Origin: Candidatus Saccharimonadia bacterium
GTDB taxonomy: Bacteria; Patescibacteriota; Saccharimonadia; UBA4664
Direction: 5' to 3'
Length of the DNA stretch: 59,835 nt
NCBI GenBank assembly: GCA_038244585.1
Contig: JBBRTI010000003.1
Coordinates: 1-59,835, forward strand
The notes under the pieces were generated by a model. That model did no database searches. It had not been told where the DNA came from and saw only the letters and a list, made by a program, of their open reading frames with translations. This document shows positions 1-59,835 of the stretch, one piece after another; positions within the stretch are counted from its first letter, which is position 1; each line of letters begins with the position of its first letter. Made by a program: the position numbers and the translations under genes.

Positions 1-476
1 AACTGCTCGACGCCGTTGGCACTGGCCGTGTCGGTGGCAAGAGCCGTCAGCGGGTGTCCCGAGTTACTCGGCGGGGTGCCGACCATTGTGACCGCGTAAC
101 CGTATGAAGTGTAGTTAAGGACGCTGAAGGTGGCGGTCGCTGTTGTGGCAACTGTCGTGGAGAGGACTCCAAGGTTAATTGAGGCGGTATTGACAGTAAA
201 GCTCAAGCGCGGGTCGCTGGTGGTATCGTAACCGCTGTTAGTCTGGAAGCTGGTCGAGCCGGCGTTGCCGACGCCGGTGTCACCGAGCGTCGAACCACCT
301 GACTTATAGCTGGTTGAGATACCTTGGGAATCCCCGCCCGGCCCAATATAACTCTCGTTGATACTGAAGTTGGTGGAGCGAAATGACGGATCACCGGGCG
401 TCACCGCCATGGCCGTAGCCGGCCAGGCCATCAGGGCCGCCAGAGCGTAAATTCCTCTGATTCGCAGTCGTCTCAT
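1..476 (-). CDS. Secreted WxL-like surface protein, partial (runs off the left edge)
   Basis: Not in the ORF track. Manual translation gives MRRLRIRGIYALAALMAWPATAMA-VTPGDPSFRSTNFSINESYIGPGG...PRLSFTVNTASINLGVLSTT, open to base 1. It has a signal peptide and resembles the 16581 protein. Alternative ATG at 488. Confidence 0.75.
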   Translation of the reverse strand, partial: MRRLRIRGIYALAALMAWPATAMAVTPGDPSFRSTNFSINESYIGPGGDSQGISTSYKSGGSTLGDTGVGNAGSTSFQTNSGYDTTSDPRLSFTVNTASINLGVLSTTVATTATATFSVLNYTSYGYAVTMVGTPPSNSGHPLTALATDTASANGVEQ

Positions 477-553
477 GATATCTATCATGCCTTATACCGT
501 CGATATTTTCAAACCGCTTAGGCTAATTAAACATATGGGGTTTGGTTTTATAT

Positions 554-562
554 AGCATAAGC
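554..562. promoter_or_regulatory. AGCATAAGC promoter-associated motif in a divergent intergenic region
   Basis: Exact 9-mer. On the minus strand it reads CGCTTATGC-TATATA, abutting a -10-like hexamer. Confidence 0.5.
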
Positions 563-593
563 GCTATATTTAATGCTAAGAGATTATATATAA

Positions 594-1514
594 ATGCCTC
601 CTATTTCCCCCACCCCGCCACAACCTGAACCAAAGCCTACTCCGACCAACAGGTCCTGGTCGCGTATGATGGCGCGGGCCAATAGTGTCTCTAGCGTCAT
701 CGCGCTGCTGGCATTTATATTGCTTGTGGGGAGTATCGCGGGATACTTCTACGCTCAGAGCACCAAGAAGGCTACCGAGCCCGCCAAAACTCAGGTGCAG
801 ACCCTAAGCCAGGACGACATCAAGAAGCTCACCGATGTCAGCACCAGCCTGGGCAATTCCAATCAGACGCTGAACATCGGTGCCAATGCCCTGTTCCGCG
901 GCAAACTGGACGTGACCGGCGATTTTAGTGTCGGCGGACGCTTCAACGCCAACGGGCCGGTTACGCTAAGCGAACTCAATATCAGCGGCACCACGGCCCT
1001 GACTGGGCTCAGCGTAGGATCCAACCTGACAGTATCCGGCCTCACAACGCTGCAAAAAGGCCTTACGGTAGGCCAACTGCTGAGCGTCAACGGCGGCCTC
1101 AACGTCAGTGGCACGGCCAGCGTCAACGCGCTAAACGCGCAATCCATTTCCACCCAAACCATTTCCATTGCCGGCCCGCTGACCATCGGACACCTGCGCA
1201 CTCAAGGCCCCACACCTGGCATTTCAGCCGGCAGTGCCATTGGCGGCGGCGGAACGGTGAGCATCAGCGGCAATGACACCGCCGGTACAGTCAACATCAA
1301 CACCGGCAGCGGAACCACCGGCGGTCTCCTGGCTTCAATCGCCTTCCGTGCCGGTTTTACAGGCGGCGTCCATGTACTGCTGTCGCCCTTGACCGGACCA
1401 AGCGCTTCAACCCCGGTTTACGTCACCCGCACTGCCTCCGGTTTCACTATTCGCACCGACTCGCCTCCCCCAGCCGGCAGCGTTATGGCGTATGATTACT
1501 TCATCACTCAGTAA
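594..1514 (+). CDS. Membrane-anchored beta-helical fibre-like protein (paralog of 19245..20363)
   Basis: Pro-rich N-terminus, one TM helix, repeats such as L.V.G...V.G, then C-terminal head GNDTAGTVNINTG...VLLSP...YVTRTASGFTI...YDYFITQ. Confidence 0.8.
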   Translation: MPPISPTPPQPEPKPTPTNRSWSRMMARANSVSSVIALLAFILLVGSIAGYFYAQSTKKATEPAKTQVQTLSQDDIKKLTDVSTSLGNSNQTLNIGANALFRGKLDVTGDFSVGGRFNANGPVTLSELNISGTTALTGLSVGSNLTVSGLTTLQKGLTVGQLLSVNGGLNVSGTASVNALNAQSISTQTISIAGPLTIGHLRTQGPTPGISAGSAIGGGGTVSISGNDTAGTVNINTGSGTTGGLLASIAFRAGFTGGVHVLLSPLTGPSASTPVYVTRTASGFTIRTDSPPPAGSVMAYDYFITQ

Positions 1515-1532
1515 AACGACCTGCTACCAACC

Positions 1533-2417
1533 ATGCAAATACGCCGCGGCTTAACTACAAACCTCACCTATTGGCGACGCCAACTGCTATCGCCACGTGG
1601 CGTTTACGTTTTGACCTTTTTAGGTATTGGATTAGTTGTGGCCAGTACCACTATATTGCCGTTCCAGTGGGCCAGACACGAGGCCAGGTCCCAGGACGCA
1701 CAATTCCAAGCCGCCCTGCAAGTGGCCCAAGGTGCCGATGCCATCATGTCCAAAGACAGCGGCCTACGCAAGATTGCCTTGCAACAGATAGGTCCGACCA
1801 ATACGTTCGCCGCCAACTCTTGGGAAGCCGCCGATAACTTCAATTCTCAATCTCCGGGACGGCCCCTGGATATCTGGCCGCCGCTTTTGCCACCATCGTC
1901 CTACCCGTCGCGCTACGTGGCGGCGATAAATAAGGCCAGCCGCGATAGCGAGCCAGCGCGCGTGGCAACAGCTGCTGTCTTCCTTGCTACTAAACGCTTC
2001 CTGCTGCACGACGCCAACGTCACCCGCGCCCTGGTAAACATACTGTCGTACAACCCCCAGACTGATTTTGGAGGCAGCACCACCACTGCCGATCGCGCCA
2101 ACCGCCTGCAACGGGCCAAAGACGGCCTTAGCAAAACCCACGCCAATCTAGCCGATATCAACGCCGGCGACGACCCTAGTCTGGCCGACGTATCCCTGGC
2201 AATACAACACCTGCAAACAGCGCGCGACAATTTTGCTGCCGGCGGTTCATTAGCTGAATGGTCCGACCAAGTAGACCTACAGCAAACAACCATCTTGGGC
2301 AACCGCATCCGCTTCTGGAGCGAGCGCGCCGGCGCACTGGACGAGCGCCTCATTGCCGTCATCAACCAGTTGACCACAGCCCACGCTTCCTGGCTTCATC
2401 TCACCGGAGGATTGTAA
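1533..2417 (+). CDS. Hypothetical single-TM, mostly helical extracellular protein
   Basis: 294-aa ORF 18 nt after the previous gene, with an N-terminal TM (VYVLTFLGIGLVVASTTILPF). It converges on the next gene with a 2-nt gap. Confidence 0.7.
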   Translation: MQIRRGLTTNLTYWRRQLLSPRGVYVLTFLGIGLVVASTTILPFQWARHEARSQDAQFQAALQVAQGADAIMSKDSGLRKIALQQIGPTNTFAANSWEAADNFNSQSPGRPLDIWPPLLPPSSYPSRYVAAINKASRDSEPARVATAAVFLATKRFLLHDANVTRALVNILSYNPQTDFGGSTTTADRANRLQRAKDGLSKTHANLADINAGDDPSLADVSLAIQHLQTARDNFAAGGSLAEWSDQVDLQQTTILGNRIRFWSERAGALDERLIAVINQLTTAHASWLHLTGGL

Positions 2418-2419
2418 TT

Positions 2420-5400
2420 CTACTGGGCCCAGAAGTAGTTCTGCTCTTTGCCGGTTTTGGGATCGAACCAAGCGCCGTGACGCAACAGCAAATCAGTTGT
2501 CGGCGCATAGATAAAGGCGTTGGTCTGGAATGTGGGTGCTGACGCGCTGGCCGCTTGGCTCACTCGGAAGTACATCCAGTAGGCGCCGGCGCCATCGGAG
2601 TCATAATATTCGCTCAATCCGTTGGCCGGTTGCCCGCTGATACGGCAGCCAGAGTTAGCCAAACAATCGGTATTGGTACTGATGGTTTCCCACGATGAAG
2701 TGGTGAGGTGGAACACCTCCAGCTTGATATTAGCCGTGGCGGCGCTAACCGTTGATCCGCCGGTCCACTGCACGTTGGCCGGCGTCGTGTTGTCAGTCTG
2801 CTTAATGTTAAACAAATAGTAAGGCTGCTCGTTGGCATTGCCGTAAAGCGTATCGTAGAAGCCATCGTTACTTTGGACGCCGCAGTAACCCATATCGTTA
2901 GCCACCGAGCTACAGTCGGCCGTGGAGTTGCGCGGAGCCAGGCCAAAGTCTAGGTGATATCTAGCGGCGTTGATGCGAGCATTACGCGGTCCGGCCGGAG
3001 TGGTTTCAATAGCGCTGGGTTTTACCGAAGGAATCTTGAGTTTAGCAATTTTTAAATCCAGGTTACTGGCGTCATAATAACTAACCCATGGCATACCGGA
3101 ATAATCAAAGGCGATGGTAGTATATTGGCCTACCGTACCACCTGTATTGATGCTGCCGCAGTTCCAAGCGGTGGAAGTACAGTTACCGCCGCTGGTCACA
3201 AAATGGGCCACCCGCAAGTCGCCTGCACTGGAGTCGTAGTAGCTGATCCACGGGTTGCCGGTGGCATCAAAGGCAATCGACGAATATTGCCCGTCGGAGG
3301 CCGAGTTATCAACCTGCGTACACTGCCAAGCCGCGCTCAAGCTGCAGTTGCCGCCCGTTCCAACGTATTTGGCTACGTCCAGAGCAGTGTTGGTGCCGTC
3401 GTAATAGGTAATCCAAGGCTTGCCATTGGTATCCATACTCATGGAGGTTGACGACGCGCCGGCCGCGTCCACCGAGGTACATTGCCACAAGCTGGAGGTA
3501 CAGCCGCTACCGCCTGCACCCACATATTGAGCTACGCGCAGTTGACCGTTTGCGCTGTCATAATAACTGATCCAGGGCGTACCGCTACTATCAAAACTCA
3601 GGTTAGAAAATTGGCCGGCGGTGACCGTGGCATCAACCGTGGTACAGGTCCAGGCAGTAGAGAGCCCGCAACCAGTGCCGTTGAGGCCAACGTACTGGGC
3701 CATTCGCAACCGGAAGTTGGTGTTATCATAATAGGCTATCCACGGTACATCAGATTTACTGAAGGCAATTGACGTGTATTGTCCTGTCGAACCATTATCG
3801 ATGGCAGAACAGTTCCACAGTGCCGTACCGCCCGTGCTCAAGCAGGAACCACTGGCCGATACTTCTTGCGCCACACGCAACGTTCCCGCCGTGTTATCAC
3901 GGAATGCCACCCACGGGGTGCCATCGCCCGCGAAGGCCAAGGAGCTATGCTGGCCCTTGGTATTGGTAGTTTCCATAGCTGCACACGTCCACTGGGTATT
4001 GGCACAACCTGTGCCTCCGCTGCCCGAATATTTCGCATATCTGAGTGCCGAGTTTGTTGAATCGTAATAGCTAAGCCACGGTCGGCCGGCCGGGTCAAAG
4101 GCAAAACTGTTATAGGTACCGACGCTATTAGTACTTTGGATAGCCTCACAGCCCCAAGTCGCATCGCCGTCGCAGGTAGGAAAACTAGGGTTGGTGTCTT
4201 TTGAAAACCGTAGGTTGGGAGACGCGTCCATTGTGAGAGTAGGATAAGCTGCCACCGTCGTTGGCCCCCGCCACACACCCTTATCATTGCGGTCTGAGGT
4301 CGATGAAGCCAACATGAACCGATAGGTGGCTCCCGCCGTAGCCTGAGTAGTATCCAGCGTAAATGCCACTTCAGTACACTGCCCGACCAGGTTGCCGGCC
4401 GGCAAAATAGAAGTAGTGCCGGTGGTGGAGTTGGTCTGCGCCTGTGACCCGGTACCCCAGACCCCGTTGGTCCATTGCGCGCCGGCCGTGAGACAGTCGG
4501 CGTCGTTTTGGTTAGTGGTATCATTGACGGCCGTCATATCCGCCTGGGACTTAGTGATACCGGCCGGGCTGACACCCGCGATTCCCGCGGCCGGCAGGAT
4601 TTCCCCGCCGCCAGTGACCTGCGCTGTCCTGAGGGATGTGTTAGTGGGGTCATAATAAGCCGCCCACAAGTTCCCGTCAGGTGCTGTCGCCACACTGGTA
4701 AACTGGCCAGTGCTGGTGCCAGTGTTATCCACCGCGCTACAGTTCCAGGCCGCGCTAGTACAGTTACCTCCTGAGCCAACCAGGCGCGCAATCCTTAATG
4801 AAGTATTGGTTGTGTCGGTGTATGACACCGCAATCTGACCGGAGGCATCCGCCGCAAGCGAAGTGTACCGACCAGTATCAGTGCCGGTGTTGTCCACCTG
4901 CCCGCAGGTCCAGCCCGACCCCGTACAGGCAGTGCCGAAGCCACCACCGTTGGTCGCCACCCTCAGGGCACTGCTGGTAGCGTCATAATAACTAACCCAA
5001 GCATTACCTGTGGGGCCAAATAACAGACTGGGGTACGAGCCCGTATCAGTGCCGGTATTGTCCACAGAGGTGCAAGTGAACGCCACAGAACCGGTTGCGC
5101 CACAACCAGTGCCGTTGGAACCGCCGACGAAGTTAGCGACATTCAGCTCCGTAGAGGCTTTGTCGTAATAGGCAATCCACGGCTTGCCGGCATGGTCAAA
5201 GGCGATACTGGAATAATCAATGCCGGTCGCATTACCTTCATCGAGCACGGCGCAGTTAAAGGTAGCCGTTGCGCCACATCCGGTACCACCGGAAGCCACA
5301 TAGGTGGCATATTTATTGCCTTTGAGGGTACCGTTATCATATGAATACGACACCCAGGCGTTACCGGTCTGGTCAAAAGCAATTGAGCTGAACGAGCCGG

Positions 5401-7768
5401 TGGTATTGGCCGTGTTGTCGACCGTCAGACAGTCCCAGGTAGTGGAGCCTCCCGTGCCGCAACCCGTACCGGCGGTGGTGGTATCAGTATGATAATGAGC
5501 CACCTTAAGGTCGGTGTTAGTAGCATCGTAATAACTCACCCACGGGGTGCCGGCACCATCAAAACCCAGAGAAGTATGCTGGCCCAAGTTGGTAGCGGTG
5601 TTTTTATCGATAACTGTGCATTGCCAGGCGCTGGAGCCGCTAGTACCGCAACCCGTGCCGCCATACCCAACGTATTTACCCACCACCAGGCTCTGACCGG
5701 TGGCATCATAATAGCTCACCCAAGGACGACCCGAGAGATCAAAGGCCATGGACGCATATTGACCGGTATCGGTACCCGCTGTATTATCTACCACCCCGCA
5801 ATTGTATTTGGTATCGGTACAGTTGCCGGCCGCGGTATCAGGCAGGGCATGGCCATCAACTTTATGGAAATAGCCGTCACCACGATCATAAAACAGCCCC
5901 AGACTGCCGGATAACGGGTCCACCCCCGTATTGCGAATATGAAACCGCACCGTCAGCCTCTCGCCCTGCCTAACGTTTGTTATGGGTGTGCTGCCAACGG
6001 CTTGGACCGAATCTCCGTCTGCGGTGTTCCCTACTACAGGCACTTGGTCATCGTTCTGCCAAATGTAGCCGTCCTGATTGAGTTTGGGAGGCCCTGGAAC
6101 AGGCACATTCTGCCAGTAGGCGAAGGAAAATGGACCGCCCGTGGAGGCCGAAATGTTGGTACTACTGACTGAGGCGCCACCATCACTGTCGCTCCAGGTT
6201 AAGGTGCCCGTGCTGCTCATTACAACATGTTTAGCGTAGAGCTTGTTGCCGGAGTCGGTAAACATGAGCATCACACGGTTGAGGTGGAATGGGTCTTTGC
6301 GACTTTTGTAATAGCGGGTGGTGGTGGTAGGTAGCGGGGTTGGGGTAAAGTCGGTTGCTTTGGTGAAGGTCCCGGCGTTACCAGTAAAGTAGTCGATGGC
6401 CTGAGAATTTGAGTCGGCGTACATTACGATACTTCTGGTTGTGGCCCCGTTTATCATCCAGTTGGCCGTCACTAGTTTATTGCCTTGAGTCGGGCCTTCA
6501 CAGGAAGTATCAGCGTTCTGGGTACCCGTCCAAGTACTCCCCGACCAATAACCTAGAGACAAGTCGGAACTACCGGCTTCGATGGCACCAAACACGATTT
6601 CATTGGTCTGAGGATTGGCTGACATGTCTAAACTGGTGCCAGAGTCCGAAACGGTAGGTACGTTGGCTGTAGCCTGCCAGGTACAACTCGCCCCGCCGCC
6701 GGTACACCGTTTGTACTGAATGTGGTTGGTGCCCGTTCCGTTCAGTCCCCAGGCAATCATCAAGTTGCCACTCACCGACTCAAATGCCAGGTCGAAGGCT
6801 TCCACATCCTGATATGTTGTTGAGGATACGGTATCAAGCGTAGTTGTGAGGGCTGCGCTAGGCTCATTGCCCCAGCTGGTTCCATTCCAGGTCATAGCCG
6901 ACAAGTCGCGGTTTGAGTCTCCCCAAATAGCGGCCAGAGTATTTGTATTGGGATCTGATTGCATTTCCACCCAGTCAACCGAGCCGGAGGTGCGCGCGGG
7001 ACTAATGTTGGTAGCCGAGCTCCAATTGCCACCGCCACAGCCTTTCGTACCAGATTTGGTGCGGGTTGCCAACTCATTGGAGCCGGTGCTGCCCGTGGCA
7101 TACAGCACGACGACATTGCCGCTTATTTTCTCATATTCCAATTCGAACGGACGAATGTTGGTTTGGTTGGTGGTAGTGGCCGTCCACTCGTTGCTCCAAC
7201 TTGTACCGTCATAGCACATAGCCTGGAGCGTAGATGGAGATATTTTGTAGACCGCAATAGCCTCAGTCATAATGGGTGAGGTCTTCATCACGAAGCTGGT
7301 GGCGACAGCATTTGAAGCAGTAGTCTGTTCCGTGTCGAAACTATCGGTGCTTTCGGAGTAGTTTTTAAACCGTGGCGTGGTATTACCGGAGAGGGCGTAA
7401 ATAGTTAGGCCGTCCCCTATCGCGATGGACGCGTTGGCGGCGGGCGGAGTTAGCAGGAATGAGAACAGGGATAGAAAAAACGTCAGAGCAAACACCGCTA
7501 CGGCTACTACGTTCATGCGCCGGGTTCGCTCAATTTTATTCTTACGATTCGCCCGATTGCGGTGCTTAAGAATGGACATGTTGTGGGTAATTGTATGTAT
7601 CAGAACATTTATGGGGCCGCCAAATTGTGCTCGAAGGTAGTTAATCGGCCGCAATAATACCGACAATAGATGCTGAGCTGGAGTCAGCGGCGCATTAAAA
7701 CTAGCCGGCTGCACGCGTGCTGTCGGACGCTGGGAGCGAGTTGGGCGACGGAACCCGTCTACGCTCAT
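2420..7768 (-). CDS. Large secreted multi-beta-propeller surface protein/adhesin
   Basis: 1782-aa ORF. Hydrophobic segment ending PPAANA (signal-peptidase-like site), an N-terminal propeller-like region, and two blocks of seven S[IL]AFD..G.PW[IV]SYYD repeats. Confidence 0.88.
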   Translation of the reverse strand: MSVDGFRRPTRSQRPTARVQPASFNAPLTPAQHLLSVLLRPINYLRAQFGGPINVLIHTITHNMSILKHRNRANRKNKIERTRRMNVVAVAVFALTFFLSLFSFLLTPPAANASIAIGDGLTIYALSGNTTPRFKNYSESTDSFDTEQTTASNAVATSFVMKTSPIMTEAIAVYKISPSTLQAMCYDGTSWSNEWTATTTNQTNIRPFELEYEKISGNVVVLYATGSTGSNELATRTKSGTKGCGGGNWSSATNISPARTSGSVDWVEMQSDPNTNTLAAIWGDSNRDLSAMTWNGTSWGNEPSAALTTTLDTVSSTTYQDVEAFDLAFESVSGNLMIAWGLNGTGTNHIQYKRCTGGGASCTWQATANVPTVSDSGTSLDMSANPQTNEIVFGAIEAGSSDLSLGYWSGSTWTGTQNADTSCEGPTQGNKLVTANWMINGATTRSIVMYADSNSQAIDYFTGNAGTFTKATDFTPTPLPTTTTRYYKSRKDPFHLNRVMLMFTDSGNKLYAKHVVMSSTGTLTWSDSDGGASVSSTNISASTGGPFSFAYWQNVPVPGPPKLNQDGYIWQNDDQVPVVGNTADGDSVQAVGSTPITNVRQGERLTVRFHIRNTGVDPLSGSLGLFYDRGDGYFHKVDGHALPDTAAGNCTDTKYNCGVVDNTAGTDTGQYASMAFDLSGRPWVSYYDATGQSLVVGKYVGYGGTGCGTSGSSAWQCTVIDKNTATNLGQHTSLGFDGAGTPWVSYYDATNTDLKVAHYHTDTTTAGTGCGTGGSTTWDCLTVDNTANTTGSFSSIAFDQTGNAWVSYSYDNGTLKGNKYATYVASGGTGCGATATFNCAVLDEGNATGIDYSSIAFDHAGKPWIAYYDKASTELNVANFVGGSNGTGCGATGSVAFTCTSVDNTGTDTGSYPSLLFGPTGNAWVSYYDATSSALRVATNGGGFGTACTGSGWTCGQVDNTGTDTGRYTSLAADASGQIAVSYTDTTNTSLRIARLVGSGGNCTSAAWNCSAVDNTGTSTGQFTSVATAPDGNLWAAYYDPTNTSLRTAQVTGGGEILPAAGIAGVSPAGITKSQADMTAVNDTTNQNDADCLTAGAQWTNGVWGTGSQAQTNSTTGTTSILPAGNLVGQCTEVAFTLDTTQATAGATYRFMLASSTSDRNDKGVWRGPTTVAAYPTLTMDASPNLRFSKDTNPSFPTCDGDATWGCEAIQSTNSVGTYNSFAFDPAGRPWLSYYDSTNSALRYAKYSGSGGTGCANTQWTCAAMETTNTKGQHSSLAFAGDGTPWVAFRDNTAGTLRVAQEVSASGSCLSTGGTALWNCSAIDNGSTGQYTSIAFSKSDVPWIAYYDNTNFRLRMAQYVGLNGTGCGLSTAWTCTTVDATVTAGQFSNLSFDSSGTPWISYYDSANGQLRVAQYVGAGGSGCTSSLWQCTSVDAAGASSTSMSMDTNGKPWITYYDGTNTALDVAKYVGTGGNCSLSAAWQCTQVDNSASDGQYSSIAFDATGNPWISYYDSSAGDLRVAHFVTSGGNCTSTAWNCGSINTGGTVGQYTTIAFDYSGMPWVSYYDASNLDLKIAKLKIPSVKPSAIETTPAGPRNARINAARYHLDFGLAPRNSTADCSSVANDMGYCGVQSNDGFYDTLYGNANEQPYYLFNIKQTDNTTPANVQWTGGSTVSAATANIKLEVFHLTTSSWETISTNTDCLANSGCRISGQPANGLSEYYDSDGAGAYWMYFRVSQAASASAPTFQTNAFIYAPTTDLLLRHGAWFDPKTGKEQNYFWAQ
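3035..4177 (-). repeat. Seven ~50-aa blade repeats (propeller B), each with a Cys pair
   Basis: GTYNSFAFDPAGRPWLSYYD, GQHSSLAFAGDGTPWVAFRD, GQYTSIAFSKSDVPWIAYYD, GQFSNLSFDSSGTPWISYYD, ASSTSMSMDTNGKPWITYYD, GQYSSIAFDATGNPWISYYD, GQYTTIAFDYSGMPWVSYYD. Confidence 0.85.
4612..5825 (-). repeat. Seven ~55-aa blade repeats (propeller A), each with a Cys pair
   Basis: GQYASMAFDLSGRPWVSYYD through GQFTSVATAPDGNLWAAYYD. I counted seven copies. Confidence 0.85.
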
Positions 7769-7850
7769 GCTGAAACGCTGCTAAATACCACTCTCATCAT
7801 GATTGAGTATATCATTTACGCTTATGCTAGCCCAGACCAGAACGGCAGTT

Positions 7851-10800
7851 TTAGAAGCTAGCACGGTAATCAAAGCGGATCTCACCGGCCAGGGCACTGT
7901 TGCTCGTGGACGATGAATTCAGACGTACCCGGAAGGTAGCGACTTCGTTAGCCGCAAAACCGCAAGCAGTTATAGTTCCTGAGAGCGGGTTTTCCGACCA
8001 ACCCCCGGTGTTTGAAGTAATAGTGGTCGTAGTGCCGCACTGCGTGCCGTTGGCGCGGAATAATGCCAGTTGGACGCTATCGTTAACGGTCGAACGGAAG
8101 CCCCACATATTGACGGTGGTATCGGAGGCAAAAGCGTTGAAGTCGCTGGGGATGATGTAGTGGACATAGACGTCATAGGTCTGGTTGCTCGTATTGATGG
8201 AGTTCCACTTGTAATAGTTGTGGACGTCGCCAGCGGTAGGACAGAATGCCACGGTGGTCGTGATGGTCAGGCTGGCCAAGTTGGAAGCGGCGCAGAAATC
8301 AGAGGTCATAGTTCCGGTAGTGCCTGTCGCGGCGCTGGCACTCATGGTAGCGCCGGGGTATTCCGGCGATAAGTTAATGCGGCGCGTGGGGCGGGCCGTA
8401 CCGTTGTAAGTAACGGCTTTAGTTGTGGCATCAAATGATGAGTTGTTGGTGGAGTCACCAATTTGGACCAGGTTGGCGAGTTCCACCGTGCCCGTAACAT
8501 ACAACGCCGAGTTAGCCAGGGTACCGTTGCCGAGCGTCGGTGAGCCGCTGCCTAATCGGACTTTGAACTGGCTAGAATCAATCGTCATGACACCGTTGCC
8601 TAACGTCGCGATGCCGGTGGATGTCATGTTGCCGTTGGTCTGGACGCTGAAGACAGTCGAAGATGATGCTTGTAGGTTGACTAGCGTGGTGCCGGCCGTC
8701 TTGTTGATAAACAGTGAGGTATTGGTCGACGTATCGCCTTGGGCGGTGCCAGGTGCCAGCTGGACATACCCGCCCGCATAGAAGGCCGCGTAGGTGCTGC
8801 CGCAGGTCGAGGCGTAGGTCGTACAAATCTGGTAAGTTCCGGTGGTGGCGGTAGCAAACTGGTAGATGACGGCCGCAGTAGGATTGGCGAAGCCAACGCT
8901 TGTAGTGAAACCCGCGTTGGTGCCCGATAGCGTGGTGCCGGCGGCGGCTCCCTGCAAGGTCAGCGACCCGGCCGCCTTGCCGACCGTGACGCCGGAGGCG
9001 GTAGTGGTACCGATATTGATGGCGGTAGCCCCGCTGGCATCGATGGCGCCGGCCGAACTGAACGTGATGCCGGTGACACCGCTGACCGCTCCAGCTCCGG
9101 TTACGCCACCGGCGTTGTTGGCGATGCCGCCGGTGACCGAGGCACCGCCATTGGCGGACAACAACCCCGTGACGTTGACTGCGCTATTGAAGTTGGCCGA
9201 GTTGGTAACGGTCAGACCGTTGGCCGTCAGGAGCCCGGAAGTATTAACGATAGCCAGTTGCGACGTCGCACCCAGCGTTTGGCCGTTGATGGTGCCGCTG
9301 GTTACAGCACCGCCGGCTGCCACCGCGAACTTACTAGTTTCACTACCGCTGGCGCCGCTCCACAAGTCCAATAAATTGCCTCCTATGGCGGCGTTGGTCA
9401 GCTTGGCAAATATCAGAGCATTGCCGGCGCCGGCGTTGGCTGCCGCGGTCACCTTAAGCGCCGAACCGGTTCCGGCACCGCTGTCGAGCTGGAGTACGTC
9501 GGCGGTAGCAGCTCCGGTGTTGGCGAAGCGGTACAGATACTGGCCGGCCGTCAGTCCGACCGACGATGACTCATTAGCGATGTTCTTGCGCAAGTTCGTC
9601 GTGGTACAGGAATTGATGTCGCTCGTACAAATATTATAGGTTGTCGCGCTACTCGGCGCGGCAAATTGGTAAGTTGCCACTGTGGCCGACGATACGGCGT
9701 TGACCGTGGTGTTGCCAAAAACCAGCTTGGAAGCCGAACCACCCTGAACTATGGTTGTCGCTGTCGAATTCCCCACGTTTATGGCGGACGCATTGGAGGT
9801 ACCAAGGTTCACAATTCCTGTAGTCGATGTTGCCGTACCCGAGTCAATTGTGACGTTACCCGAGGTACCGGCGCTGGCGTTGCCGGAAGTTAGCGTGACG
9901 GCGGAACTGACGGCGGCATCAGCCGATTTGAAAGCTCCTCCGCCGGTAATCGTACTGTTTGCCGTCACGGTGGTCGCGCCGGAAATGGCTCCGGCATTAG
10001 TCACGCCACCGCTCTGATTATCCAAACCGCCGGTCAGTTTCAAACTCCCAGTAAGACTGTTCTGGGCGGCGCTGGTTACGTTCAGCGTACCATTAGTGAG
10101 GGTCAAGTTGCCGGCGGACACTGTGACATTCGAGGTGACTCCCAGCGTACCGGTAATAGCTGAGTTGCCTGTGACGCCAATGCCGCCGGCCTGCACAGTT
10201 ACGGCTCCGGCCGAGGTTACAGTGCCGGAAAACTGCGCCGTCGAAGTTATAGTCTGACCATTAATAGCACCTGCGGCCGTCACCGCACCGGCACTCGTGA
10301 CGCTGAATTTACTCACACTAGCTGCCTGTATATCCAATAAGTTGCCGCTGGGCGCGACGTTGGTATTGTTGGCAAAGATAACCGCGGCACCGCCCACTGG
10401 GTTTCCGGACTGGGTTACGCTAAGGGCTGATCCCGTACCTGCCCCAGTCAGTTGCAGCACGTTGCCGGAGGTGTTGGTGAGGCCCATCAGGTACCCGGCG
10501 ACGCCGGCACTGGACGTGTCGGCCGCGTTCTTAGCCAGGTAATTTCCGACGGCCAAGTACGTTCCGGAACAAGTACCGACGACTGTAGTACATACGGTCC
10601 CGCCGGCGTTACTGAACGTCGTAGTAGTGGTAGCCGTCGGGTTGGCAAAGGCAACAGTAGAAGAAAATGTCCCCGCCGCATTCGACATTACCAGGCTGGA
10701 TGAGGCAGCCGCCCCCTGGATCGATACCGTAGCCGGCGTAGCGCCATTGTGGCCGACAGTGATATTAGGCGCGTTCGTGGCTCCGATGTTCAAATTGCCC

Positions 10801-11915
10801 GCGAAGCCGCTGCCGCTCTTGGCTCCGGTATCAATTGAAACGTTTCCGGTACTCGAGTTGGTTCCGGTGCCGTCACCAGATTTGACTGTTACCCCGCCCG
10901 TCGACAGCCCGCTGCCGCCAGTCACATTTCCGCTGCGAACTGTCAGGCTAGCCGTTCCGGCGGCAGCGGAATCAGCTGTAGAGTGAAGTGGAGCCTGTAA
11001 GACGGCTGCTACGCCGGTACCGGAGATATTGAAGTTACTACTCGCCTGTTGGATAGTCGTATTCTGAATAAAATTGCTTGTTGTACCTGTAACAAAGCCA
11101 CAGTTCGCCGAGTTTTGGATACATAGCGTGCCGGCCTCGTTCGGTAGATTGATGGCGTTGTTGGTAGTTGGGGTGATAAACCCGAGAGTGGTTGTAAAAC
11201 CGCCTGAGGTTCCTTTTATGGTCGAGGCGGAAGTGCCCTGCAGAGTAAAGGCCGCTGTGCTTCGACCGATATTCAGACTGGTCTGAGTGCCCGTACCGAT
11301 ATTCATGGCCACGCCAGTAGCGGTATCAATCAGTGGGGCTTGGAGTGAGGTGGCAGCCTGCAGGCTGCCGGTAACGTTGAGTGATCCGGATTGCGCGCTG
11401 CCCGGGTTAAGCTGAGCGAAAGCCGCTGCGCTCAGACCCTGCAGCTTGTCCGAGTTGAAGGCGTAGGCGGCAGCAGTGAACTGGATGCGCGGAGCCATTT
11501 CCGCATCGGTACTGAAGGTGATGCCCATGAATATATTGTCGGTGTTGAAGTCGACCGATCCCGGCAAAGCCGTGACATCGCCTAGGTTGGTCTGGAACAC
11601 GCCGTCGCTGACCGTCAGACTTTTGGACTCGGTCCACACCGCCGCTCCACCGGGAGCCTGCTGGGAGTAGATTTTGAAGACGAAGGTGTAGCTGCCGTTG
11701 GCCACGTTAGTACCGTTGGTGTTGACTACTTTACCCTAGAAATTAACCGTTTTGTTGATGCCTGTGGCGGCTATTACCGGCGCCGGCAAGGTGCCTGCGA
11801 CCACACTCAATACAACGCCTAAAAGACCAGTTAGCGCTAAGGCCTTAGTCTTGTGCCGACGTATGGCTACCGCCGTTACCCTGAATATCCGACTCGTGAC
11901 GAGACGATTGGGCAA
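7851..11915 (-). pseudogene. Modular fibre-like adhesin gene interrupted by an in-frame TAG at 11736-11738
   Basis: GGAG plus TTG at 11915 gives MPNRLVTSRIFRVTAVAIRRHKTKALALTGLLGVVLSVVAGTLPAPVIA-ATGINKTVNF*GKVVNTNGTNVANGSYTF, in frame with the 1284-aa ORF (11705..7851). That ORF has no signal peptide of its own. Confidence 0.65.
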
Positions 11916-11946
11916 ACTTACTCCATCACAACATTTACCCTTATAG

Positions 11947-11975
11947 CATAAGGGTTTTGTTACTTAAACACAAGC
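11947..11975 (-). promoter_or_regulatory. Sigma70-like promoter for the fibre gene
   Basis: TTTAAG-17 nt-TATAAG with an extended TGC. The spacer ends in CTTATGC. Boundaries approximate. Confidence 0.45.
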
Positions 11976-12093
11976 AGTATTAGGCTCACAACAAGGGAAA
12001 ACCCGGGGCGTCAGCGAGTTACCTATACCGGACGGAGCAGCACTTTTATTAAATTAGGTACGACTTGTGTATAATTCGCCAAAAGTACTACCC

Positions 12094-13035
12094 TCACAGG
12101 GACCTGCGCCGCCGCCACAATAACCAGCCCAGCAGCCCGAAAACCCCAGCCACAGCCAAGGCCGCGATCCAAACGATTGCCAAGCCCACATACCAGAACG
12201 TGATAATTGAGGTTTGAGTCTGATAGGTACCGTCATAGCGATAACTGGTTTCAGCCTTGTATCGCCCTGGAAGCCAGGCCGCGCCGACTGTCAGCAGGGG
12301 CGTTTCGTACCGGCGGAAACTTTCGGGCAGGATTGTGCCCGAACCATCGTTCAGGGCGCCACGCCGCACGACTCGCCCCAGCGGATCCGTAATTGTGACA
12401 GTACCCCGAGGTACTAGGTGGACGTTGCCCAGGTTCTGAAACCGCTGGTACACATTAGAGGGCATGCGCAACCCAAACTGGTCAACGCTCTGGCTTACCA
12501 GCTTGAGCCGTGCATTTATACCGCCATCCTTGGTCAACAGGACCAGCGACGACAAGACCTGGCGCAGGTTGACCCGCGGATCCGTCCCCGAAACACCGCC
12601 GGTGTCTGTGACGGCCGTCGCCAAAATTGCTCCGTAATGGCCGCCAGGCGCCAGTGACGGGCGGTTTGTAATCGTTACGTTCACCTGCACGCTCTTTCCT
12701 GCGGCCACGAAAATAGTGTTGGTGCCCAAACTCATCCATGCCGCCAGGCCGTAACGGTGCTCAAGCTCGCTCGTCGGGGTTCCCAAAAAGGCGACTCCAC
12801 CGGACTCGTCCAGGGAGCCGAAATCGACCGCTGAGAGACGGAAATTCTGATCAGTTGGCGTAGTATTGGTCAGTTGCAGAGCGTATTGGGCTTCATTCTG
12901 CTCCGCCGTCAGTACAACGCTCTGAAACGCGGGCGAGATAACAAAGCCCTGGCTAGCGGCGAGCGCCGGCTGAGCCGAACCCAGACCCGCAGTCCAAACA
13001 AGGGTGGCCGCAATCAGGAGACGCCGCAGCCCCAC
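12094..13035 (-). CDS. DUF916/WxL-interacting (CscA-like) membrane protein
   Basis: Signal peptide, ISPAFQSV..LTNTT, LAAWM..V.V.IT...LAPGGHYGAIL, FQNLGNVHLVPRG.V.I.D..G, C-terminal TM plus WRRRR. Confidence 0.75.
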   Translation of the reverse strand: MGLRRLLIAATLVWTAGLGSAQPALAASQGFVISPAFQSVVLTAEQNEAQYALQLTNTTPTDQNFRLSAVDFGSLDESGGVAFLGTPTSELEHRYGLAAWMSLGTNTIFVAAGKSVQVNVTITNRPSLAPGGHYGAILATAVTDTGGVSGTDPRVNLRQVLSSLVLLTKDGGINARLKLVSQSVDQFGLRMPSNVYQRFQNLGNVHLVPRGTVTITDPLGRVVRRGALNDGSGTILPESFRRYETPLLTVGAAWLPGRYKAETSYRYDGTYQTQTSIITFWYVGLAIVWIAALAVAGVFGLLGWLLWRRRRSL

Positions 13036-13037
13036 GG

Positions 13038-14099
13038 CTATTTCTTGCGGCCCAGTTTACGCGCCCCGCTCCAGGTGCCCCGGACCAGGCCGAAGATACC
13101 GAACCCGATGAGCAGGGCCATGGCCAGGAGGGCCAACAGGAAACGCCACGGAATGACCCAAAACGAGATTTCGCTCTCCAAAGGTACGTCACGCTGCCCG
13201 TCGTCATAGACAGCGAACAAATGAGCCGTATACTTGCCAAACCGCAAATGCGGGGTAATATCCTTGCCTTCACCATTACTCCACACCAAATGGTTGACCT
13301 GTTGGTTCTTATCATCAATTTTAGTCTTTCCGCCCTCCACCACTGCTTCGTTATGCGGAAAACCGTCAGTCCAGATGCTGTTATAAATCCTATTCGATTG
13401 CGGCAGGACATTCCCCTGTTCGGCGTTAATAGACAGGGTGGCGACTTGCTCCTTTCCCTTAGTGATAAAGATATTTCCGGAAGGAATCAGGTGGACATTG
13501 CCCCCGTTGTGGAACTGAATATCAAACTTGGCCGGGACGAACTCATAGAGCCGGTGTTCCGACGTGAACGACGATAATTGCAGCGAACGCTTGGCGTTAG
13601 GTACTTTCGCGTCGAGTAATACCAAAACCGCAGTGCCACCATTAATGGCGTTGGTGTTGCCCGGCTGACGTACATCATCGCCCGCGCGGCTGAAGACTAC
13701 AGCGTAATAGTACCCGAAGGCCGCATCTTTAGGCACATTAATAGTCATGTGAACCGTTTGCCAGACGTTGGACGGTGCGTCAAACTGAGTTTTATCGAAC
13801 TTTACCCAGTCAAAGTAGGTATCACCGGGTCCCCGGTCGACGAGCCGCGGCTTGCCTTCAGCGCCGAAGGCGGCGAATTTCATCAGGCTGACCTTGAGGC
13901 GTTGGGTGTCTCCCCCAGCCTGCTTGATTCGCAGGTCAGTGCTGACCGTTTTGCCGGGATCCGTCGAAAGATTAATCGGTAGCGGCGAGGTTATCAGATT
14001 CAACGGCTTAGAGTCGGCGGCCGCCGTGGCCAGGGGCATAAGCAGCTGTGCTGACAGCAGCGTAGCGAAAGTCAGAAAAATGAATAATCGTTGCTTCAT
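13038..14099 (-). CDS. DUF916/WxL-interacting (CscA-like) membrane protein
   Basis: Signal peptide, TSPLPINL..DPG, YFDWVKF..V.MTINVPKDA..GYYYAVVF, FHNGGNVHLIPSG.I.I, C-terminal TM plus basic tail. Confidence 0.78.
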   Translation of the reverse strand: MKQRLFIFLTFATLLSAQLLMPLATAAADSKPLNLITSPLPINLSTDPGKTVSTDLRIKQAGGDTQRLKVSLMKFAAFGAEGKPRLVDRGPGDTYFDWVKFDKTQFDAPSNVWQTVHMTINVPKDAAFGYYYAVVFSRAGDDVRQPGNTNAINGGTAVLVLLDAKVPNAKRSLQLSSFTSEHRLYEFVPAKFDIQFHNGGNVHLIPSGNIFITKGKEQVATLSINAEQGNVLPQSNRIYNSIWTDGFPHNEAVVEGGKTKIDDKNQQVNHLVWSNGEGKDITPHLRFGKYTAHLFAVYDDGQRDVPLESEISFWVIPWRFLLALLAMALLIGFGIFGLVRGTWSGARKLGRKK

Positions 14100-14123
14100 A
14101 AAGAACCTTTGTACAGTGGTGAT

Positions 14124-15206
14124 CTAAAAGTTGCCGGCGCCCACTACAGTAAGAATATCAGTGTAGTCGCTGGAGGCCGGAGTGTAGTTGGCGATGGCCG
14201 CCCGTTCAATCAAGGTGATAACATCCCCGGCGGAAAAGGCCGGTGACGCGCCGGTACAGGCGGCACTAGGCTGGAATGTTGCGCTTAAGGCTCCGCCCGT
14301 GGCCGAGGTTACTGGGCCGCCAGTCGTTGTCCCATTATACGATGAATCTATCACTAGGGTACAGCCGCCTGCCGCATCCGTCGTCAAGTCAGTATCGAGC
14401 ATATAACCCTCTGTCCCGGCGGTAATTTGTTTCAGCGGCGGCGCCCCCGACATGGTGCTGGTCGTTACAATAGTGTAGTTGGCTGTTGTCGAACGCAACC
14501 CCTGCTGGGAGTCTTTAACCCAGGCAATCCAGCCGCCTTTGGCATTTGTGGTGACACTCACCGTCTTGCCGCTAGTCGAGATTACCTGGGTTGAATCAAG
14601 GTTGGTAACAAACGGGTCGCTGTTACCAGACAAAGCGAAGCTAAAGGACGGCGGTACAACGGCCGTAACTACTATCTGATCATCATTGATGTTCGCCAAG
14701 GCGATATTAGTGAAGTCGATTACAACGGCTCCGGACGTTTGAGTCTGGATATTGGCCTGCTGGTTGGTCGCAGGCCCGGAGGCCGTTGTGAGAGTACTAG
14801 TACCAACAAAATTGAAGCAATACGGTGTGCCGACGGTGAGATCGCCGGACGGAAAGGTGGCCGTCTTGGCGATGTTATCAACGGCTGATGCTGTGCCGAT
14901 ACCAAGCCAAGCCGATGCGCCTGAGGGTAGGTTTGTGGTGGTAACCGTCCAGTTTGCTGCCGTCGCGTTCAACGTGTACGTTGATGGAAAAGTTACGACA
15001 ACTTTACCCTCAGTCGCGGTCGAGGCCGGCGTAGCACAAACCGTACCGCCAGTCGCGGTGTTGACCTTCATACGGTCAAGACGCACATACGCCTGGCTAA
15101 ACCCGACCGCTCCGGCCGCAACAGGCGTGAATGCCGACAACGTACTCAGTACGATTGCCACCACAGACACAATATGAACAATTGTTCGGGGCTTCCAGCT
15201 CCGCAT
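14124..15206 (-). CDS. Secreted WxL-like subunit (paralog 1)
   Basis: Signal peptide. DDQIVVTAVVPPSFSFALSG...V.TNAKGGW.AWVKD...YTDILTVVGAGNF at the C-terminus. Confidence 0.75.
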   Translation of the reverse strand: MRSWKPRTIVHIVSVVAIVLSTLSAFTPVAAGAVGFSQAYVRLDRMKVNTATGGTVCATPASTATEGKVVVTFPSTYTLNATAANWTVTTTNLPSGASAWLGIGTASAVDNIAKTATFPSGDLTVGTPYCFNFVGTSTLTTASGPATNQQANIQTQTSGAVVIDFTNIALANINDDQIVVTAVVPPSFSFALSGNSDPFVTNLDSTQVISTSGKTVSVTTNAKGGWIAWVKDSQQGLRSTTANYTIVTTSTMSGAPPLKQITAGTEGYMLDTDLTTDAAGGCTLVIDSSYNGTTTGGPVTSATGGALSATFQPSAACTGASPAFSAGDVITLIERAAIANYTPASSDYTDILTVVGAGNF

Positions 15207-15223
15207 ATAACCTCTTTCACTAC

Positions 15224-15263
15224 ACTACTTAAAACTAGTGTAGCTAAAGCATAAGCAGGTTGC
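15224..15263 (-). promoter_or_regulatory. Sigma70-like promoter of 14124 gene with GCTTATGCT in the spacer
   Basis: TTGCAA-CCTGCTTATGCTTTAGC (17 nt)-TACACT. Boundaries approximate. Confidence 0.55.
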
Positions 15264-15286
15264 AAGATGTAAAACGCCAAATAATC

Positions 15287-15312
15287 AAAAAAAGCCGTAT
15301 TTACGGCTTTTT
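15287..15312. terminator. Rho-independent terminator
   Basis: AAAAAGCCGTA / TACGGCTTTTT inverted repeat with A and T tails, just downstream of the 15327 gene. Confidence 0.8.
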
Positions 15313-15326
15313 GAGGGGTATTGCTG

Positions 15327-16442
15327 TTAGAAGTTGCCGGCGCCGACGATGGTCAGGATGTCGGAGTAGTCGGATCCGGCCGGGGTGCCACCACGGATGG
15401 TTGCGCGTTCAATGAGGCTGAGGACGTCACCGTCTGAGGTACCAGGAGCGGACGTTTGGCGGGTGCAGGACCCGATTGGCTGGAACGAGGCACTGAAGGC
15501 GCCGACGTTTGTGGCTGAACCGTTGTACTCCGGGTCGACAACTGTGGTGCATCCGCCGACGTTGGCGGTAATGATGGCGGTTACCAGTCCGTAACCCTCG
15601 GTTCCGGCCGTAAGAGCTTCCGGTGTGGCGTTTATCGTACCCTTGGTGGGTATCTTATAGTTGGCGGTGGCTGAGAATAATCCCTGCTGGCTGTCTTTGG
15701 CCCAAGCTATCCAGCCGCCGACTGCGTTCGTCACGATGCTGACGGTTCGGCCAGAGGTGCTGACAATGGCTGCCGGGTCCAGGTTGCTCTGGAAAGCGTC
15801 GGTATTACCATCGAGTGTCAGGGAAAAACTAGGCGGAACAATGGCCGAGACGACAATCTGGTCGTCAGTGATGACAGAGGTCGACCAGTTAGTTTGGTTG
15901 ATTGTGGTTGGTACGACGTCTTCGGTGTAGAGTGTTGCTCCGACTATGGCCGATCCGGCTGCAGCCGTGCTGGTAGTAAAAGTATTGGTACCTGCAATAT
16001 GGAAACAGTAGAGAGTAGCTGCTGCTAAGTCGCCCGATGGGAAGGTTACCGTGTGACCGCTGACCGCGGTTGCGGTACCGATTCCCGGCCAGGCGGCGGC
16101 GGCGACTGCTGGATCACTGCCGGGCTCAGAGGGCAGGTTAAGTGTGTCTACTGTCCAGTTAGCCGTAGTCGCGTTTACGACGAAGTCAGTTCCGGCGCCG
16201 ACCAGCGTCGGGAAAGTGATCTTTACGTCCACTTCTACGCCCGCCGTACTGGCAGCCGTTGGCTTAGCACAGACCATGACGCCAGTTTGGGTCAGGGCCT
16301 TGTGGCGATCCAGCCGTACAAAGGTCTCGGTAAACTGAGGCGCACTGGCCGCCTGAGCAATCTGGATGAACGAGGGCGCCATCGTTTCCAGCAGTATGGC
16401 CGTGGTCGTAGCAAAGATAAGTTTTAATTTTTGGGATTTCAT
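15327..16442 (-). CDS. Secreted WxL-like subunit (paralog 2)
   Basis: Colinear similarity to the 14124 protein (VRLDR, TFPSGDL..T.YCF, DDQIVV.A.VPPSFS). Ends YSDILTIVGAGNF. Confidence 0.78.
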   Translation of the reverse strand: MKSQKLKLIFATTTAILLETMAPSFIQIAQAASAPQFTETFVRLDRHKALTQTGVMVCAKPTAASTAGVEVDVKITFPTLVGAGTDFVVNATTANWTVDTLNLPSEPGSDPAVAAAAWPGIGTATAVSGHTVTFPSGDLAAATLYCFHIAGTNTFTTSTAAAGSAIVGATLYTEDVVPTTINQTNWSTSVITDDQIVVSAIVPPSFSLTLDGNTDAFQSNLDPAAIVSTSGRTVSIVTNAVGGWIAWAKDSQQGLFSATANYKIPTKGTINATPEALTAGTEGYGLVTAIITANVGGCTTVVDPEYNGSATNVGAFSASFQPIGSCTRQTSAPGTSDGDVLSLIERATIRGGTPAGSDYSDILTIVGAGNF

Positions 16443-16560
16443 TTTTTGTTATTTTCTGTCGATGGCTTTTAGTTGTTCCGCCGACGTTTGGTTTTTAAAA
16501 CTACTTACGCTTAGATTACAGGAAGAAACTTATGGCTGTCAATACTTTTTACAACGTTTC

Positions 16561-16569
16561 TTTTCCACA
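16561..16569 (+). promoter_or_regulatory. DnaA-box match TTTTCCACA
   Basis: Matches TT[A/T]TNCACA. Lies upstream of the 15327 gene. Confidence 0.3.
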
Positions 16570-16580
16570 ACACCAATTAG

Positions 16581-17636
16581 TTAAAAACTGGCCGCTGCAA
16601 CGAGGGTGAGAATCTCAGAGTAATCCTCCGAGGACGGTGTCAACGCCTGGGACTTAGCCTTAAGGATAATGGAACTCTGGCCACCGACGATTGGGGCTGT
16701 GGCGCTGACAATAGTCCTCAGAAGCGTATCGGCAATGCCGACAATGCTGCCGCTGCCGTTATAAGGCGCTGAGGCCGAAAGCGGACCGCCGGAAGTCTGA
16801 GTGACGCTTGACACCTGCGCACCGAAACCTTCGCTCAGCGAGCTGATATCGCCGGATTGCGAGGCAATGGTGTATGCGGTGGTGGCTGATTTAAGGCCGG
16901 CGTTCTTACCTGCGAGGTATACGTTTCCGCCCGACTCGGCATTGGAGGCGAAATTAATCCAGATTGGCAATGACGCGTTGGCGACGCTCGCCGGCAACAG
17001 GCTGGCGAAATTCGCCACATAGGGCGGAGCCGAGGGGTTGTTGGCGGCGGACACGTTGATATCAAAGGCAAGCTGAGGATTAGCCGTGGCAACGTTGGCC
17101 GTCGGTCCGTAGCCGGATTCCGTATAATGTCCGCGATAGGCTTTGGCTTTGACTGTATAAACGGTACCGGAGTTTAAACCCCGTATTAGAACGCCGCTGG
17201 CGCTACCGAAAGCGGCGTAGGTCTGGTAGTCGGCCAGCGCCAGGCTGGCTCCGACCGTCAGATCGCTTTTAACGTATTGAGTGGTCGCGAAGTTGTCGGT
17301 GGATATGGCCACGGCAAACAGCGCGTCGCTGGGGTTACTCTGAGGTCCGATAGTCAACTGCAGCTTGTTATACCACTGGGCATTGTTGGCAATTGCGACG
17401 GTGGGCACATTGGCCTGTTTGGCGTAGGTCTCGCCGCCGCCAATCTTAAAGTTGGAAGAACTGGTAGAGCCAGCCGTATCGCCGGCGATTCCGTTTATAG
17501 AATAATTAGACGAGCTGGTCCCCGCTGTCCCGCCGGTGCCGAAGCCGTAGGAATTGAGCTGGTAGTTACCGCTGGCTGGCAGCGCGGCCAGGATCATAAC
17601 CGACAGCGCCGTCTGTAGCCAATTCCCGCTCGTCAC
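16581..17636 (-). CDS. Secreted WxL-like protein with an FN3-like insert
   Basis: The GTG at 17636 overlaps the upstream TGA (GTGA). S.NY...G.GG N-terminus, GLNSGTVYTVKAKA FN3-like strand, C-terminus YSEILTLVAAASF. Confidence 0.72.
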   Translation of the reverse strand: MTSGNWLQTALSVMILAALPASGNYQLNSYGFGTGGTAGTSSSNYSINGIAGDTAGSTSSSNFKIGGGETYAKQANVPTVAIANNAQWYNKLQLTIGPQSNPSDALFAVAISTDNFATTQYVKSDLTVGASLALADYQTYAAFGSASGVLIRGLNSGTVYTVKAKAYRGHYTESGYGPTANVATANPQLAFDINVSAANNPSAPPYVANFASLLPASVANASLPIWINFASNAESGGNVYLAGKNAGLKSATTAYTIASQSGDISSLSEGFGAQVSSVTQTSGGPLSASAPYNGSGSIVGIADTLLRTIVSATAPIVGGQSSIILKAKSQALTPSSEDYSEILTLVAAASF

Positions 17637-18208
17637 CTGATCCACCTGACGCTTGGCTTGATGACGGCCATGATTTCCTCGGCGCTGGTCTTAATACTCG
17701 AACATGTCACCGAAACCGTCAGGAGTTTGGCCTGATGGACGATGAACAGCGTCTGCTCGCTTCCGTCGGCCTTGATCATGAGGACAGTCTTATCGGCTCC
17801 GAGCAAAGCCTTGGCACGGTACTCGGAGGTATTCATCTCACGCAGGCGGTAGCTGGAGTCCTCATGCGGGTCGCCCGAGGGCAAACTGGAGACATGGACG
17901 GTAATAGCCTGACGATAATCCCCTTTGGGTGAGAGGTTGTACTGCTCCAAGGCAGTGTTATCGGTTTTGATCTGAGCGAGCTGGTCATAGTAAGCCGGAT
18001 AGTCCAGCGACATATATAAGCCGGCCAATTGATGGGGCGGCTGTGGCGTTGGGGCGGCATTGGCCTTGGCGGCAGCCAAGTTGGTCGTTGTGATGTTGCC
18101 GGACACCGGCCCATCAACGAATCTCATGAGAAATATGATTGCCGCGCCGAAGATGACCCCGACGAGGATAAGAATCGATAAAGATTTAGCCAGACTTTGT
18201 CGTGTCAT
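17633..18208 (-). CDS. Single-TM extracytoplasmic hypothetical protein (possibly PsbP-like fold)
   Basis: 191 aa, N-terminal TM, translationally coupled to its neighbours. Confidence 0.65.
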   Translation of the reverse strand: MTRQSLAKSLSILILVGVIFGAAIIFLMRFVDGPVSGNITTTNLAAAKANAAPTPQPPHQLAGLYMSLDYPAYYDQLAQIKTDNTALEQYNLSPKGDYRQAITVHVSSLPSGDPHEDSSYRLREMNTSEYRAKALLGADKTVLMIKADGSEQTLFIVHQAKLLTVSVTCSSIKTSAEEIMAVIKPSVRWIR

Positions 18209-18217
18209 ATCCCCTCC

Positions 18218-19156
18218 TTATGCCAATGCGGCCATTTGGCCCTGCATGACAGTCTTTTCGCGACGCTCGCCCAGCCAGAACGACAGCACCATCAAGAACA
18301 AAACGATGATGAGCGGCCAGATGACCATCAATCCTCCGATATCGATACCGCTGCTGCCCTTGGTGGTGGAAGCCGTCGAGGCCGTTGGTTCGTTGACAAT
18401 CGTCGTCAACTGCAGATAGGCAGTATGTCCCGCGGCATCGGTTGCACGGATGATTAGTGGGAAAGCTCCCAAATAACCGCCGACCTTGTCATAGATATGA
18501 TCGAGAGTGAACGGGCCGGGGCCCAGGCGCGTCACTAGGCTGCTCTTGCCGTCGCCCCATTCGAAATTGACGGCGTATGGCGCCAGTCCGCCGACAATTT
18601 CAATAGGCCAGACAACCTGCTGTCCCGGCACGACCCCGCGATAATAACTGGTCGACTGTAGGAGCAGCTCGCTAGAAAACCCAAAACCTCCGGCTGGGAC
18701 GTTGAGGGTGACGTTGACTGTCGGAGAGTCAGGGCCGGCCTGATCGTTGGTGTTGAAAGCGATGGCAGTAAGGGCGTTAGAGCCAATCAACAGGTCAATC
18801 GGCAGGTTGAAATGGCCCGAGGCGTCGCAGATAATACTACCGGCCAGGACCCCGTTCTTAAAGACTTTGATAAGCGTACCCTTTGGGCATGTGCCCGAGG
18901 CGGTAACCGGGTTGGATACAAAAGTCTGGCCGTTGACCGGCGAGGTAATAACGGCCGGCTGCGTTGGGCGCGGCCCCGGCACCACCGCCAGGACCGTGTA
19001 GGTGCCAGAGCCAGTAAGAGCCGCCTGTGCCGGCGTAGTTACCATCGCCGCAATGAAACTCGTGACCAACAGCAAGAATACGAGCAACGCGTAGGACGTT
19101 TCTCGATGGGGCCTCAGCCGCCCCGTATGCCGATGATGACTTAGCTTTACAACCAT
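18218..19156 (-). CDS. Doubly membrane-anchored Ig-like plus PKD-like protein
   Basis: HHRHTGRLRPHRETSY N-terminus, TM, P..ITSP.NG..V.GTC..G.F...IDL..G.N.L Ig-like domain, WGDG..H.Y...G PKD-like domain, C-terminal TM. Confidence 0.75.
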   Translation of the reverse strand: MVVKLSHHRHTGRLRPHRETSYALLVFLLLVTSFIAAMVTTPAQAALTGSGTYTVLAVVPGPRPTQPAVITSPVNGQTFVSNPVTASGTCPKGTLIKVFKNGVLAGSIICDASGHFNLPIDLLIGSNALTAIAFNTNDQAGPDSPTVNVTLNVPAGGFGFSSELLLQSTSYYRGVVPGQQVVWPIEIVGGLAPYAVNFEWGDGKSSLVTRLGPGPFTLDHIYDKVGGYLGAFPLIIRATDAAGHTAYLQLTTIVNEPTASTASTTKGSSGIDIGGLMVIWPLIIVLFLMVLSFWLGERREKTVMQGQMAALA

Positions 19157-19244
19157 AACTGTTACTTATGAATATAGCATAAGCGTGACAGATAGACGGC
19201 CCGTTGTACAAAGCAAAGCGTAACCGCTATCATATTATTACTGA

Positions 19245-20363
19245 GTGAGTATTATGATGAGCGAAGAAGACACAGCCAAAACGCCTGAGCCTGCCGACGC
19301 GGCAGGTAGTTCGCCATCTCCGGACGTTACATCACCGGCTGCTGACGCCGAGGCAGAGGCTCCGCCGGCAAGCGGCAACGTCCCCCAAGCGGAACCGCTG
19401 TCTGATGGTACGGTTCCGACTGTCCTTGACCCCGGTGCCGGTATACCTACTACTGCCGTAGCCAAAGGCCGCGCTTCGCTGACGGCAGTCTACCGACGCG
19501 CCGATATCATTACCACGCTAGTGACCTTCATCGTCGCCATAGTTGCCGCCGGCGTGGTGTTGGGTGGATACCTCTATCTCACGCGACCAAGTAAACAGGC
19601 TGCCGTCTCCGCTCCCAAAGTCACCACCCTCGACCAAAAGGACTTGGAAAAATTGGGGACTTTCTTTGGCTCAACTGGCGGCGGATCGTCACAGGTTCTG
19701 ACCATTTCCTCATCCACTCTGTTCACTAACCGGGTCGCCATCAATAACGATTTGAAAGTAACTGGCGGCGTCTCGGTGGCCGGCTCTACCAACTTGGGCG
19801 ACCTTACGGTCGACAAGACCTCCACTCTAGGTGTTACCAACGTGCGCGCAGCCCTCAATGTCGCTGGCCCCCTCACCCTGCAAAGCCCGGCTCTCTTAAA
19901 CGGCGGCGCCTCGGCCAAAGGCGACCTGTCGGCCAGCGGCAACGGTACCTTCGGCGGCAGCCTATCGGCCGGCATCATCAACACTCGTGACCTGGCAGTC
20001 ACAGGCAACCTGAACCTCAGCGGGCACCTTATCGTCAACGGCAGCCGACCGGGCATCAGCCTAGGCAGTGAGGCCGGCGGTGGCGCTTCAACTAATATCG
20101 ATGGTAACGACTCGGCCGGGACCGTGTCCGTCAACACGGGATCCGTGTCGTTCGGCGCCACTACCAATGGCGGACTGCTTATCAACGTAATCTTCCACAC
20201 GGCCTACGGACGGGTCCCTCGGGTGCTCATAACCCCAATCGGCCAAAGCTCCGGCGCCCTGCCCTACTACGTCCAGCGCACGGCAACCGGCTTCACTATC
20301 GGCGCCGCATCCGGCATCCACTCCAATACCGGCTATGCCTTCGACTATTGGGTCATTCAATAA
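19245..20363 (+). CDS. Membrane-anchored beta-helical fibre-like protein (paralog of 594..1514)
   Basis: Acidic/Pro-rich N-terminus, one TM, L.V.G repeats, head DGNDSAGTVSVNTG...VLITP...YVQRTATGFTI...FDYWVIQ. The start may be the ATG at 19254. Confidence 0.8.
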   Translation: MSIMMSEEDTAKTPEPADAAGSSPSPDVTSPAADAEAEAPPASGNVPQAEPLSDGTVPTVLDPGAGIPTTAVAKGRASLTAVYRRADIITTLVTFIVAIVAAGVVLGGYLYLTRPSKQAAVSAPKVTTLDQKDLEKLGTFFGSTGGGSSQVLTISSSTLFTNRVAINNDLKVTGGVSVAGSTNLGDLTVDKTSTLGVTNVRAALNVAGPLTLQSPALLNGGASAKGDLSASGNGTFGGSLSAGIINTRDLAVTGNLNLSGHLIVNGSRPGISLGSEAGGGASTNIDGNDSAGTVSVNTGSVSFGATTNGGLLINVIFHTAYGRVPRVLITPIGQSSGALPYYVQRTATGFTIGAASGIHSNTGYAFDYWVIQ

Positions 20364-20754
20364 CTTGTGACTTGGTAAGGCGTAAATATCATGTCATACC
20401 CGTCAAGTCTTGACTCCGTTGACAGGCACGGAACCGGCGACGCTACTTTTATGCATTTTTTGGTGGTTTTTATTGATAGGTTGGTTCGTTAGGGGGTTGG
20501 GTTTTTCCTTCGTGGGAGATGTGTTTTGAGCGATGATCGGCCGGTTCTTTATTCCGAGGTTCGTATTGAGTCCTGGGGCTGTGAAGGATTAGGCGAGGCT
20601 GGTGGATTATGGTCCATCCGCACCTCCGGGTTACCCAAAATGTTATTTTCAATTTGCCTTACTCCCGGGCCGCATGACGGGTCGGCAGTCGGGTCGAGAT
20701 AAGTAAATAGACAAATTGGTACAATCAGCAAAGTGTCTTTGTGTGACAGTATTT

Positions 20755-20780
20755 AAAAAAATCACCGCTAGGGCGGTGAT
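20755..20780 (-). terminator. rplU terminator
   Basis: ATCACCGC / GCGGTGAT stem followed by a T run on the minus strand. Confidence 0.8.
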
Positions 20781-20785
20781 TGTAA

Positions 20786-21085
20786 TTAGGCGATCTTGGT
20801 TATCTTAACCTGAGTGTACTTCTGACGGTGGCCGGTGAGGCGCTTAACGCGCTTCTTAGCCTTGAATTTCATGATCTTGAGCTTGTCACCCTTAACCTCA
20901 TCAATCAGTTCGGCATGAACCTTGATCTTATCGACCAACGGCGTGCCGATGCTGACGTTGCTACCCTCGAAGGTCATGAGGGCGTCGAACTCAAACTTCT
21001 TGACATCGCCTAAAAGTTCCAGATCAACGATATCTCCTGCCTTAACTATGTACTGCTTCCCGCCGGAAGCGATAACTGCTTGCAT
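20786..21085 (-). CDS. rplU: 50S ribosomal protein L21
   Basis: MQAVIASGGKQY.V..GD ... KR..GHRQ.YT.VKI. AAGGAG SD upstream. Confidence 0.97.
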   Translation of the reverse strand: MQAVIASGGKQYIVKAGDIVDLELLGDVKKFEFDALMTFEGSNVSIGTPLVDKIKVHAELIDEVKGDKLKIMKFKAKKRVKRLTGHRQKYTQVKITKIA

Positions 21086-21154
21086 GTAAGCTCCTTGTAA
21101 GCCTGGGTCTAGCAGGCGTGCTTGTTAGTTTGCGTAACCAAACGATAATAACAG

Positions 21155-21185
21155 AAAAACCCCCTCATGGCAACGCCTGGGGGTT
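21155..21185 (-). terminator. Terminator after the displaced rodA-like 3' end
   Basis: AACCCCC / GGGGGTT stem followed by TTTTT on the minus strand. Confidence 0.65.
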
Positions 21186-21192
21186 AGTTGCC

Positions 21193-21211
21193 GAACTGCA
21201 GCTTCTTGCGC
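21193..21211. repeat. 19-bp direct repeat, copy 1 (GAACTGCAGCTTCTTGCGC)
   Basis: Identical to 21910..21928. On the minus strand it encodes RKKLQF, followed by GN and a TAA stop. Confidence 0.9.
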
Positions 21212-21226
21212 TTGTTGCGATATTTG

Positions 21227-21877
21227 CTAATCGCGGATATTGCTCAGATAGCGTTTTATATCGTCCCGTCGCTGGGCGTATACGAATGGCGATGCAGCTT
21301 TGATGATGCGCGCCCAGCGCTCACCCACTGCCAACTCATCCCTCCAATGGCTCCGGGACATATTAAATTTGACGAACGCGTATGCTTCGGTAGCGACCAC
21401 ATCAGGCGGAAGGCTGCCAAACGTCAAGGTAGCACCACCGCCTTGTGCGAACGCCTTAATGGCGGTTCGCGGAAATCCCGATAGTTCGCCATGAAGCACT
21501 CCATCCTTCGGGTAGCCTTTAGGATCGGACCATAGTTTCTCCATGAGAAGTAAATTCTCCGGGTTAATCGCTAAACGATATACGATGCGCTCTACGAACG
21601 TTGGGGGAGCATCACTCACCTGGATTATCGCCGGTCCCAAAGGACTAAACAGGACGCCCAGTAAAGTTAGAAAGGTTTCCAGTTGTACAATTCTTAAGGA
21701 ATCGATTGGATTAACCAGCTGTTCGCTCCTACCACTCTCTGAAAACAGCTGCCATTCTACCCCCCGCTTCTCACCTGCCAAGAGCAGGATGAGGTCGAAT
21801 TTTTCATCGGTCAAGTACGAATCCGGTAAGAGCGGCCTATAGGCTTCGATAATATGGCCAGTGTCTTCAGATACCAT
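21227..21877 (-). CDS. Hypothetical protein (cargo between the direct repeats)
   Basis: 221-aa ORF in the track. The ATG at 21877 has an AAGGA SD. Contains HG.LSGFP.TA..AF and F..S..HW..E...W motifs. Function unknown. Confidence 0.75.
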   Translation of the reverse strand: MVSEDTGHIIEAYRPLLPDSYLTDEKFDLILLLAGEKRGVEWQLFSESGRSEQLVNPIDSLRIVQLETFLTLLGVLFSPLGPAIIQVSDAPPTFVERIVYRLAINPENLLLMEKLWSDPKGYPKDGVLHGELSGFPRTAIKAFAQGGGATLTFGSLPPDVVATEAYAFVKFNMSRSHWRDELAVGERWARIIKAASPFVYAQRRDDIKRYLSNIRD

Positions 21878-21900
21878 GTTACGTCCTTCCATATGTTTGA

Positions 21901-23025
21901 TTATCCTCTGAACTGCAGCTTCTTGCGCCGGATGGCAATACTTTCGAGCAAGCCGATGGCCAGCATGGCCACAATCAGCGAGGTACCGCCGTAGCTGACG
22001 AACGGCAACGGAATACCAGTAACGGGCGCAATCCCGATGTTCATGCCGACGTTTATAAAGAAATGGAACAGCAGCATGGAGACTACGCCGGTCGCGATGA
22101 ACATCCCGAACCGGTCCTGAGCGCGATTGGCTATTATCAGTCCGCGAATCATCAGGCCGCCGAACAGCAGCACCACCAGACCCGAACCGACAAAGCCCAT
22201 CTTCTCACTCAATACGGCAAAGATGAAGTCAGTGTGCTGGGCTAGGCTGGGCAGGAAGTTCAGTTGCGTCTGCGAGCCGGCCGCCAGTCCCCGACCAAAC
22301 AACTGGCCGCTCCCGACGGTGATGGTGGATTGTACTACGTTATAACCGGTATGGAGCGGGTCGGCGGCCGGGTCGAGGAACGTTACTAGGCGAGCCTTTT
22401 GGAACGGCTTAAGCAAAGCGTATCCGACAGGTGCCAGGGCAACAGCGGCGGCAACCAGCCCAATAAGATAAAACTTGCGAATGCGTGACACCAGCGTCAT
22501 CCCGAGCCAAATAACAATCAGAACCAGCGTTGAACCAAGATCCGGTTCCTTAAACGTTAATATGACCGGTAAGGCTAAATACGCCACCGAAATCAAAAAA
22601 AACTTCGGCCGCTCCAGCTGATCATAATTTTCGGCATACAGCTTCGCTAGGACGACAATGAGTGCCAATTTCATCAGCTCGCTGGGCTGGAATTGGAAGA
22701 ATCCCAGGTCTATCCAGCGTTTTGCGCCCAAGACGGGCCGCGCAAACATTTCCACCCCCACCAGCATCAAAATCGAGCCGCCGTAAAGCCAATTGACCAT
22801 CTTGCCCCACATGCGGTAGTCGACGCGGGACATCATTACCAACCCCACGAGCCCGATAATAGCGAAGATGCCTTGGTGCACCGCCTCGCTCGAGCTGACC
22901 AGCGACGTGGCTTTAAAGGATGTCGAATAGATGACGATAAGCCCGACGGTCGTCAGGAGAGCCATGATACCGAAGAGTACCCAGTCGAAATTTTTCCAGA
23001 AGCGGCTTTGAAGCACTAGGCCCAC
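21901..23025 (-). CDS. rodA: Rod shape-determining SEDS protein RodA
   Basis: GAKRWIDLG.FQFQPSELMK, EPDLGS, QS.I.VGSG..FGRG, HTDFIF..L.E..G, GIAPVTGIPLPFVSYGGTS. Confidence 0.9.
   Translation of the reverse strand: MGLVLQSRFWKNFDWVLFGIMALLTTVGLIVIYSTSFKATSLVSSSEAVHQGIFAIIGLVGLVMMSRVDYRMWGKMVNWLYGGSILMLVGVEMFARPVLGAKRWIDLGFFQFQPSELMKLALIVVLAKLYAENYDQLERPKFFLISVAYLALPVILTFKEPDLGSTLVLIVIWLGMTLVSRIRKFYLIGLVAAAVALAPVGYALLKPFQKARLVTFLDPAADPLHTGYNVVQSTITVGSGQLFGRGLAAGSQTQLNFLPSLAQHTDFIFAVLSEKMGFVGSGLVVLLFGGLMIRGLIIANRAQDRFGMFIATGVVSMLLFHFFINVGMNIGIAPVTGIPLPFVSYGGTSLIVAMLAIGLLESIAIRRKKLQFRG
21910..21928. repeat. 19-bp direct repeat, copy 2, inside the rodA 3' end
   Basis: Identical to 21193..21211. 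Confidence 0.9.
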
Positions 23026-23081
23026 ACGTCAGTTACTCCCCCATCTTACCGTAAAGCCGAAGCTTTTTGAATGAATGTGAG

Positions 23082-25973
23082 TTAGGCCTTTACGACGTCG
23101 ATGGTCAGATTCATGCCGCCGAGGCGGACTGGAATCAGGTCCGGGTTGGCTCCGCCCGTTTTGAGCTCTGTCGCCAGGGTCTCGGCCATGATAGTCAGTT
23201 TGTGGGCGGTGATGGCCGCATCCAAATCATTACCCGGCTCGGCCTGCAGCGTCAAAACGATACGGTCGTCCACGTCCAGTCCCGCGCTCTTACGGGCGGA
23301 CTGAACCTGCCTGACGATGTCGCGCATCAGGCCTTCGGCTTTCAATTCCGGCGTGAGCGACGTATCCAGTTTGACTTTTCCCACCTTAATCCAGACCACC
23401 TCTTTGACGTTGACCTCGTCGCCGATAATAGAAGAGTAGGCTTGGTTGAGCGCCGGGACTTCAACGCTGGCCAGCGGCTGCCGCACCTTGATGCCGGCCT
23501 CAGCGCGCTGTGACAGCGCGGTATTGATGTAGTTGCGTGCTTGCTGCATCTCATCCAAGACGGCCTGATCAGCCTTCACTGCTTGGGGCCAATCACTCAA
23601 ATGGACGCTGACCGCCTCATCCATATCCTCGGTCAAACCACGCCACAGCTTATCCGCCACGAACGGGCTCCAGGGAGCCAACAGTTGTGCGATACGGCAC
23701 AACGAGTAATGCAGCGTAGCGTAGGCCGAGGCCTTGTCGCCGTCGTCTTCGCTCTTCCAGAACCGGCGGCGGCTGCGGCGGACATACCAGTTACTAAGGT
23801 CTTCGACCAGTGCGCGCAACGGACGCAGCGCCCGGGCCAGCTGATACTGATCGGCGGCCGCAGTCATCTCAATGATGGTCTCATCCAACCGGGCCAACAG
23901 CCACTGATCCAGCAGGTTGTCGCTGGCCGGCCGCTCCAGTTTACGCGTCGGCTCCCACTTGTCGATTTCGGCGTACATGCTCAGAAAGCTATAAGAGTTC
24001 CACAGCGTTCCGAAAACATTGCGCTGGATATCGCGCATGGCGTCGCGGGAAAAACGCATGTAGTCGGCGCCTACGGCCTGGTCGTTGCCCAAAAGATAAA
24101 ACCGCAGAGTATCGGCGCCTTCGATGGCAAAGACGTCCTCCACCGGCGGGTAGTTCTTGAGGCGTTTTGAGAGCTTCTGGCCGTCGGCTGCCATGACCAT
24201 GCCGTTGACGAGAACATTCTTATAGGCGGGGCGGTCAAAGACGATAGTGGAGAGGACGTGCTGGACATAGAACCACAAACGCGTCTGGTCCAGGCCCTCG
24301 CCGATGTAGTCGGCTGGGAAACTGGTCTCAAAGACTTCTTTATTCTCAAAGGGATAGTGCAGTTGTGCCGCCGGCATGGAGCCGGACTCGAACCAGCAGT
24401 CAAAGACCTCGTCGATGCGCTTGTAGGTCTTGCCATCGCGCTCAATTACCACATTGTCGATGCTGGGCCGGTGCAGATCTTCAGGCTTGACGTCCAGACC
24501 CGCGAGGTTTACGAGCTCGTCCAGGCTGCTCACGATAATGTTGTCATCGGGGTCGTCGATGTTGGACCAAATCGGCATGGGTGCGCCCCAGTAACGGTTG
24601 CGGCTGATAGCCCAGTCGCGGGCGCCTTCCAGCCACTTGCCGAAGCGGCCGTTCTTAATATTTGTCGGGCTCCAGGTGATTTCTTCGGCAGTTTTGAGCA
24701 TCTGCTCGCGGATAGCTGAAACCTTAACGAACCAGGTCGAGATGGCGTAGTACAGCAGCGGCGTTTCGCAGCGGTAGCAAAAGGGATAAGTATGGGTAAA
24801 GGTCTCGGCCAAGAACACCTTGCCCTGCTCGGACAAGTGTTCAATTATCAGGCGGTCGGCACTCTTGAAGAACTTATCGCGTACGTCCTCAAGCTCGACG
24901 TCATCAGTGATATGGCCGTTCGGTTTGACCGTGTTGAGTACCGGAATATCATGCTCCAGGCTCAGATTGAGGTCGTCCTCGCCGAAAGCAGGCGCCACGT
25001 GGAGCAAGCCGGAACCATCGTCTATAGAAACGATATTGGTGGCCCAGACCTTGAAGAGGTTCTTTTTGTTCTCCGTCTCAACGGCTGCCGACGGCTGCTT
25101 GAACAACGGTTCGTAGGCCTTACCTGCGAGCTCTGCGGCACTGACCTCTTTGATGACTTCGTATTCCGCCTTCAGCGACGCCAAGCGTGCCTTGGCCAGA
25201 ACCAGGGTTTCGGATGTGCCGTCGTCGTTTTTTACCGCGGCGTAAACGTAAGTAGCGTCCGGATTGACCGCCAGGGCGGCGTTTCCGGGCAAGCTCCATG
25301 GCGTCGTTGTCCAGCCCAACAGGCTGGCATCTTCATCGACTAATTTGAATTTCACATACAGGCTGGGGTCAGGCACGTCGTCCTTGTAGCCCTCGTTGAC
25401 CTCAAAGTTGGACAGCGGCGTCTCGCAGCGTGGACAGTACGGCATACTTTTGAAGCCGCGGTACAGCAGGCCTTTGGCGTTGACCTGGCCCAGCATCCAC
25501 CACACGCTCTCGGTATAATCGCGGTCGATGGTGGCGTAGGCGTGTTCCGTATCCGTCCAGCGGCCGGCGCGGCGGAAGAACTCTTCCCATTCGCCTTTGT
25601 ATTTAAAGACGCTGGCGCGGCAGGCGTCGTTGAACTTCTGCAACCCCAGCTCTAAGATCTGCTTCTTGCCGCTGACACCAAGTTGCTTCTCGATGGTGAA
25701 CTCAACGGGCAGGCCGTGACAGTCCCAACCGTTGCGGCGCTCCACGTAAAATCCCTGCATGGTCTTATAACGGCCCAAGGCGTCTTTGATACTCGTCACC
25801 AGGGTGTGGCCGAAATGAGGCTGGCCGTTGGCAAAAGGCGGGCCGTCGTAAAAGCTGAATCGCTTGGCGTTGGCCCGGCCCGCGAGGCTTTTGTTGAACG
25901 TGTCTTCATCGGCCCAGACGCGCAACATCTCGGCTTCGAATTCGGGGAAATTGGCTTGGGGGGCTTTCTTCAT
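23082..25973 (-). CDS. ileS: Isoleucyl-tRNA synthetase, type 2
   Basis: FYDGPPFANGQPHFGH, GWDCHGLPVE, WTTTPWSLPGN, DWAISRNRYWG, KLSKRLKNY. I placed the start at MKKAPQ, downstream of the T-box. Confidence 0.97.
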   Translation of the reverse strand: MKKAPQANFPEFEAEMLRVWADEDTFNKSLAGRANAKRFSFYDGPPFANGQPHFGHTLVTSIKDALGRYKTMQGFYVERRNGWDCHGLPVEFTIEKQLGVSGKKQILELGLQKFNDACRASVFKYKGEWEEFFRRAGRWTDTEHAYATIDRDYTESVWWMLGQVNAKGLLYRGFKSMPYCPRCETPLSNFEVNEGYKDDVPDPSLYVKFKLVDEDASLLGWTTTPWSLPGNAALAVNPDATYVYAAVKNDDGTSETLVLAKARLASLKAEYEVIKEVSAAELAGKAYEPLFKQPSAAVETENKKNLFKVWATNIVSIDDGSGLLHVAPAFGEDDLNLSLEHDIPVLNTVKPNGHITDDVELEDVRDKFFKSADRLIIEHLSEQGKVFLAETFTHTYPFCYRCETPLLYYAISTWFVKVSAIREQMLKTAEEITWSPTNIKNGRFGKWLEGARDWAISRNRYWGAPMPIWSNIDDPDDNIIVSSLDELVNLAGLDVKPEDLHRPSIDNVVIERDGKTYKRIDEVFDCWFESGSMPAAQLHYPFENKEVFETSFPADYIGEGLDQTRLWFYVQHVLSTIVFDRPAYKNVLVNGMVMAADGQKLSKRLKNYPPVEDVFAIEGADTLRFYLLGNDQAVGADYMRFSRDAMRDIQRNVFGTLWNSYSFLSMYAEIDKWEPTRKLERPASDNLLDQWLLARLDETIIEMTAAADQYQLARALRPLRALVEDLSNWYVRRSRRRFWKSEDDGDKASAYATLHYSLCRIAQLLAPWSPFVADKLWRGLTEDMDEAVSVHLSDWPQAVKADQAVLDEMQQARNYINTALSQRAEAGIKVRQPLASVEVPALNQAYSSIIGDEVNVKEVVWIKVGKVKLDTSLTPELKAEGLMRDIVRQVQSARKSAGLDVDDRIVLTLQAEPGNDLDAAITAHKLTIMAETLATELKTGGANPDLIPVRLGGMNLTIDVVKA

Positions 25974-25986
25974 GGTTGTCTCCGTA

Positions 25987-26190
25987 AATAAAAAATCCAT
26001 CTTGATCTGCAGGGACCGATAGCTCGGCGGTACCACCCTGCTTTCCAGATGGACACTTCGTTACAGCTGCTGTCGTGAGCCTTCAACGTCGGAGTCTAGT
26101 TTACGCGCGTGGCGCGATTTCTTTCCGCTGCTTCGCGGTTGATAGCCGCTAATCCGAAGATCCGGAACGCATTGCCAAGTTGTAGAGCCT
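25987..26190 (-). promoter_or_regulatory. T-box riboswitch with Ile (AUC) specifier
   Basis: AGCAGGGTGGTACCGC at 26025-26043, GAA-ATC specifier at 26116-26118, GCAGGG/CCCTGC and CCATCT/AGATGG terminator stems followed by ATTTTTTATTT. Lies directly upstream of ileS. Confidence 0.88.
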
Positions 26191-26204
26191 ATTATGAACC
26201 TAAA

Positions 26205-26465
26205 TTATACTCCGAGCAACTGATGAACCAGGTATTGGGCCAGCCGAAGTGCGAAAAAGGTTACCAGCGGTGCCAGGTCCAGTCCTGGCGTCTGCGGCAG
26301 CACACGTCGGAAAGGCATGACAACCGGTTCAGTCACGGCCACGAGGCTGGTGAAAAATCTGCCACCGGGTTGAACGATGTAGCTAGCGATGACCCGGACA
26401 ATCAATAGGAAGGTGAAAACTAAAACAAATAGATCCGTGAAGATCGAGGCAACAGTAACCAGCAC
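26205..26465 (-). CDS. yggT: YggT family membrane protein
   Basis: LIVRVIASY...VTEPV..P.RR.LP...GLDLAPLV. Confidence 0.9.
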   Translation of the reverse strand: MLVTVASIFTDLFVLVFTFLLIVRVIASYIVQPGGRFFTSLVAVTEPVVMPFRRVLPQTPGLDLAPLVTFFALRLAQYLVHQLLGV

Positions 26466-26728
26466 TACGCCCGATCCCGATACGCCAGGTCACCGACCGA
26501 CGGGAACCGGTCCTCCTCCGTCCATACTTCGAGCGCCCCGCCATCGTGGCTGGTCAGAATAATTGCCGGGCGAGCCAGAATATCGTAATCCGTGGCAACT
26601 GCGATACCACGAGGGGTATCCGCATCCACCAGCTCGAAATTAACCTTGGACTGTTCCAGCCTAGCACCCAAATCAGCCATCTTACGTTCCGCTGCCGTCG
26701 CCTTATTGAAGAGAAGATATACCGTCAT
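26465..26728 (-). CDS. Small thioredoxin-like-fold hypothetical protein (no CxxC)
   Basis: VDADTPRG...YDIL.RPAIIL...G. Coupled to yggT (TAGTG overlap). TATACT lies 7 nt upstream of the ATG. Confidence 0.7.
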   Translation of the reverse strand: MTVYLLFNKATAAERKMADLGARLEQSKVNFELVDADTPRGIAVATDYDILARPAIILTSHDGGALEVWTEEDRFPSVGDLAYRDRA

Positions 26729-26745
26729 TACATTGAGTATACAAC

Positions 26746-26795
26746 AAAAGAAAGGGGCCGGCCGCAGAGTACCCTAAGGTACCCCGCAGCCGGCC
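26746..26795 (-). terminator. nrdJ terminator
   Basis: Long GC-rich stem (GGCCGGC...GCCGGCC) followed by TTTCTTTT on the minus strand. Confidence 0.7.
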
Positions 26796-26814
26796 AGTGT
26801 GCGAACAGAATCGG

Positions 26815-29751
26815 TCAGGAACAACCTGAAGTCGTACCGCAGCCTTCGCAGGCGTGGCATGACCCGGAAGGCCGCATCTGTGTCCCGCAAAGCGGGCAGA
26901 TCGGTGCGTCCTGCGAGTAACCCTGCTGCTTAAGGATGTCGGCCGACGAGTGGATCTCGTCGCCTGCAACCTTGACAGAAGCCGTGCCAGCCGCACTTGT
27001 TGCCCGGGCGGCAGCAATGGTGACACTGCGCATATCCTCGACCAGTTCCGCCGCGAGCTCCTCGTCTGTCTCCTCCGGCGCCATATAGCTGCCGGTCTCG
27101 AGTTGACGCGTGCGCTCATCGGCGGTGTAGATACTGCTGGATGATCGAGTTTCGAAGTCCATGTAATCCAACGCCAGGCGCCGGAACACGTAGTCCATAA
27201 TGGACTGCGCCATCCTCACATCCTTGTCGTCCGTCGGTCCGGCCGGCTCGAAGCGGAGGTTGGTGAACTTGTCGACGAAGGTTTCGAGCGGCACCCCGTA
27301 TTGGAGGCCGATCGACACCGCGATGGAGAACGCATCCATGACGCCGCCCAGGGTGGACCCCTGCTTGCCGAACTTAAGGAAGAGCTCACCGAGGCGGCCG
27401 TCGGGATAGGTCCCGGCGGTGAGGTAGCCCTCGGCACCGCCCACAGCGAACGACGTCGTCTGCGACGCCCGACGCTTCGGGAGGCGGGTACGGACCGGCC
27501 GGTACTCGATGACCGGACCGGACTTTGCGGCGGCCGCATTTTTAGCGGTCGAGCCACCATCAGACAGCGGTTGTCCGACCTTGCAGGCGTCGCGGTAAAC
27601 CGCGAGTGCCTTCAGACCGAGCTTCCAGCCCTGCATGTAGACCTCGGCGATGTCTTCCACCGTCGCGGACTCAGGCAGGTTGACCGTCTTGGAGATGGCT
27701 CCGCTGATGAACGGCTGGGTTGCCGCCATCATCAGAACATGTCCCATAGCTTCGATAGAACGTGCACCCATGGCCGTGTCAAACACCTCGTAATGCTCCC
27801 GCTTGAGGCCGGGTGCATCGATGACATGACCCTTGTCGGCGATGTGCGCCACGATGGCTGCGGTCTCAACGACTGAGTATCCGAGCTGCTTCAGGGCCCG
27901 CGGAACCGTCTGGTTGACGATCTCCATGGAGCCGCCGCCCACCAACTTCTTGAACTTGACTAGCGAGAAGTCGGGCTCGATGCCCGTCGTGTCACAGTCC
28001 ATCATGAAGCCGATAGTCCCGGTGGGAGCCAGCACCGACGCTTGCGCGTTACGGTAACCGAACTGTACGCCGAGAGCATTACCATCGATCCACACCTGTT
28101 CGGCGAGCGCGGCCACATGGGCCGAGTCGTCATCCAGATGCTGGATGTTGGCGGTCGCTTCGGTGTGCAACGCCATTACGTCCTGGTGCGCAGCGCGGTT
28201 GATGGCATAGCCATCGTACGCCCCAACGACGCCAGCGAGTTCGGCACTGCGCTTGTAGGCGGAGGCCGTCATGAGACTAGTGACGCTGGCGGCCAACGCT
28301 CGGCCGCCATCAGAGTCGTAACCCTTGCCCAGCGCCATGAGGAGCGCACCGAGGTTGGCATAGCCGACACCGAGCTGGCGGTACCGCTTGGTGGTGTCAC
28401 GGATGGGTTCCGTCGGGAAGTCCCCGAAGGCGATGGAAATCTCCATCGCCGTCACCACAAGCTCTACGGCCTGGGCGAACAGCTCCGCGTTGAAGCGGTT
28501 ATCGTCGTCCAGGAACTTGAGCAGGTTGAGACTCGCCAGGTTGCAGGCGGAGTTGTCCAACGACATGTACTCGCTGCACGGGTTCGAGGCCGTGATGGGC
28601 CCTGTCGCCTTGTTGGTGTGCCACTTGTTGATAGTGTCGTTGTACTGGATTCCGGGATCGGCGCATTCCCAGGCGGCCTGCACGATCTTGCCGTACAGCT
28701 CGGCCGCGTTCACCTCGCCGATTATTGCGCCCGGATAGGGCTTGGACCGAGCCCGCAAGGGCGCCTGTCCGCCGGTCTCCACCAGTCCCATGAACTCATC
28801 GGTCACGCGAACCGAGTTGTTGGCGTTCTGGTACTGAACGCTCGGCGCGTCACGACCGTTGAGGTCCATGTCGTAACCCGCGTCACGCAGGGCGCGGATC
28901 TTGCCCTCTTCACGAGCCTTGGTCTCGACGAACTCCTCGATGTCGGGGTGGTCCACGTCCAGCACAACCATCTTGGCAGCGCGGCGGGTTGCCCCGCCGG
29001 AACTGATGGTGCCGGCCGAGGCGTCCGCCCCGCGCATGAAGCTCACCGGACCGGAGGCCGTGCCACCGGTGGAGAGCGTCTCCTTGGAACTGCGCAGACA
29101 GCTCAGGTTCACACCCGCGCCACTGCCGCCCTTGAAGATTAGACCCTCCTCCTTGTACCAGTTGAGGATCGAGTCCATGGTGTCATCGATGGCCAGGATG
29201 AAGCAGGCAGAAACCTGCTGCTCACGCCGAGCCGCGCCGACGTTGAACCACACCGGTGAGTTGAAGCTGAAGTACTGGTGAATCAGCATGTACTTCAGCT
29301 CGTGCTCGAAGATCTCGAGGTCGTCCGGGTGGATGTAGCCGTTGACGTCGGCCGCCGCCACATAGGTGTCGACGACGCGGTCGACGAGCTCACGGATACT
29401 GGTCTCACGACCAGGCTGCCCGACGGTGCCGCGGAAGTACTTGGTCACGACGATTGTCGCGGCGTTGACCGACCAGAAATCAGGCACCTCCACTCCGAGC
29501 TGCTCAAAGATGACCACGCCGGTCTTGTGGTTCTCCTGCTTGATGTCGCGGCTCTCCCAGTCGATCTCGTCGTATGGGTGGGCGCCGGGCACGGTGAACA
29601 GACGCTTGATGCGGAGGCGCTTGGACTCGTCATTGATGTTGGTGACGGGCAAGCCGTCCTGCTCGTCGCGCGAGCGCTGGAACTCCACGAGATCTCGAAT
29701 ACCTGTCTTGTCCAGGATAACCTGGCTTTCGACCATGATAGTCATGTGCAT
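26815..29751 (-). CDS. nrdJ: Class II (adenosylcobalamin-dependent) ribonucleotide reductase
   Basis: FNSPVWFN, SACFI, SGGATRRAAKM, QNANNSV, SNPCSEY, CNLASLN, APTGTI. C-terminal TSCPD-like domain and C..CG....SGSC..C..CG..SGCS. Confidence 0.96.
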   Translation of the reverse strand: MHMTIMVESQVILDKTGIRDLVEFQRSRDEQDGLPVTNINDESKRLRIKRLFTVPGAHPYDEIDWESRDIKQENHKTGVVIFEQLGVEVPDFWSVNAATIVVTKYFRGTVGQPGRETSIRELVDRVVDTYVAAADVNGYIHPDDLEIFEHELKYMLIHQYFSFNSPVWFNVGAARREQQVSACFILAIDDTMDSILNWYKEEGLIFKGGSGAGVNLSCLRSSKETLSTGGTASGPVSFMRGADASAGTISSGGATRRAAKMVVLDVDHPDIEEFVETKAREEGKIRALRDAGYDMDLNGRDAPSVQYQNANNSVRVTDEFMGLVETGGQAPLRARSKPYPGAIIGEVNAAELYGKIVQAAWECADPGIQYNDTINKWHTNKATGPITASNPCSEYMSLDNSACNLASLNLLKFLDDDNRFNAELFAQAVELVVTAMEISIAFGDFPTEPIRDTTKRYRQLGVGYANLGALLMALGKGYDSDGGRALAASVTSLMTASAYKRSAELAGVVGAYDGYAINRAAHQDVMALHTEATANIQHLDDDSAHVAALAEQVWIDGNALGVQFGYRNAQASVLAPTGTIGFMMDCDTTGIEPDFSLVKFKKLVGGGSMEIVNQTVPRALKQLGYSVVETAAIVAHIADKGHVIDAPGLKREHYEVFDTAMGARSIEAMGHVLMMAATQPFISGAISKTVNLPESATVEDIAEVYMQGWKLGLKALAVYRDACKVGQPLSDGGSTAKNAAAAKSGPVIEYRPVRTRLPKRRASQTTSFAVGGAEGYLTAGTYPDGRLGELFLKFGKQGSTLGGVMDAFSIAVSIGLQYGVPLETFVDKFTNLRFEPAGPTDDKDVRMAQSIMDYVFRRLALDYMDFETRSSSSIYTADERTRQLETGSYMAPEETDEELAAELVEDMRSVTIAAARATSAAGTASVKVAGDEIHSSADILKQQGYSQDAPICPLCGTQMRPSGSCHACEGCGTTSGCS

Positions 29752-29769
29752 TCACTCCCTCTCCTGCCT

Positions 29770-29871
29770 CGCGGCAGTGTTTAATTGCCGCGGGACAGTC
29801 TGATTGACTGTAGTTGGACCGCGGAAAGCGGGGCCCCTACACCCTCCATAGGGTCCCCAATTTCCGCGGTC
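29770..29871 (-). other. Structured nrdJ 5' leader (three stem-loops)
   Basis: GACCGCGGAAA/TTTCCGCGGTC enclosing GGGGCCCCTA/TAGGGTCCCC, then CAGTC/GACTG and CGCGGCA/TGCCGCG. Confidence 0.55.
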
Positions 29872-29996
29872 AACCATCAGGACAGCGAGTGTGGTGATAG
29901 TTTCGAACTTTTGCTGTCAAAATACGATCTGATCCGCTAGGAACCAGTCCGGAGGCACAACCTGCCTATACCCCCGGACCGATTACCGGCCATTGT

Positions 29997-30455
29997 CTAT
30001 ATTATGCGTGTCTTGAGCCGCTGGAGCTCCGCTTCAAAACTGGCGACGTCGGTAAAGCTACGGTAAACGCTGGCGAAGCGGACGTAAGCGACGTCATCGA
30101 GGGCAGCCAGCTTCTTCATAACCATCTCGCCAATCTTGGTGCTGGCGATTTCGGCTTCGCCGGAGGCGCGCACTTCTCGTTCGATTTGAGAGATGAGCTC
30201 TTCTATATGCGCTATTGCAATGGGCCGCTTTTCGACGGCGCGGTAGATGCCGGAGGCGACTTTGCTGCGCGCGAACAACTCGCGCCGATTGTCCTTTTTG
30301 ATGACGGCGATGGTTGGCATCTCCATCCGCTCGTAGGTTGTGAAACGCGCACCACACCTCAGACACTGACGGCGACGGCGGATTGTGGACGAATCGTCAA
30401 CGTCCCTAGATTCCACGACTTTCGAGTCGATGTAATCACAGTCAAAACATTTCAT
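29997..30455 (-). CDS. nrdR: Transcriptional repressor NrdR
   Basis: MKCFDC..DSKVVESR..IRRRRQC..C..RFTTYER, ATP cone, LD.VAYVRFASVYR.F. AGGAGG SD before the ATG at 30455. Confidence 0.96.
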   Translation of the reverse strand: MKCFDCDYIDSKVVESRDVDDSSTIRRRRQCLRCGARFTTYERMEMPTIAVIKKDNRRELFARSKVASGIYRAVEKRPIAIAHIEELISQIEREVRASGEAEIASTKIGEMVMKKLAALDDVAYVRFASVYRSFTDVASFEAELQRLKTRII

Positions 30456-30479
30456 TTTTACCACCCTCCTGTCTGACGC

Positions 30480-30495
30480 ACCCCATATATGGTGT
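30480..30495. promoter_or_regulatory. NrdR box
   Basis: ACCCCATATATGGTGT fits the acaCwAtATaTwGtgt consensus. Confidence 0.75.
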
Positions 30496-30599
30496 GTCGT
30501 GCTTCCTAGTATAACGCTAGGCTTGCATGGATCGTCAACTGTTTTATTTCTTCCCCTAGCCAAGCCATAAAACTATGAATATGAGCAATATTAAATTAC

Positions 30600-30608
30600 T
30601 TTTCCACA
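30600..30608 (+). promoter_or_regulatory. DnaA box
   Basis: TTTTCCACA, adjacent to the second NrdR box. Confidence 0.5.
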
Positions 30609-30614
30609 GTTTAA

Positions 30615-30630
30615 ACACAATATGTAGCGT
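30615..30630. promoter_or_regulatory. NrdR box
   Basis: ACACAATATGTAGCGT fits the consensus. Confidence 0.75.
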
Positions 30631-30676
30631 CTGCCGAACAGTTGGCAACGCTAAAACATGGTTGTTTCCAGACGAC

Positions 30677-30705
30677 AAAAAAAGACCCAGTGGTTCTGGG
30701 TCTTT
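30677..30705 (-). terminator. ftsZ terminator
   Basis: AAAGACCCAG/CTGGGTCTTT stem with a T run. Confidence 0.85.
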
Positions 30706-30721
30706 CTAAGTTGGCGATTGA

Positions 30722-32167
30722 CTACTCGACTTTGCGGCGAATGAACGCCGGAACATCCAGATCATCGTCATCAATGCCAAGGTCGGCCAAAGGCAGTTTG
30801 CGGGCGAAACTGGCTTCCGGCTCATCGAAGGCAGGAAGAACCGGTTCGTCATCCTCGCTATGGTGTGCCTTGTGTGGGGCAGCGTGGAGTGGGCGCTTGG
30901 CCTGGTGAGCCCGATCATTGTCATCCGGCTCAATTGAGGCCAGTGGTTGGAACCGGCGCGGCGGGACGGCGGATTCCGGCTCATGCGCTGGAAAAACGAC
31001 ATCCGGTTCGGGTTCCGTCTGCGGCCGCTCATTAATGAAGGGCTGGCGTACCGTCGGTACGACGGCAGGACGAGGAAAAATCGGCTGTGGTTCCGGCTCA
31101 GATTCCGGTTCAAGTTCCTCCTCGAGCTCCGGCTGCTGCCTGGAAATGACTACCGGCGTACCTGCAGCCTGCTCCGATCGGTTGGAGTGAAACTGCCCGC
31201 GCAGTTCTTTGGGCGTATTATCAAAGCCGGTCGCGACGACGGTGATCAGAATGTCGTCTTCCAGGCTGTCGTCAAGGACAGCACCGAAGATGATGTTGGC
31301 CTCAGGGTCGACGGCATCGGTGACAGTCTTAGCCGCTTCGTCGATTTCATGCATTGTCATATTGCGGCCGCCGGTAATGTTGAACAGGACACCGCGCGCG
31401 CCTTCGATACTGGTTTCGAGCAACGGACTGTCGATGGCCTGGCGGGCCGCTTCGACGGCGCGGTTGTCGCCCTTGGCCCGGCCAATGCCCATCAGGGCGG
31501 AACCAGCATTACTCATGATGGCCTTGACGTCGGCGAAGTCCAGATTAATCAGACCGTGGATGGTAATAAGGTTACTGATCCCCTGAACACCCTGCTGGAG
31601 GACTTCATCCACGATACCAAAGGCATCAACCAGTGAAGTCTTACGGTCGATCATCTGAAGTAGCCGGTCGTTTGGAATTGTGATCAATGTGTCTACATTG
31701 TCCTTAAGTTCCCGGATGCCGGCTTCAGCGCTGCGCCGGCGGCGTTCGCCTTCAAAGGTGAACGGCTTGGTTACGATACCGACGACCAGGGCTCCGGCTT
31801 CTCTGGCCGCGGCCGCTATATATGGTGCGGATCCGGTACCGGTGCCGCCGCCTTCACCAAGGGTAATAAAGACCATGTCGGCGCCTTTGACGGCCTCGTA
31901 TATTTCCTGTTCGCTTTCCTCAGCGGCCTTGCGACCGACCTCCGGATCCGCCCCAGCACCGAGTCCGCGAGTCGTCTCGCGACCGATATGAATTTTACTG
32001 GGAGCCTTAGCATGCACCAGAGCCTGAGCATCGGTATTGATTACCGAAAATTCCACACCTTGCATTTTTGCATCGATCATGCGGTTGATGGCCGATCCGC
32101 CACCGCCGCCTATGCCTATAACTTTGATCCGGGCCGATGTGTCGACCTCGGGCAGTATCTCTGCCAT
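30722..32167 (-). CDS. ftsZ: Cell division protein FtsZ
   Basis: [36 protein letters not shown]-terminal [17 protein letters not shown] upstream of the ATG at 32167. Confidence 0.98.
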
Positions 32168-32399
32168 ATATATGTAACTCCTTACCACAAGCCCTAAGCT
32201 GTGTTAACCACTAGCGGGTACAACGTCAACTCTAAACGGTTATAAAAAACAATGCAACTTTTTTATTCGGCTGTATGAAGCCAAATTTATCGTATAAATT
32301 ATGTATTCTAAAATACTTATTTCTGCCTTATACAAGGTATATAAATTTGAACTAAATGTAGTATTGCTTATGCTTGAACAAAATTTGTCTGCATAAAAG

Positions 32400-32408
32400 T
32401 TTTCCACA
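32400..32408 (+). promoter_or_regulatory. DnaA box upstream of ftsZ
   Basis: TTTTCCACA in an AT-rich intergenic region. Confidence 0.45.
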
Positions 32409-32582
32409 ACCTGTCATTCTTAGCCTAAAATAGGCCTCTAAATAAGCGCTCATGCTTTCGTTACTAGCGAGCTTGGCAGTTAGTTCATCCAAGGACAGGG
32501 CAACTCATTTACCCAATTAAGTACAAGCCGTGCATACATTGCAAAATGTACCTTCCCCTTCCCGCCCATTACGTGCTAGAAC

Positions 32583-32611
32583 AAAAGAAAACCCCTCTAG
32601 TAAGGGGTTTT
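32583..32611 (-). terminator. ftsA terminator
   Basis: AAAACCCCT/AGGGGTTTT stem. Confidence 0.8.
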
Positions 32612-32628
32612 CAGAGGAATTATTGAAT

Positions 32629-33885
32629 CTACGGGAGCAGGTTCTTGAATAGACCTTTGATCTTGTCGACCGTCTGGCCGATTTTGGCTCCCGGAGCCGC
32701 TTGAGGCGCGCCATGAGTCATGTTTTCCAGCATCAGCCCGATGGGAGCGGCGAAGGCCGGGTCATTGATGCGGTCAACAATACCAGTGAAGCCCTCAGGC
32801 TTCCCTACGATGGCCGGCAGCTGCAGCAACTCCTTGGCAAGCTCCTCGATACCAATCATCTTGGATCCGCCTCCAGTCAGGACAACGCCGCCAGGTAGCA
32901 GGTGGTCCTTGCCGATCTTCTTCAGCTCCCCGCGCACCAGATGGAAAATCTCTTCCAGTCGGGCGTCGGCGATGCGCTGCAGTTCACGGCGGGTCATGAC
33001 GTTATCGTCGCTGTCGAGCTCCTCAATGCGGATTTTCTCGGTCATGTTCAGACGGGCAGTGTGGGCGCGACCGTATTTGAGCTTTATCTTCTCAGCCACG
33101 TCGATGTCGGTCTTAAGGCCGATGGCCAGATCGTTGGTAATGTGGCCCGCGCCGACGGGAAGCACGCTGGAATAGAGCACATCGCCCTCTTCATACACGG
33201 CGATGCCCGTGGTGCCGCCGCCAATGTCGATTACGGCAACGCCCAGTTCCATCTGACGCTTAGTCAGGACGGCGCGCCCGGCGGCCAGTGCGACCAGAAC
33301 CTGGCCCTGAATTTCTATGCCGGCCTGATAAATGCTGCGGTTCAGGTTCTTGATAGCCGGGGTGGCACCGGTAATGATATGGCTCTCAACCTCAAGCCTC
33401 ACGCCGTTCATGCCCACAGGATCCTTGATGTTGCTCTGAGAGTCAACGGCGTAGCTGCGCGGGAACACCTGGAGAATCTCGCGGTTAGGCGGCAGTTGAA
33501 TGGCTGTAGCTGCCTCTTCCACCCGGTACAGGTCATCGAGAGAAATTTCATTGTCGGCCCGGCCGACGGCAATCACGCCCTTGGAGTTCAGGCTTTGTAC
33601 GTGCGCGCCGTCGATAGAGATAGTCGCCCGGTCGATAGAGATACCGGAAATGCGCTCCGCCTCGTCGACGGCAGCAGTAATCGAGGACACAGTCTCATCC
33701 ACGTCAACAACCACGCCCTTTCGCATGCCGCTTGTCGGGGCCACGCCGACGCCGATTACGCTGGGTTTGGCCGAACCCTCCTCGTGGAGGCCGACAATGC
33801 AGCAAACCTTAGTGCTGCCGACGTCGAGTCCGATGTAGATTTGTTCCGCGGGACCTGCTGCCATGTTGATTGCCAGTTTCTTCAT
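32629..33885 (-). CDS. ftsA: Cell division protein FtsA
   Basis: GLDVGSTKV, GMRKGVVVD, IDIGGGTT, GAGHITNDLA..L, GGVVLTGGGS. Confidence 0.97.
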   Translation of the reverse strand: MKKLAINMAAGPAEQIYIGLDVGSTKVCCIVGLHEEGSAKPSVIGVGVAPTSGMRKGVVVDVDETVSSITAAVDEAERISGISIDRATISIDGAHVQSLNSKGVIAVGRADNEISLDDLYRVEEAATAIQLPPNREILQVFPRSYAVDSQSNIKDPVGMNGVRLEVESHIITGATPAIKNLNRSIYQAGIEIQGQVLVALAAGRAVLTKRQMELGVAVIDIGGGTTGIAVYEEGDVLYSSVLPVGAGHITNDLAIGLKTDIDVAEKIKLKYGRAHTARLNMTEKIRIEELDSDDNVMTRRELQRIADARLEEIFHLVRGELKKIGKDHLLPGGVVLTGGGSKMIGIEELAKELLQLPAIVGKPEGFTGIVDRINDPAFAAPIGLMLENMTHGAPQAAPGAKIGQTVDKIKGLFKNLLP

Positions 33886-33994
33886 TGAGCTAATTATAAT
33901 GCTTATGTACTAGTGTGTGCAAATCGTGTGTACACCATGAGTATACGCTTTAGGATCGTTTCTGAAAATAAACGTGGCGAACACATTCCGTGTT

Positions 33995-34741
33995 CTACTT
34001 GGTCAGGATCTCCACGCCGTCGGGTAGCACCAGCACAGTATGCTCATGTTGTGAACCCAGGGAGCCGTCAGCGGTACGGATGGTCCAGTGGTCGTTATCA
34101 ACGCTTATTTCATGAGTTCCAAGCGTTGCCATTGGTTCAATAGCGATAGTCATACCAGCCTTGAGCCGCATCCCACGACCGGCCGGGCCGTAGTTAAGTA
34201 CCAGAGGATCCTCGTGCACCTGATGACCTACGCCGTGACCGCTCAGGTCTTCAATCACACCGAGCTTATCAGCTCGAAGACGCATCTCGATAGCGTGGGC
34301 GATATCGCCGAGCCGAGCACCTTCGCGGACTTGAGCAATCCCCTTGTCCAGCGATTGGTGCGTCGCGGTCAATAGCCTCTGAGCATCGCTTGAAATTTCG
34401 CCGACCGGAACCGTTACGGCTCCATCGGTAATCATGCCGTGATAAGTAACCCCGAAATCCAGACCCACGATATCACCGGCTCGCAGAATACGTTTGCCTG
34501 GAATGCCGTGAACTATCTCGTCATTGACCGAGATGCAGATAACTGCCGGGAAGCCCTCGTAACCGAGGAAGGCGGGTTCACCGCCAAGAGCCTTTAGCTC
34601 CGTTGCAGCCAGTCGGTCAAGCTCGCCGGTGGATATTCCGGGCACACACCTGGGCTCCAGAAAACGCAGCACAGCGGCCAGCATCCGGCCGCTCTCACGG
34701 ATGGCCGTAATTTCGGCTGGGGTCTTAATTTGATTCATCAT
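33995..34741 (-). CDS. map: Methionine aminopeptidase type I
   Basis: CISVNDEIVHGIP, DGAVT, GHGVG..VHEDP, AIEPM, HEHT. Confidence 0.97.
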   Translation of the reverse strand: MMNQIKTPAEITAIRESGRMLAAVLRFLEPRCVPGISTGELDRLAATELKALGGEPAFLGYEGFPAVICISVNDEIVHGIPGKRILRAGDIVGLDFGVTYHGMITDGAVTVPVGEISSDAQRLLTATHQSLDKGIAQVREGARLGDIAHAIEMRLRADKLGVIEDLSGHGVGHQVHEDPLVLNYGPAGRGMRLKAGMTIAIEPMATLGTHEISVDNDHWTIRTADGSLGSQHEHTVLVLPDGVEILTK

Positions 34742-35271
34742 ATGTTGAGTACCTTTATTATTCTGTCTTGAACTTCTTCTTGATTGCCGTTAGCGTCGAT
34801 CGTGCACAGCAGCCCCTGATCACGATAATGATTCAGTACCGGCATGGTCTCCTGCTCATATTCCAGCCACTTTTCCGCTAATGCCCGCTCACCGTCGTCG
34901 GAGCGCTGGCGTTCGTGCAGGCGGTTGATACTGGTGGTCTTTTCGACCTGGAGCAGTACCACCGCCTGCAACCTGATGCCAGTCCGCTTGACATAGTCAT
35001 CGAGCCAGCGGCTATCGTCTGCGGTACGAGGAAACCCATCCAGGACAACAGTATCTCCGGACTTGACCTTAGCCAGTGCCTCCCCTACGAGACCTTCAAC
35101 GACGTTCGACGGAGCTAACCTGCCGCTGGCCAGGAGTTCCTCACCGCCCGACGATTGCCTCAGCAGTCGGCCGCTGGATATGTGTTTCCACCCCATAACA
35201 GTTTCCAGAAGATCGGCCTGAGTCGACTTACCGGAACCGGTTGCGCCCATGAAGAGTATTAGAGAGGCCAT
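34738..35271 (-). CDS. adk: Adenylate kinase family protein
   Basis: GATGSGKSTQA, HISSG.LLR, LDGFPRT, R.DD. Confidence 0.9.
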   Translation of the reverse strand: MASLILFMGATGSGKSTQADLLETVMGWKHISSGRLLRQSSGGEELLASGRLAPSNVVEGLVGEALAKVKSGDTVVLDGFPRTADDSRWLDDYVKRTGIRLQAVVLLQVEKTTSINRLHERQRSDDGERALAEKWLEYEQETMPVLNHYRDQGLLCTIDANGNQEEVQDRIIKVLNI

Positions 35272-35621
35272 ATTTGCACCAGATAGGGTGTAAATATTTC
35301 AACACCGATGACAACGGCAGCAACTGCCGTCACCATGACCGCGCCGGCTGCCATATCCTTGATCAGCTTGACTTGAGGATGGTGGTTGGGCTCAACCAAG
35401 TCCAGCGTCTTCTCAAAGGCCGTGTTCATAATCTCTGCGAAGAAAACGATCACAATGGCAAGCAGGACGACGCCCAAATCGCCAGTCGTCAATCGTAGGA
35501 ACAAACCTGCTACCAGTACCATAACAGCGAACAATAAATGTATTCGAGCATTCTTCTCATGCTTTACGACATACTTGATGCCTCGCCAAGCGTGACCGAA
35601 ACTAGTGGCTAATCTTTCCAT
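35259..35621 (-). CDS. dgkA: Diacylglycerol/undecaprenol kinase family
   Basis: E.NARIH, AE..NTA.E..LDLV, IKD.AAGAV. Confidence 0.9.
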   Translation of the reverse strand: MERLATSFGHAWRGIKYVVKHEKNARIHLLFAVMVLVAGLFLRLTTGDLGVVLLAIVIVFFAEIMNTAFEKTLDLVEPNHHPQVKLIKDMAAGAVMVTAVAAVVIGVEIFTPYLVQIWPL

Positions 35622-36082
35622 GAAAACTCCCTATATGTAACACTGGCTTCTGCCATCAGGCTTTTATGCAACGTCTGCATAATCTCACGACCCTCGTCAT
35701 CCTGATGATCGTAGCCCCCGATATGGAGTACACCGTGCAGGCATAGCAGAGCGACTTCATCGGCCAGCTCAATTCCCGCCTCACCAGCTTGGCGGGCCGC
35801 GGTTTCCAGGCTGATAGCTATCTCGCCGATGACGCCTTCAATGGCTTCGCCAGTCTCCAGATAATTGAAGGACAAGACGTCGGTGGCGTAATCGTTGCCG
35901 CTGTACTCGCGGTTAAGGCGTCGGATTTCAGTGTCGCCGACAAAGGTGACGTTGATTGTTCCTCCGGGCAGGCCAATCTCAGCCGCACGTGCGGCCAGAA
36001 CACCGAAAACTCGGCCCATGGGTTCGGTATCTAGGCTTTCCGGTAAATCGCCGACAATCTCTAATTCTAGAGGGATGCTCAT
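35609..36082 (-). CDS. ybeY: rRNA maturation RNase YbeY
   Basis: LNREY.G.DYATDVLSF, G.I.IS, HG.LH..GYDH. Confidence 0.95.
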   Translation of the reverse strand: MSIPLELEIVGDLPESLDTEPMGRVFGVLAARAAEIGLPGGTINVTFVGDTEIRRLNREYSGNDYATDVLSFNYLETGEAIEGVIGEIAISLETAARQAGEAGIELADEVALLCLHGVLHIGGYDHQDDEGREIMQTLHKSLMAEASVTYREFSWKD

Positions 36083-36528
36083 TTGCCGGCCAGTTTCGCC
36101 TTAACCACCGCCGATACCACGCCCCCTTCGGCCCGTGCTCCCACTTCCTTCATGACGGCACCGATGACGGCCCCCATCTGCTTCATGTCCGTAGCACCAA
36201 GTCGAGCGATGACGTCATCGACGATTGTCGCCAGCTCAGTCTCGCTCAACGCCTCCGGCAGGTAGCCGGCAATGATGGCGAGCTCGTTAACTTCGATATC
36301 GACCAGATCCTGCCTCCCGGCCGCCTGATATTGTTCGATAGAGTCACGGCGCTGCTTAGCCTCACGTTGCAGCACCTTCATGGCCTCATCGTCGTCCAGC
36401 CCATGGCCGGCTTTAATGGCTTCATTCTGCATGGACGCCCGCAACAGGCGGATGACGCCGGTACGAAGGCTGTCTCCGGCTTTCATGCTGGAGGCCATAT
36501 CGGAGGTAAGAGTTTCGATAATTGTCAT
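36079..36528 (-). CDS. GatB/YqeY domain protein
   Basis: MKAGD..R..V.R.L, E.KQR.DSIEQY..AGR.DL...E..E..I...YLP, D.KQMG.V. Confidence 0.93.
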   Translation of the reverse strand: MTIIETLTSDMASSMKAGDSLRTGVIRLLRASMQNEAIKAGHGLDDDEAMKVLQREAKQRRDSIEQYQAAGRQDLVDIEVNELAIIAGYLPEALSETELATIVDDVIARLGATDMKQMGAVIGAVMKEVGARAEGGVVSAVVKAKLAGK

Positions 36529-36588
36529 TGGTTTTCCTGTATTTCTTACCTAATTGTAGCACTTTTAAGCAATTTATTGGCTCATATC

Positions 36589-36612
36589 AAAAAAAGCCCC
36601 CTTGAGGGGGCT
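36589..36612 (-). terminator. rpsU terminator
   Basis: AGCCCCC/GGGGGCT stem with a T run. Confidence 0.8.
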
Positions 36613-36618
36613 CTCTTA

Positions 36619-36822
36619 TTACTTGTAGGCCTTAGCCTTGGCAAGTTTACGACCAGCCTTCCGGATGGCGATTTCGCGCTGAGCACGTTTGGTCAGCGTC
36701 TTCTCGAAGTATTTGTTACGACGTGCGATTCCGAGCACTCCCGACTGCTGCACCTTTTTGTTGAAGCGGCGGATTAAGTTCTCGATCGACTCTTTGTCGT
36801 CTTTGCGAGTTACTTGAAGCAT
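36619..36822 (-). CDS. rpsU: 30S ribosomal protein S21
   Basis: ESIE.LIRRF.KKV..SG.L...R...YFEK. Strong AAAGGAGGTG SD. Confidence 0.9.
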   Translation of the reverse strand: MLQVTRKDDKESIENLIRRFNKKVQQSGVLGIARRNKYFEKTLTKRAQREIAIRKAGRKLAKAKAYK

Positions 36823-36902
36823 AGTATCACCTCCTTTCGGGTGGCGTTGGGTCAGAGTTAAACAACTTGGCCTAGCTTAGCAGAAAAACGGCTTCCAAAC
36901 AA

Positions 36903-37235
36903 CTAAGCAGTAGCGTCCAAATGACCCGGCAGGCCAGCTAGGATATGAAAATGCAAGTGATCGACCAGCTGTCCGGCTGTCCGGCCGTTGTTGAGATGCA
37001 CTTTGTAGGCGCCCTTGACCCCCACAAGCTCTGCTACCTCACTTACGGCAAGTAGCAGCCGCCCAGCCAGCGCGGCATCACTCAGGTCGTCAAGACGCGC
37101 GATGTGCTGCTTGGATACTACTAGGATGTGGATTGGGGCTTTAGGATGGATGTCACGGAAGGCAACGGCATCCTGGTTCTCCCAAATAAGTCCAGTGGAA
37201 TCGGCAGCAAGTTTGCAGAATAGGCAATCATTCAT
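36903..37235 (-). CDS. HIT family nucleotide hydrolase
   Basis: DCLFC, AF.DI.PKAP.HILVV.K.H, GQLV.HLHFHIL. Confidence 0.95.
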   Translation of the reverse strand: MNDCLFCKLAADSTGLIWENQDAVAFRDIHPKAPIHILVVSKQHIARLDDLSDAALAGRLLLAVSEVAELVGVKGAYKVHLNNGRTAGQLVDHLHFHILAGLPGHLDATA

Positions 37236-37281
37236 TCCTGTATTATAACCCTAATAATCGACATGGCTAAACATGATATTA

Positions 37282-37319
37282 GCCCCATCCTCTCCTGACG
37301 TATCAGGATAGGATGGGGC
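37282..37319. terminator. Long stem-loop closing the orphan operon
   Basis: GCCCCATCCT..TCCTGA / TCAGGA..AGGATGGGGC. Confidence 0.6.
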
Positions 37320-37329
37320 CAATTAGACC

Positions 37330-37740
37330 TCAGATGGACACAAGGTCCATGGCTGATGCCATCTGATGGCGGAGCCTGGTGCAATCGCGCCTCGGCGTGA
37401 GGGTAGCGGGGTCAGCCGCCAGTATGGCGTTTGTGACCTGCTCACACAATCGGGACTTCGGCGGCACGGCTTGCTTGGGTGCGGACCCGTTGGCCCGACA
37501 AGGGCGACCGTCCCCCTCCGTCAATGCGGCGTGGGTGTACCCCAACTCTTCAGCAACCATGGAATGAAGGTCATGCAGCCTCGCTAGGTCGGCGTGTTGC
37601 AGCTCGTCCAGAATCATGTCATGGACGACCGGACCGATGCCGGCCAGGACGAGCATAGCCTCGACGCAGCGGATGACATTGCTTTCCTGGGTGACCTCAT
37701 GTATGGCGGCCGATACGGCGATACCGAGCGTGGTGTTCAT
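37330..37740 (-). CDS. Hypothetical protein
   Basis: 136 aa. ATGA overlap with the upstream ORF. Confidence 0.55.
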   Translation of the reverse strand: MNTTLGIAVSAAIHEVTQESNVIRCVEAMLVLAGIGPVVHDMILDELQHADLARLHDLHSMVAEELGYTHAALTEGDGRPCRANGSAPKQAVPPKSRLCEQVTNAILAADPATLTPRRDCTRLRHQMASAMDLVSI

Positions 37741-38036
37741 GCCGGCGCTCCGCTGAATTGCGGCATCGGGACAGCTGAGACGCTGCGACGTTCCTTCGCT
37801 TTGACCGGTTGGGCCTGGCGTCCGGAACGTTGGGAGCGAAGCTCCTGTAGTCTCTGTCGCATCTCGTCGAGGTTCATGCCTTCCAGCTCGTGGGGCTTGG
37901 CCGGAGCGGAGCCGCTGAAAATCGGCTGTGGCGGCACTAGGCTGTCATACTCGGCGCGGAACTTCAGACGGACCTTGGAACAACCGGTGCGCGGGTGGGC
38001 TTTGCAGAATGAGCAGTGATTCTCAGAGTTAGCCAC
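37737..38036 (-). CDS. Hypothetical protein with an N-terminal CxxC
   Basis: 99 aa, HCSFCK.H, AGGA upstream, coupled to the next ORF. Confidence 0.5.
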   Translation of the reverse strand: MANSENHCSFCKAHPRTGCSKVRLKFRAEYDSLVPPQPIFSGSAPAKPHELEGMNLDEMRQRLQELRSQRSGRQAQPVKAKERRSVSAVPMPQFSGAPA

Positions 38037-38114
38037 GGAAGCAACTTCCTATCTACTAGGTTGAAAAACCTGATGACGGAAAAAAAGATAATCAAAACGC
38101 CGTGATGCTACTCG

Positions 38115-38300
38115 CTAAAGGGAGTGAGCTGCCTGAGCACACGCTTGCGCGCGCTCTTTGTAGAGGTCGATCAGCTGCTCGTGAGTGAGGTTCCCAAGCT
38201 TGGACGGTATGCACTCCAGATGCATCTCAAGCCACTCGATGTCCTCGACAAGTTGCTTGATGGACATCGTCTTTGTATTCAAAGAACCAGTAACGGCCAT
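38115..38300 (-). CDS. Small hypothetical protein
   Basis: 61 aa, GGAG 7 nt upstream, follows a consensus promoter. Confidence 0.5.
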   Translation of the reverse strand: MAVTGSLNTKTMSIKQLVEDIEWLEMHLECIPSKLGNLTHEQLIDLYKERAQACAQAAHSL

Positions 38301-38361
38301 GCCGGTACTCCTATCTGGTTCCGGGCAGATCTGGATAATCTGCGTTCGTCGGATAAATGGG

Positions 38362-38391
38362 ATTATACAGACGGCTATCTAAATCTGTCAA
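38362..38391 (-). promoter_or_regulatory. Consensus sigma70 promoter
   Basis: TTGACA-18 nt-TATAAT, with TG immediately before the -10. Confidence 0.7.
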
Positions 38392-38467
38392 ATAATTTTT
38401 ACATATTTGACAATCAATAGTTCTAATGTTTTACGGATACTCTCAGAGCGCAGTCCTGGATAGCGTC

Positions 38468-39226
38468 TTACTTCTCGTGGGCGATGAATTCTTCCACCTT
38501 CTTAACCGTATCCATAAACTGAGCCGGGAAGACTATGGTGGAGTTCTTTTCGACAGCAATTTCCGACAGTACCTGGAGGTTACGCAGCTGGAGAGCTACG
38601 GGGTGAGCCGCGATGATATCGGCAGCCTGACCCAGTTTTGCGGCGCTCTGGAATTCACCGTCGGCGGCAATGATCTTGGCCCGCTTCTCGCGTTCGGCCT
38701 CGGCCTGCTTGGCCATGGCGCGCTGCATCGAATCCGGTAGCTGGATATCCTTGAGCTCAACCCGCTGCACCTCAATCCCCCACTTCTCCGTCGTACTATC
38801 AAGGATTGCCTTAACCTTGGTGTTGATGTCGGCGGTATTGGAAAGCACTTCATCAAGGGCGTGCTGGCCGACAATATTACGGACGGTCGTCTGGGCAATC
38901 TGGTTTATAGCTGAGATGACATTGTCGATAGCCACCAGTGATTTAGCCGGATCGACGACGAGGTAATACGTGACTGCGGCGACGCTGATGCTGACATTAT
39001 CCTTAGTAATAACCTGCTGGCCGGGAACGGCCATGGTTATGATCCGCATATTCACTTTTTTCATCTGATCGATGACGGGAATAATCAGGCGCAGCCCAGG
39101 TTCACGGACCTTGTCCGAGACCCTGCCGAGACGGAATACGACGCCGCGCTCATACTGCTGCACGATACGGAGGCCGAAGACGGCCAGGAGGAACAATAAT
39201 ACGGCTAAAAAGTAGAAAGAATCCAT
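38468..39226 (-). CDS. SPFH/stomatin-like (slipin) protein
   Basis: [27 protein letters not shown]...LDE.L, AMA.QAEAERE.RA.II.A.GE. Confidence 0.95.
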
Positions 39227-39256
39227 GGAGCACTCCTGTTGTGATTAATTCGCTGG

Positions 39257-40534
39257 CTAGACTACGCCGTACCGGGTACGCATTTCCGCGACGATCATAT
39301 CGATTTTTACCGTCTCCTGGGCCCCTGATGTCATATCACGGAGCAGGACGGTGCCGTCCTGGACCTCTTTCTGGCCGATGATAATGGCGTTGGCCACGCC
39401 AAGTTTGTCGGCCCGGGCCAGCTGGGCACCGATACCGTCTCGATCCACGGCTCCGGTAGCTGAAACACCGGCATCCAGGAGCTCTTCGATCAGGCGAAAA
39501 GCAGCCAGTCTCGCCGGCTCACCTAGGCTCGCCACATACACTCGTTTGGAAGTCGTGGTCGCCGGTACGGCGCCGCTGGCTTCGAGTTCCAGGATAATCC
39601 GCTCTAGGCCGGCGGCAAAACCTACGGCCGGAGTCGGCGTGCCCCCGAGAGACTCGACCAAAGCGTCATAGCGTCCGCCGCCGCCCAATGAGGCCTGCGC
39701 GCCTTCGCGTTCGCCGTAGAATTCAAAGACGGTACGGCTGTAATAATCCAGTCCGCGGACCAGCAGCGGGTTGAGCTCATAGTTGATACCGAGATCATCG
39801 AGATATTCTAGTACTCCTGAGAGATGCTTTTGGCACTCGTCGCACAGGTAGTTGAGCGTCTGTGGCGCGCCGCCGAGAATGACCTGAGTACTTGCCTCCT
39901 TGGAGTCCAAGACCCGCAAGGGATTTTTTGCCAATCGTTCACGGTCGATTTCGGCCAGCTGTTTGACGTTGTCATTGAGATATTCAATCAGGGCCTTCTT
40001 AAACTTTGGTCGGCAGGCCGCGTCACCGATGGAATTGACTTGGAGAGTGACTGCACCCAGACGCAGGCGTTTGAAGACGCGGTGGGCCAGCGTAATCAGC
40101 TGAGCGTCGGCGCTGGGATTGGCATCACCGAAGACCTCGGCGCCTATCTGCTTGTGCTGACGGTAGCGGCCTTCCTGCGGACGGTCGTAACGGAACATGT
40201 CCTCAACATAATACAGCCGTACCGGATGAGGCAATGAACCCATTCCGTGTTCAATGTAGGCGCGGGCAATCGCCGCCGTTCCTTCCGGCCGTAGTGCCAG
40301 ACGTTTGTCGGAGCGGTCAACTAAAGTGTAGAGTTCTTTGTCTACCAGGTCGGTTCCCTGGCCTTGGGTCCGCAGGAACACACCCTCGTCTTCCAATAGT
40401 GGCGTCTCGATTCTACCGTAGCCAGCGTCGGTGACGGCAGAAGTAAAGGCGTTTGTGACGTAATCAAACAGCCGGCGGCGCTCCGGTAGAATATCATACA
40501 TACCACGAACGGTCTGAAACTGCTGTTTAGCCAA
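39257..40534 (-). CDS. hisS: Histidyl-tRNA synthetase
   Basis: RG..D.LP, LRPEGTA..AR, RYDRPQ.GRYRQ..Q.G.E, LVRGLDYY..TVFE, GGGGRYD.L. GGAG before the TTG start. Confidence 0.97.
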   Translation of the reverse strand: MAKQQFQTVRGMYDILPERRRLFDYVTNAFTSAVTDAGYGRIETPLLEDEGVFLRTQGQGTDLVDKELYTLVDRSDKRLALRPEGTAAIARAYIEHGMGSLPHPVRLYYVEDMFRYDRPQEGRYRQHKQIGAEVFGDANPSADAQLITLAHRVFKRLRLGAVTLQVNSIGDAACRPKFKKALIEYLNDNVKQLAEIDRERLAKNPLRVLDSKEASTQVILGGAPQTLNYLCDECQKHLSGVLEYLDDLGINYELNPLLVRGLDYYSRTVFEFYGEREGAQASLGGGGRYDALVESLGGTPTPAVGFAAGLERIILELEASGAVPATTTSKRVYVASLGEPARLAAFRLIEELLDAGVSATGAVDRDGIGAQLARADKLGVANAIIIGQKEVQDGTVLLRDMTSGAQETVKIDMIVAEMRTRYGVV

Positions 40535-40594
40535 AATTAACTCCTTTTGCTAGCCGAAAGCGTACCATAGGCGCGGTCTTTGAGGCAAGATGCA

Positions 40595-42757
40595 CTAGAT
40601 GCGCTTGACGCTGTCTATCCCCGGTAGTCGTTCCAGCCGTTTGATGATGTCGGCTAGCGCAAACAGATCCGGCACCTCAATAACGAATTCAACCTGAGAG
40701 TGCGTATCATTCAAATCAGATGTGTTGACCGAGCCGATATTGAAATTACCTTTGGAAACGGTCCCTGTCACGTCCGATAAGAGCCCGATCCGGTTGACGG
40801 CCACAAGCTGAAGGCGGCAGACCAACCTTTCTGGAACGTCGCTATGCGTTTCCCAGTGACAGGTGACGTAGCGCTCGGAGTCAACCGGCAAGTTACGGCA
40901 GGTAAAGGCGTGAACTGTGATTCCGGAACCACGCGTCACATAGCCAACGATCGGCTGCGGGAAGAGAGGCTGGCAACATGGCGCCAGCACGTATGGCAGC
41001 TCATCTAGGCCGCCGTCGAACATTACCTGTCCCGTCGCTTGTGCGCGTTTAATCACCGGAGTGGAGGCCGGACGGGCCGCGTCCGGAACCAGCCGCCGGA
41101 TGGCGGCGATTACCCCGATACTGCTCTCGCCGATGGCGGCCAGCATGTCTTCGATCGTTTTCTGATGAAGGCCGTCAATGGCATCAGCCAGCTGGCGGGG
41201 CGGTAAATCCTCTAGGCGCTTGATTCCCCAGACCTTGAGTTCGGTTTCAAGCAAGACTCTGCCCGAGGCGATATTGGTCTCACGGCTGGCCGCCCGGAAC
41301 CAAGACCGGATGCGGTTGCGGGCGTGCGGAGTCTTGACGAAGCTGAGCCAATCCCGGTTCGGTGACGCCTCGCGCCGGGTGATAATCTCCACCACGTCGC
41401 GATTCTCCAGACGAGTGTCGAGAGTTGCCATGCGGTTGTTGACGCGAGCGCCCATTGTCCGCAGACCGAGGTCGGAATGAACGGCAAAGGCAAAATCAAC
41501 AGGGGTAGAGCCTTCCGCCAGGTCATAGAGGTCGCCACGGGGTGAGAATACGAAGATGCGATCGCCGAATAGTTCCAAGCGCGCGCTATCGACGAACTCC
41601 TGACCGCTGCCGACCAAAGCCTGAAGGCTGGCCAGCTGTCCCACCCATTTGAGTTTATCTGGCAGAGTGCCACCATGCTGTCCCTTGGCATAGGCCCCCG
41701 AGGATTTTTGAGCGTCATAGTAGAAGTGGGCCGATAAGCCGTGTTCTGCCTCCTCATGCATCAGCGGCGTACGGATTTGGATCTCGGTGATCTGCCCGTC
41801 CTCGGCGAACACCGTCGTATGAAGGCTCTGGTATCCGTTAGGTTTGGGGACGGCAATGTAGTCCTTTATGCGGTAAATCAACGGCTTGTAGTTCTGATGG
41901 ATGACGCCGAGGGCCTGATAACATGATGAGATATCGGGTACGATCAGTCGGATGGCCGTGAGGTCGTAGATCTTATTAATATCGCCGTTCACCTTAACCA
42001 TCTTCTTGTAGACGCTATAGAGGTGCTTCTGGCGGCCGTCTACTGTGACGACTTTGACAGACGCCCGTTCAAGATTCAAAACAATGGCAGCCTTAAGGAT
42101 GACAATGTAGTGTTCGGCTTTAGAAGTCGTCTGGCTGACCAATGAATCTAGTTTTTTGTACTCGTCCGGCATGAGGTAGAGAAAACTTAGGTCTTCAATT
42201 TCGCATTTGAGCTGCCCCATTCCCAGCCGGTCGGCCAGCGGTGCGAAGACGTCCAAGCTCTCTCTGGCAATCCGGATCTGCTGATCCGGGTTCAAAAAAT
42301 TCAGAGTTCGCAGGTTGTGCAGCCGGTCGGCCAGCTTAATGAGTATCACGCGAAAATCCTTGGCGGTCGCTAGCAAAAGCTTGCGCAGGTTCTCGTTGGT
42401 GGCTTCCAGGCGCGCGCTGTCTTCGGCGGGACCGGCCATGGCCTCGATGGCAGCCAATTTGGTGACGCCGTCCACGAGCTGGGCAACGTTATCGCCGAAA
42501 ACTTTTGTCAGCTGCTCCACTGTCGTGGATGTGTCCTCGACCACATCATGCAACAACGCCGCCATTATCGTCTCGTGGTCCAGCCCCCACTCCGCCACCG
42601 TCTCAGCCACGGCAACCGGGTGAATGACGTAAGGTTCGCCGCTGCGCCGCGTCTGCGACGAGTGTGCCTTGGCCGCGTATTCAAGCGCGCTGTCGATGGC
42701 GGCACGCTGCGCGGGCGTGAACCGTTTAACGTCGTAGTGAATAATCAGTTTATTCAT
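40595..42757 (-). CDS. rel: Bifunctional (p)ppGpp synthetase/hydrolase (Rel/RSH)
   Basis: H..Q.R.SGEPY..HP, LLHDVVED, IKLADRLHN.RTL, KDYIA.PKPNGYQSLHT, TGS, CC and ACT domains. The start at 42757 overlaps the recJ stop. Confidence 0.96.
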   Translation of the reverse strand: MNKLIIHYDVKRFTPAQRAAIDSALEYAAKAHSSQTRRSGEPYVIHPVAVAETVAEWGLDHETIMAALLHDVVEDTSTTVEQLTKVFGDNVAQLVDGVTKLAAIEAMAGPAEDSARLEATNENLRKLLLATAKDFRVILIKLADRLHNLRTLNFLNPDQQIRIARESLDVFAPLADRLGMGQLKCEIEDLSFLYLMPDEYKKLDSLVSQTTSKAEHYIVILKAAIVLNLERASVKVVTVDGRQKHLYSVYKKMVKVNGDINKIYDLTAIRLIVPDISSCYQALGVIHQNYKPLIYRIKDYIAVPKPNGYQSLHTTVFAEDGQITEIQIRTPLMHEEAEHGLSAHFYYDAQKSSGAYAKGQHGGTLPDKLKWVGQLASLQALVGSGQEFVDSARLELFGDRIFVFSPRGDLYDLAEGSTPVDFAFAVHSDLGLRTMGARVNNRMATLDTRLENRDVVEIITRREASPNRDWLSFVKTPHARNRIRSWFRAASRETNIASGRVLLETELKVWGIKRLEDLPPRQLADAIDGLHQKTIEDMLAAIGESSIGVIAAIRRLVPDAARPASTPVIKRAQATGQVMFDGGLDELPYVLAPCCQPLFPQPIVGYVTRGSGITVHAFTCRNLPVDSERYVTCHWETHSDVPERLVCRLQLVAVNRIGLLSDVTGTVSKGNFNIGSVNTSDLNDTHSQVEFVIEVPDLFALADIIKRLERLPGIDSVKRI

Positions 42758-44396
42758 ATCTAAGCTCTGAGATGACGAGCTGCAAGCTGGCCCGCCCTTG
42801 CCATTCATTTTTATTCAGTCGGCCCAAAGCCGTTAGCTTCTGACCTGGTTTCAAATCGGGATAGCGAGCACACAAACCGAATCCGACCGCCCCCACATTA
42901 CGTCCGTCTGCGTCCTGAAGGCTCAGTTTCAGGTGGTTGGCTTCCTTACCGATTTTGCGGACCTCTTGGGCAACCAAGCCGCCCAGAGCCAGAATTGGTT
43001 CGGGATTGGCCGCCCCGAACGGCTCCATGAGCTCCAGCTGCTCTAGCAGGTCCCAATCGGCGCTGGCAATACCCTCGAGCTGGGCGTCGGCGGTTAGCTC
43101 AGGGGCAGCCGCCGTATCGGCGCCGCTTAAGGCGTAATAGACTTGCAACCCCTCCCTCAAGGCTCCTATATTCTCGGTCGGCAGCGTGAACCCAGCGGCA
43201 AAGAAATGGCCGCCGAACTTGGTGAGCAACGACGCATTGGCCCGCAAGGCTTCCACCATATTAAAACCGCCAAGACTGCGCGCCGAGCCCTTGGTAACCT
43301 CACCCATAACTTGAGCCACCAGAACCGGCTTATGCCATTTTTCGACAAGTTTTGAGGCGACAATGCCAACAATACCGTGGCTCCAGCCTGAGCCAGCGAG
43401 CAGTAGGACCACGTCCTCGGCATATTCTTCAGCCAAGCGGTCGGCCTCTCTGTATACGGCAGCCTGAGTCGACCGACGCTCTTCATTAAGGATATCCAGC
43501 TCCTGAGCAATGGCGGACGCCCGAACCGCGTCTGTGGTCATCACCAGCTCCAGGCTGCGCGCAGCATGATCCAACCTACCGGCAGCATTCATCCGCGGCC
43601 CTAGGATGAAACCTAGGTGACTGGACGTAATTCCTGAGATATCGATGCCGCCGACGCCCGCCAGCGCCCTCAGCCCGGGGCGACGGGTCCGCCTCATTAC
43701 CTTCAAGCCGTAGGCCACCAGCACGCGGTTCTCGTCCACCAGGGTGACTATATCGCAGACCGTGCCGAGGGCGACCAAATCCAGCAGCCATTTTTCCTGG
43801 CCGGCCGCCGGAACGCCCGTCAGCTGCTGCAGTGCCTGGACCACCTTAAACGCCACACCGGCCCCGCACAGGTCCTTGAAGGGGTAAGTATCGTCAGGAC
43901 GCTTAGGATTGACCACGGCGATAGCCTGAGGCAACTGCTCCGGTACGGCATGGTGGTCGGTAATGACTAGGTCAAGTCCGTTCTCCCGCGCCCACTGGGC
44001 TTCTTCAACGCTGGTTATTCCGCAGTCCACGCTGATGACCAGGTCGACACCCTGTCCTTTCAACGTTTGGAGAGCTGTCAGGTTAATGCCATAGCCTTCT
44101 TCAAAGCGGTCGGGAATATAGCTGGTGGCGGTTATGCCGTGGAAGGCCAGTCCCTCGATCATGATAGCGGAGGCCGTTATGCCGTCGATATCGTAGTCGC
44201 CGTAAATAACCACTTTCTCCTCGCGGGCGGCGGCCAGCAGAATACGCTCCGAGCAGGCCCGCATATCGGTCATGCTTAGCGGATCATGGAGATGCGTATC
44301 GTAATCCGGCTTCAGAAAACGCTGCACGTGCGTCTCCTCCGTGATGCCTCGGCCTGCCAGAATATTCCGAATGATAGAAGGAACGCTCTCTTGCAT
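42750..44396 (-). CDS. recJ: ssDNA exonuclease RecJ
   Basis: YGDYD.DG, PDRF.EGYG, VDCGI, TDHH, LGT.CD.V.L..ENR, PR.NAAGRL, GSARS, GGH..AAG, L...EPFG..NP.P. Confidence 0.97.
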   Translation of the reverse strand: MQESVPSIIRNILAGRGITEETHVQRFLKPDYDTHLHDPLSMTDMRACSERILLAAAREEKVVIYGDYDIDGITASAIMIEGLAFHGITATSYIPDRFEEGYGINLTALQTLKGQGVDLVISVDCGITSVEEAQWARENGLDLVITDHHAVPEQLPQAIAVVNPKRPDDTYPFKDLCGAGVAFKVVQALQQLTGVPAAGQEKWLLDLVALGTVCDIVTLVDENRVLVAYGLKVMRRTRRPGLRALAGVGGIDISGITSSHLGFILGPRMNAAGRLDHAARSLELVMTTDAVRASAIAQELDILNEERRSTQAAVYREADRLAEEYAEDVVLLLAGSGWSHGIVGIVASKLVEKWHKPVLVAQVMGEVTKGSARSLGGFNMVEALRANASLLTKFGGHFFAAGFTLPTENIGALREGLQVYYALSGADTAAAPELTADAQLEGIASADWDLLEQLELMEPFGAANPEPILALGGLVAQEVRKIGKEANHLKLSLQDADGRNVGAVGFGLCARYPDLKPGQKLTALGRLNKNEWQGRASLQLVISELRYE

Positions 44397-44423
44397 AGGC
44401 ATAGTTTACCACTAAGGAACATT

Positions 44424-44447
44424 AAAAATGCCACCCTTAGAGGCGGC
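44424..44447 (-). terminator. Terminator upstream of recJ
   Basis: GCCGCC/GGTGGC stem followed by ATTTTT on the minus strand. Confidence 0.6.
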
Positions 44448-44502
44448 TATTTTCTCATGATTCGTATGGACGACTAAAATTTGCGGGCTAGGAAATAAAA
44501 AT

Positions 44503-44595
44503 TCGGATCACTGCGACGAACGAAACCAGGTGGCGGTTCGGGAATGAACCTTCCCCTGTCGGAGCGGCCGATGCCGGAATCGTCATGCAGCCCGA
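44503..44595. ncRNA. Candidate structured RNA of unknown class
   Basis: Nested pairings TCGG/CCGA, CTGC/GCAG, GACGA/TCGTC, CAGG/CCTG and GGTTC/GAACC in an intergenic region. Confidence 0.3.
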
Positions 44596-44619
44596 TGAGA
44601 ATAGAGTGGAAAATCCTGA

Positions 44620-44907
44620 TCATAGCGTGTTACTTGTTCCCCGCCGCGATTGGCTCTTGAGGACCAGTCCTTGTAGTTCCCGGTACAAGAGAAATTTGGG
44701 GTTGGCGGCATAAACCTTGGCGTTACCCTCTAGAGTAACCTTGACGAAGCCGACTTCAGCCAGACGCTTGAGCTCACGCTGGACATTGCCGGGATCCTCT
44801 TTGATCATTTTGGCGAGACCGCGGACGTGCATGCGGAAATCAGGATACTTCGTGAAGATGACGATTATCTTGCGGCGGGTTTTGGATGTAATGAATAGTT
44901 CTAACAT
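44620..44907 (-). CDS. Stand-alone winged-helix DNA-binding protein
   Basis: SKTRRKII..F...P....HVRGLAK.I.EDPGNVQRELKRL..VG.V....GN.K.Y.AN. Confidence 0.85.
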   Translation of the reverse strand: MLELFITSKTRRKIIVIFTKYPDFRMHVRGLAKMIKEDPGNVQRELKRLAEVGFVKVTLEGNAKVYAANPKFLLYRELQGLVLKSQSRRGTSNTL

Positions 44908-44950
44908 TTGTTTTTAAGCCGATTTTTTAGTTTTGGGCGTTGTTGAAATT

Positions 44951-44979
44951 ACTATAGTCCGAGCATAAGCATAATGCAA
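44951..44979 (-). promoter_or_regulatory. Promoter of the wHTH gene with a tandem TATGCT repeat in the spacer
   Basis: TTGCAT-TATGCTTATGCTCGGAC (17 nt)-TATAGT. Confidence 0.65.
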
Positions 44980-45041
44980 GTAGTTTTTACAACGAAAGCC
45001 CCCACAGCTTGTCAGCTACGGGAGCATTTCTCGTGATTCGG

Positions 45042-45947
45042 CTAGTTTTTAACTTTGGCCAGCTGCTTCTGGCGATAATTGTGCCAGGTTACGAGCAGCG
45101 GTGAAGCGTTGAAGATGGACGAGTAGGTTCCGGACGCCACTCCAATCAACAGAGCCAGAACGAAGTAGCGGATGCTCTGGCCGCCGAAAAGCAGCAGCGC
45201 TAGCAGCGTCAGGATGACGGTCAGGGAGGTGTTGATGGAACGGGCCAGGGTTTCCAGAATACTGTGATTAACGATCTCCTCAAAGCTCCCCTTCTCGCGG
45301 CGCAGGTTCTCGCGGATACGGTCAAAGACAACGATGGTGTCGTGAACGCTGAAACCGATGACCGTCAGGATGGCCGTAACGAACAGGGCGTCGATCTCGA
45401 TGCCGGAGAAATGGCCAAGCAGGCTGAAGATACCCAGGACGAACAAGGCGTCGTGAAGCAGCGCGGCGATTGCCATGAAGCCGACACTCCAGCTGGAGGC
45501 CGGCGCCGGAACGTTACGGAAGGCAAAGGCGATGTAGAGGACGATGGCCATGCTGGCGATGAGCAGGCTGATGAGAGCGTTGCGGGCGATGTCTCGCGAT
45601 ACGGTCGGGCCAACGGAGTCAAAACTCAGCTCCTGCAGGCCTTGGGCACTGAGGGCGGTCTTGAGCTTCTGATGATTAACTTCATGCTGCGACTGAGGCG
45701 AGGGGTCGGTGAAGCGGATTTGGGTCTGACCCGATCCCGTCGGGACTATCTGGACGTCTTTAAGGCCGATTGCGCCACCGGCGCTCCGCACGTCGGCCGC
45801 AATCACATTACCTTTAACCACGCTCAGTTGGCCGGAATTGAAGTCGATACCCAATTTCAGACCGAACAAGACCAATGACACTAGTCCTGGAACGATGATA
45901 ATGATTGAGATGGCGTACCAAATTTTGCGGCGCCCGATTATATTCAC
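45042..45947 (-). CDS. secF: Protein translocase subunit SecF
   Basis: LKLGIDF.SG, DSVGPTVS, YIAF.FR, HDALFVLG, GFSV.DTIVVFDRIREN, TL.RSINTSLT. The GTG start overlaps the secD TGA. Confidence 0.96.
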   Translation of the reverse strand: MNIIGRRKIWYAISIIIIVPGLVSLVLFGLKLGIDFNSGQLSVVKGNVIAADVRSAGGAIGLKDVQIVPTGSGQTQIRFTDPSPQSQHEVNHQKLKTALSAQGLQELSFDSVGPTVSRDIARNALISLLIASMAIVLYIAFAFRNVPAPASSWSVGFMAIAALLHDALFVLGIFSLLGHFSGIEIDALFVTAILTVIGFSVHDTIVVFDRIRENLRREKGSFEEIVNHSILETLARSINTSLTVILTLLALLLFGGQSIRYFVLALLIGVASGTYSSIFNASPLLVTWHNYRQKQLAKVKN

Positions 45948-47254
45948 GATAGTTCCTCCGGCTTCAGACCGTAGAGCTGCGGCTTGCGTGACCATTCGGC
46001 CCGAATCAATTGCCGCATCAGCGTCCGCGTAATGACGATGGCTGTAAACAACGACACCAGCACGCCCAGCCCCAGAGTTACGGCAAAGCCGCGGATAATG
46101 GGCGTAGATCCTGACGATGCGAACAAGATAGCGCAGGTTATCAGTGTCGAGACGTTAGAATCGCGAATGCTTGTCCAAGCACGAGTGAAGGCGGTTTCAA
46201 GGGCTGCCACGTAGCTCTTACCGGCACGCAACTCCTCTTTCATGCGCTCAAAGACAAGAATGTTGGCGTCCACCGCCATGCCGATACTTAGGATGAACCC
46301 TGCGATTCCGGCCAGAGTCAGGACGATGGAATAGCCCGGTATGAAGACGCTTAGCTTATACAAAGTCAGAGTAATTGTGGTGTAGATGATGAGTGCCAGA
46401 ACGGCGACGACGCCAGCCAGACGGTAGTAGAGCATCATAAACAGGGCGACTATACTGAGGCCGATGATACCGGCGACTAAGCTGCGCTGCACGCTCTCCT
46501 TACCCAGTGAGGGACCGACACTGCTCTGGGCGACCAATGTCACCGGCACCGGCAGGGCTCCGGCTGTGATCTCTTCAGCGATAGTGCGCGCCTGCTTGAT
46601 GTCGAGATTGCCGGAGAGGATGGCCGTACCGTCGGTAATGGGCTCGGTGGTCGCAGGGCCGAAGGTCGGCTGTCCGTCAAGGAGCGTCAGCAGATAATTA
46701 CCATTTTGGCTGAGTTTGGTAGTGAGGTCGCCGAATTTCTTGGTGCTGTCACCGGGCTTCAGTTGCAGTCGGACGACCGGCTGGGCTTTAGTCGGGTCAT
46801 AATCGGCGGTAGCGGAATCAACGTCTTTACCGTCAATGCCGGTAGGCTTCTGAGTTCGGCCGTCAGCCGAAACTTCCAAAAATTCCAGGTTGGCCGTCTT
46901 ACCGATGCGGTTGATGGCCTCGCCCGGGTCCTTGACGCCCGGGAGGCTGACCATGACCCTGTTTGTTCCCTGGCGCTGAACGGCAATTTCCGAGGTGCCA
47001 CCGAAGTTGGCGCGCTTCTGAATGACGGCGATGAGCGACTCCAGAGCTTTATCGCGCTCGGCGGCGGGCGTCTTGGTCAAATCGGCCTGAAAGACCAGCT
47101 GTGCGCCGCCCTGCAGGTCTAGTCCCTGCTGCACTTTCAGGGTAGTCTTTTTGATGCCTATAGCGCTCAGAATGGCATCCTCACGCGGAATTGCCAAAGC
47201 TGTCGTAACAACCGCGAGCAACATGATAAGGGCGAACTTCAGCCGTAGACTCAT
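45944..47254 (-). CDS. secD: Protein translocase subunit SecD
   Basis: GLDLQGG, GALPVP, VGPSLG, LAGIAG.ILSIGMAVDANIL.FER.KEEL, I.DSN.ST, RGFA.TL.LG. Confidence 0.96.
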   Translation of the reverse strand: MSLRLKFALIMLLAVVTTALAIPREDAILSAIGIKKTTLKVQQGLDLQGGAQLVFQADLTKTPAAERDKALESLIAVIQKRANFGGTSEIAVQRQGTNRVMVSLPGVKDPGEAINRIGKTANLEFLEVSADGRTQKPTGIDGKDVDSATADYDPTKAQPVVRLQLKPGDSTKKFGDLTTKLSQNGNYLLTLLDGQPTFGPATTEPITDGTAILSGNLDIKQARTIAEEITAGALPVPVTLVAQSSVGPSLGKESVQRSLVAGIIGLSIVALFMMLYYRLAGVVAVLALIIYTTITLTLYKLSVFIPGYSIVLTLAGIAGFILSIGMAVDANILVFERMKEELRAGKSYVAALETAFTRAWTSIRDSNVSTLITCAILFASSGSTPIIRGFAVTLGLGVLVSLFTAIVITRTLMRQLIRAEWSRKPQLYGLKPEELS

Positions 47255-47315
47255 AATGTTACAGATAATAGCCGACCGAGGCCTGCCGCGTCAATTCTTA
47301 AGCCAAGCTTAAAAG

Positions 47316-47972
47316 TCAGTCCCAGTGTGCAACTACGTTATTGACGCGGTCCATGACCGTAGAAGGGTCGATCCTATCTTCATCGGTATAGTAGTGCGAC
47401 ACGGAAAAAAAGCTGTCGGGAATATAGAGGTAGTGCAGCTCATCGACCAGGCCGTTAAGGCGCTCGATAACTTCGGCCGGACCGACCGGTATTGCCGCCA
47501 CGATCCTCTCGGTGTGAATGCGTCCCAAATAATGCAGGGCGGCATCGAACGACAGCCCGTTTTTGACGCCGTCGGTAGCGATAATAATCGTCCGGCCTTC
47601 CAGCTGGGCAGGGTCGGCCAAGCCGTTATCACCAATGACGGCTGTCATCTGATACATCTGGCGGATTTTCTCTTCTTCCACCCAGTTGCGCATATCCTCC
47701 ATGTAGCCTTCCATCTCGCCGGTGGAGATCATGGAGTTATAAGTGAAGAGGCCTGTCTGGTCCATAGTGCCGATAACCAGGCTATTATCGCCGGGGGCCG
47801 TGATTCGCGAGGTCATGAGCATCGACAGTGCACTGTGAAGGCGGCGGGCGATCTGTTCGCCCACCACGACTCCGCCCGGCGATAGCGCGACGACGGCGGT
47901 ATTGTCCCAGCGGTATTGGGTGAGCTGATCGGCAAGTTGGTCACCAGCCTGGGCGCGATCATGGAAATACAT
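47316..47972 (-). CDS. Phosphoribosyltransferase-like protein
   Basis: MYFHDR..AG..LA..L, VVAL..GGV.VG..IA, IIIATDGV..G.S..AA, A.PV. The PRPP loop is degenerate (ATDG). Confidence 0.85.
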   Translation of the reverse strand: MYFHDRAQAGDQLADQLTQYRWDNTAVVALSPGGVVVGEQIARRLHSALSMLMTSRITAPGDNSLVIGTMDQTGLFTYNSMISTGEMEGYMEDMRNWVEEEKIRQMYQMTAVIGDNGLADPAQLEGRTIIIATDGVKNGLSFDAALHYLGRIHTERIVAAIPVGPAEVIERLNGLVDELHYLYIPDSFFSVSHYYTDEDRIDPSTVMDRVNNVVAHWD

Positions 47973-48032
47973 AAGCACATTGTAGCAGGTAACGATAGAA
48001 CCAGCGTTACAGACTGCGCTACACTAGTCAAT

Positions 48033-49988
48033 ATGAATGAACTACGACAGTATTACCTGGTAGCCCCGCTCGCCTACACGGGTGAGGCGCAATCGTTTAC
48101 GTATCATTACGATGCTGGCGAATTGGCAACCGGGCAGATTGTCTCAATTCCCCTGGGACGCCGCGCCAGCCAGGGCGTTGTCATGACGTCCGTCGGCCTG
48201 CCGGAGTTTAAGACCCGCAGCATCACGGGACCGGTGGATGTGGCACCGCTGCCCCCGTACCTCTTGGAACTGGGTACCTGGATGAGTGCTTACTACGCCT
48301 CCAGCGCCTCCAGCGTCTGGAGCACTATGCTGCCGACGGGCATCACCAAAAAACGCCGGGAGCCGCGGGCCACAGTCAAACCAAAGGCGGGCGGTCTGCC
48401 CGGGCACGTCTTGACGGACGAGCAGGTCGAGGCGCTGCGCGTAATCCGTGCCTCTTCCTTATCAGCCCACCTCCTCCAAGGCGTGACCGGTTCGGGCAAG
48501 ACCCGGGTCTATTTGGAACTAGCAGCCGAGGCGCTGGCGGCCGGACACTCCGTTATCGTGCTGGTCCCCGAAATAACCCTGACCCCGCAGGTGGTGGCGC
48601 AATTTGAAGCCGCCTTCGGAGAAGCAGTCATTTCGACTCATTCCAAACTAACCGAGGCACAGCGGCACGCAATTTGGACTGCGGCCAGTGAAGCAACGGC
48701 AGCCAGTCGGCCGTGTATTGTCGTCGGTCCACGATCCTGCCTGTTCCTGCCGCTTCACTCGCTGGGACTGATCGTCATCGACGAGGCCCACGAAACCAGC
48801 TATAAGCAGGAGCAGCACCCTCGCTACAACGCCATCGCGACGGCGGCTAAGCTGGCTGGGCTGACCGGCGCACGTCTAATCCTGGGCAGTGCCACGCCGG
48901 GACTGAGTGAACTCTATCTGGCCAAGGCCGGCCGTATCGGACATATTCTCATGGGGCGCCGCGCCAACGACATCGCCCACGCCCATGCCAGCATTATCGA
49001 TCTGCGTGACAAGGACGGCTTGGGATTGAGCAAATTTATTGCTCAACCACTGGTGGATGCCGTCACCGCGACGCTCGATGTCGGCCGCCAAAGCCTACTG
49101 TATCTCAACCGCCGTGGCAGCGCCTCAAGCCAGGTCTGCGGCGATTGCGGTCACGTCTCCGTCTGCCCGAACTGCCTGCTGCCGCTCACCTTCCACGCCG
49201 ATTGGATGCGTCTGGTTTGCCACCACTGCAACTACCGCCGGCCCAGCGAGGCTGTCTGCCCGGAGTGCGGCGGCATGGACGTCAAATTACTTGGCGGCGG
49301 TACCAAGCGCATCGAGGCTGAGGTCGAGCGGCTCTGGCCGGACGCCCGCATCGCCCGCCTCGATCGCGACAGCGCCACACTGGCGCATATCAAACAGGTC
49401 TACGCCGGGCTCAAGAACGGTACCATCGACATAATCATCGGGACGCAGATGATTGCCAAAGGTCTGGATCTGCCTCGCATCGATACCGTCGGCGTCGTCT
49501 CAGCCGACACTATGCTGCACCTTCCCGACTTCGGCGCGGCCGAGCGGACCTACCAGCTGATCACCCAGGTCTCCGGCCGAGCCGGCCGCGGCGATAGGGC
49601 CGGCGTGGTATTCATTCAGACTTATACGCCGGACCACCCCGCCATCGTAGCCGCAGCCACAGGCGACTACGCCGGGTTCGCCGAGGCTGAACTGGCCCAA
49701 CGCCAGCTGCTCGGCTACCCGCCCTTCAGCTACCTGCTGAAACTGACAGTCGCCGGTCGGGATCGCATGTCCGCGGTCGCTGAGGCCGAAGCCTTTGCCG
49801 CCGCCCTACGCAGGCACGTTGGACTTGATGTCACGGGCCCTGCACCGGCATTCATCGAGACCCAAGGAGGCCGTTACCACTGGATTATTACCGTCAAAGC
49901 CGCCCGCCGTACCGCTCTGGTGCAGATTGCCGGACAACTACCGGGTGACCACTGGACGGCCGACCTCGACCCGATTAATCTGCTTTAG
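48033..49988 (+). CDS. priA: Primosomal protein N'
   Basis: LL.GVTGSGKT.VY, LVPEI.LTPQ, DEAHE.SYKQ..PRY, four CxxC motifs, GTQMIAKGLD, QV.GRAGR. I moved the start to the ATG at 48033 to remove the overlap with the PRTase gene. Confidence 0.96.
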   Translation: MNELRQYYLVAPLAYTGEAQSFTYHYDAGELATGQIVSIPLGRRASQGVVMTSVGLPEFKTRSITGPVDVAPLPPYLLELGTWMSAYYASSASSVWSTMLPTGITKKRREPRATVKPKAGGLPGHVLTDEQVEALRVIRASSLSAHLLQGVTGSGKTRVYLELAAEALAAGHSVIVLVPEITLTPQVVAQFEAAFGEAVISTHSKLTEAQRHAIWTAASEATAASRPCIVVGPRSCLFLPLHSLGLIVIDEAHETSYKQEQHPRYNAIATAAKLAGLTGARLILGSATPGLSELYLAKAGRIGHILMGRRANDIAHAHASIIDLRDKDGLGLSKFIAQPLVDAVTATLDVGRQSLLYLNRRGSASSQVCGDCGHVSVCPNCLLPLTFHADWMRLVCHHCNYRRPSEAVCPECGGMDVKLLGGGTKRIEAEVERLWPDARIARLDRDSATLAHIKQVYAGLKNGTIDIIIGTQMIAKGLDLPRIDTVGVVSADTMLHLPDFGAAERTYQLITQVSGRAGRGDRAGVVFIQTYTPDHPAIVAAATGDYAGFAEAELAQRQLLGYPPFSYLLKLTVAGRDRMSAVAEAEAFAAALRRHVGLDVTGPAPAFIETQGGRYHWIITVKAARRTALVQIAGQLPGDHWTADLDPINLL

Positions 49989-50022
49989 ACAAGCCCCTCA
50001 AAACCCGCTAGAATATCAAGTA

Positions 50023-50583
50023 ATGACAGCTGACGATATCATCACCATACCCAATCCCCTGCTGCGGGAACGGAGCAAGCGAATCGGCCATGTCGACGGA
50101 TCGACCCAAGCTCTGGCCGAAGGTATGATTTCGGCGACGCTCGAATGGGAGGCCAGCCGCGAGCATGAGTTCGGCGCCGCGCTGGCCGCCATCCAAGTGG
50201 CCCAACCCTATCGGATTGTAGTCATCCGAAACGACTTCGACGACAAGGCAGACAAAAGCTTCACCGTCTTTATCAACCCTGAAATTGTTAAGCAAGAAGG
50301 CATACCGGTTGAGGAGCTGGAAGGGTGCTTAAGTGTTACTGATATCTACGGCAGCGTAGCCCGCTACCCTAAGGTTAAAGTGAAGGCCCTCAACCTGGAC
50401 GGCAAGCCGTTCCGTGTCACGGCCACCGGATTCCTGGCCAGGGTCTTCCAGCACGAAATCGATCACACCAACGGCGTTGTCTTCGTAGACCGTATCCACG
50501 ACCCTCATAAGCTCTACCGGTTGGAGTCGGATGGTAAATTCACCCCCCTAGCCGCCGTGGAACTGGGAATCAAACGACCTTGA
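50023..50583 (+). CDS. def: Peptide deformylase
   Basis: GAALAA.QV, EGCLSV, QHEIDH.NG. Start at the ATG at 50023. Confidence 0.96.
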   Translation: MTADDIITIPNPLLRERSKRIGHVDGSTQALAEGMISATLEWEASREHEFGAALAAIQVAQPYRIVVIRNDFDDKADKSFTVFINPEIVKQEGIPVEELEGCLSVTDIYGSVARYPKVKVKALNLDGKPFRVTATGFLARVFQHEIDHTNGVVFVDRIHDPHKLYRLESDGKFTPLAAVELGIKRP

Positions 50584-51527
50584 CGGACAATGTGCGCAGC
50601 CTGGTCTTCTTCGGCACAGACGCTTTTAGCCTGCCATCATTGCAGGCGCTGATTGAGGCCGGCTACACCATCGAAGCCGTTATCACCAAGCCTGACGCCC
50701 GCGTCGGTCGGGGCCGTGAGCTGGCCGCGCCTCAGGTCAAACAGCTGGCCGCCCGACATGGAATCACAGTCCTACAGCCAGCCAGCGGTGTCGAACTCGT
50801 CGACGCCACCGCGACGCTGACGTCCAGTTACGGTGTTGTTGTCGCCTACGGCCGCATTATCGCTCCGGCCGTACTGGAGCGGTTCAGCGTCGGCTTGGTG
50901 AACGTCCATCCGTCCCTGCTACCCAAGTACCGGGGGCCGGCTCCAATTGAAGCGGCCATTTTAAACGGCGATGATAAAGCCGGCATCAGCATCATGAAGC
51001 TTGATGCCGGTATGGACACCGGACCGGTTTACCTCCGCGAACCCGTTGTCCTATCTGGCCATGAAACTCGGCCGGATCTCTACTACCGCCTGGCAGATTA
51101 CGGAGCTAAACTTCTGGCGAACAACCTGGCCGACATCACAGGCGGCGTCATCGTGCCAGTTCCCCAAGATTCTTACTCCGACGAGCTCGTATCGGTCACC
51201 GCTATGCTCACCAAGAGCGACGGCGTCATCGATTGGATTAGGCCCGCGGTAGTTATCGAACGCCACGTCCGGGCCTACCTAGGCTGGCCTGGCAGTAAGA
51301 CGATGGTCGAAGGCATCGACGTCACCATCACCGCAGCTCGCACCGGTGACAGCCTGCTGATGGTGGGAACCGGCGAGACCGGTGCCCAACCCGGCACTGC
51401 CTTCAAGACAGCGACCGGTGAGCTGGCTATTGTTACCGGGCACGGCGAGTTAATAATCGAGCGCCTCAAGCCGGCGGGTAAGAACGAAATGACCGGCCAG
51501 GCGTTCCTAGCCGGTCATACCCTCTGA
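50580..51527 (+). CDS. fmt: Methionyl-tRNA formyltransferase
   Basis: FFGT..FS..SL, T.PD..VGRG, VVAYG.II, NVHPSLLPKYRGPAPI..AILNGD, MD.G.V. Confidence 0.97.
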   Translation: MTDNVRSLVFFGTDAFSLPSLQALIEAGYTIEAVITKPDARVGRGRELAAPQVKQLAARHGITVLQPASGVELVDATATLTSSYGVVVAYGRIIAPAVLERFSVGLVNVHPSLLPKYRGPAPIEAAILNGDDKAGISIMKLDAGMDTGPVYLREPVVLSGHETRPDLYYRLADYGAKLLANNLADITGGVIVPVPQDSYSDELVSVTAMLTKSDGVIDWIRPAVVIERHVRAYLGWPGSKTMVEGIDVTITAARTGDSLLMVGTGETGAQPGTAFKTATGELAIVTGHGELIIERLKPAGKNEMTGQAFLAGHTL

Positions 51528-51536
51528 CCCGAAACA

Positions 51537-52781
51537 TTATTTTTTTCGGCGGAACATGGCAGCGCGGGTCTTAAACCATCCGGCGCCTTTTTCGGTGTGT
51601 CGGATATTGGTTTCTTCCTCGGCATCGGCAGCCTCACGCTCCGGATCCGAGTGACTGAGCAGTACCTGATATCGCGCTATCGTAGCCTTGTACCAAGCAT
51701 CGATGTCCGGACTAACGGCCTTGAACTCCGTATGTACTATTTTACCGGAGCCAGGATCCCTGACATCCTCACGTTTAAGCAGGTTCTGGCGAAACGCCTG
51801 CCCCATTACCGCTTCCAACTCGTCTGTGTCATTTCCCGCTTCCGTCAGAGCTCGTTTGAAATAGTTTAGGCGCGCTTTGAGGCCATCCCCAGTAGCCTCG
51901 GCCTTCAAAGGCGATAGGTTGAGAAGTTGGTCAAGGGCCGTAGGCTCGTCTCTCTCGGGAGCGGGCGTTACGGCTGGTGCTTGTAGCACTGCCTGACCCG
52001 GCGTCTGTGACAGCCGTTGCAAGGCCTCCTCACGCATATCCATGATTGAGTTCGCCGCCACCAGCCGGCCTTTATCAAAGCGAGCCGACGCGGGAACATC
52101 ATACGTAATCGTTCCGTCCTCATTTTCCTCAGCCTGCAGATATTTACGCTCGACCCAATGTGCGGTCAGGCGGGCAATCTCTTCAACGCTGTTCGCCTGC
52201 TGATACTGGTCTATGGAGGTGTGTTTAATTGAGTATTCCCGGTCCAACTGCTTGCGGGCTTCTGCAACGGGGTCAGCCTGCTCTACGCCTGCCGCGGTCG
52301 CTTCCTTGCTCTGTTGCTGTTTGGCCAACCCCAGAGTCTTGGAGTACTGGGTCGAGAGCCATTCGAGCCGGCGGGCATGATCAAACAGCCGCAGATTTAA
52401 GGCCTTCTCATATTTAGAGAGGCCCAAACCGTTGGTCACGATACGGCTGTTGACGTCATTACTGTCTATTTTGTGGTACTCAATCTTTTCATTACCTGCT
52501 TCGAAAAAGTCTTGCTGAATACGGGATTGAATCTCTTTTGTCGTCAAACCCCTGTATGACTCCGTTAGGGCGTCGCGAGCCTTTTGGGTCGGATACTTTT
52601 GTTGCTCACGTTTAGACACGGAAGAGCCGGTTTCGGACGTACCAACATCAGACGGAGCAGGGGCTTCTACGGCCGCGGCTGCCCGTTCCGGCTCGCCAAT
52701 GAAAGGCAATTCCGGCAGGGCCGTCGGTGAATTCGGGTCTTCCGGACCGCGTGGACCGGCTGATTCGGGGGGCGTTGGCAT
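51537..52781 (-). CDS. Hypothetical protein (orphan, helical)
   Basis: 414-aa ORF with its own TGG-TATAAT promoter and GGAG SD. No recognisable motif. Confidence 0.75.
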   Translation of the reverse strand: MPTPPESAGPRGPEDPNSPTALPELPFIGEPERAAAAVEAPAPSDVGTSETGSSVSKREQQKYPTQKARDALTESYRGLTTKEIQSRIQQDFFEAGNEKIEYHKIDSNDVNSRIVTNGLGLSKYEKALNLRLFDHARRLEWLSTQYSKTLGLAKQQQSKEATAAGVEQADPVAEARKQLDREYSIKHTSIDQYQQANSVEEIARLTAHWVERKYLQAEENEDGTITYDVPASARFDKGRLVAANSIMDMREEALQRLSQTPGQAVLQAPAVTPAPERDEPTALDQLLNLSPLKAEATGDGLKARLNYFKRALTEAGNDTDELEAVMGQAFRQNLLKREDVRDPGSGKIVHTEFKAVSPDIDAWYKATIARYQVLLSHSDPEREAADAEEETNIRHTEKGAGWFKTRAAMFRRKK

Positions 52782-52823
52782 GCAAAAACTCCAGTCGTTC
52801 TTATCTGGATTATACCATAAGCG

Positions 52824-53153
52824 TTAGAGGTCTTTGAGCAGGCGGTCGATCTCCGCGGCATAAGCGCCGCCGGTATCAAGCTTGAGCAATAGACGTGGCA
52901 CGAATTTCGATTCCAAATGGTGCGCCAGGGCTATCTGTAGGCCGTTCTGGGTCGCCTGGACGCGTGTCCAAAGCTTTTCCTGTTGCGGTCCGGCAACAAG
53001 CAGACCTATCCACACCGTGGCGTTACGCAGGTCAGGCGCAGCGTCGACGCGGGTCACGGTAACCGTGGCCGCATCACGCTCTAAAAATTCCACCAGTGAT
53101 TTGGCCACGACCTGCTGGATAACGCTTTCCATTTTTGCGACTCGTTGTGACAT
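52824..53153 (-). CDS. rbfA: Ribosome-binding factor A
   Basis: R..K.ES.IQ, VTVTRVD..PDL..A.VW, L..KFVP.L..K.D. Follows infB. Confidence 0.93.
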   Translation of the reverse strand: MSQRVAKMESVIQQVVAKSLVEFLERDAATVTVTRVDAAPDLRNATVWIGLLVAGPQQEKLWTRVQATQNGLQIALAHHLESKFVPRLLLKLDTGGAYAAEIDRLLKDL

Positions 53154-53155
53154 GG

Positions 53156-54931
53156 CTAGAGAGTGCGGGCCTTGGTCTCTGTGGTATAGAATTCGATGGT
53201 ATCTCCGATTTCAACCGTGACCGGAGTCGTAACGCTCATGCCGCAGGTTTCGCCCTCGAAGGCTTCTTTGACCTGCTGCTTGTCCTTCTGAAGCGTCTTG
53301 AGGGTGCCTTCACCGATAACTGCCTTGCCGCGCCTAATGTGTAAGGTTTGTTTTGGCTGAATATGGCCGCTGGTAATCTTACCGCCGCAAACGGCCGTTC
53401 CCTTACCGATTTTGAAGACCCCGAGGATTTCCAGCTCGCCGGTAACAGTTTCTATGACTTCCGGCTCCAACATACCCTCAAGCGCGTCGCGCAAATCGTC
53501 GGTCAGCTCATAAATAACTTTGTAGAGGCGCACGATGACGCTGTCACGGTTGGCCATGGCCTTCAGGGCGCTGCTCATCGAGACGTTGAAACCTATCAAC
53601 AGGGCTCCGGCCGTTCTGGCAAAGACGACATCACTTTCGGAAATATCGCCCACCGCGGAGGATACGACCTTTACGGCTACTTCATCGTTGTGCAGACGTG
53701 CCAGGCTCTCGAGCAATGATTCCAATGAACCTTGAACATCGGCTTTGATGACGACGTTAAGTTCCTTTATGTTTCCCGCCGAAATGGCAGCATTAAGCTG
53801 TGAGGCGTCGATTTTCTTCACGCCCAGGCTCTTGGCCTGTTGGCGGTGAATAGCGCGGGCGGCAGCGTCGCGGGAGGCCTTTTCGTTGTCCTCTGAGTGG
53901 AAATGGTCGCCGAAGGCCGGCACGGCCTTAAGGCCGGTCACAACGGCAGGCATGCCGGGGCTGGCGACGGCGATTCGCTTGCCGCGATAATCGCCCAGGC
54001 TGCGGACCTTGGCGTAGGTGCTTCCGGCCACGATGTAGCTGCCCACCTTTAACAGGCCGTTCAGGACCAGGACAGTTGCGACGGGTCCTTGTCCGGCGTC
54101 GAGATGGCTCTCAATGATGACGCCGTCAGCCGGGCCGTCCGGAATGGCACGGAGGTTTTCAATATCGGCCACGAGCAGCACGACGTCCAATAGTTCATCA
54201 ATACCGGTTCCCTCTTTGGCAGAGACTTCGACGGTGATGGTCTTGCCGCCCCAGTCTTCCGGCTGCAGCCCGATTTCAGTCAATTCAGTACGTACCCTGA
54301 CAACGTCGGCGCCTTCGCGGTCGATCTTGTTGATGGCGACCACAATCTGAACGCCGGCCTCCTGAGCGTAGCGGATGGCTTCTTTGGTTTGCGGCTTCAC
54401 GCCGTCATCGGCTGCGACCACAATAATGGCGACATCAGTCATGCGGGCACCATGCTGGCGCAGGGCGGAGAATGCTTCATGCCCCGGGGTGTCCAGGAAG
54501 GTAATCCAGCGCTCGCCGCGTTTAATCTGGTAGGCGCCGATGTGCTGAGTGATGCCGCCCGATTCCTTGGCCGCGACGGACGTCTTGCGGATGGCGTCTA
54601 GTAGCGAGGTCTTACCGTGGTCGACGTGACCCATAACAGCAACAATCGGCGGACGGAGCTGGCCCACGCCCTCGGCTAACTTGACCCTTAGCGGCGCGGC
54701 CTCGTCCTCTTCGGCTGGTTCCGGCGCAATTTCAAAGCCCAAATCGCTTGAAATGATGGCTGCAGTGTCAAAATCGATCTGCTCGTTGATGGTAGCCATG
54801 ACGCCGTTTTTCATCAACTCAGCAATCAGCCGGGTAACCGGCATATCAAGGCGTTCCGCCAACTCGCCGACCCTGATTACATCCGGTACGAGAATGGGTT
54901 GCTTGTCTTCGGTTGTCTTGAGCTCGGCCAT
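53156..54931 (-). CDS. infB: Translation initiation factor IF-2 (short form)
   Basis: [54 protein letters not shown]. Confidence 0.98.
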
Positions 54932-54937
54932 GTCTAC

Positions 54938-55138
54938 CTATTTCTTCTTTATGGTGCGCGGCAGGATTTCCCTACAGTGCTCATTACTACAACTATAATA
55001 CCCCCGTCCCGGCATTATTTGCTCAGGATCGGGCTGGAGGACACCACTGGCTAGAACCAGACGGCGCATCTCCGTTTTGGGGGCCTGCGTTCGGCAGACC
55101 CGGCACCGCCGCAGCGGCGTGTGTCCACGGCTTGGCAT
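54938..55138 (-). CDS. ylxR: YlxR (DUF448) RNA-binding protein
   Basis: P.R.C..C....PK.E..RLV, GRG.Y.C...C. Confidence 0.88.
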   Translation of the reverse strand: MPSRGHTPLRRCRVCRTQAPKTEMRRLVLASGVLQPDPEQIMPGRGYYSCSNEHCREILPRTIKKK

Positions 55139-55142
55139 CTGC

Positions 55143-56228
55143 TTACGCTTCAGCCTTCTTTGTACGTGGCGACTTGAGGCTTAAACTCAGCTTATGAGAG
55201 TCTGCGTCGATAGTGATGATGCGGAACTTCTTGGTCTCGCCCATCTTCACGAGCGTGGAGGGATCCTCGACGTGAGAGTCAGACAGCTCGCTAATGTGAA
55301 CCAGTGCCTCAATTGACGGCGTCACCTGGACGAAAGCTCCGAACGGGGTGATGCGGGTAATCTTACCCTCGACTTCATCGCCCACCTTGTACTTGGCAGC
55401 GTCCTTGACCCACGGGTCAGGCATGAGCTGCTTCATGCTGAGGCTCAGCTTGTCGCGGTCGATGGAAATAATCTTAGCTTCGACCTTGTCGCCCACTTTG
55501 ACGTAGCTCGAGGGATTGTCGACACGATCCCAGGCGATCTCGGAGATATGGACCAAACCTTCGACCCCATCAACATTGACGAAGATTCCGAAGTCCACGA
55601 CACCGGTGGCAACACCAGTAACGGCGTCTCCAACTTTCATCTTGGCAACTTTGCCTTCGGTGTCTTCACGCTTAGCGGCCTTTTCGCTCAAGATGAGCTT
55701 ATTGTCGCGGCGATTGATATCGAGGACACGGACGTTTAAAGTCTTGCCTGTCAGGCCGTTCAGACGGTGGAGGATTTCGTCCTTGTCGGCACCTGAAACG
55801 CGGGGGTAGTTCTCGGCCGATAGCTGCGATACTGGCAGGAAGCCACGGATACCGTCGACTTCGATGAGTAGGCCACCTTTGTTGGCGTCGAATGCAGTGA
55901 CCGCAAAGACTTCGCCAGCGTTGAAGCGCTCTTCGAGCGATTCCCAGCCTTTTTCCTTAGCGACCTTCTTGAGGCTGAGAATGGCGTAGCCGTTCTCGTC
56001 CTCGGGATCCATGACGGAAGCCGAAATAACGTCGCCGGGCTTGATGTCCTGCGAGTGTTCGATTTCCCGTCCTACGACGAGACCGGTGCCGCGCGGACCG
56101 AGGTCCAGCCACACTTCGTGCTTCTCAGCCGCAATGACGGTGCCTTCGATGACATCGCCGGGGCTCATAGCTCCGACGCTGGACTCAGCGAGCAGGTCTT
56201 CCATGGTGATTTCTTTTGTCTGTGCCAT
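55143..56228 (-). CDS. rpsA: 30S ribosomal protein S1 (four S1 domains)
   Basis: GDVIEG.V, NKGGL...DGIRGFLP.SQ, DFGIFV...G.EGLVHISE, FGAFV......EAL.HISEL. I placed the start at MAQTKE. Confidence 0.93.
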   Translation of the reverse strand: MAQTKEITMEDLLAESSVGAMSPGDVIEGTVIAAEKHEVWLDLGPRGTGLVVGREIEHSQDIKPGDVISASVMDPEDENGYAILSLKKVAKEKGWESLEERFNAGEVFAVTAFDANKGGLLIEVDGIRGFLPVSQLSAENYPRVSGADKDEILHRLNGLTGKTLNVRVLDINRRDNKLILSEKAAKREDTEGKVAKMKVGDAVTGVATGVVDFGIFVNVDGVEGLVHISEIAWDRVDNPSSYVKVGDKVEAKIISIDRDKLSLSMKQLMPDPWVKDAAKYKVGDEVEGKITRITPFGAFVQVTPSIEALVHISELSDSHVEDPSTLVKMGETKKFRIITIDADSHKLSLSLKSPRTKKAEA

Positions 56229-56326
56229 ATTTGTAAGTTTCCCCGGCAGCTGCCAGGTACTTCTCCCTTCAAAAAAAATTTCACTCTGCTTGGCAATTGG
56301 AGTGATTAGCCCTATTTTACGATACA

Positions 56327-56360
56327 TAAAGCCCCGCGTCAAAGGTGAGGCGGGGCTTTA
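56327..56360. terminator. Stem-loop/terminator upstream of rpsA
   Basis: TAAAGCCCCGC/GCGGGGCTTTA. Confidence 0.6.
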
Positions 56361-56364
56361 TGGC

Positions 56365-56474
56365 TGTCAGGAGGAGCATGCTCATTCCTGCCAGTGGCGA
56401 TTGATTACAATAATGTATTAATTTAGCAGAATCAACGAGTCCGTCACCAAGGAATGAGTATGCTCCTCCTGGCA
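56365..56474. repeat. 110-nt rod-like inverted repeat (MITE-like element or ncRNA)
   Basis: 22-bp arms CAGGAGGAGCATGCTCATTCCT / AGGAATGAGTATGCTCCTCCTG with one G-T mismatch. Inner stems GTGGCG/CGTCAC and TTGATT/AATCAA. Confidence 0.75.
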
Positions 56475-56485
56475 ATTCTAGGCCG

Positions 56486-56848
56486 TTAGACGCGGACGCG
56501 GATTGCCCGACGAACGCGCAGCTGGCTCTGGCGCCAGTAGAGTGCTGACGTAACGAGGGCAGCCAGTCCAATCAGGCCGTCCTGCGTCGCTCCGGTGTCA
56601 GGGATGACGCCGGGAGAGGTCTCGGCCCCGTCGACGACGGCCGGTGTAGGCGTAGGCGTTGATTTAGCAGAGGCAGACGCGCTGGCACTCACTGAGGGTG
56701 AGGCCGAAGTAGCCTTAGTCTGCTGATTCTGCAACTCCTGGTCATGGCGCAGCTGTGACTGGCGTTGGGAATTACCGTACAGGAACGTAGCCACGACGAT
56801 ACCGCCGATAATTAAAAGTCCGATGGCGGTCTTAACTGAATCGCGCAT
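56486..56848 (-). CDS. Small membrane protein with an LPxTG-like sorting signal
   Basis: N-terminal TM, S/T/P-rich linker, IPDTG, hydrophobic segment, Arg-rich tail. AGGAG SD. Confidence 0.75.
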   Translation of the reverse strand: MRDSVKTAIGLLIIGGIVVATFLYGNSQRQSQLRHDQELQNQQTKATSASPSVSASASASAKSTPTPTPAVVDGAETSPGVIPDTGATQDGLIGLAALVTSALYWRQSQLRVRRAIRVRV

Positions 56849-56925
56849 AATGTTATTTTCTCCTACTTACGCCGGTTATACGCTTATCAAGCCATAACAA
56901 CAAGCATAAGTAAAATAATATATCG

Positions 56926-57110
56926 AAAAACGACCGGGTGTTGCCGAGGAGAGGACACCTTGGAGGGGCCAAACCCAAGCAACACTCGATCGTTTTTTAT
57001 TCGCTGCGCCGGCCATTGCCAGCCAACAAGCGGGGGTGGGGCTTCGTCCGTCACCAAATAACAAGGAGGTGAGCACTCGTACTCAGTTGGGAAAAGCCCC
57101 ATCGCCGCTT
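56926..57110. other. Two intergenic long stem-loops
   Basis: AAAAACGACCGGGTGTTGC/GCAACACTCGATCGTTTTT and AAGCGGGGGTGGGGCTT/AAGCCCCATCGCCGCTT. The second encloses AAGGAGGTGA. Confidence 0.55.
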
Positions 57111-57307
57111 ATCACCCTCACTTTATGCCCGATGGCTGCATAAACGTTATATACAATGTAACACTAATCATAAGTATTGTCAACTCCTGCGGCCGTTTTA
57201 AAAGCTTTACCCGGCAAAAGTCGCTTATACACAGATTCTTCATTACGCTTATGCTCGACAGTAAAATTGTCGCCTAGTATAGTGAATACTATCAAACGAG
57301 CAGGAGG

Positions 57308-57817
57308 GTGAGCTTGGATTTCTTGGCAAATTTCACAGACCAAACGTTCGTACCCGGACGCTATTTCATGTGGTCCCCGAATACTAAGACCATCACCTTT
57401 GATGAACGTCGAATCGACACGAACAACGGGCGGCTGGCTCTCCTCCATGAGCTCGGTCACGCCCGCCTCGGCCACCGTATCTACAAGTACGATATGGAGC
57501 TGCTTCGCATGGAAATGGAAGCCTGGGACATCGCCCGTGATCTAGCTCCCCTTTACGGCGTCTCGGTCAACGAAGCCCATATCACCTCGACCATTTCCAG
57601 CTACGACGAGTGGCTAACCAAGCGTGCCACCTGTCCCGACTGCAATAATTTCAGCCTCCAGCACGGCCGAGACTCTTACGGCTGCTTTGCGTGCGGCGCC
57701 AAATGGGTTGTCAACTGGCGCAAAGACCGCCGCGTCAAACGCACCATCGTATCACGTTTCGCCCGAATGTCAGATCTGGCGCAGCCCTCCGTATCACAGC
57801 CAAATCTCTCAGTCTAA
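57308..57817 (+). CDS. HEXXH metallopeptidase-like (ImmA/IrrE-like) protein with a C-terminal Zn ribbon
   Basis: LLHELGHA.L.H, E.EAW, CPDC...CFAC. TCGACA-17 nt-TATAGT promoter. The start may be the TTG at 57314. Confidence 0.8.
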   Translation: MSLDFLANFTDQTFVPGRYFMWSPNTKTITFDERRIDTNNGRLALLHELGHARLGHRIYKYDMELLRMEMEAWDIARDLAPLYGVSVNEAHITSTISSYDEWLTKRATCPDCNNFSLQHGRDSYGCFACGAKWVVNWRKDRRVKRTIVSRFARMSDLAQPSVSQPNLSV

Positions 57818-57823
57818 ACAACA

Positions 57824-57847
57824 AAAAGACCCCCTAAGGGGTCTTTT
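57824..57847. terminator. Bidirectional terminator
   Basis: AAAAGACCCC/GGGGTCTTTT between convergent genes. Confidence 0.85.
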
Positions 57848-57860
57848 ACCGGTCTAAGTC

Positions 57861-57917
57861 GGAAGCTTACGCTTCGTCTGGAAGCTTACGCTTCGTCTGG
57901 AAGCTTACGCTTCGTCT
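57861..57917. repeat. Perfect 3 x 19-bp tandem repeat GGAAGCTTACGCTTCGTCT
   Basis: Three contiguous identical units. The third contains the KGG gene stop codon. Confidence 0.92.
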
Positions 57918-58108
57918 TCGGCCTTGGTGCGGCGAGAGGCCTTACCACCCTTGCGGCCAGCCTCAACGGCTAGTTCGCGGTTCTGGGCGAAGCCGCCACC
58001 ACGGCTGATCTTGCCGCCTTTGCGACCGATCTGCTCGTAGAAGGCCATTCCATAACGCTGCTTGTTTGTCGCGGCTGCCTTGCGGCCACCATTGCGAGTT
58101 CCTGCCAT
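57905..58108 (-). CDS. KGG-repeat (YciG/GsiB-like) general stress protein
   Basis: FYEQIGRKGG, FAQNRELA.EAGRKGG..S. GGAG SD before the ATG at 58108. Confidence 0.9.
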   Translation of the reverse strand: MAGTRNGGRKAAATNKQRYGMAFYEQIGRKGGKISRGGGFAQNRELAVEAGRKGGKASRRTKAEDEA

Positions 58109-58392
58109 AATTAAATACTCCATTTACCTTGATTGCTATTTTAGCCTAGTAGCGCTTTAATCAGCTTTAGCATTTCTGCTAAAAAGCTTGTGTCTGTAAG
58201 ACAACTTATCGTCAAAACGACTAGATTTTTGATTGCTTAAGCATATTAGCATAAAACCCTTACGCTGTCAATAGTAATTATGCTTTAAACCACATAATTG
58301 CTTGAGTAACCATAACCGTAACTTACCATCCCCATCTGATAATTAGCTGAAAAGCTGGGTGAACTGCATGTCTTTCTGGTATCGTTACAGGT

Positions 58393-58890
58393 ATGAAGCC
58401 CACTCTCACCCTCTTACTCCCCGATATCCGCAGCGCTCAGAACGTCGGGGCAATTCTGAGGACGGCGGACGCCGTCGGGGCTAAGGTTTGGACGAGCGGC
58501 ATCACACCTTACCCGATCATTGAAAATGACACTCGCCCGCCCTATATGGCCGACCGTGCCCACCGGCTAATCAAAAAAACTGCCCTGGGGGCGGAAATAA
58601 CAGCCTTTGGGCGGCATTTCGACTCCTTTGAGAAGGCGGTCAGTACGGCCCGCGAGGATGGACTGGAGCTATGGGCGCTGGAGCAGTCCCCCGCCTCCTG
58701 TAACCTGTTTGATACCGCCCTGAGGGCACCTACGCTACTTGTCCTGGGGCCGGAAGTGAGCGGCCTGTCTGCCGCTCAGTTGGAGCCGTGCCTGGTTGTA
58801 GTTGAGATACCGATGAACGGCCGTAAAGAGTCCCTGAACGTCGCGGTTGCAGCCGGCATTGCCTGTTACCAGCTCTGTCGGCCTCTCTAA
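58393..58890 (+). CDS. TrmH/SpoU-family RNA methyltransferase
   Basis: IRS..NVGAILRTADA.G, KTALGAE, LVLG.EV.GL, IPM.G.KESLNVAVAAGIA.Y. Confidence 0.93.
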   Translation: MKPTLTLLLPDIRSAQNVGAILRTADAVGAKVWTSGITPYPIIENDTRPPYMADRAHRLIKKTALGAEITAFGRHFDSFEKAVSTAREDGLELWALEQSPASCNLFDTALRAPTLLVLGPEVSGLSAAQLEPCLVVVEIPMNGRKESLNVAVAAGIACYQLCRPL

Positions 58891-58909
58891 CGGGTACGGT
58901 ACAGACGCC

Positions 58910-58935
58910 AAAAACCACCCTTTCGGGTGGTTTTT
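58910..58935. terminator. Bidirectional terminator (rrn operon and trmH)
   Basis: AAAAACCACCC-TTTC-GGGTGGTTTTT. Confidence 0.9.
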
Positions 58936-58941
58936 GAATAA

Positions 58942-59049
58942 TCCGGCACCGTGCTACTTTCCCCATAAAGAGTATCATCGCCGCAGAGGGTCTTAACTGT
59001 GGTGTTCGGGATGGGAACCAGTGTAGCACCCTCGCCAAAAGCACCGGTT
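58942..59049 (-). rRNA. rrf: 5S rRNA
   Basis: CCCATCCCGAACAC..AGTTAAG, GCGATGATACT, GAAAGTAG. Lies downstream of 23S. Confidence 0.93.
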
Positions 59050-59242
59050 TCGTCGCTCTTCGATAAGAGCTGTGGGGAAATCACATTTCAGTTAGGCCGG
59101 AGCCTGAGGTAAAAAGCGACGAAATCGGTACTTTTGCAAGTACGTGTGTGGATTTATGAATGGGTAGGCCTGGCGGCCACAAACTGCTAGTCAAACATAA
59201 CTCTCACTTCAATCAATTGCGTAACTGAAGAGAAAGTGTAAA

Positions 59243-59835
<593 letters not shown>

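Follow-up and report, generated by a model that had tools for sequence, protein, structure and literature searches.

Motif copies in the window

The window, a 59,835-nt stretch of DNA from an 828-kb Saccharimonadia genome, harbours the Pam pilus locus, the division genes ftsZ (30722-32188) and ftsA, the gene of a 95-aa wHTH protein (44620-44907) and a gene (57308-57817) for an ImmA/IrrE-like protease with a HELGH motif and a Zn ribbon (phrog_87, E = 9e-6), which is adjoined by a KGG stress-protein gene. Exact copies of the 9-mer AGCATAAGC/GCTTATGCT are present at 554(+), 7820(−), 15248(+), 19176(+), 32366(−), 44962(+) and 57247(−), that is, at all seven positions given by the original prediction, where 0.41 copies are expected; none of 100 dinucleotide-preserving shuffles gave seven. 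By our own gene calls all seven are intergenic, in agreement with the claim that nearly all copies lie in intergenic or promoter DNA. When up to one mismatch was allowed, 29 matches were found in the window versus 11.6 expected. This enrichment is not due to chance. Among the close variants that had been listed alongside, those at 11945 and 56903 are one-mismatch copies, as is the one given as 52816 (52814-52822), whereas those at 33901 and 47970 carry two mismatches and share the CATAAGC core only.

The first exact copy (554..562, +) is in the divergent gap between pamT (3-488, −; assigned by NCBIfam NF058579) and the gene at 594-1514 (+). GCTTATGC, read on the bottom strand, continues into a -10 TATATA (549-554), and a -10 TATATT (565-570) comes after AGCATAAGC-GC on the top strand. 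In the congener G001, AGCATAAGCGCTATATT is kept, with the pamT-side flank diverged and the adjacent -10 moved. The copy at 7820..7828 (−), between two giant Pam-locus genes, stands in forward orientation 8 nt upstream of a -10 TATACT (7811-7806), itself 5 nt ahead of a leaderless 11-codon uORF (7800-7765). Approximately 240 nt upstream of the gene at 7851-11705, the one-mismatch copy AGCATAAGG (11940..11953, −), whose CTTATGC (11952-11946) adjoins TATAAG (11945-11940), is part of the palindrome ACCCTTATAGCATAAGGGT and of a ~50-nt block identical in G001. The gene at 14124-15206 has a complete promoter (15237..15265, −), also conserved in G001, which has a 17-nt spacer and is ordered as -35 TTGCAA (15265-15260), N3, GCTTATGCT (15256-15248), N5 and -10 TACACT (15242-15237). 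At 19171..19184 (−), in a gap divergent with the gene at 19245 (+), GCTTATGC (19184-19177) adjoins the -10 TATATT (19176-19171) of the gene at 18218-19156; this site is lost in G001 (ACCATACG), and the G029 ortholog has TTATGC-TACAAT.

At the division genes, the exact copy at 32366..32374 (−, forward orientation) is ~180 nt upstream of ftsZ, and G001 retains its 8-mer. Other genera lack this 8-mer and have another conserved ftsZ promoter in common. The leaderless ftsA promoter (33883..33907, −) consists of CATAAGCAT (33907-33899), -10 TATAAT (33898-33893), N7 and ATG (33885); it carries a partial motif, the CATAAG core only, and reads (C)ATAAG-aAC-TATAAT across the order. In the promoter of the wHTH gene (44951..44979, −), -35 TTGCAT (44979-44974) is followed by the tandem TATGCTTATGCT (44973-44962), N5 and -10 TATAGT (44956-44951). 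The G029 ortholog has TTATGCT-N5-TATAAT, and throughout family f1 the position of the motif in the spacer is fixed and its sequence moderately conserved. Just downstream of rbfA and upstream of the gene at 51537-52781, the site at 52809..52822 (−) holds the one-mismatch copy ACCATAAGC (52814-52822), with GCTTATGG adjoining the -10 TATAAT (52814-52809); CATAAGCG is kept in G001. Thus the contexts described originally, in which the motif either abuts the -10 (CTTATGC-TATAAG, 11940-11952; CTTATGC-TATATT, 19171-19183; CTTATGG-TATAAT, 52809-52821), precedes it at a distance (GCTTATGCT-N5-TACACT, 15237-15256; GCTTATGCT-N5-TATAGT, 44951-44970) or is reversed at ftsA (CATAAGCAT-TATAAT-N7-ATG), are all present.

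Two further copies precede the protease gene. The one-mismatch copy AGCATAAGT (56903..56916, +), in which AGCATAAG adjoins TAAAAT, is located in a divergent gap of 460 nt, ahead of a non-coding block that is strongly conserved, and AAGCATAAG forms a conservation island against G001. Rfam searches of the motif sites and of the gap at 56840-57320 gave no match. In the promoter of the protease gene itself (57247..57283, +), GCTTATGCT (57247-57255) and the -35 TCGACA (57255-57260) overlap by one base, the final T of the former, and N17 and the -10 TATAGT (57278-57283) come next. In 22 of 30 genomes, representing at least six families, CTTATGCT is found 22-23 nt before the -10 of this promoter, and it is unchanged despite divergence of the spacer and of the upstream flank and variation in the -35 itself. 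Judged by these sequence comparisons, it is the best-supported site of the window and the best-conserved one in the order.

A start-codon artefact was rejected as the origin of the motif: direct reading of the sequence shows that the ATG within CTTATGCT opens frames of just 2-11 codons at the sites in the window. Three 19-nt-spaced copies of AGCGTAAGC at 57865-57911 constitute a tandem repeat that overlaps the 3′ end of the called KGG gene and extends just past it, and were rejected as an operator set.

Enrichment, form and lineage distribution

Genome-wide, AGCATAA, AGCATAAG and TAGCATAAG are the top over-represented intergenic words for k = 7, 8 and 9, respectively. AGCATAA occurs 78 times in intergenic DNA, versus 21.8 expected under an order-3 Markov model, and 50 times in coding DNA, which is six times larger and for which a hand estimate from base composition gives ~55. 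Coding DNA is therefore neither depleted nor enriched, and the intergenic enrichment beyond AT bias on which the original prediction had staked itself is found. The core of the motif is A-[GAC]-C-[AG]-T-[AT]-A-[GC]-c, with A0, C2, T4 and A6 invariant; extension to TAGCATAAGC is common, and the 10-mer consensus is GCTTATGCTA. Its GC-TTAT-GC core is pseudo-symmetric, and the symmetric variants would be GCTTAAGC and GCATATGC. Tandem copies with a 6-nt period occur. Across all spacings from 0 to 12, the search for an inverted or everted partner was negative, so the motif does not have a dyad architecture, and groups of sites at helical spacing were not found in the studied genome. The flanks have an information content of ~0 and share no extended sequence, thus the motif is not a mobile repeat; a dispersed repeat, a MITE and an uptake sequence were rejected on the same ground and because the coding count is close to the composition estimate.

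The original prediction of a lineage-specific element was borne out by comparison among genomes. The 9-mer exceeds its same-composition control in 40 of 40 relatives within the order, representing 12 families (1321 versus 407), yet the ratio is ~1 in most other Patescibacteria, with enrichment in few. One family of the class is without enrichment (9-mer versus control, 14 versus 14 and 14 versus 11). Approximately 10% of promoters carry the motif, in the studied genome as in all others of the order that were sampled. Moreover, the sites are conserved at orthologous promoters: between the two families compared, 15 ortholog pairs share the motif versus 7.7 expected (P = 0.002), often in the same position and orientation, and conservation is also detected within the genus (P = 0.013).

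The targets include the Pam pilus locus, ftsZ, ftsA, a type IV pilin gene, a stress protein gene and the ImmA-like protease gene, together with genes for a recombinase, YbaB, a NOX-like reductase, TrkA and MarR, and the rbfA region. The proposed link of surface, division and other genes thus held in respect of the Pam locus and ftsZ/ftsA, although the element is genome-wide, with the window as an enriched part: 7 of the 16 intergenic exact 9-mers of the genome are located there, in 5.7% of the intergenic bases (P = 1.5e-5). This concentration at the Pam locus, along with the presence of the type IV pilin gene among the targets, would fit an operator of a dedicated surface or host-interaction regulator (Pam pilus, type IV pili and T4SS) with the other copies being incidental. 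Such an origin is improbable, as 79 intergenic 7-mer sites with heterogeneous targets are spread over the genome and the best conserved site in the order belongs to the protease gene rather than to a surface gene. The marked promoters do include those of pilus and division genes, which are expected to be relevant to the epibiotic lifestyle.

Placement of the motif in promoters

Across the whole genome, 73 of the 79 intergenic 7-mer sites face the 5′ end of a gene, and both orientations are used (29 versus 20 unambiguous cases). Among 261 leaderless promoters, 32 of 41 motif matches fall between -47 and -11. Spacing was determined from 218 intergenic copies of the 7-mer TTATGCT in two genomes, with a background of 3.9 per position: a -10-like hexamer begins at the last base of the motif in 42 of the 218 sites and one base later in 22, and a second peak at +23/+24 comprises 23 sites. 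In the opposite orientation, the peaks are at N1 (21), N4 (13) and N6 (17). In the commonest placement the motif, in either orientation, fills -20 to -13, the 8 bp that immediately precede the -10 hexamer; in the second it spans -43 to -35, its final T doubling as the opening base of the -35 hexamer. By this model, motif centres would lie at ~-16 and ~-39 relative to transcription starts. These sharp peaks agree with the stereotyped position relative to the -10 that had been predicted, to which the -35-abutting class, missed originally, has to be added. The motif is a cis-regulatory element built into core promoters and conserved across the order.

Simpler roles within the promoter were rejected. 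A -35 mimic (TAGCAT resembling TTGCAT) would show a peak at 17-nt spacing, and none was found. The motif is upstream of merely 3 of 79 tRNA genes and is absent from the 16S promoter region of G000, which rules against an UP-like element of strong promoters; in G029, the candidate hexamers of the 16S promoter are closely followed by an AGCATAA. An alternative-sigma element is contradicted by the use of both orientations and by the absence of a conserved upstream partner at a fixed 16-18-nt spacing; a second, small sigma gene (C5:24477-25043) is present, and its own promoter lacks the motif. A generic sigma-70/terminator scan was uninformative, as it found 17 versus 11.7 expected and missed the motif promoters.

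The analysis yields an empirical promoter model of the genomes of this order, with a TGn-type extended -10, a weak -35 and leaderless starts. Leaderless starts were found at >10% of genes; in the studied genome, their promoters have T at -15 in 51 of 97 cases and G at -14 in 58 of 97, with a very weak -35, and in several conserved promoters the weak -35 is TTGCAT. Gram-positive sigma-A promoters reportedly possess a '-16 region', a TRTG extended -10 (Voskuil and Chambliss, 1998). The commonest arrangement of the motif, T-TATG-C before TAnnnT, amounts to a TRTGn at the right distance, and the promoters of the studied genome likewise depend on TGn with a weak -35. Unlike the '-16 region', the motif is longer, has constrained G/C at -20/-19, is used in both orientations and has a -35-abutting class; it is also confined to ~10% of promoters and to almost no tRNA promoters.

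The main rival explanation, which we regard as rather unlikely, is that the sigma-A holoenzyme itself reads a composite of a TRTGn '-16 region' and -10-like words (TATGCT/TAGCAT) on both strands; selection for strong, -35-independent and often leaderless promoters would have made the word frequent. The reliance of leaderless promoters on TGn is consistent with this, as are the predominance of TTATGC fused to TAnnnT (42 of 218, versus ~15 expected by a hand estimate given the shared T), the match of the tolerated substitutions to T-R-T-G-n (n free and G invariant) and the use of TATGCT as the -10 of four leaderless genes. However, these four are among 261 leaderless promoters, despite 218 intergenic copies of TTATGCT in the same two genomes. 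In addition, both orientations occupy -20 to -13, and the forward one places AA rather than TG at -15/-14; the forward-orientation sites (N1, N4 and N6) and the -35-abutting sites violate the TRTG placement. The G/C at -20/-19 is outside the general consensus (C at -19 in 13 of 97 leaderless promoters), and the -35-abutting class has no known RNAP contact, yet its CTTATGC is better conserved than the -35 itself. Restriction to about a tenth of promoters, and hardly any tRNA promoters, likewise argues against reading by the holoenzyme.

A role at the level of DNA with no dedicated reader, such as a clamp bounding -10 melting, a preference of a nucleoid protein or a methylation target, would accord with the pseudo-symmetry of the core and with its location between TA-rich -10-like hexamers on both strands, in the same place for either orientation. 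It is nevertheless very unlikely: the asymmetric positions are strongly constrained (T never replaces A6), the exact word is also preserved at -42 to -35, where the DNA does not melt, and coding DNA shows neither depletion nor enrichment.

A regulator probably docks on the motif, given that this word stands against core promoter signals at ~10% of promoters and does so in all 40 relatives. We infer that a separate protein binds it, and with this the sign of regulation set out below; in our estimate the most likely reading, at about even odds, is the binding site of a putative sequence-specific factor that is a global regulator or an RNAP-associated protein. Such a factor would bind one asymmetric site of 8-10 bp, or two overlapping sites 6 bp apart. 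Bound in either orientation to the 8 bp at -20 to -13, just ahead of the -10, it would act as a repressor by competing with sigma; bound at -43 to -35, next to the -35, it could be an activator through contact with sigma region 4. The response would extend to ~10% of promoters, including those of the Pam pilus, the type IV pilin, ftsZ/ftsA, a stress protein and the ImmA-like protease. Against a separate factor are the absence of a dyad partner, which is unusual for bacterial regulators, and the sharp -10 spacing with a perfect TATGn extended -10 in one orientation, which fits direct reading by RNAP. More tentatively, and at less than even likelihood, the motif could be the operator code of a global regulon, the first to be described in Saccharibacteria/CPR, coordinating the host-contact machinery (Pam pilus, type IV pili and T4SS) with division and stress genes over the whole order Saccharimonadales; its reader would be lineage-specific, possibly an RNAP-bound adaptor of a new type, with the word directly at the -10 or -35.

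Known systems and candidate readers

To our knowledge, almost nothing is known of transcription control in Patescibacteria/CPR. Our literature search found no published description of the motif and no paper on a Saccharibacteria promoter motif, regulon or leaderless promoters; the 2026 Pam pilus paper does not discuss regulation. The motif thus provides a concrete handle, as it can serve as bait for the regulator and be mutated in genetically tractable strains.

Global regulators such as MarA/SoxS/Rob (marbox) and NarL (heptamers) use asymmetric monomer or heptamer sites, which fall into classes of position and orientation relative to the -35 and -10. The motif resembles these sites in being non-palindromic, in its use of both orientations, in its discrete classes next to or overlapping the -35 and -10 and in its many targets of mixed function, but differs in sequence and length, and no AraC- or NarL-type protein is linked to it. 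In Deinococcus, DdrO binds the RDRM operator under control of the IrrE protease; this operator is a 17-bp palindrome with the half-site TTAYGT and ~20 sites. The motif core TTAYG(C) resembles this half-site, and its best conserved site belongs to the promoter that drives the gene of an ImmA/IrrE-like HELGH metalloprotease, beside a KGG stress-protein gene. Unlike RDRM, however, the motif has no dyad partner and ~80 rather than ~20 sites. In the DdrO/IrrE system a COG2856 metalloprotease is paired with an Xre-type repressor. A search for a DdrO-like or other partner repressor of the ImmA-like protease found none; the sole HTH_3 protein, tried as an Xre-type partner, has a different palindrome of its own and no motif.

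The wHTH protein P0001, the HTH_3 protein and the small sigma were examined as the reader of the motif, and none fits. The 95-aa wHTH protein is universal in the class, and its gene carries the motif in its promoter in family f1. Across the class, its own promoter contains GTTGTA...TACAAC repeats; outside f1, the promoter keeps these repeats and not the motif, and the wHTH was therefore rejected as the likely reader. Further candidates in G000 are MarR (C14:15300-15740), YbaB (C2:58730-59023) and a wHTH-NTase paralog (C1:77929-78633), whose genes each carry the motif upstream.

Enrichment of the motif in intergenic DNA

The exact 9-base word AGCATAAGC (complement GCTTATGCT) was present at all seven coordinates claimed for it, and by gene calls all seven copies were intergenic. 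Only 0.41 copies were expected in the window, and in 100 shuffles that preserved dinucleotides the count always stayed below seven; with up to one mismatch allowed, 29 copies were observed versus 11.6 expected. Among the close variants listed with them, those at 11945, 56903 and 52814-52822 are one-mismatch copies, whereas those at 33901 and 47970 hold CATAAGC only. The ATG within the word opens frames of merely 2-11 codons at the window sites.

For the whole genome (G000; 828 kb in 58 contigs, 55.6% GC, with the window being contig C3), 779 genes were called with a codon-usage score, and intergenic word counts were compared with an order-3 Markov expectation. The core AGCATAA was the most over-represented intergenic 7-mer (78 versus 21.8 expected), as were AGCATAAG among 8-mers (37 versus 4.7) and TAGCATAAG among 9-mers (18 versus 1.0); the genome-wide intergenic enrichment that the original prediction had treated as decisive was thus borne out. 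Coding DNA, which is six times larger, harboured 50, 14 and 4 copies of the same words, respectively, the first count being near the ~55 given by base composition (hand estimate). With 5.7% of the intergenic bases, the window holds 7 of the 16 intergenic exact 9-mers (P = 1.5e-5) and 12 of the 79 intergenic 7-mers (P = 0.0018).

A single-substitution scan returned the preferences A-[G>A,C]-C-[A>G]-T-[A>T]-A-[G>C]-c, in which A0, C2, T4 and A6 are nearly invariant. The preceding base is A or T; as the flanks are otherwise without information, the copies do not represent a dispersed repeat. No inverted or everted partner was found at any spacing from 0 to 12, and the only pairing seen was of tandem copies 6 nt apart, which the self-overlapping word permits. 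A perfect palindrome with an 8-bp stem (11937-11955; ACCCTTAT-AGC-ATAAGGGT) encloses the copy at 11945 and is itself part of a ~50-nt block in which the congener shows no difference.

Position of the motif within core promoters

Leaderless mRNAs are predicted to be common in G000, because ~97 of 734 genes (for example, those at window 33883-33898 and 36903-37235) have a TAnnnT hexamer positioned exactly 12-13 nt ahead of the start codon. These 97 promoters feature a TGn extended -10 (T-15 in 51 and G-14 in 58) and almost no -35 signal; the promoter consensus is TGnTAnAAT, and its -35 is very weak. The promoter contexts quoted for the motif were all found in the sequence. Across G000, 73 of the 79 intergenic sites face the 5' end of a gene, with the unambiguous cases being oriented 29 versus 20; a set of 261 leaderless promoters taken from G000 and from G029 (a complete genome from another family) contains 41 motif matches, 32 of them within -47 to -11.

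The spacing between the motif and -10-like hexamers was determined for 218 intergenic sites in these two genomes, at a background of 3.9 per position. For the GCTTATGCT orientation, the hexamer starts on the last T of the motif at 42 sites (~15 expected given the shared T, by a hand estimate), one base past it at 22 and 23-24 nt past it at 23, the last peak being as expected if this T is the first base of the -35 hexamer. For the AGCATAA orientation, peaks occur at 1, 4 and 6 nt past the motif (21, 13 and 17 sites, respectively). Therefore, the favoured place in both orientations is the 8 bp directly upstream of the -10 (-20 to -13), and a second position class covers roughly -43 to -35. The window promoters at 15248 and 44962 have yet another layout, TTGCAa/t(-35)-N3-GCTTATGCT-N5-TAnnnT with a spacer of exactly 17 nt. 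A purely structural role in the DNA, which would account for the motif by something other than a protein reading it, is improbable, being contradicted both by the constraint on asymmetric positions and by the class near -39.

Conservation and phylogenetic distribution

The congener G001 is syntenic across the whole window at 74-80% nucleotide identity. At alignable sites it keeps the full 9-mer in 5 of 8 cases, compared with 21% of all intergenic 9-mers perfectly kept (P = 0.013), and the 8-mer core in 7 of 8. At 554, 32366, 56903 and 57247 the motif forms an island of identity in diverged sequence; at 554 it is unmoved while the -10 on the pamT side is shifted by two bases. Comparison of G000 with G029 gave 15 pairs of orthologs in which both members have an upstream copy of the motif (7.7 expected; P = 0.002); in several pairs its orientation and distance are unchanged.

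The strongest footprint is the promoter of the gene at 57308-57817 (+), where CTTATGCT stands 22-23 nt ahead of a TATAGT-type -10 in 22 of 30 genomes, which represent at least six families. The surrounding sequence varies in the upstream flank, in the spacer and in the -35 hexamer itself (TCGACA, TAGACA, TGGCAA and others). Conservation is weaker at other sites. Order-wide, the ftsA promoter keeps only (C)ATAAG-aAC-TATAAT; the copy upstream of ftsZ is genus-specific, and in the promoter of a 95-aa winged helix-turn-helix (wHTH) gene the motif is fixed in position within the spacer and drifts in sequence.

With the reversed word counted as a control in each genome, the 9-mer exceeded the control in every one of 40 same-order relatives from 12 families (1321 versus 407 in sum, with extremes of 49 versus 5, 46 versus 3 and 33 versus 3). 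Other orders of the class were mixed (23 versus 1 and 25 versus 7, but also 14 versus 14 and 14 versus 11), and across 143 genomes drawn from elsewhere in the phylum the ratio was ~1 with a few exceptions. In G029 (1.19 Mb, 46.5% GC), AGCATAAG is among the top intergenic words (64 versus 12). The motif is real and conserved, and apparently undescribed: full-text literature searches found no published description of it. As a cis-regulatory motif it is new but familiar in kind, and it offers a first concrete entry point to transcriptional control in Saccharibacteria.

The ftsZ gene has an order-wide promoter, GAATAAAnnATTTGCAT-N17-TATAGT, and a long leader whose end is GGTAAGGAG; several genera also conserve, upstream of this gene, the sequence TTGTGGAAAAC(T)TTTA, similar to a DnaA box (TGTGGAWAA) (window about 32395-32420 (-); relatives' loci L002, L008, L010, L015 and L022). 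The interval between the motif sites at 56903 and 57247 contains a non-coding block (about 56925-57200; first bases CGACCGGGTGTTGCCGAGGAGAGGACACCTTGGAGGGGCCAAACCC) that the congener has in almost identical form, its flanks having diverged; it had no match in Rfam and may be a small or structured RNA.

Target genes and candidate readers

The 'surface locus' served by several copies appears to be a Pam pilus locus, since its first protein is the CPR-type pilus protein PamT (NCBIfam NF058579); the locus is described in a 2026 preprint, in which promoters and regulation are not discussed. At 7765-7811 (-), a TATACT -10 lies 5 nt ahead of a leaderless 11-codon ORF (MMRVVFSSVSA). The stop codon of this ORF, TGA, shares bases with the ATG start codon of the 1782-aa Pam-locus gene (ATGA), an arrangement suggestive of translational coupling or attenuation. 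Other window products are FtsZ, FtsA, FtsW, NrdR, class II ribonucleotide reductase, IleRS, HisRS, SecF, PriA, RbfA, L21, S21, a KGG stress protein and a SpoU methylase.

Beyond the Pam locus, ftsZ and ftsA, the motif precedes genes for a type IV pilin, a XerC/D-like recombinase, YbaB/EbfC, a NOX-like reductase, TrkA, a MarR regulator, a wHTH-nucleotidyltransferase-like protein, the 95-aa wHTH and the gene at 51537-52781 (copy just downstream of rbfA). The set is heterogeneous, leaning by eye towards envelope genes, and this breadth contradicts an operator dedicated to surface loci, to which we give little credence. The target at 57308-57817 encodes an order-wide 169-aa protein with a C-terminal CxxC...CxxC zinc ribbon; its HELGH motif and match to the phage metalloprotease family phrog_87 (E = 9e-6) mark it as ImmA/IrrE-like. 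No adjacent Xre-type partner was found. The gene adjoins the KGG gene (called at 57905-58123), in and just past whose 3' end, just before the terminator, are three exact 19-nt tandem repeats (57865-57911 (-); GACGAAGCGTAAGCTTCCA), each with the related word AGCGTAAGC.

Upstream copies occur at 1 of 31 and 2 of 48 tRNA genes, and the motif is absent from the 16S promoter region of G000 (in G029, AGCATAA lies just downstream of candidate promoter hexamers); it therefore does not qualify as a general strength element. Only 4 of the 261 leaderless promoters use TATGCT as their -10, although the 7-mer TTATGCT, which contains it, has 218 intergenic copies in those two genomes. At roughly even chances, we consider the motif the site of a sequence-specific factor that would dock on core promoters, repressing at -16 and possibly activating at -39, because both orientations are used at one place, the -35-abutting class exists with the motif there better conserved than the -35, only ~10% of promoters have it and tRNA promoters almost never do. 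The main rival, direct reading by the sigma-A holoenzyme, seems rather unlikely, even with sharp spacing peaks and one orientation amounting to a textbook TRTGn extended -10.

Among known systems, the Gram-positive '-16 region' is the closest core promoter element, and only the motif subclass fused to the -10 matches it. Features in common with the RDRM/DdrO-IrrE system of Deinococcus are a TTAYG core and a target gene of ImmA/IrrE-like type, but RDRM is palindromic, and no DdrO-like protein was found here. In function, the nearest analogy is to the asymmetric sites that MarA/SoxS- or NarL-type regulators use.

An alternative-sigma promoter is disfavoured by the two orientations, the missing partner element and the promoter of the second, small sigma gene of G000, which is without the motif. 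The 95-aa ArsR/Lrs14-like wHTH (44620-44907 (-); loci L103-L151) is present in 41 of 41 genomes of the order and 7 of 7 others of the class, and the remaining Patescibacteria sampled lack it; its identity (87-96% within family, 57-80% across the class) exceeds FtsZ conservation. Class-wide, its promoter carries GTTGTA...TACAAC inverted repeats, probably its own operator, and outside one family (f1) these are kept instead of the motif, which disfavours it as the reader. The only HTH_3 (Xre) protein is likewise disfavoured, its gene lying behind its own large palindrome (39 nt; AGGTGAAAAATGTATCACCTCATGATACATTTTTCACCT). In this region (G000 C9:19750-20330), that gene is the neighbour of groES-groEL, ahead of which lies a canonical CIRCE element, TTAGCACTC-N9-GAGTGCTAG.

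Follow-up and report, generated by a model that had tools for sequence, protein, structure and literature searches.

The amber codon that interrupts the fibre gene of the deposited contig is neither fixed nor programmed. Because about 20 such differences are scattered over the contig when it is compared with independently assembled contigs, it is one variant site among many, whether a null allele that segregates or a miscalled consensus base. The population has an intact gene, since the one public run that contains it was also assembled independently, with CAG at the site; the stop occurs in the deposited contig alone. Apart from this stop the gene is intact, and the feature amounts to an ordinary nonsense point variant or an error of the consensus.

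The window, which is the whole stretch of 59,835 nt that we have analysed, is one complete contig from a metagenome-assembled genome of Saccharibacteria-like (Patescibacteria/CPR) type. It has 56% G+C, carries housekeeping genes (FtsZ/FtsA, IleRS, RecJ, RelA, SecDF and an IF2-like gene) and has 5S rRNA and the 3' end of 23S rRNA at its end. The relatives of the fibre gene were located in Candidatus Saccharibacteria/Saccharimonadales genomes. The fibre gene lies on the minus strand and comprises the following features, given with the evidence used to define them.

7851..11915, minus strand: full-length fibre gene with codon 60 read as Gln (end-to-end similarity and synteny with the CP064960.1 ortholog)
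11921..11924, minus strand: GGAG, Shine-Dalgarno-like (sequence)
11913..11915, minus strand: TTG start of the full-length fibre gene (the same start was called on an independent Logan contig, L006 4179)
11769..11915, minus strand: predicted Sec signal peptide, codons 1-49, with a putative cleavage site (hydropathy and homolog layout)
11736..11738, minus strand: amber TAG in place of the Gln codon CAG (sequence, second assembly and homologs)
11421..11768, minus strand: N-terminal beta-sandwich domain, residues ~50-165 (AlphaFold2 model of a homolog and family search)
7854..8474, minus strand: C-terminal jelly-roll domain, putative binding end (AlphaFold2 and Foldseek)
7851..11705, minus strand: publicly annotated 1284-aa ORF with a GTG start, whose product begins MANGSY (ORF list and database record)
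11637..11639, minus strand: in-frame GTG with GGAG 5 nt upstream, candidate re-initiation site (start-site scan)

An earlier note on this DNA had described a TTG start preceded by GGAG, a signal peptide, an in-frame TAG and an uninterrupted continuation into the 1284-aa ORF, and each of these elements was found where it had been placed. Inspection of the sequence located the GGAG at 11924-11921, followed by a 5-nt spacer and the TTG at 11915-11913, the latter being the earliest start codon past an in-frame TGA on the minus strand. The segment between the TTG and the TAG consists of 59 sense codons, LPNRLVTSRIFRVTAVAIRRHKTKALALTGLLGVVLSVVAGTLPAPVIAATGINKTVNF, and the TAG at 11738-11736 is followed by 1294 codons in the same frame, without frameshift, down to the TAA at 7853-7851. 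When read through, the fibre protein has 1354 residues and the amber is its codon 60, the remaining 1353 codons being all intact, including those of the conserved C-terminal domain. The variant base, position 11738, is A on the plus strand and T on the gene strand, where the deposited contig has CTAGG vs. CCAGG with the intact base, that is, a single C-to-T transition.

In the predicted signal peptide, a basic n-region (RRHKTK) is combined with a hydrophobic core spanning residues 25-41 (Kyte-Doolittle > 2), and the residues V-I-A stand just ahead of the mature N-terminus ATGINK. The homologs share this layout, their signal peptides ending AxA-(A)TGIN, and the window thus follows the family arrangement of a predicted signal peptide with the conserved domain directly after it. 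The 59 codons 5' of the TAG matched the homolog signal peptide and the ATGINKxVNF stretch residue for residue, and therefore the upstream segment is not a product of chance.

The residue expected at codon 60 was investigated in the homologs of the fibre protein. F59, Q60 and G61 were invariant in an alignment of 31 sequences, and the motif (N/S)FQGK was present in 30 of the 30 close homologs, in agreement with the NFQG motif that the earlier note had given as typical of this fibre family. Gln was likewise found in all 142 non-self cluster representatives (50% identity) among the best matches listed, as NFQGK (107), SFQGK (23) or HFQGK (3), with nine others judged by eye. The invariance of Gln-60 spans more than 170 sequences when the alignment and the representatives are taken together, and within the N-terminal domain the residue is part of the first beta-strand. 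The motif could be placed in 133 representatives, at median residue 41, and a hydrophobic stretch was found upstream of it in 122 of them.

The codons themselves were compared in five loci, namely CP064960.1 (L005), the Logan contig of the same population (L006) and three further relatives (L001-L003). The DNA reads TTC-CAG-GGN in L001, L002, L005 and L006 and TTT-CAA-GGC in L003. Since close relatives read CAG, the TAG is a single C-to-T step away from the family codon, as had been proposed, and the second assembly agrees. The window has F-TAG-G where the family has an invariant F-Q-G, and F-Q-G is also what the second assembly encodes.

This second assembly derives from SRR19962014, a sediment metagenome with ~8x coverage that was the only public run in which the sequence was nearly intact (0.94 of sampled words). 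The independently assembled Logan contig SRR19962014_1210016 (4705 nt, depth 8.3) was identical to window positions 11389-12000 (612 nt) except at 11738, where it has G on the plus strand, giving CAG on the gene strand. The gene caller assigned the same TTG start to this contig and translated the region as ...INKTVNFQGKVVNTNG... without interruption at the site. G on the plus strand at 11738 was likewise found in a relative of about 90% identity from a soil run. According to the earlier note, CAG in the reads would point to an assembly error; CAG is indeed what the independent contig carries, which is a view of the site at the contig level. The T allele was seen in the deposited contig only, in a comparison made with assembler contigs, which drop minor variants.

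The amber codon was not the only disagreement between the two assemblies. Over the ~58 kb compared, the deposited contig and the SRR19962014 contigs differed at about 20 single letters, with no indels. Thirteen of these differences are within ORFs of 150 aa or more, and they comprise four synonymous changes (all transitions), eight missense changes (seven of them transversions) and the single nonsense change. At position 14266 the window encodes Ser (S314), in contrast to the Ile or Leu of SRR19962014, the paralog and the orthologs. At position 33071 (FtsA G272V) it is SRR19962014 that deviates, with Val where the window keeps a Gly invariant among solved FtsA structures. For position 45485 either state is plausible, and a second run of the same study, which lacks coverage of 11738, agrees with SRR19962014. 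The derived state is therefore found in the window at 11738 and 14266 and in SRR19962014 at FtsA G272V, so that both sides are mixed, and the idea that the window is always the derived side was rejected. The two consensuses represent different samplings of a slightly heterogeneous low-coverage population, or else both contain some errors.

On balance, we slightly favour the view that the T is a real and recent nonsense allele, segregating in a low-coverage natural population and captured by one assembler only. A C-to-T transition on the gene strand would have converted the invariant Gln-60 codon into an amber and left the rest of the gene untouched, the intact CAG allele in the same population would have been the one chosen by the independent assembler, and the other ~20 variant sites of the contig would behave alike. 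A per-base disagreement of ~3e-4 far exceeds, by our own estimate, the usual error of a short-read consensus and is typical of within-population diversity. Because the disagreement is of this size and without indels, a read-supported T was rated somewhat more likely than an artefact. The occurrence of derived states on both sides and the four synonymous transitions among the 13 coding differences also speak for segregating alleles. Against this, the T is found in the deposited contig alone and the sole independent view of the site shows C, at a coverage of only ~8x. Moreover, nine of the 13 coding differences alter the protein, seven of these nine are transversions, and one of them, in SRR19962014, hits the invariant FtsA Gly. 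With differences so protein-altering and rich in transversions, error or DNA damage looks as likely as selected polymorphism. The DNA also comes from sediment, and C-to-T is the classic signature of cytosine-deamination damage.

The second explanation, which we regard as a serious though less probable one, is that the stop is a consensus or assembly artefact. In that case the DNA would be CAG throughout, the gene intact and the 1284-aa annotation wrong, and, at ~8x, the T would stem from a sequencing error, from PCR duplicates, from cytosine-deamination damage or from a slip in polishing. Such an origin is consistent with the CAG obtained by independent assembly of the same run, with the low coverage and with the T allele being found nowhere else in the JGI contig scans and the database look-up. 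The invariance of Gln-60 in more than 170 sequences makes a stop at this codon suspect a priori. In addition, the implausible protein changes among the differing sites (FtsA G272V in SRR19962014, and S314 of the window vs. the conserved Ile/Leu) imply that at least one of the consensuses carries doubtful calls. However, 20 errors in ~58 kb with zero indels would make an unusually bad short-read consensus, and assemblers normally require at least two reads per k-mer. Four of the differences are synonymous transitions and another was confirmed by the second run, which argues that many of the variant sites are real polymorphisms.

An extension of the segregating-allele reading, in which the amber would be supported by reads at an intermediate frequency alongside the intact allele in one sediment population, is improbable in our judgement. 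It would imply heterogeneity in the presence of the Pam-pilus-associated fibre between cells of an episymbiotic Patescibacterium, an origin at a methyl-cytosine hot spot, and maintenance by selection, for example through escape from a phage that uses the fibre as receptor or through hosts divided between sub-populations.

Read with the base of the SRR19962014 contig, the site is CCAGG, and it is the inner C that has changed (CCAGG to CTAGG on the gene strand). Coulondre, Miller and colleagues reportedly described in 1978 amber hot spots of Escherichia coli lacI at CCAGG, attributed to deamination of 5-methylcytosine at Dcm sites. The geometry is identical (inner C of CCAGG to T, CAG for Gln to TAG); unlike in that system, no Dcm-type methyltransferase is known for the organism of the window. 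CCWGG sites were not clearly depleted in the contig, with 108 CCAGG observed vs. 112 expected and 71 CCTGG vs. 89. Dcm-type deamination may have produced the T, and we treat it as a lead only.

Surface adhesins are frequently phase-variable, and the earlier note had suggested on/off variation of the fibre. In such a regulated switch the stop would be one state of a reversible system, and the observation of a CAG "on" and a TAG "off" allele for one population would fit. The fibre gene would then resemble adhesins switched by repeats or invertible promoters, which also have intact and null forms of a surface attachment protein in one population. Here, unlike in those systems, one base has been substituted, and there is no repeat tract, invertible segment or built-in reversibility. 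The search for simple-sequence or homopolymer tracts at the 5' end of the fibre gene or its promoter yielded short repeats at chance level only, and no inverted repeats beyond this level were found flanking the promoter or the 5' end. A point nonsense change reverts at the background mutation rate only. Recurrence at the site was not observed in JGI metagenome contigs, where the exact 30-mer of either allele gave 0 hits and the degenerate pattern N-F-TAG-G-K...N..G-T-N, run without a CAG-form positive control, also gave 0 hits. With repeats looked for and none found beyond chance level, phase variation was rejected as highly improbable.

Slightly less probable still is programmed decoding of the TAG, by which reassignment to Gln, a suppressor tRNA, pyrrolysine or context-driven readthrough would deliver the full-length protein. 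TAG-to-Gln reassignment is known elsewhere, for instance in recoded phages, and the stop is located exactly where Gln is required, as it would be under reassignment. In this contig, unlike in recoded systems, TAG is a frequent terminator that ends 14 of the 37 genes (long ORFs), the scan for same-frame ORF pairs detected no other in-gene stop, and the sister assembly of the same population has CAG. No tRNA gene was found within the window, and TAG occurred at the site in no other family member among the representatives and the JGI metagenome contigs. This organism uses TAG as an ordinary terminator; with a lone in-gene stop and no tRNA gene in the window, recoding or programmed readthrough is unsupported and was rejected, and with it the local readthrough that the earlier note had allowed for.

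The last alternative, that GTG 11705 is the genuine start and the upstream 59 codons lie outside the gene, has the 1284-aa product of the public record in its favour and is refuted by the ortholog N-termini: all homologs open with a signal peptide followed by GINxQxNFQGK, the 59 codons match them, and the window product (P0050) was the sole full-length protein to start inside the domain among the 150 best representatives listed. The 1284-aa ORF is an artefact of the stop codon, and the cluster look-up placed P0050 in NCBI data alone, on one contig of 59,835 nt. As had been noted before, its product has neither export signal nor ribosome-binding site: no Shine-Dalgarno sequence was present in the 20 nt upstream of GTG 11705, and hydropathy analysis revealed no hydrophobic N-terminus and thus no predicted signal peptide.

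Returning to the nonsense allele, we infer that the amber, where it occurs, would be a plain loss-of-function point mutation and not a case of recoding, readthrough or phase variation. In cells carrying it, release factor 1 would end translation after the signal peptide and 10 further residues. The start-site scan indicated GTG 11639 as the only plausible re-initiation site, and its product would be devoid of the signal peptide and of the first strands of the N-terminal domain. Restart, for example at this GTG, would give a cytoplasmic protein that could not be exported, so amber-bearing cells would have no fibre on their surface. If the nonsense allele is real, a polar effect on the 1782-aa gene located 82 nt downstream is possible. 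The inactivation would also have taken place very recently, given that the remainder of the gene is free of decay. Of the recent inactivation put forward in the earlier note, the recency would hold if the allele is real, whereas the population as such still carries an intact CAG gene. A changed host range, also suggested there, would be purely speculative. The stop codon teaches little unless the allele is real and of appreciable frequency, in which case it would offer a natural knock-out for asking whether the fibre is dispensable. More useful than the stop are the recognition of the truncated public annotation and of a fibre-like neighbour of the Pam operon with a tip that resembles carbohydrate-binding modules (CBMs). 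The public 1284-aa form, without signal peptide, misrepresents a secreted protein of 1354 residues, and the CAG form should be preferred when Pam-pilus loci or patescibacterial surface proteins are mined.

The fibre gene directly follows a Pam-type pilus operon in the window as well as in L001, L002, L003 and L005. The components of the locus around it are listed below.

18218..19156, minus strand: PamR-like pilus anchor with a signal peptide and a C-terminal transmembrane helix (NCBIfam NF058578)
14124..17645, minus strand: three pilin-like secreted proteins (16581..17645, 15327..16442 and 14124..15206)
12094..14099, minus strand: two chaperone-like genes (12094..13035 and 13038..14099), each with a signal peptide and a C-terminal transmembrane anchor
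2420..7768, minus strand: repeat-rich 1782-aa giant protein, 82 nt downstream of the fibre gene, a conserved neighbour in L005

PamR is the RbmA-like anchor of Pam loci, and the PamR-like protein matched NF058578 over its full length with an E value of 9.8e-84 and 280.7 bits, slightly below the curated cut-off of 300. The pilin-like protein encoded by 16581..17645 showed a weak N-terminal match to PamT (26 bits vs. a cut-off of 240), the other two (15327..16442 and 14124..15206) are paralogs, and all three share a C-terminal motif that reads roughly SDY-x-x-ILT-x-V-x-A-x-x-F. The chaperone-like genes gave weak fn3/Ig-like matches and no family model matched them; their layout is that of PamC and PamD, the two chaperones of the Pam locus, which have a signal peptide and a C-terminal transmembrane anchor (10.64898/2026.03.03.709456). 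The resulting gene order is PamR, a small protein, PamT-like, two pilin-like, two chaperone-like, fibre and 1782-aa giant. It is conserved in full in CP064960.1, and the junction between operon and fibre gene is conserved in L001-L003.

A tail fibre-like protein, for which no function was given, has been reported as consistently co-localised with pam operons (Troman et al., 10.64898/2026.03.03.709456). The fibre of the window probably corresponds to that protein, an identity suggested by position: it is encoded immediately downstream of a PamR/PamT-like/pilin-like/chaperone-like set in a Saccharibacteria-like genome. Its C-terminal domain is like the tips of phage tailspikes and tail fibres. 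The window copy differs from it in carrying the amber codon. The locus thereby ties, by position, a large uncurated family to a newly described CPR pilus.

The fibre protein consists of a Sec signal peptide, an N-terminal beta-sandwich, a long shaft rich in Ala/Gly/Ser/Thr and a C-terminal jelly-roll. No model of Pfam, NCBIfam or PHROGs matched it. A phmmer search with the N-terminal domain retrieved 13,306 cluster representatives with E<=1e-3, of which 1,934 reached E<=1e-10. The top matches were 72-87% identical. The best 143 representatives had a median length of 1316 aa (range 145-3660), and the family, with its thousands of uncurated cluster representatives, is typically made of proteins of 500-3600 aa. 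The structure of the N-terminal domain was taken from the closest homolog (P0001) and not from the window protein. AlphaFold2 predicted for this homolog a confident beta-sandwich (pLDDT ~87-97 over residues 51-130), whose first strand, VNFQGK at residues 46-51, holds the Gln equivalent to the mutated codon. Foldseek comparison of this domain returned generic Ig-like/macroglobulin-like sandwiches only, with E values above 0.02, and no named family is claimed for it. The middle region is rich in Ala/Gly/Ser/Thr/Asn, as judged by eye, and was modelled with low confidence.

The C-terminal ~200 residues are conserved among the homologs. The AlphaFold2 model of this domain had a pTM of 0.71 and a pLDDT of ~90 or higher across the last ~110 residues, and Foldseek matched it to the carbohydrate-binding module CBM61 (2xon, 3e-5), to the K2-2 tailspike (8iq9), to CBA120 TSP4 (5w6h) and to 7xyc. 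The jelly-roll thus resembles both carbohydrate-binding modules and the domains at the distal ends of phage tailspikes and tail fibres. Based on these models, the protein can fairly be read as a secreted fibre that carries a glycan-binding tip. The resemblance of the C-terminal domain to carbohydrate-binding modules and phage tailspike tips would fit an adhesin role, and it makes the fibre a reasonable candidate for a host-binding component. PF02018 (CBM_4_9) was itself present in two of the homologs.

The fibre gene (window 7851..11915, minus strand) was flanked by the following features:

12094-19156, minus strand: Pam-type (CPR) pilus operon, with PamR-like, PamT-like, pilin-like and chaperone-like genes.
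11937-11955: stem-loop (ACCCTTATAGCATAAGGGT; stem of 8 bp without mismatch, loop of 3 nt), situated 13 nt upstream from the fibre gene's GGAG.
2420-7768, minus strand: gene whose 1782-aa product has a single hydrophobic segment near the N-terminus (approximately residues 84-110).

Within the pilus operon, the PamR-like gene was matched with an E-value of 1e-84 and a score slightly under the curated cut-off; the match of the PamT-like gene (16581..17645) was weak. The operon also encoded two pilin-like paralogs (15327..16442 and 14124..15206) and two chaperone-like proteins carrying transmembrane anchors at the C-terminus. A C-terminal motif of approximately SDY-x-x-ILT-x-V-x-A-x-x-F was common to all three pilin-like proteins, the PamT-like one included.

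We have compared this cluster with the Logan contigs of run SRR19962014, an independent assembly of the same population from a sediment metagenome. At window 14266 (codon 314 of 14124..15206), the deposited contig encoded Ser, and Ile or Leu was present in the Logan contig, in the orthologs and in the paralog next to this gene. This Ser is a second derived, protein-altering state of the deposited contig inside the pilus cluster. In addition, one Logan contig (depth 11) joined window 15966 to 17240 with three additional letters, connecting two pilin-like paralogs. Such a join could correspond to a recombinant or deleted variant, or could have been made by the assembler over a motif common to both paralogs.

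The stem was located in the 178-nt spacer separating the last operon gene from the fibre gene, and could be a terminator, an attenuator or an RNA-stability element. On the other side, the gene of the 1782-aa protein was the downstream neighbour of the fibre gene, an arrangement conserved in CP064960.1. Internal segments of this protein were strongly repeated, and its comparison with PHROG gave weak matches alone, to families of unknown function.

In CP064960.1 (the 1.32-Mb genome of a relative), the fibre ortholog (10001-15719) was not one reading frame but a series of at least four ORFs (347, 961, 102 and 463 aa) whose frames differed, and the giant gene downstream was likewise split. This would be compatible either with frameshift errors of that assembly or with independent decay.

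Elsewhere, window 33071 (FtsA codon 272) read GGT (Gly), whereas the Logan contig had GTT (Val). The Gly was invariant among solved FtsA structures, and the Val of the Logan assembly is either a questionable base call or a variant that is deleterious. Five of the ~20 differences from the Logan assembly were clustered at 37272-37714, four of them within 37 nt (37678-37714), in or beside a 136-aa ORF (37330..37740, minus strand), where a short Logan contig is close to its end. Either the sequence is hypervariable at this spot, or the cluster is an artefact of the contig end.

The contig ended in rRNA genes:

58941-59048 and 59238-59835, minus strand: 5S rRNA gene and 3' end of the 23S rRNA.

Word depth there exceeded 3500 in both runs because rRNA sequence is conserved across taxa, which also accounts for the contig break. 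Finally, ORFs 47916..49988 and 49795..50583 (47916-50583, plus strand) overlapped by ~190 nt, the N-terminal translation of the second being unusual (Pro/Arg/Ser-rich). This pair, upstream of a formyltransferase-like gene, may represent a mis-framed or frameshifted gene.

Follow-up and report, generated by a model that had tools for sequence, protein, structure and literature searches.

RESULTS

A single gene interrupts the 3′ end of rodA

The window that we analyzed, 59,835 nucleotides from contig JBBRTI010000003.1 of a Candidatus Saccharimonadia bacterium, belongs to a metagenome-assembled genome (MAG) of 58 contigs and 828 kb that is 94% complete (G000). At the locus studied, the neighboring genes are ileS, rodA, and rplU. 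The rodA gene (21901 to 23025, minus strand) encodes a 374-amino-acid SEDS peptidoglycan polymerase (PF01098, 8e-99; TIGR02210 [RodA], 373 bits, above the cutoff) that ends in ...RRKKLQFRG*. A 19-nt sequence, GAACTGCAGCTTCTTGCGC, is present in exactly two copies in the window, at 21193 to 21211 and at 21910 to 21928, 717 bp apart. The copies are identical at 19 of 19 positions and thus resemble the flanking core of attL/attR elements; no further copy exists in the window even when two mismatches are allowed (chance expectation, 0), and 0 of 100 shuffles contained a match. Genome-wide, G000 has seven exact direct repeats of at least 16 nt at a spacing of 100 to 3,000 bp, and strict flanking by a repeat of at least 15 nt was seen for 1 of 356 other open reading frames (ORFs) of 150 to 300 amino acids. 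Extending the repeat upstream of the 19-mer gained only 4 score units, so we claim nothing for that extension.

The proximal repeat copy (21910 to 21928, minus strand) forms codons (R)RKKLQF of the active rodA, and the similarity of rodA to the relic described below and to its relatives breaks off exactly after the F codon. From that point, 698 bp of unique inserted DNA with low GC3 (21212 to 21909, minus strand) supplies a new rodA end, AGA GGA TAA (RG*; 21901 to 21909, minus strand), followed by a cargo gene and a 15-nt tail, CAAATATCGCAACAA; with one repeat copy, the insert makes up a 717-bp unit. No inverted repeats were found at the insert ends. The sole ORF between the repeat copies (21227 to 21892, minus strand) would encode 221 amino acids, or 216 from the likelier start, M6 at 21877, which is preceded by GGAAGGA. 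An initial annotation of this DNA had described a perfect 19-bp direct repeat enclosing one hypothetical gene and no integrase, and had proposed that this gene borrows rodA transcription. The anatomy agrees with the description, and the borrowing is very probable: the cargo start lies 8 to 23 nt past the rodA stop, without an intervening terminator, so that the two genes would be cotranscribed.

Beyond the insert, the distal repeat copy (21193 to 21211) continues into GGC AAC TAA (GN*; 21184 to 21192), and the two together form a 28-nt relic of a rodA 3′ end (RKKLQFGN*; 21184 to 21211, minus strand) that reads ...KRKKLQFGN* when taken from 21213. Directly abutting it is a predicted hairpin, CCCCCAGGC-GTT-GCCATGAGGGGG, with a U-run (21155 to 21183, minus strand), the putative ancestral rodA terminator, whose 3′ half is conserved in the only congener, G001, and at which the rodA-cargo transcript would now end. 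A simple terminator scan missed this hairpin because of its internal loop, and fold prediction recovered it. Next come the rplU promoter (extended −10 CTGTTATTAT, 21145 to 21154) and a conserved leader with a hairpin, GCCTGCTAGACCCAGGC (21101 to 21117); this region (21086 to 21154, minus strand), for which an Rfam search of the leader and hairpin returned no family, is followed by the conserved right-hand neighbor rplU (ribosomal protein L21; 20786 to 21085, minus strand; PF00829, 7e-27).

The GN*-plus-terminator end had been proposed to be the original rodA terminus, pushed away by a cassette whose insertion restored the reading frame, and comparison with relatives bears out the displacement. 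Of the 12 nt of the relic end, TTCGGCAACTAA, all but 1 match the true end of rodA in G001, TTCGGCAGCTAA, whereas the active end, TTCAGAGGATAA, differs from the G001 end at 6 of 6 bases in the last two sense codons. In all relatives with an empty rodA-rplU junction, rodA ends in FG[S/I/V/A/T]*. Judged by these alignments, the distal end is the ancestral rodA terminus, pushed downstream by the insertion and kept there as an orphan, while the reading frame of the active gene was restored with the new RG* end. Because the repeat copies are still identical at all 19 positions even though G000 and G001 are only ~78% identical across ileS-rodA, the insertion appears to be recent. Identity between these two genomes is uniform and no recombination tract is visible in rodA, a comparison with little power at 22% divergence. 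An FEG* ending was ruled out as an insert-linked end, since L127 has FEG* with a 160-nt gap; FEG* is probably a clade trait.

Two Logan contigs from run SRR19962014 match the window with 0 mismatches, one per junction: the first bridges the rodA-to-cargo junction, and the second carries the cargo gene, relic, terminator, and rplU. As these independent contigs match both junctions, the occupied structure is not an artifact of the MAG assembly. Look-ups with the exact proteins returned occupied contigs only.

The cargo gene belongs to an orphan family

The cargo protein had no match in Pfam, NCBIfam, PHROGs, or PADLOC, and neither a recombinase domain, a toxin family, or an immunity family nor a nuclease or recombinase motif or fold was detected in it. 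Its AF2 model is confident (pLDDT 94), and the modeled fold resembles nothing known, with no PDB match and no viral match. The protein is a member of a real, uncharacterized orphan family of ~200 amino acids with the motifs G..GFP.TAI.AF and S.(D/S)HW.(E/D)EL. Its best homolog is 43% identical; a word-indexed protein search returned only the query itself, and retrieval of loci by cargo alignment was unsuccessful because the family is too divergent.

The cargo gene is absent from G001 and is compositionally foreign, with a GC3 of 53% (4th percentile) versus a genome mean of 66% and 70% for rodA; the break in composition coincides exactly with the repeat boundary. Neither a donor nor a relative with the cargo gene downstream of rodA was found in the collections searched, and a metagenome scan with RodA returned no close relatives (best identity, 67%). 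The family is patchy, occurring as a single copy in 25 of 401 genomes and in a different context in nearly every genus, and at 9 of 17 loci its genes abut or overlap the stop of a co-oriented housekeeping gene. A functional tie to cell wall enzymes, suggested by RodA and Ldt, was ruled out by the other neighbors: PrmC, NAD kinase, a deaminase, an HD protein, UvrD, NhaA, and an MFS transporter.

The rodA-rplU junction is a compact hotspot

The rodA-to-rplU synteny is kept across the order. Among 25 loci, the gap between the two genes measures 40 to 121 nt in 8 (empty) and 551 to 1,962 nt in 17 (occupied). The occupied gaps hold unrelated ORFs without Pfam matches, and the variable DNA is invariably confined to the interval from the rodA stop to the rplU extended −10, with the rplU promoter and leader forming the right border of the slot across the family. 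The junction is thus a compact hotspot across a Saccharimonadia order. One other genome, G010, carries a 22-nt duplicate of its rodA tail 1,273 bp downstream, past two other ORFs; this is the same type of scar with unrelated cargo, and its repeat borders differ from those in G000. No duplication of the right flank, the rplU promoter, was seen in any of the 17 occupied slots. A diverged sequence fused to ORF B in G010 (...LLEPMAKRKLQH*), suspected to be an older relic of the rodA tail, was not significant at the protein level, with 45 of 200 shuffles scoring equally high.

The insert lacks mobility functions, and its core is not reused

No integrase is encoded in or beside the insert. The G000 genome has a single Xer-like tyrosine recombinase (PF00589), on another contig (C1) than the insert, and no serine recombinase (PF00239); it does encode ComEC and RecA. 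Neither a transposase nor any known domain was found in the cargo, and terminal inverted repeats are likewise absent, which speaks against an insertion sequence or transposon. Across 26 family, 53 order, and 401 class genomes, a second copy of the 19-nt core or rodA tail is present only in G000. At the family level, the rodA-tail pattern gave zero control matches; the looser pattern applied to the order and to the 401 class genomes gave scattered control matches and no other rodA-tail duplicate. Double matches to the pattern in G058 and G124 are unrelated to the rodA scar: in G058, an 18-mer lies at the 3′ end of a serine recombinase ORF in sequence that is tRNA-like by eye, and in G124 both copies lie at contig ends.

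Other copies of the cargo family bear scars of different lengths

The initial annotation had suggested a search for cargo homologs flanked by repeats at other genes, and such homologs were found in G002, G191, and L257. Altogether, 4 of 21 cargo family copies have flanking duplications at four different targets: the 19 nt at rodA in G000, 106 nt at an Ldt gene, 40 nt at an NhaA terminator, and 38 nt at an MFS gene terminator. The length of the duplication is therefore not fixed within the family, and the remaining 17 copies have none. One of 16 other occupied rodA-rplU slots (that of G010) also has a flanking duplication; the higher rate of fresh duplications in the cargo family could hint at a cause specific to that family, but the two rates do not differ significantly.

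In G002, the gene order is ldt(A)-cargo-P1-ldt(B relic)-TM gene-P2-gene, as opposed to ldt-P-gene in relatives, and P1 consists of the promoter and five codons of the next gene. The insert in this 826-bp unit carries flanks of the donor chromosome on both sides, namely, an ldt tail and P1 with its five codons, and this arrangement indicates that the inserted DNA derives from the allele that a relative carries at the same slot. The six mismatches flank a perfect block of 91 nt, clustering at both of its ends, a pattern that simple allelic divergence fails to explain. Polarizing the Q* and A* endings of the G002 Ldt by relatives was uninformative, as the residue varies freely.

DISCUSSION

We consider it probable that a horizontally acquired gene was recently inserted into the variable rodA-rplU slot, leaving the scar at rodA, and that the insertion was made by host recombination after DNA uptake and not by a dedicated mobile element. 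The donor DNA would have come from a related Saccharimonadia cell carrying rodA...KKLQF-RG*-cargo. Its left side would have undergone homologous recombination within rodA, the presumed anchor step in G000, and its right end would have been attached by an illegitimate join within the recipient's rodA, 28 nt short of the stop. This route would be homology-facilitated illegitimate recombination (HFIR), to which we assign the G000 event provisionally; in a less likely variant, a circularized fragment would have entered by a single crossover on a short shared stretch. Either way, the outcome would be an active rodA with the donor-type end RG* and a promoterless cargo gene read through from rodA, with the recipient's last 28 nt (RKKLQFGN*), terminator, and rplU promoter left intact 717 bp downstream. 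The 19-nt repeat would then be merely the identical part of two rodA tails. The insert in G002, with its host flanks from a relative's orthologous locus, points to HFIR or to a short-homology single crossover.

HFIR events in experiments usually remove recipient DNA instead of duplicating it, and the duplication at rodA accordingly calls for either a circular intermediate or an additional argument about safe landing. In compact genomes with almost no intergenic DNA, a join in the 3′ end of the anchor gene would be among the few harmless landing places, and this would account for gene-end duplications being the scars that survive. Also weighing against this account are the missing donor in the collections searched and the 15-nt tail beyond the cargo gene, which contains no recognizable host flank; in G000, only the rodA tail itself is shared. 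The uniform identity along rodA, the mismatch pattern in G002, and the count of duplications in the cargo family count against it as well, within the limits given above.

Uptake itself has precedent: Saccharibacteria other than the organism studied here undergo comEC-dependent natural transformation with linear DNA (PMC10633639), and HFIR during natural transformation is attributed to Acinetobacter, S. pneumoniae, and P. stutzeri in work cited in PMC5361080 and PMC3240628. As in those systems, the rodA scar would require one homologous anchor, one illegitimate end, and no mobility genes; unlike in them, the G000 join inside the 3′ end of the anchor gene leaves a short duplication in place of the deletion usually reported. 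Transformable bacteria typically have hotspots that contain no mobile elements and whose content turns over through recombination at the core genes on either side (Oliveira et al. 2017, PMC5635113). The rodA-rplU slot resembles such hotspots in lying between core genes, holding unrelated genes in different lineages, and lacking an integrase or transposase, but it accommodates only one to three genes in a 0.8-Mb genome of the candidate phyla radiation (CPR), and it is bordered on the left by the coding end of an essential gene and on the right by the −10 of a ribosomal protein promoter. C-terminal displacement at Rhs, CDI, and T6SS loci offers a further parallel, in that an incoming module provides a new 3′ end and leaves the old end downstream as a relic; for T6SS and Rhs loci, HFIR has been suggested as the route of this displacement (PMC5361080). 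The rodA case differs in that just two codons and the stop were exchanged, toxin-immunity content is lacking, and the relic, 28 nt long, is noncoding.

Elements that encode integrases share part of the anatomy of the rodA scar. Such elements replace gene 3′ ends, as e14 and phage 21 do at icd and as tRNA-targeting islands do: a direct repeat of the target 3′ end flanks the insert, and a substitute end keeps the gene intact. The rodA insert differs from them in having no integrase or excisionase, a single gene within 698 bp, and no shared att core. Integron cassettes, too, consist of a single promoterless ORF expressed from upstream transcription, but at rodA the cargo stop and the repeat lie only 15 nt apart, with no inverted repeat there and hence no attC, and we found no IntI or attI and no array; the target, moreover, is duplicated. 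The rodA scar is most likely an ordinary product of DNA uptake and host recombination at a variable slot and not a self-mobile cassette.

The identical core, the RG* end supplied by the insert, and the displaced native end do, however, look much like attL and attR, and the initial annotation had envisaged a dedicated circular mobile islet that targets rodA. In such a scheme, a minimal cassette, a 717-bp circle of the cargo gene and one 19-nt core, would integrate and excise at the rodA 3′ end and provide the essential gene with a replacement end, moved either by a site-specific recombinase acting in trans (such as the Xer-like enzyme or an integrase of phage or plasmid origin) or through recombination of the direct repeats with each other. 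It predicts a circle junction reading ...CGCAACAA-[19-mer]-AGAGGATAA..., i.e., ...AATATCGCAACAA-GCGCAAGAAGCTGCAGTTC-AGAGGATAATCAAACAT..., and an empty site reading ...ATTGCCATCCG-GCGCAAGAAGCTGCAGTTC-GGCAACTAACCCCCAGG.... Target duplications around other copies of the cargo family would fit, as would one-crossover integration of a circularized fragment for the 826-bp unit in G002. We nevertheless judge the cassette unlikely, and the islet proposal is not supported: no integrase lies in or near the insert, which also lacks inverted repeats, and a 94% complete genome contains one tyrosine recombinase of housekeeping type and no serine recombinase; the core is reused nowhere else in 401 class genomes; duplications of 19 to 106 nt at differing targets leave no common att site; and the G002 insert, which includes the donor's adjoining promoter and gene start, has no defined element ends. 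In addition, 19 nt is below the usual minimum for an efficient RecA crossover. It is more doubtful still that the cargo family is the passenger or agent of an as yet undescribed mobile unit of Patescibacteria that consists of a single gene and has no integrase; if it were, the unit would insert at gene 3′ ends or terminators with duplications of 19 to 106 nt and depend on housekeeping gene transcription for its expression. The corresponding mechanism, a duplicative insertion tied to the cargo family that places single genes into gene 3′ ends or terminators with target duplications of variable length, with the orphan, novel-fold protein as its agent or privileged passenger, has in our view a small chance of being correct. 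The significant flanking duplications at four unrelated targets, set against 1 of 356 random G000 ORFs, speak for it, as do the patchy, single-copy distribution in ever-changing contexts, the frequent contact with housekeeping gene stops, and a confidently modeled fold without a known match. The proper control, though, is other recently acquired genes, where the rate (1 of 16) is not significantly lower, and G010 shows the same scar with unrelated cargo. Furthermore, 17 of 21 copies lack a duplication, the protein has no detectable nuclease or recombinase features, and a donor host flank such as P1 would be unexpected from a cut-and-paste or target-primed mechanism.

We regard a local origin as very improbable. 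In that scenario, slippage or unequal crossing-over would first have produced a tandem duplicate of the rodA 3′ end and terminator, with the gene gained between the copies later; alternatively, selection would have kept the relic as a piece of the terminator or of the region controlling rplU. The rodA tail can indeed be regulatory, since the −35 of the rplU promoter (TTGCAG) falls within the rodA L-Q codons in relatives with an empty site, and in G010 each copy of the tail is followed by a −10-like TGGTAT(T)AG. In G000, by contrast, a 29-nt hairpin separates the relic from the −10, which puts the relic off the promoter spacing and the predicted −35 inside the hairpin. A local origin also needs two events instead of one, the composition changes exactly at the repeat boundary, and a tandem tail duplication without an intervening gene is absent from all 401 genomes scanned. 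Least credible of all is a chimeric join of two strains at the repeat. The genome is indeed a MAG in 58 contigs, but the k-mers used in assembly are usually longer than a 19-nt repeat, and the two Logan contigs that match both junctions break inside the cargo gene and not at the repeat.

If insertion by host recombination after DNA uptake is the correct reading, the rodA locus provides a base-pair-resolved case of how ultra-small, gene-dense CPR genomes may gain genes without the machinery of mobile elements: the incoming gene is inserted within the coding end of an essential gene, whose displaced terminus persists as a datable scar. The cargo family itself comprises widespread orphan proteins encoded beside many different housekeeping genes, four of them with fresh insertion scars. 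Should such scars prove common, they could serve to find recent transfers in CPR genomes and, in the transformable Saccharibacteria now at hand, to probe how gene gain is driven by one-sided homology.

Results

All genes at this locus lie on the minus strand. rodA (21901-23025; PF01098 at 8e-99, TIGR02210 at 373 bits) ends ...ESIAIRRKKLQFRG* and is followed by an orphan ORF, the cargo (21227-21892), which encodes 221 aa, or 216 aa from an alternative start; the rodA stop lies 8 nt from the cargo start and 23 nt from a better-placed ATG behind GGAAGGA. Fifteen nucleotides past the cargo stop comes the second copy of a 19-nt direct repeat, GAACTGCAGCTTCTTGCGC (21910-21928 and 21193-21211), contained in an in-frame relic reading ...KRKKLQFGN* (21184-21213). 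Directly next to the relic is a hairpin with a U-run (21155-21183), and rplU (20786-21085) follows downstream after its promoter and leader. As the initial annotation had reported, the 19-mer occurs twice; no third copy is present in the window with up to 2 mismatches tolerated, and 0/100 shuffled sequences matched it. Such structures are rare in this Saccharimonadia genome (828 kb, 58 contigs, 94% complete), which has only 7 exact direct repeats of at least 16 nt at 100-3000 bp spacing; of its 356 other ORFs of 150-300 aa, just 1 has a strictly flanking repeat of at least 15 nt. The repeat-flanked structure is real: two contigs of an independent Logan assembly (SRR19962014) cover both junctions with zero mismatches to the window, and their 21-nt overlap lies inside the cargo, away from the repeat.

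We compared the locus with that of MAG UBA5147, the sole congener in the genome collection, whose RodA is 89% identical and terminates ...KKLQFGS* (DNA ...TTCGGCAGCTAA). The relic (...TTCGGCAACTAA) has 1 difference from this end, while the active rodA end reads ...TTCAGAGGATAA. Homology between the two genomes picks up again in the hairpin's 3' half and is almost perfect upstream of rplU. The rodA-rplU gene order is kept across the order, and in the 8 genomes with a short gap (40-121 nt) RodA ends FG[S/I/V/A/T]*. These junctions and the near-identical congener end strongly support the earlier proposal that the relic is the ancestral rodA terminus, displaced by the insertion. Because the repeat is still 19/19 whereas ileS-rodA identity between the congeners is only ~78%, the insertion postdates the species split by a wide margin.

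In 17 other genomes the gap is 551-1962 nt. In empty sites of the family (G018 and G009), the rplU promoter has an extended -10, CTGTTATTAT, starting 2-3 nt past the rodA stop, and a -35 (TTGCAG) inside the L-Q codons at the very end of rodA; empty-junction relatives with this arrangement include loci L014 and L018. Variable DNA is in every case bounded by the rodA stop on one side and the -10 of rplU on the other, and this slot is a hotspot. Its content differs among occupied gaps: all-against-all BLAST gave only three weak ORF pairs, no Pfam family was found among the slot ORFs tested, and none of the 17 occupied slots carries a right-flank duplication. The congener's occupant is a 526-aa zinc-ribbon/TM protein (L036 1355-2935) with an N-terminal CxxC...CxxC ribbon, a Pro/Ala-rich linker, a TM segment and no Pfam match. 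Several occupants end ...RQRGVV or ...AGVV (locus L011 of G013, 2676-3855; locus L038 of G010, gene C), and the G013 slot holds two tandem, weakly similar ORFs (BLAST E 5e-4), which hints at a second orphan family favouring the slot. The rplU promoter and leader region (21086-21154 in the window, minus strand) includes a leader hairpin, GCCTGCTAGACCCAGGC, that is strongly conserved across the family and matches no Rfam family.

The rodA-tail scar is not unique to the cargo of the window. In G010, a genome from another genus, 22 nt of the rodA tail, stop included (GAAGTTGCAGTTTGAGGGGTAA), recur perfectly 1273 bp downstream; two unrelated ORFs precede this second copy and a third follows it, and a -10-like TGGTAT(T)AG follows each tail copy. 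Among 26 family genomes, a back-translated RKKLQF pattern with 0 control matches found a second copy only in the genome of the window. A looser pattern, which gives scattered control matches, revealed no further rodA-tail duplicates in the order (53 genomes) or a class sample (401 genomes), its other double matches being unrelated sequence. False second matches arise because the L21 N-terminal region (..GDVKKLEFDAL..) and the RodA tail (..RRKKLQFEG) are alike, in DNA as well as in protein (a 46-column gapped local alignment with score 40 at L041); this likeness, seen at L041 6085-6381, G034 C22:13964-13981 and window 20786-21085, is probably coincidental.

Two other loci were noted. In another Saccharimonadia family, L201 (G058 C7:40500-46465) has a 526-aa serine-recombinase-like ORF whose end is tRNA-like by eye, with an identical 18-mer recurring inverted 1.8 kb off; this is a possible integrative element sited at a tRNA gene. 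On contig C21 of the window's genome, outside the window, the longest short-range direct repeat of the genome (~110 nt, about 1565-1690 and 2443-2570; 48-nt perfect core TTCGCTCGCCGAACCAGCCGGATCGATTCCGGAGAATCACCAACAGAA), with a terminator hairpin after each copy, flanks a single 128-aa ORF encoded on the other strand. Possible readings are a duplicated leader or small RNA and a further one-gene insertion scar.

The cargo protein matched no domain or family in Pfam, NCBIfam, PHROGs or PADLOC. An exhaustive HMMER search recovered 241 family representatives at E <=1e-3 (50%-identity clusters in public data, hence at least 241), most of them 200-240 aa long and sharing a conserved core towards the C-terminus. 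An AlphaFold2 model from a 50-sequence alignment (pLDDT 94.4, pTM 0.91) predicts an alpha/beta structure with very high confidence; Foldseek found no match in PDB (best E 0.28) or BFVD (best E 0.07), nor did the cargo profile match any PDB sequence. The protein represents a candidate new domain family. Cargo GC3 is 53% (4th percentile), against a genome mean of 66% and 70% for rodA. The family is patchy, occurring in 25/401 Saccharimonadia genomes, nearly always as a single copy, and it is absent from the congener. Its neighbours change by genus (PrmC, NAD kinase, 6-phosphogluconolactonase-like protein, YkuD, cytidine deaminase, HD protein, UvrD/PcrA, NhaA, MFS transporter), and in 9/17 loci its position relative to the stop of the co-oriented gene upstream is -32 to +23 nt. 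The G076 copy (L213, C1:565989-569576) is decaying, since an in-frame TAA splits it into 88-aa and 108-aa pieces.

The same flank-duplication test, run on 21 cargo-family copies, gave significant duplications at 4: the window's 19 nt of the rodA 3' end; in G002, an L,D-transpeptidase (ldt) gene 3' end, over 91 nt without mismatch or over 106 nt at 94%; in G191, 40 nt (33/40) at a terminator lying 5 nt beyond the stop codon of a convergent NhaA gene; and at L257, 38 nt (35/38) spanning an MFS-gene terminator. Cargo homologs with repeats at other genes, which the initial annotation had suggested seeking, thus exist, and since lengths and targets differ there is no fixed stagger and no common att site.

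The G002 locus offers a parallel case. Its relatives have ldt, a promoter P (...TGGTATAATTT...GGTAATGGA...) and an 'MD...' gene. G002 itself reads ldt(A) (...VHQ*), the cargo (tc-ATG), P1, ldt(B), a TM gene, P2 and an MDTSP gene, where P1 comprises a promoter and 5 codons (MDTAP), ldt(B) is a relic of 106 nt that ends ...VHA* and shares its stop region with the following ATG, and P2 is identical to P1 at 32/35 positions. The locus is a tandem of two alleles of a single slot, ldt-cargo-P and ldt-TM-P, whose inner flanks are truncated; the incoming piece was therefore chromosomal DNA of a relative, bearing host sequence on either side. It was integrated through either one homologous and one illegitimate join or a single crossover of a circularised fragment. 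P1 would be absent from an element with its own ends.

Discussion

The initial annotation proposed a minimal mobile islet. This was not supported: there is no recombinase at the insert, and the rodA-tail duplicate with cargo does not recur among 53 genomes of the order and 401 of the class. A circular cassette moved by a trans-acting recombinase, or excised and integrated through its repeats, would fit the locus anatomy, but given these two absences we consider it unlikely. Somewhat less likely still is a novel duplicative mechanism linked to the cargo; the 4/21 duplication rate suggests one, but that rate stands without a proper accessory-gene control, the G010 scar has unrelated cargo, and the G002 insert includes P1. 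Local duplication, or a relic retained by selection, is improbable, and an assembly artefact is scarcely credible in view of the Logan contigs.

The best explanation of the window insert, by analogy with G002 and because no mobility gene is present, is host recombination following DNA uptake. The genome has one Xer-like tyrosine recombinase, on contig C1, and no serine recombinase, and the insert has neither a mobility gene nor terminal inverted repeats. ComEC and RecA are encoded. Saccharibacteria import linear DNA and integrate it in a process that depends on comEC (PMC10633639), and transformable bacteria typically have hotspots that lack mobile elements and lie between recombining core genes (PMC5635113). 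The donor DNA would have read rodA...F-RG*-cargo, recombining within rodA on its left and joining at its right end 28 nt before the recipient rodA stop. Genomes of this kind have almost no sequence between genes, and a join within that stretch of the anchor gene which the donor resupplies is one of few harmless landing places, so surviving events would be biased towards gene-end duplications. Transcripts would read through from rodA into the cargo and end at the old hairpin, leaving the rplU promoter unaffected.

Events of this kind, namely hotspot gene gain, an HFIR-type (homology-facilitated illegitimate recombination) scar and C-terminal displacement, are already known; HFIR has been proposed for the analogous 3'-end displacement in T6SS and Rhs loci (PMC5361080). 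What is new is the setting: in a CPR genome, the insertion lies at the rodA coding end, and its cargo belongs to an orphan family of shifting location whose predicted fold matches nothing known.

Follow-up and report, generated by a model that had tools for sequence, protein, structure and literature searches.

A class II ribonucleotide reductase of apparent actinobacterial origin behind resident control elements in a Saccharimonadia bacterium

How does a Saccharimonadia bacterium come to carry an actinobacteria-like gene for its ribonucleotide reductase (RNR) directly behind an nrdR gene of its own lineage, and which elements control the enzyme there? The window, by which we mean the whole stretch of 59,835 nucleotides that was analysed, belongs to a Saccharimonadia (Saccharibacteria, CPR) MAG of 828 kb that is 94% complete and comprises 58 contigs with 2.75% estimated contamination. 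Named relatives of its FtsZ and NrdR are assigned to Candidatus Saccharimonadia, Saccharimonadales or Saccharibacteria. The original prediction for this locus had been that a Streptomyces-like NrdJ was acquired from an actinobacterial host lineage, came under the resident NrdR, and depends on scavenged B12.

The gene is an intact ORF for an NrdJ of 978 aa (Table 1), though its true start is likely the ATG at 29745 (ATGACT), which lines up with the gene starts of relatives. The protein contains the Pfam domains Ribonuc_red_2_N, Ribonuc_red_lgC and TSCPD (the last, PF12637, at residues 773-861), matches NCBIfam NF005122/PRK06556 over residues 38-978 with 1447 bits (cut-off 859) and TIGR02504 with 580 bits (cut-off 400), and ends in a Cys-rich, zinc-ribbon-like C-terminal tail (CPLCG...CHACEGCG...GCS). 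Its catalytic motifs SAC183F, N390-P-C392-S-E394 and AC403NL align with those of the solved NrdJ 7b9q. We read it as a class II enzyme of the PRK06556 subfamily with predicted AdoCbl-dependent activity. Its likeness to actinobacterial enzymes is confirmed: the 80 genome loci that were retained are all from Actinomycetota (80/80), and their NrdJ are 64-73% identical to that of the window.

A protein search with NrdJ gave a top match at 80% identity followed by about 120 at 69-72%, and the named ones among these are all from Micrococcales genera (Terrabacter, Intrasporangium, Janibacter, Ornithinimicrobium and others). The NrdJ common in Saccharimonadia, found in 143 of the 401 sampled genomes of this class (about a third), is only about 50-55% identical to that of the window. 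Together with P0002, the window NrdJ falls within a Micrococcales group both in FastTree (117 rows, support 98) and in a quick IQ-TREE analysis under LG+C20 (77 rows, support 100). A careful IQ-TREE analysis of 47 rows nests the two in a 14-row clade of Intrasporangiaceae, Dermacoccaceae and Ornithinimicrobiaceae (UFBoot/SH-aLRT 100/100), families that we take to be Dermatophilaceae in GTDB, and places the broad Saccharimonadia NrdJ clade outside all Actinobacteria (100/100). The partner of the window NrdJ in the maximum-likelihood trees is a single metagenome sister of 82% identity. Distant intein-free outgroup representatives from a 50% cluster library, with branches of 4-6 substitutions per site, were left out, and the NrdJ trees have no fixed deep root, so that the broad clade could itself conceivably stem from an old exchange with Actinobacteria. 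The window NrdJ is thus nested in a Micrococcales family group and appears to be of actinobacterial origin, as the original prediction of an acquisition had it, though a host as donor is conjecture. The nearest actinobacterial NrdJ reaches only 70-73% identity, and the careful analysis gives the window clade a long stem branch of 0.85 substitutions per site; the transfer is therefore old, or the true donor has not been sampled.

The surroundings of the gene have a different history. An independent ENA contig from a different sample, L145 (assembly ERZ27280937), shows the same gene order, ftsA-ftsZ-nrdR-nrdJ-orf87-yggT-ileS-rodA, carries an NrdJ 82% identical to that of the window and reproduces both junctions; the window locus is thus not a chimera, and misassembled junctions are very improbable. 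Two further relatives, G001 (the same as L148 and L149) and L150, share these flanks at 82-93% identity to those of the window but hold other RNRs. Across window, L145, G001 and L150 the flanks are 82-97% identical, whereas the gene in the slot is 82% identical, 25% identical (in G001, of the same genus) or an RTPR. It is this contrast, with flanks that follow species relationships around a gene that does not, that distinguishes displacement in situ. NrdR likewise tracks the species, with identities of 77-80% among members of the family that fall to 62-71% across the order and 48-60% across the class. A co-transfer of nrdR with nrdJ, modelled on actinobacterial loci in which NrdR precedes nrdJ in 78 of 80 cases, was rejected because the window NrdR is only 36-46% identical to actinobacterial NrdR.

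Downstream, orf87 and yggT lie 3' of the RNR gene in L145, G001/L148, G012, G010 and G002 irrespective of RNR type, and upstream nrdR directly precedes the Saccharimonadia NrdJ of about 50-55% identity in 28 of 31 examined loci. The nrdR-nrdJ operon is the ancestral arrangement in Saccharimonadia, and the window gene seems to be a one-gene, in-place replacement of the ancestral nrdJ, not a new insertion; the replacement is older than the split of the two species represented by the window and L145. At the 5' junction, homology with relatives carrying other RNRs extends to the ATGAC start. On the 3' side it sets in again with the terminator hairpin (18-bp stem, 13 of its pairs GC, followed by a T-run; z -5.5), which thus delimits the swapped segment there. 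Members of one genus-level group differ in what the slot contains, be it an actinobacterial NrdJ, a PRK08665-like NrdJ or an RTPR, and other genera of the window's family have actinobacterial NrdJs of different ancestry in it: the slot is a hot spot of replacement.

Table 1. Features of the nrdR-nrdJ locus, with positions in the window.
Feature	Position	Strand	Remarks
yggT	26205-26465	-	resident downstream backbone
orf87	26465-26728	-	no family match; resident downstream backbone
Terminator hairpin, resident	26756-26795	-	common to L145 and G001 (different RNR)
nrdJ	26815-29751	-	class II AdoCbl-dependent ribonucleotide reductase of apparent actinobacterial (Micrococcales) origin
nrdR-nrdJ intergenic region	29752-29996		several GC-rich hairpins; z -6.6
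Structured 5' leader, resident	29755-29871	-	homologous to leaders of relatives with other RNR types
Shine-Dalgarno sequence of nrdJ	29755-29764
Leader P4	29764-29777		overlapped by P3
Leader P3	29770-29792		overlaps P4
Leader P2	29795-29811
Leader P1	29817-29871		long hairpin, apical loop UGGAGGGUG
-35-like hexamer TTGACA	29915-29920	-	candidate promoter for nrdJ itself
Hairpins directly 3' of the nrdR stop	29929-29980	-	hairpins at 29944-29980 plus a terminator-like site at 29929-29947; kept in L145, G001, L150
nrdR	29997-30455	-	152 aa from ATG at 30455; resident, vertically inherited
Two NrdR-box-like sites	30480-30495 and 30615-30630	.	13-14/16 matches to ACACWATATATWGTGT

Our account, to which we give a probability of roughly 0.85 as a whole, is that in the ancestor of the window species and the L145 organism the coding sequence of a resident class II RNR was displaced in situ by nrdJ from an actinomycete, a relative of Intrasporangiaceae, Dermacoccaceae and Ornithinimicrobiaceae (Micrococcales), and that the newcomer now serves as sole RNR in a slot prone to such replacement. 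The exchange would have been confined to the ORF plus no more than about 20-45 nt on its 3' side, and spread of the gene would have run by homologous recombination in the conserved flanking sequences. Resident nrdR, the promoter-like TTGACA, the leader of about 115 nt, the terminator hairpin and orf87-yggT-ileS would all have been retained, so that the foreign enzyme would be expressed from resident control.

An indirect route, in which the actinobacterial nrdJ first entered another Saccharimonadia lineage and then reached this genus from another epibiont, with a Saccharimonadia relative as immediate donor, seems unlikely to us though it deserves weight. In the sampled trees, no other Saccharimonadia sequence separates the window clade from the Micrococcales clade, and the 82% identity between the NrdJ of window and L145 is similar to that of the flanking IleRS (86%) and MAP (85%), in keeping with vertical descent after the two split. 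A second step, in which natural transformation was followed by homologous recombination in the conserved flanks formed by leader and terminator, would, on the other hand, agree with the conservation of these flanks across the order and with breakpoints exactly at their edges. It would also agree with the long stem branch, with the alternation of three RNR types among organisms whose FtsA are 91-97% identical, and with the position of L145, which is nearer to G001 and its other RNR than to the window.

Direct displacement by an actinomycete gene fares much better against the remaining explanations. There is little to recommend a reverse transfer from Saccharimonadia to Micrococcales, given that the window clade sits several nodes deep in Actinomycetes, whose NrdJ tree broadly follows taxonomy. 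Carriage by a mobile element is about as improbable: RNR genes are common in phages (PMC3653736) and 1350 phage records had a match, but the best of them is only 43% identical, matches above 60% in the plasmid collection are confined to megabase, chromosome-size replicons of Streptomyces and Nonomuraea, and the flanks contain no integrase or transposase, so that we rejected a phage or plasmid vector. We give still less credence to vertical inheritance of a native nrdJ whose actinobacterial likeness would reflect slow evolution or compositional convergence in a high-GC CPR lineage, even though native Saccharimonadia NrdJ is also PRK06556-like and found in the same operon and the genome has a high GC content by CPR standards. 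AU tests, with groups chosen after inspection of a first tree, reject both a single clade of all Saccharimonadia NrdJ rows (delta lnL 90.7, p=0.0067) and one of the six NrdJ rows of the window's family (delta lnL 94.4, p=0.0018), which also disposes of a placement within a broad CPR clade, the outcome that would have contradicted the original prediction. The 100/100 nesting in one actinobacterial family group, the agreement of NrdR and FtsZ but not NrdJ with species relationships, and the 25%-identical RNR in the slot of a same-genus genome argue in the same direction.

GC and GC3 of the gene are 0.622 and 0.806, compared with genome means over 609 ORFs of 0.565 and 0.655 (GC3 sd 0.074), which puts its GC3 at the 98.5th percentile (z=2.0) and at rank three among the 195 ORFs of at least 400 aa, with GC1 and GC2 at the genome average. 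The impression of a GC-rich and GC3-biased gene is therefore correct, as is that of GC-rich hairpins on both sides, and neither feature marks imported DNA: native Saccharimonadia nrdJ of the same order have a GC3 of 0.87-0.90, and both hairpins are common to relatives with other RNRs. We rejected the two as evidence of transfer; ATP synthase beta, FtsH and LepA are likewise among the high-GC3 genes of the genome. A contig chimera or actinobacterial contamination, conceivable in a fragmented MAG with some estimated contamination and a gene GC-richer than its neighbours, is the least probable explanation of all, considering the same gene order and junction sequences with an 82%-identical NrdJ in an independent assembly, a GC3 of 0.81 against 0.92-0.97 in the donor group, and the place of NrdJ as the only RNR found in the genome.

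The immediate control elements of nrdJ appear to be a resident promoter-like site and the structured leader. The position of the -35-like hexamer reads TTGACA or TTGAAA in 11 aligned leaders of the order and may represent a resident promoter of nrdJ. NrdR boxes are 16-bp palindromes, as a rule tandem, in promoters of the RNR genes under control. NrdR-box-like sites occur in the window only twice, both upstream of nrdR with 2-3 mismatches and 135 bp apart, and L145 has one near the first position and G001 one near the second. The nrdR-nrdJ spacer contains none when up to 3 mismatches are allowed, so that NrdR control of nrdJ can only be presumed, via co-transcription; of the original prediction, the residency of the regulator stands.

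The covarying leader of about 115 nt ends at the start codon. In its alignment, 89.5% of the cells are paired, compared with 36-51% in slid controls, and 19 of 26 pairs show double changes, a level matched by 0/500 shuffles. A model of the leader matches 16 of 401 genomes, each of them once and all from the window's order. The leader has the conserved structure, the compensatory changes and the fixed site upstream of one class of genes that are expected of a riboswitch or cis-regulatory leader, and no Rfam family, cobalamin riboswitch models included, matched positions 25800-30800 at E<=1; we regard the leader as a candidate new RNA outside the described families searched. Predicted folds pair the Shine-Dalgarno region in the window and in several, though not all, relatives, and the leader could possibly be a riboswitch for a corrinoid or nucleotide.

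A bolder and, as a whole, tentative reading is that the series of nrdR, promoter, leader, RNR ORF and terminator constitutes a dedicated swap slot of this Saccharimonadia order. The leader RNA, with its three-way-junction fold, covarying long hairpin and loop UGGAGGGUG, would form a fixed control module behind which at least four kinds of class II RNR ORF have been exchanged with start-codon precision, probably via natural competence and recombination among epibionts. Actinobacterial alleles would have come from Micrococcales (window), a Nanopelagicales-like source (G012/G002) and another lineage (G010/G007), and because their donors differ, the alleles could tell which organisms each lineage once had as hosts or neighbours.

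Class I alpha subunit and NrdD searches revealed no other RNR in the 94%-complete MAG, and NrdD was not found in the window's order either. With NrdJ as the only RNR of the genome, dNTP synthesis would depend on imported cobalamin, and since no adenosyltransferase of the PduO or CobA type was found in the same MAG, the cell may have to import adenosylcobalamin as such. The predicted dependence on scavenged B12 is thus plausible for the organism but not as a trait brought in by the transfer: all RNRs seen in the slot are class II, and B12 dependence predates the swap.

Borovok et al. in 2004 and Grinberg et al. in 2006 are said to have described the nrdR-nrdJ operon of Streptomyces coelicolor and other Actinomycetes. 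The window locus resembles it in an NF005122/PRK06556-subfamily enzyme of about 960 aa with TSCPD domain and Cys-rich tail and in nrdR directly upstream. It differs in that only nrdJ is actinobacterial while nrdR is the recipient's own, and in a 245-nt spacer whose structured leader is specific to Saccharimonadia and lacking in the actinobacterial loci. Conserved operons can undergo xenologous gene displacement in situ, as reportedly described by Omelchenko et al. in Genome Biol in 2003. The term is also used in PMC1274311, and the window fits it in that a distant homologue took over the function of an operon gene whose flanks and regulator remain. Unlike the described cases, the gene in this slot has been replaced repeatedly, with at least four RNR kinds in one order and three in one genus-level group, and the breakpoints lie at start codon and terminator.

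Saccharibacteria are known to have obtained RNR genes from several foreign sources: mammal-associated members acquired nrdD (class III RNR) independently, from Firmicutes, Proteobacteria and Elusimicrobia and linked to anaerobic niches, and an AdoCbl-dependent RNR was noted in environmental genomes (McLean et al. 2020, PMC7427843). The window differs in an exchange of class II for class II, in place and with an actinobacterial donor. RNR genes are pervasively transferred in general, and their phylogeny conflicts with that of organisms (Lundin et al. 2010, PMC3019208); to this the window adds a specific CPR instance with mapped junctions and retained regulatory elements. Our literature search found no paper joining CPR with NrdJ, the nearest being that on NrdD transfer (PMC7427843). 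RNR transfer and in-situ displacement are both already known, and what is new is this CPR instance; the transfer itself is unsurprising because RNR transfer and associations of Saccharibacteria with Actinobacteria are known.

For the biology of these organisms, the locus points to a strict need for corrinoid from outside, perhaps in the form of adenosylcobalamin, which already existed before the transfer, and it offers the candidate leader RNA as a target for ligand probing. The phylogeny of donors could be tested as a tracer of CPR hosts or neighbours, a use that would suggest baiting with Micrococcales of the Intrasporangiaceae and Dermacoccaceae type. An essential core enzyme, single-copy in these epibionts, is evidently replaceable repeatedly with local control kept, which makes the locus a clean natural example of modularity, with a fixed regulator and an exchangeable catalyst.

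The nrdJ gene, which encodes the class II (adenosylcobalamin-dependent) ribonucleotide reductase (RNR) of this Candidatus Saccharimonadia genome, looks functional as judged from its sequence because its product combines the Pfam Ribonuc_red_2_N, RNR barrel and TSCPD domains with a match of 1447 bits (cut-off 859) to the NCBIfam model NF005122/PRK06556, named "vitamin B12-dependent ribonucleotide reductase", SACF, NPCSE and ACNL active-site motifs that line up with those of the solved NrdJ 7b9q, and the usual cysteine-rich tail at its C-terminus. On the same strand, nrdR, ftsZ and ftsA lie upstream, and an 87-codon ORF without any family match (orf87), yggT, ileS and rodA follow downstream. A T-box-like motif sits inside a hairpin immediately upstream of ileS, where Rfam showed no T-box match at E<=1, and the GTG at 26036 that is annotated as the start of ileS probably lies too far upstream.

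Features discussed in the text, with positions in the window unless another contig is named
Feature	Position	Strand	Remark
nrdJ	26815-29751	-	978-aa product
nrdR	29997-30455	-	upstream of nrdJ
orf87	26465-26728	-	87 aa; directly 3' of the RNR slot; conserved across the family, 36-85% identical
T-box-like motif AGGGTGGTACCGCC	~26030-26045	-	upstream of ileS
TTGACA promoter-like site	29915-29920	-	conserved in 11 aligned leaders of the order
Structured leader	29755-29871	-	nrdR-RNR spacer; also in L145, L120, L150, L121-L123, L142
NrdR-box-like site, first	30480-30495		upstream of nrdR
NrdR-box-like site, second	30615-30630		upstream of nrdR
RTPR-type RNR	L150:9427-10605 (JGI 3300015194)		same slot, close relative
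PRK08665-like NrdJ (G001=L148=L149)	L148/L149:9430-12195		same slot
Other slot RNR (RTPR-type or PRK08665-like)	L120:10583-13357		close relative
Divergent NrdR paralogue	G000 contig C1:51870-52316 (L124:6871-7317)	-	148 aa, ~30% identical
CobA/BtuR adenosyltransferase	G005:C2:516880-517401		beside type B NrdJ
CobA/BtuR adenosyltransferase	G003:C4:18405-18926		beside type B NrdJ
CobA/BtuR adenosyltransferase	G008:C3:15460-15981		beside type B NrdJ
CobA/BtuR adenosyltransferase	G002:C5:10420-10941		beside type B NrdJ

As the original prediction held, the protein resembles actinobacterial NrdJ: a single best hit at 80% identity is followed by matches at 69-72%, the named ones from Terrabacter, Intrasporangium, Janibacter, Ornithinimicrobium and similar genera, and all 80 retrieved genome loci belong to Actinomycetota (64-73% identical). 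PRK06556-like NrdJ also occurs in about one third of the sampled genomes of the class (143/401; 114/186 genera), typically with nrdR immediately upstream (28 of 31 loci examined), at only ~50-55% identity to the window's protein. Three trees (FastTree, 117 rows; a quick IQ-TREE run under LG+C20, 77 rows; a careful IQ-TREE run, 47 rows) agree in placing this broad Saccharimonadia clade outside all Actinobacteria and the window's NrdJ, together with its metagenomic sister P0002, within a clade made up of Intrasporangiaceae, Dermacoccaceae and Ornithinimicrobiaceae (UFBoot/SH-aLRT 100/100) that is itself nested among other Actinomycetes. AU tests rejected a single clade of all Saccharimonadia rows (delta lnL 90.7, p=0.0067) as well as one of the six rows from the window's own family (delta lnL 94.4, p=0.0018). 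Given these trees and tests, the gene does not branch within a broad CPR clade, the outcome that would have spoken against the predicted transfer. The clade of the window's NrdJ has a long stem (0.85 substitutions per site), and even the closest sequences from Actinobacteria reach no more than 70-73% identity, so that either the transfer is not recent or the donor is unsampled.

Other members of the window's family branch elsewhere: NrdJ of G012 and G002 groups with Nanopelagicales (98/95), and that of G010 and G007 falls, weakly supported, close to Pseudonocardiales and Mycobacteriales. Seven genomes of families f13 and f14 of the class (G054, G059, G064, G068, G071, G074 and G080) carry an NrdJ that is 58-59% identical to the window's over residues 45-735 only; their C-terminus may be divergent, or they may form an additional clade. 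Two loci of family f17 (L096 and L097, from G343 and G189), with 61-63% identity and no nrdR upstream of nrdJ, are sister to all sampled Actinobacteria and do not join the broad Saccharimonadia clade.

The locus is not chimeric. An independent assembly (L145; ENA ERZ27280937, contig k119_269268) has the same order ftsA-ftsZ-nrdR-nrdJ-orf87-yggT-ileS-rodA and the same junction sequences, with NrdJ 82% and NrdR 94% identical. In the assembly containing the window as contig C3 (828 kb in 58 contigs, 94% complete, GC 55.6%), FtsZ and NrdR have long series of metagenomic relatives whose named members are Candidatus Saccharimonadia, Saccharimonadales, Saccharibacteria or Patescibacteria. The window also encodes FtsA, which is generally absent from Actinobacteria. 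NrdR is resident, as originally proposed: its identity to Saccharimonadia NrdR declines smoothly with distance, from 93% in the same genus over 77-80% in the family and 62-71% in the order to 48-60% in the class. Actinobacterial nrdR lies directly upstream of nrdJ in 78 of 80 loci and its product is only 36-46% identical to the window's, so that the nrdR accompanying nrdJ in the donor was not retained. The genome (G000) has another, divergent paralogue of NrdR with Zn-ribbon and ATP-cone, which also occurs in G002, G007, G010 and G012; its gene adjoins genes for ribosomal protein L25 and an adenylate-kinase-like protein and lies beside no RNR.

The impression that nrdJ is richer in GC and GC3 was borne out by computation (0.622 and 0.806, compared with means of 0.565 and 0.655, the latter with sd 0.074, over 609 long ORFs of the genome); its GC3 lies at the 98.5th percentile and ranks third among the 195 ORFs that reach 400 aa or more, whereas GC1 and GC2 are ordinary. 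Nevertheless, composition is not diagnostic of origin. GC3 is 0.92-0.97 in nrdJ of the donor group, 0.87-0.90 in native Saccharimonadia nrdJ of the same order (in loci of 58-62% GC) and 0.76 in the different NrdJ gene of G001, and further top-GC3 genes of the genome include ATP synthase beta, FtsH and LepA. The high value more likely reflects gene class than origin.

Close relatives carry other enzymes between nrdR and orf87. In G001, a genome of the same genus that is identical to contigs L148 and L149 at this locus, the flanks closely match the window (FtsA 93%, FtsZ 82%, NrdR 93%, orf87 85%, IleRS 85-87%) and the slot holds a PRK08665-kind NrdJ of 921-924 aa with 25% identity; in L150 it holds an RTPR-type monomeric class II reductase. 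Alignments of the window, L145, G001 and L150 show homology across the entire spacer between nrdR and the RNR gene, as far as the start-codon ATGAC, and restarting ~20-45 nt past the stop codon at a common terminator hairpin. The GC-rich hairpins originally noted on both sides of nrdJ are real, and they thus belong to the recipient, being common to relatives with other RNRs. In its flanking genes, L145 is nearer to G001 (FtsA 97%, FtsZ 94%) than it is to the window; either this group had the actinobacterial allele ancestrally, with later displacement in G001 and L150, or relatives exchange alleles via the conserved flanks. As for vectors, no phage NrdJ exceeded 43% identity and no true plasmid with a close nrdJ copy was found. 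RNR gene transfer is well known (PMC3019208) and independent nrdD acquisitions have been described in Saccharibacteria (PMC7427843); our literature search found no paper joining CPR with NrdJ.

The structured leader adjoins whichever class II RNR comes after nrdR. Its long hairpin covaries (89.5% of cells paired vs 36-51% with partners slid; both-side changes in 19/26 pairs; observed values attained by 0/500 shuffles), and among 401 genomes of the class, 16 have a match to a covariance model of this hairpin, one each and all within the window's order. In 13 of these 16 (all but G008, G014 and G036, which were left unplaced) the match adjoins an RNR gene whose position was found, the RNR being of one kind or another. 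The leader was not found in actinobacterial loci and matches no Rfam family. Predicted folds far exceed those of shuffled sequences in stability (z -6.6 for the window and -3.8 to -11.6 for relatives) and pair the Shine-Dalgarno region in the window and several, not all, relatives. We read the leader as a resident cis-regulatory element, which makes it a candidate for a new RNA of this type. Sites resembling NrdR boxes are confined to the region upstream of nrdR, with one near the first position in L145 and one near the second in G001, making direct NrdR control of nrdJ plausible through co-transcription.

Apart from this NrdJ, the genome encodes neither a class I nor a class II alpha subunit, and it has no NrdD or RTPR. 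PduO-type adenosyltransferase is missing from it and 12 relatives; five relatives have a cob(I)alamin adenosyltransferase of the CobA/BtuR type within 1-2 kb of a third NrdJ kind ("type B"), a sixth has one at another location, and the enzyme is not found in the window's genome, G001 or G007. For this 94% complete genome, it is reasonable to infer a dependence on imported corrinoid, possibly AdoCbl itself. Altogether, our results support the core of the original proposal, in which a Saccharimonadia genome carries an nrdJ from Actinobacteria behind its resident nrdR; the donor may have been a host. The event is better described as an old replacement, in place and ORF-precise, at a repeatedly swapped slot whose promoter-like site, leader and terminator were all kept. 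Every RNR observed in this slot and in the order is class II, and corrinoid dependence therefore predates the transfer.
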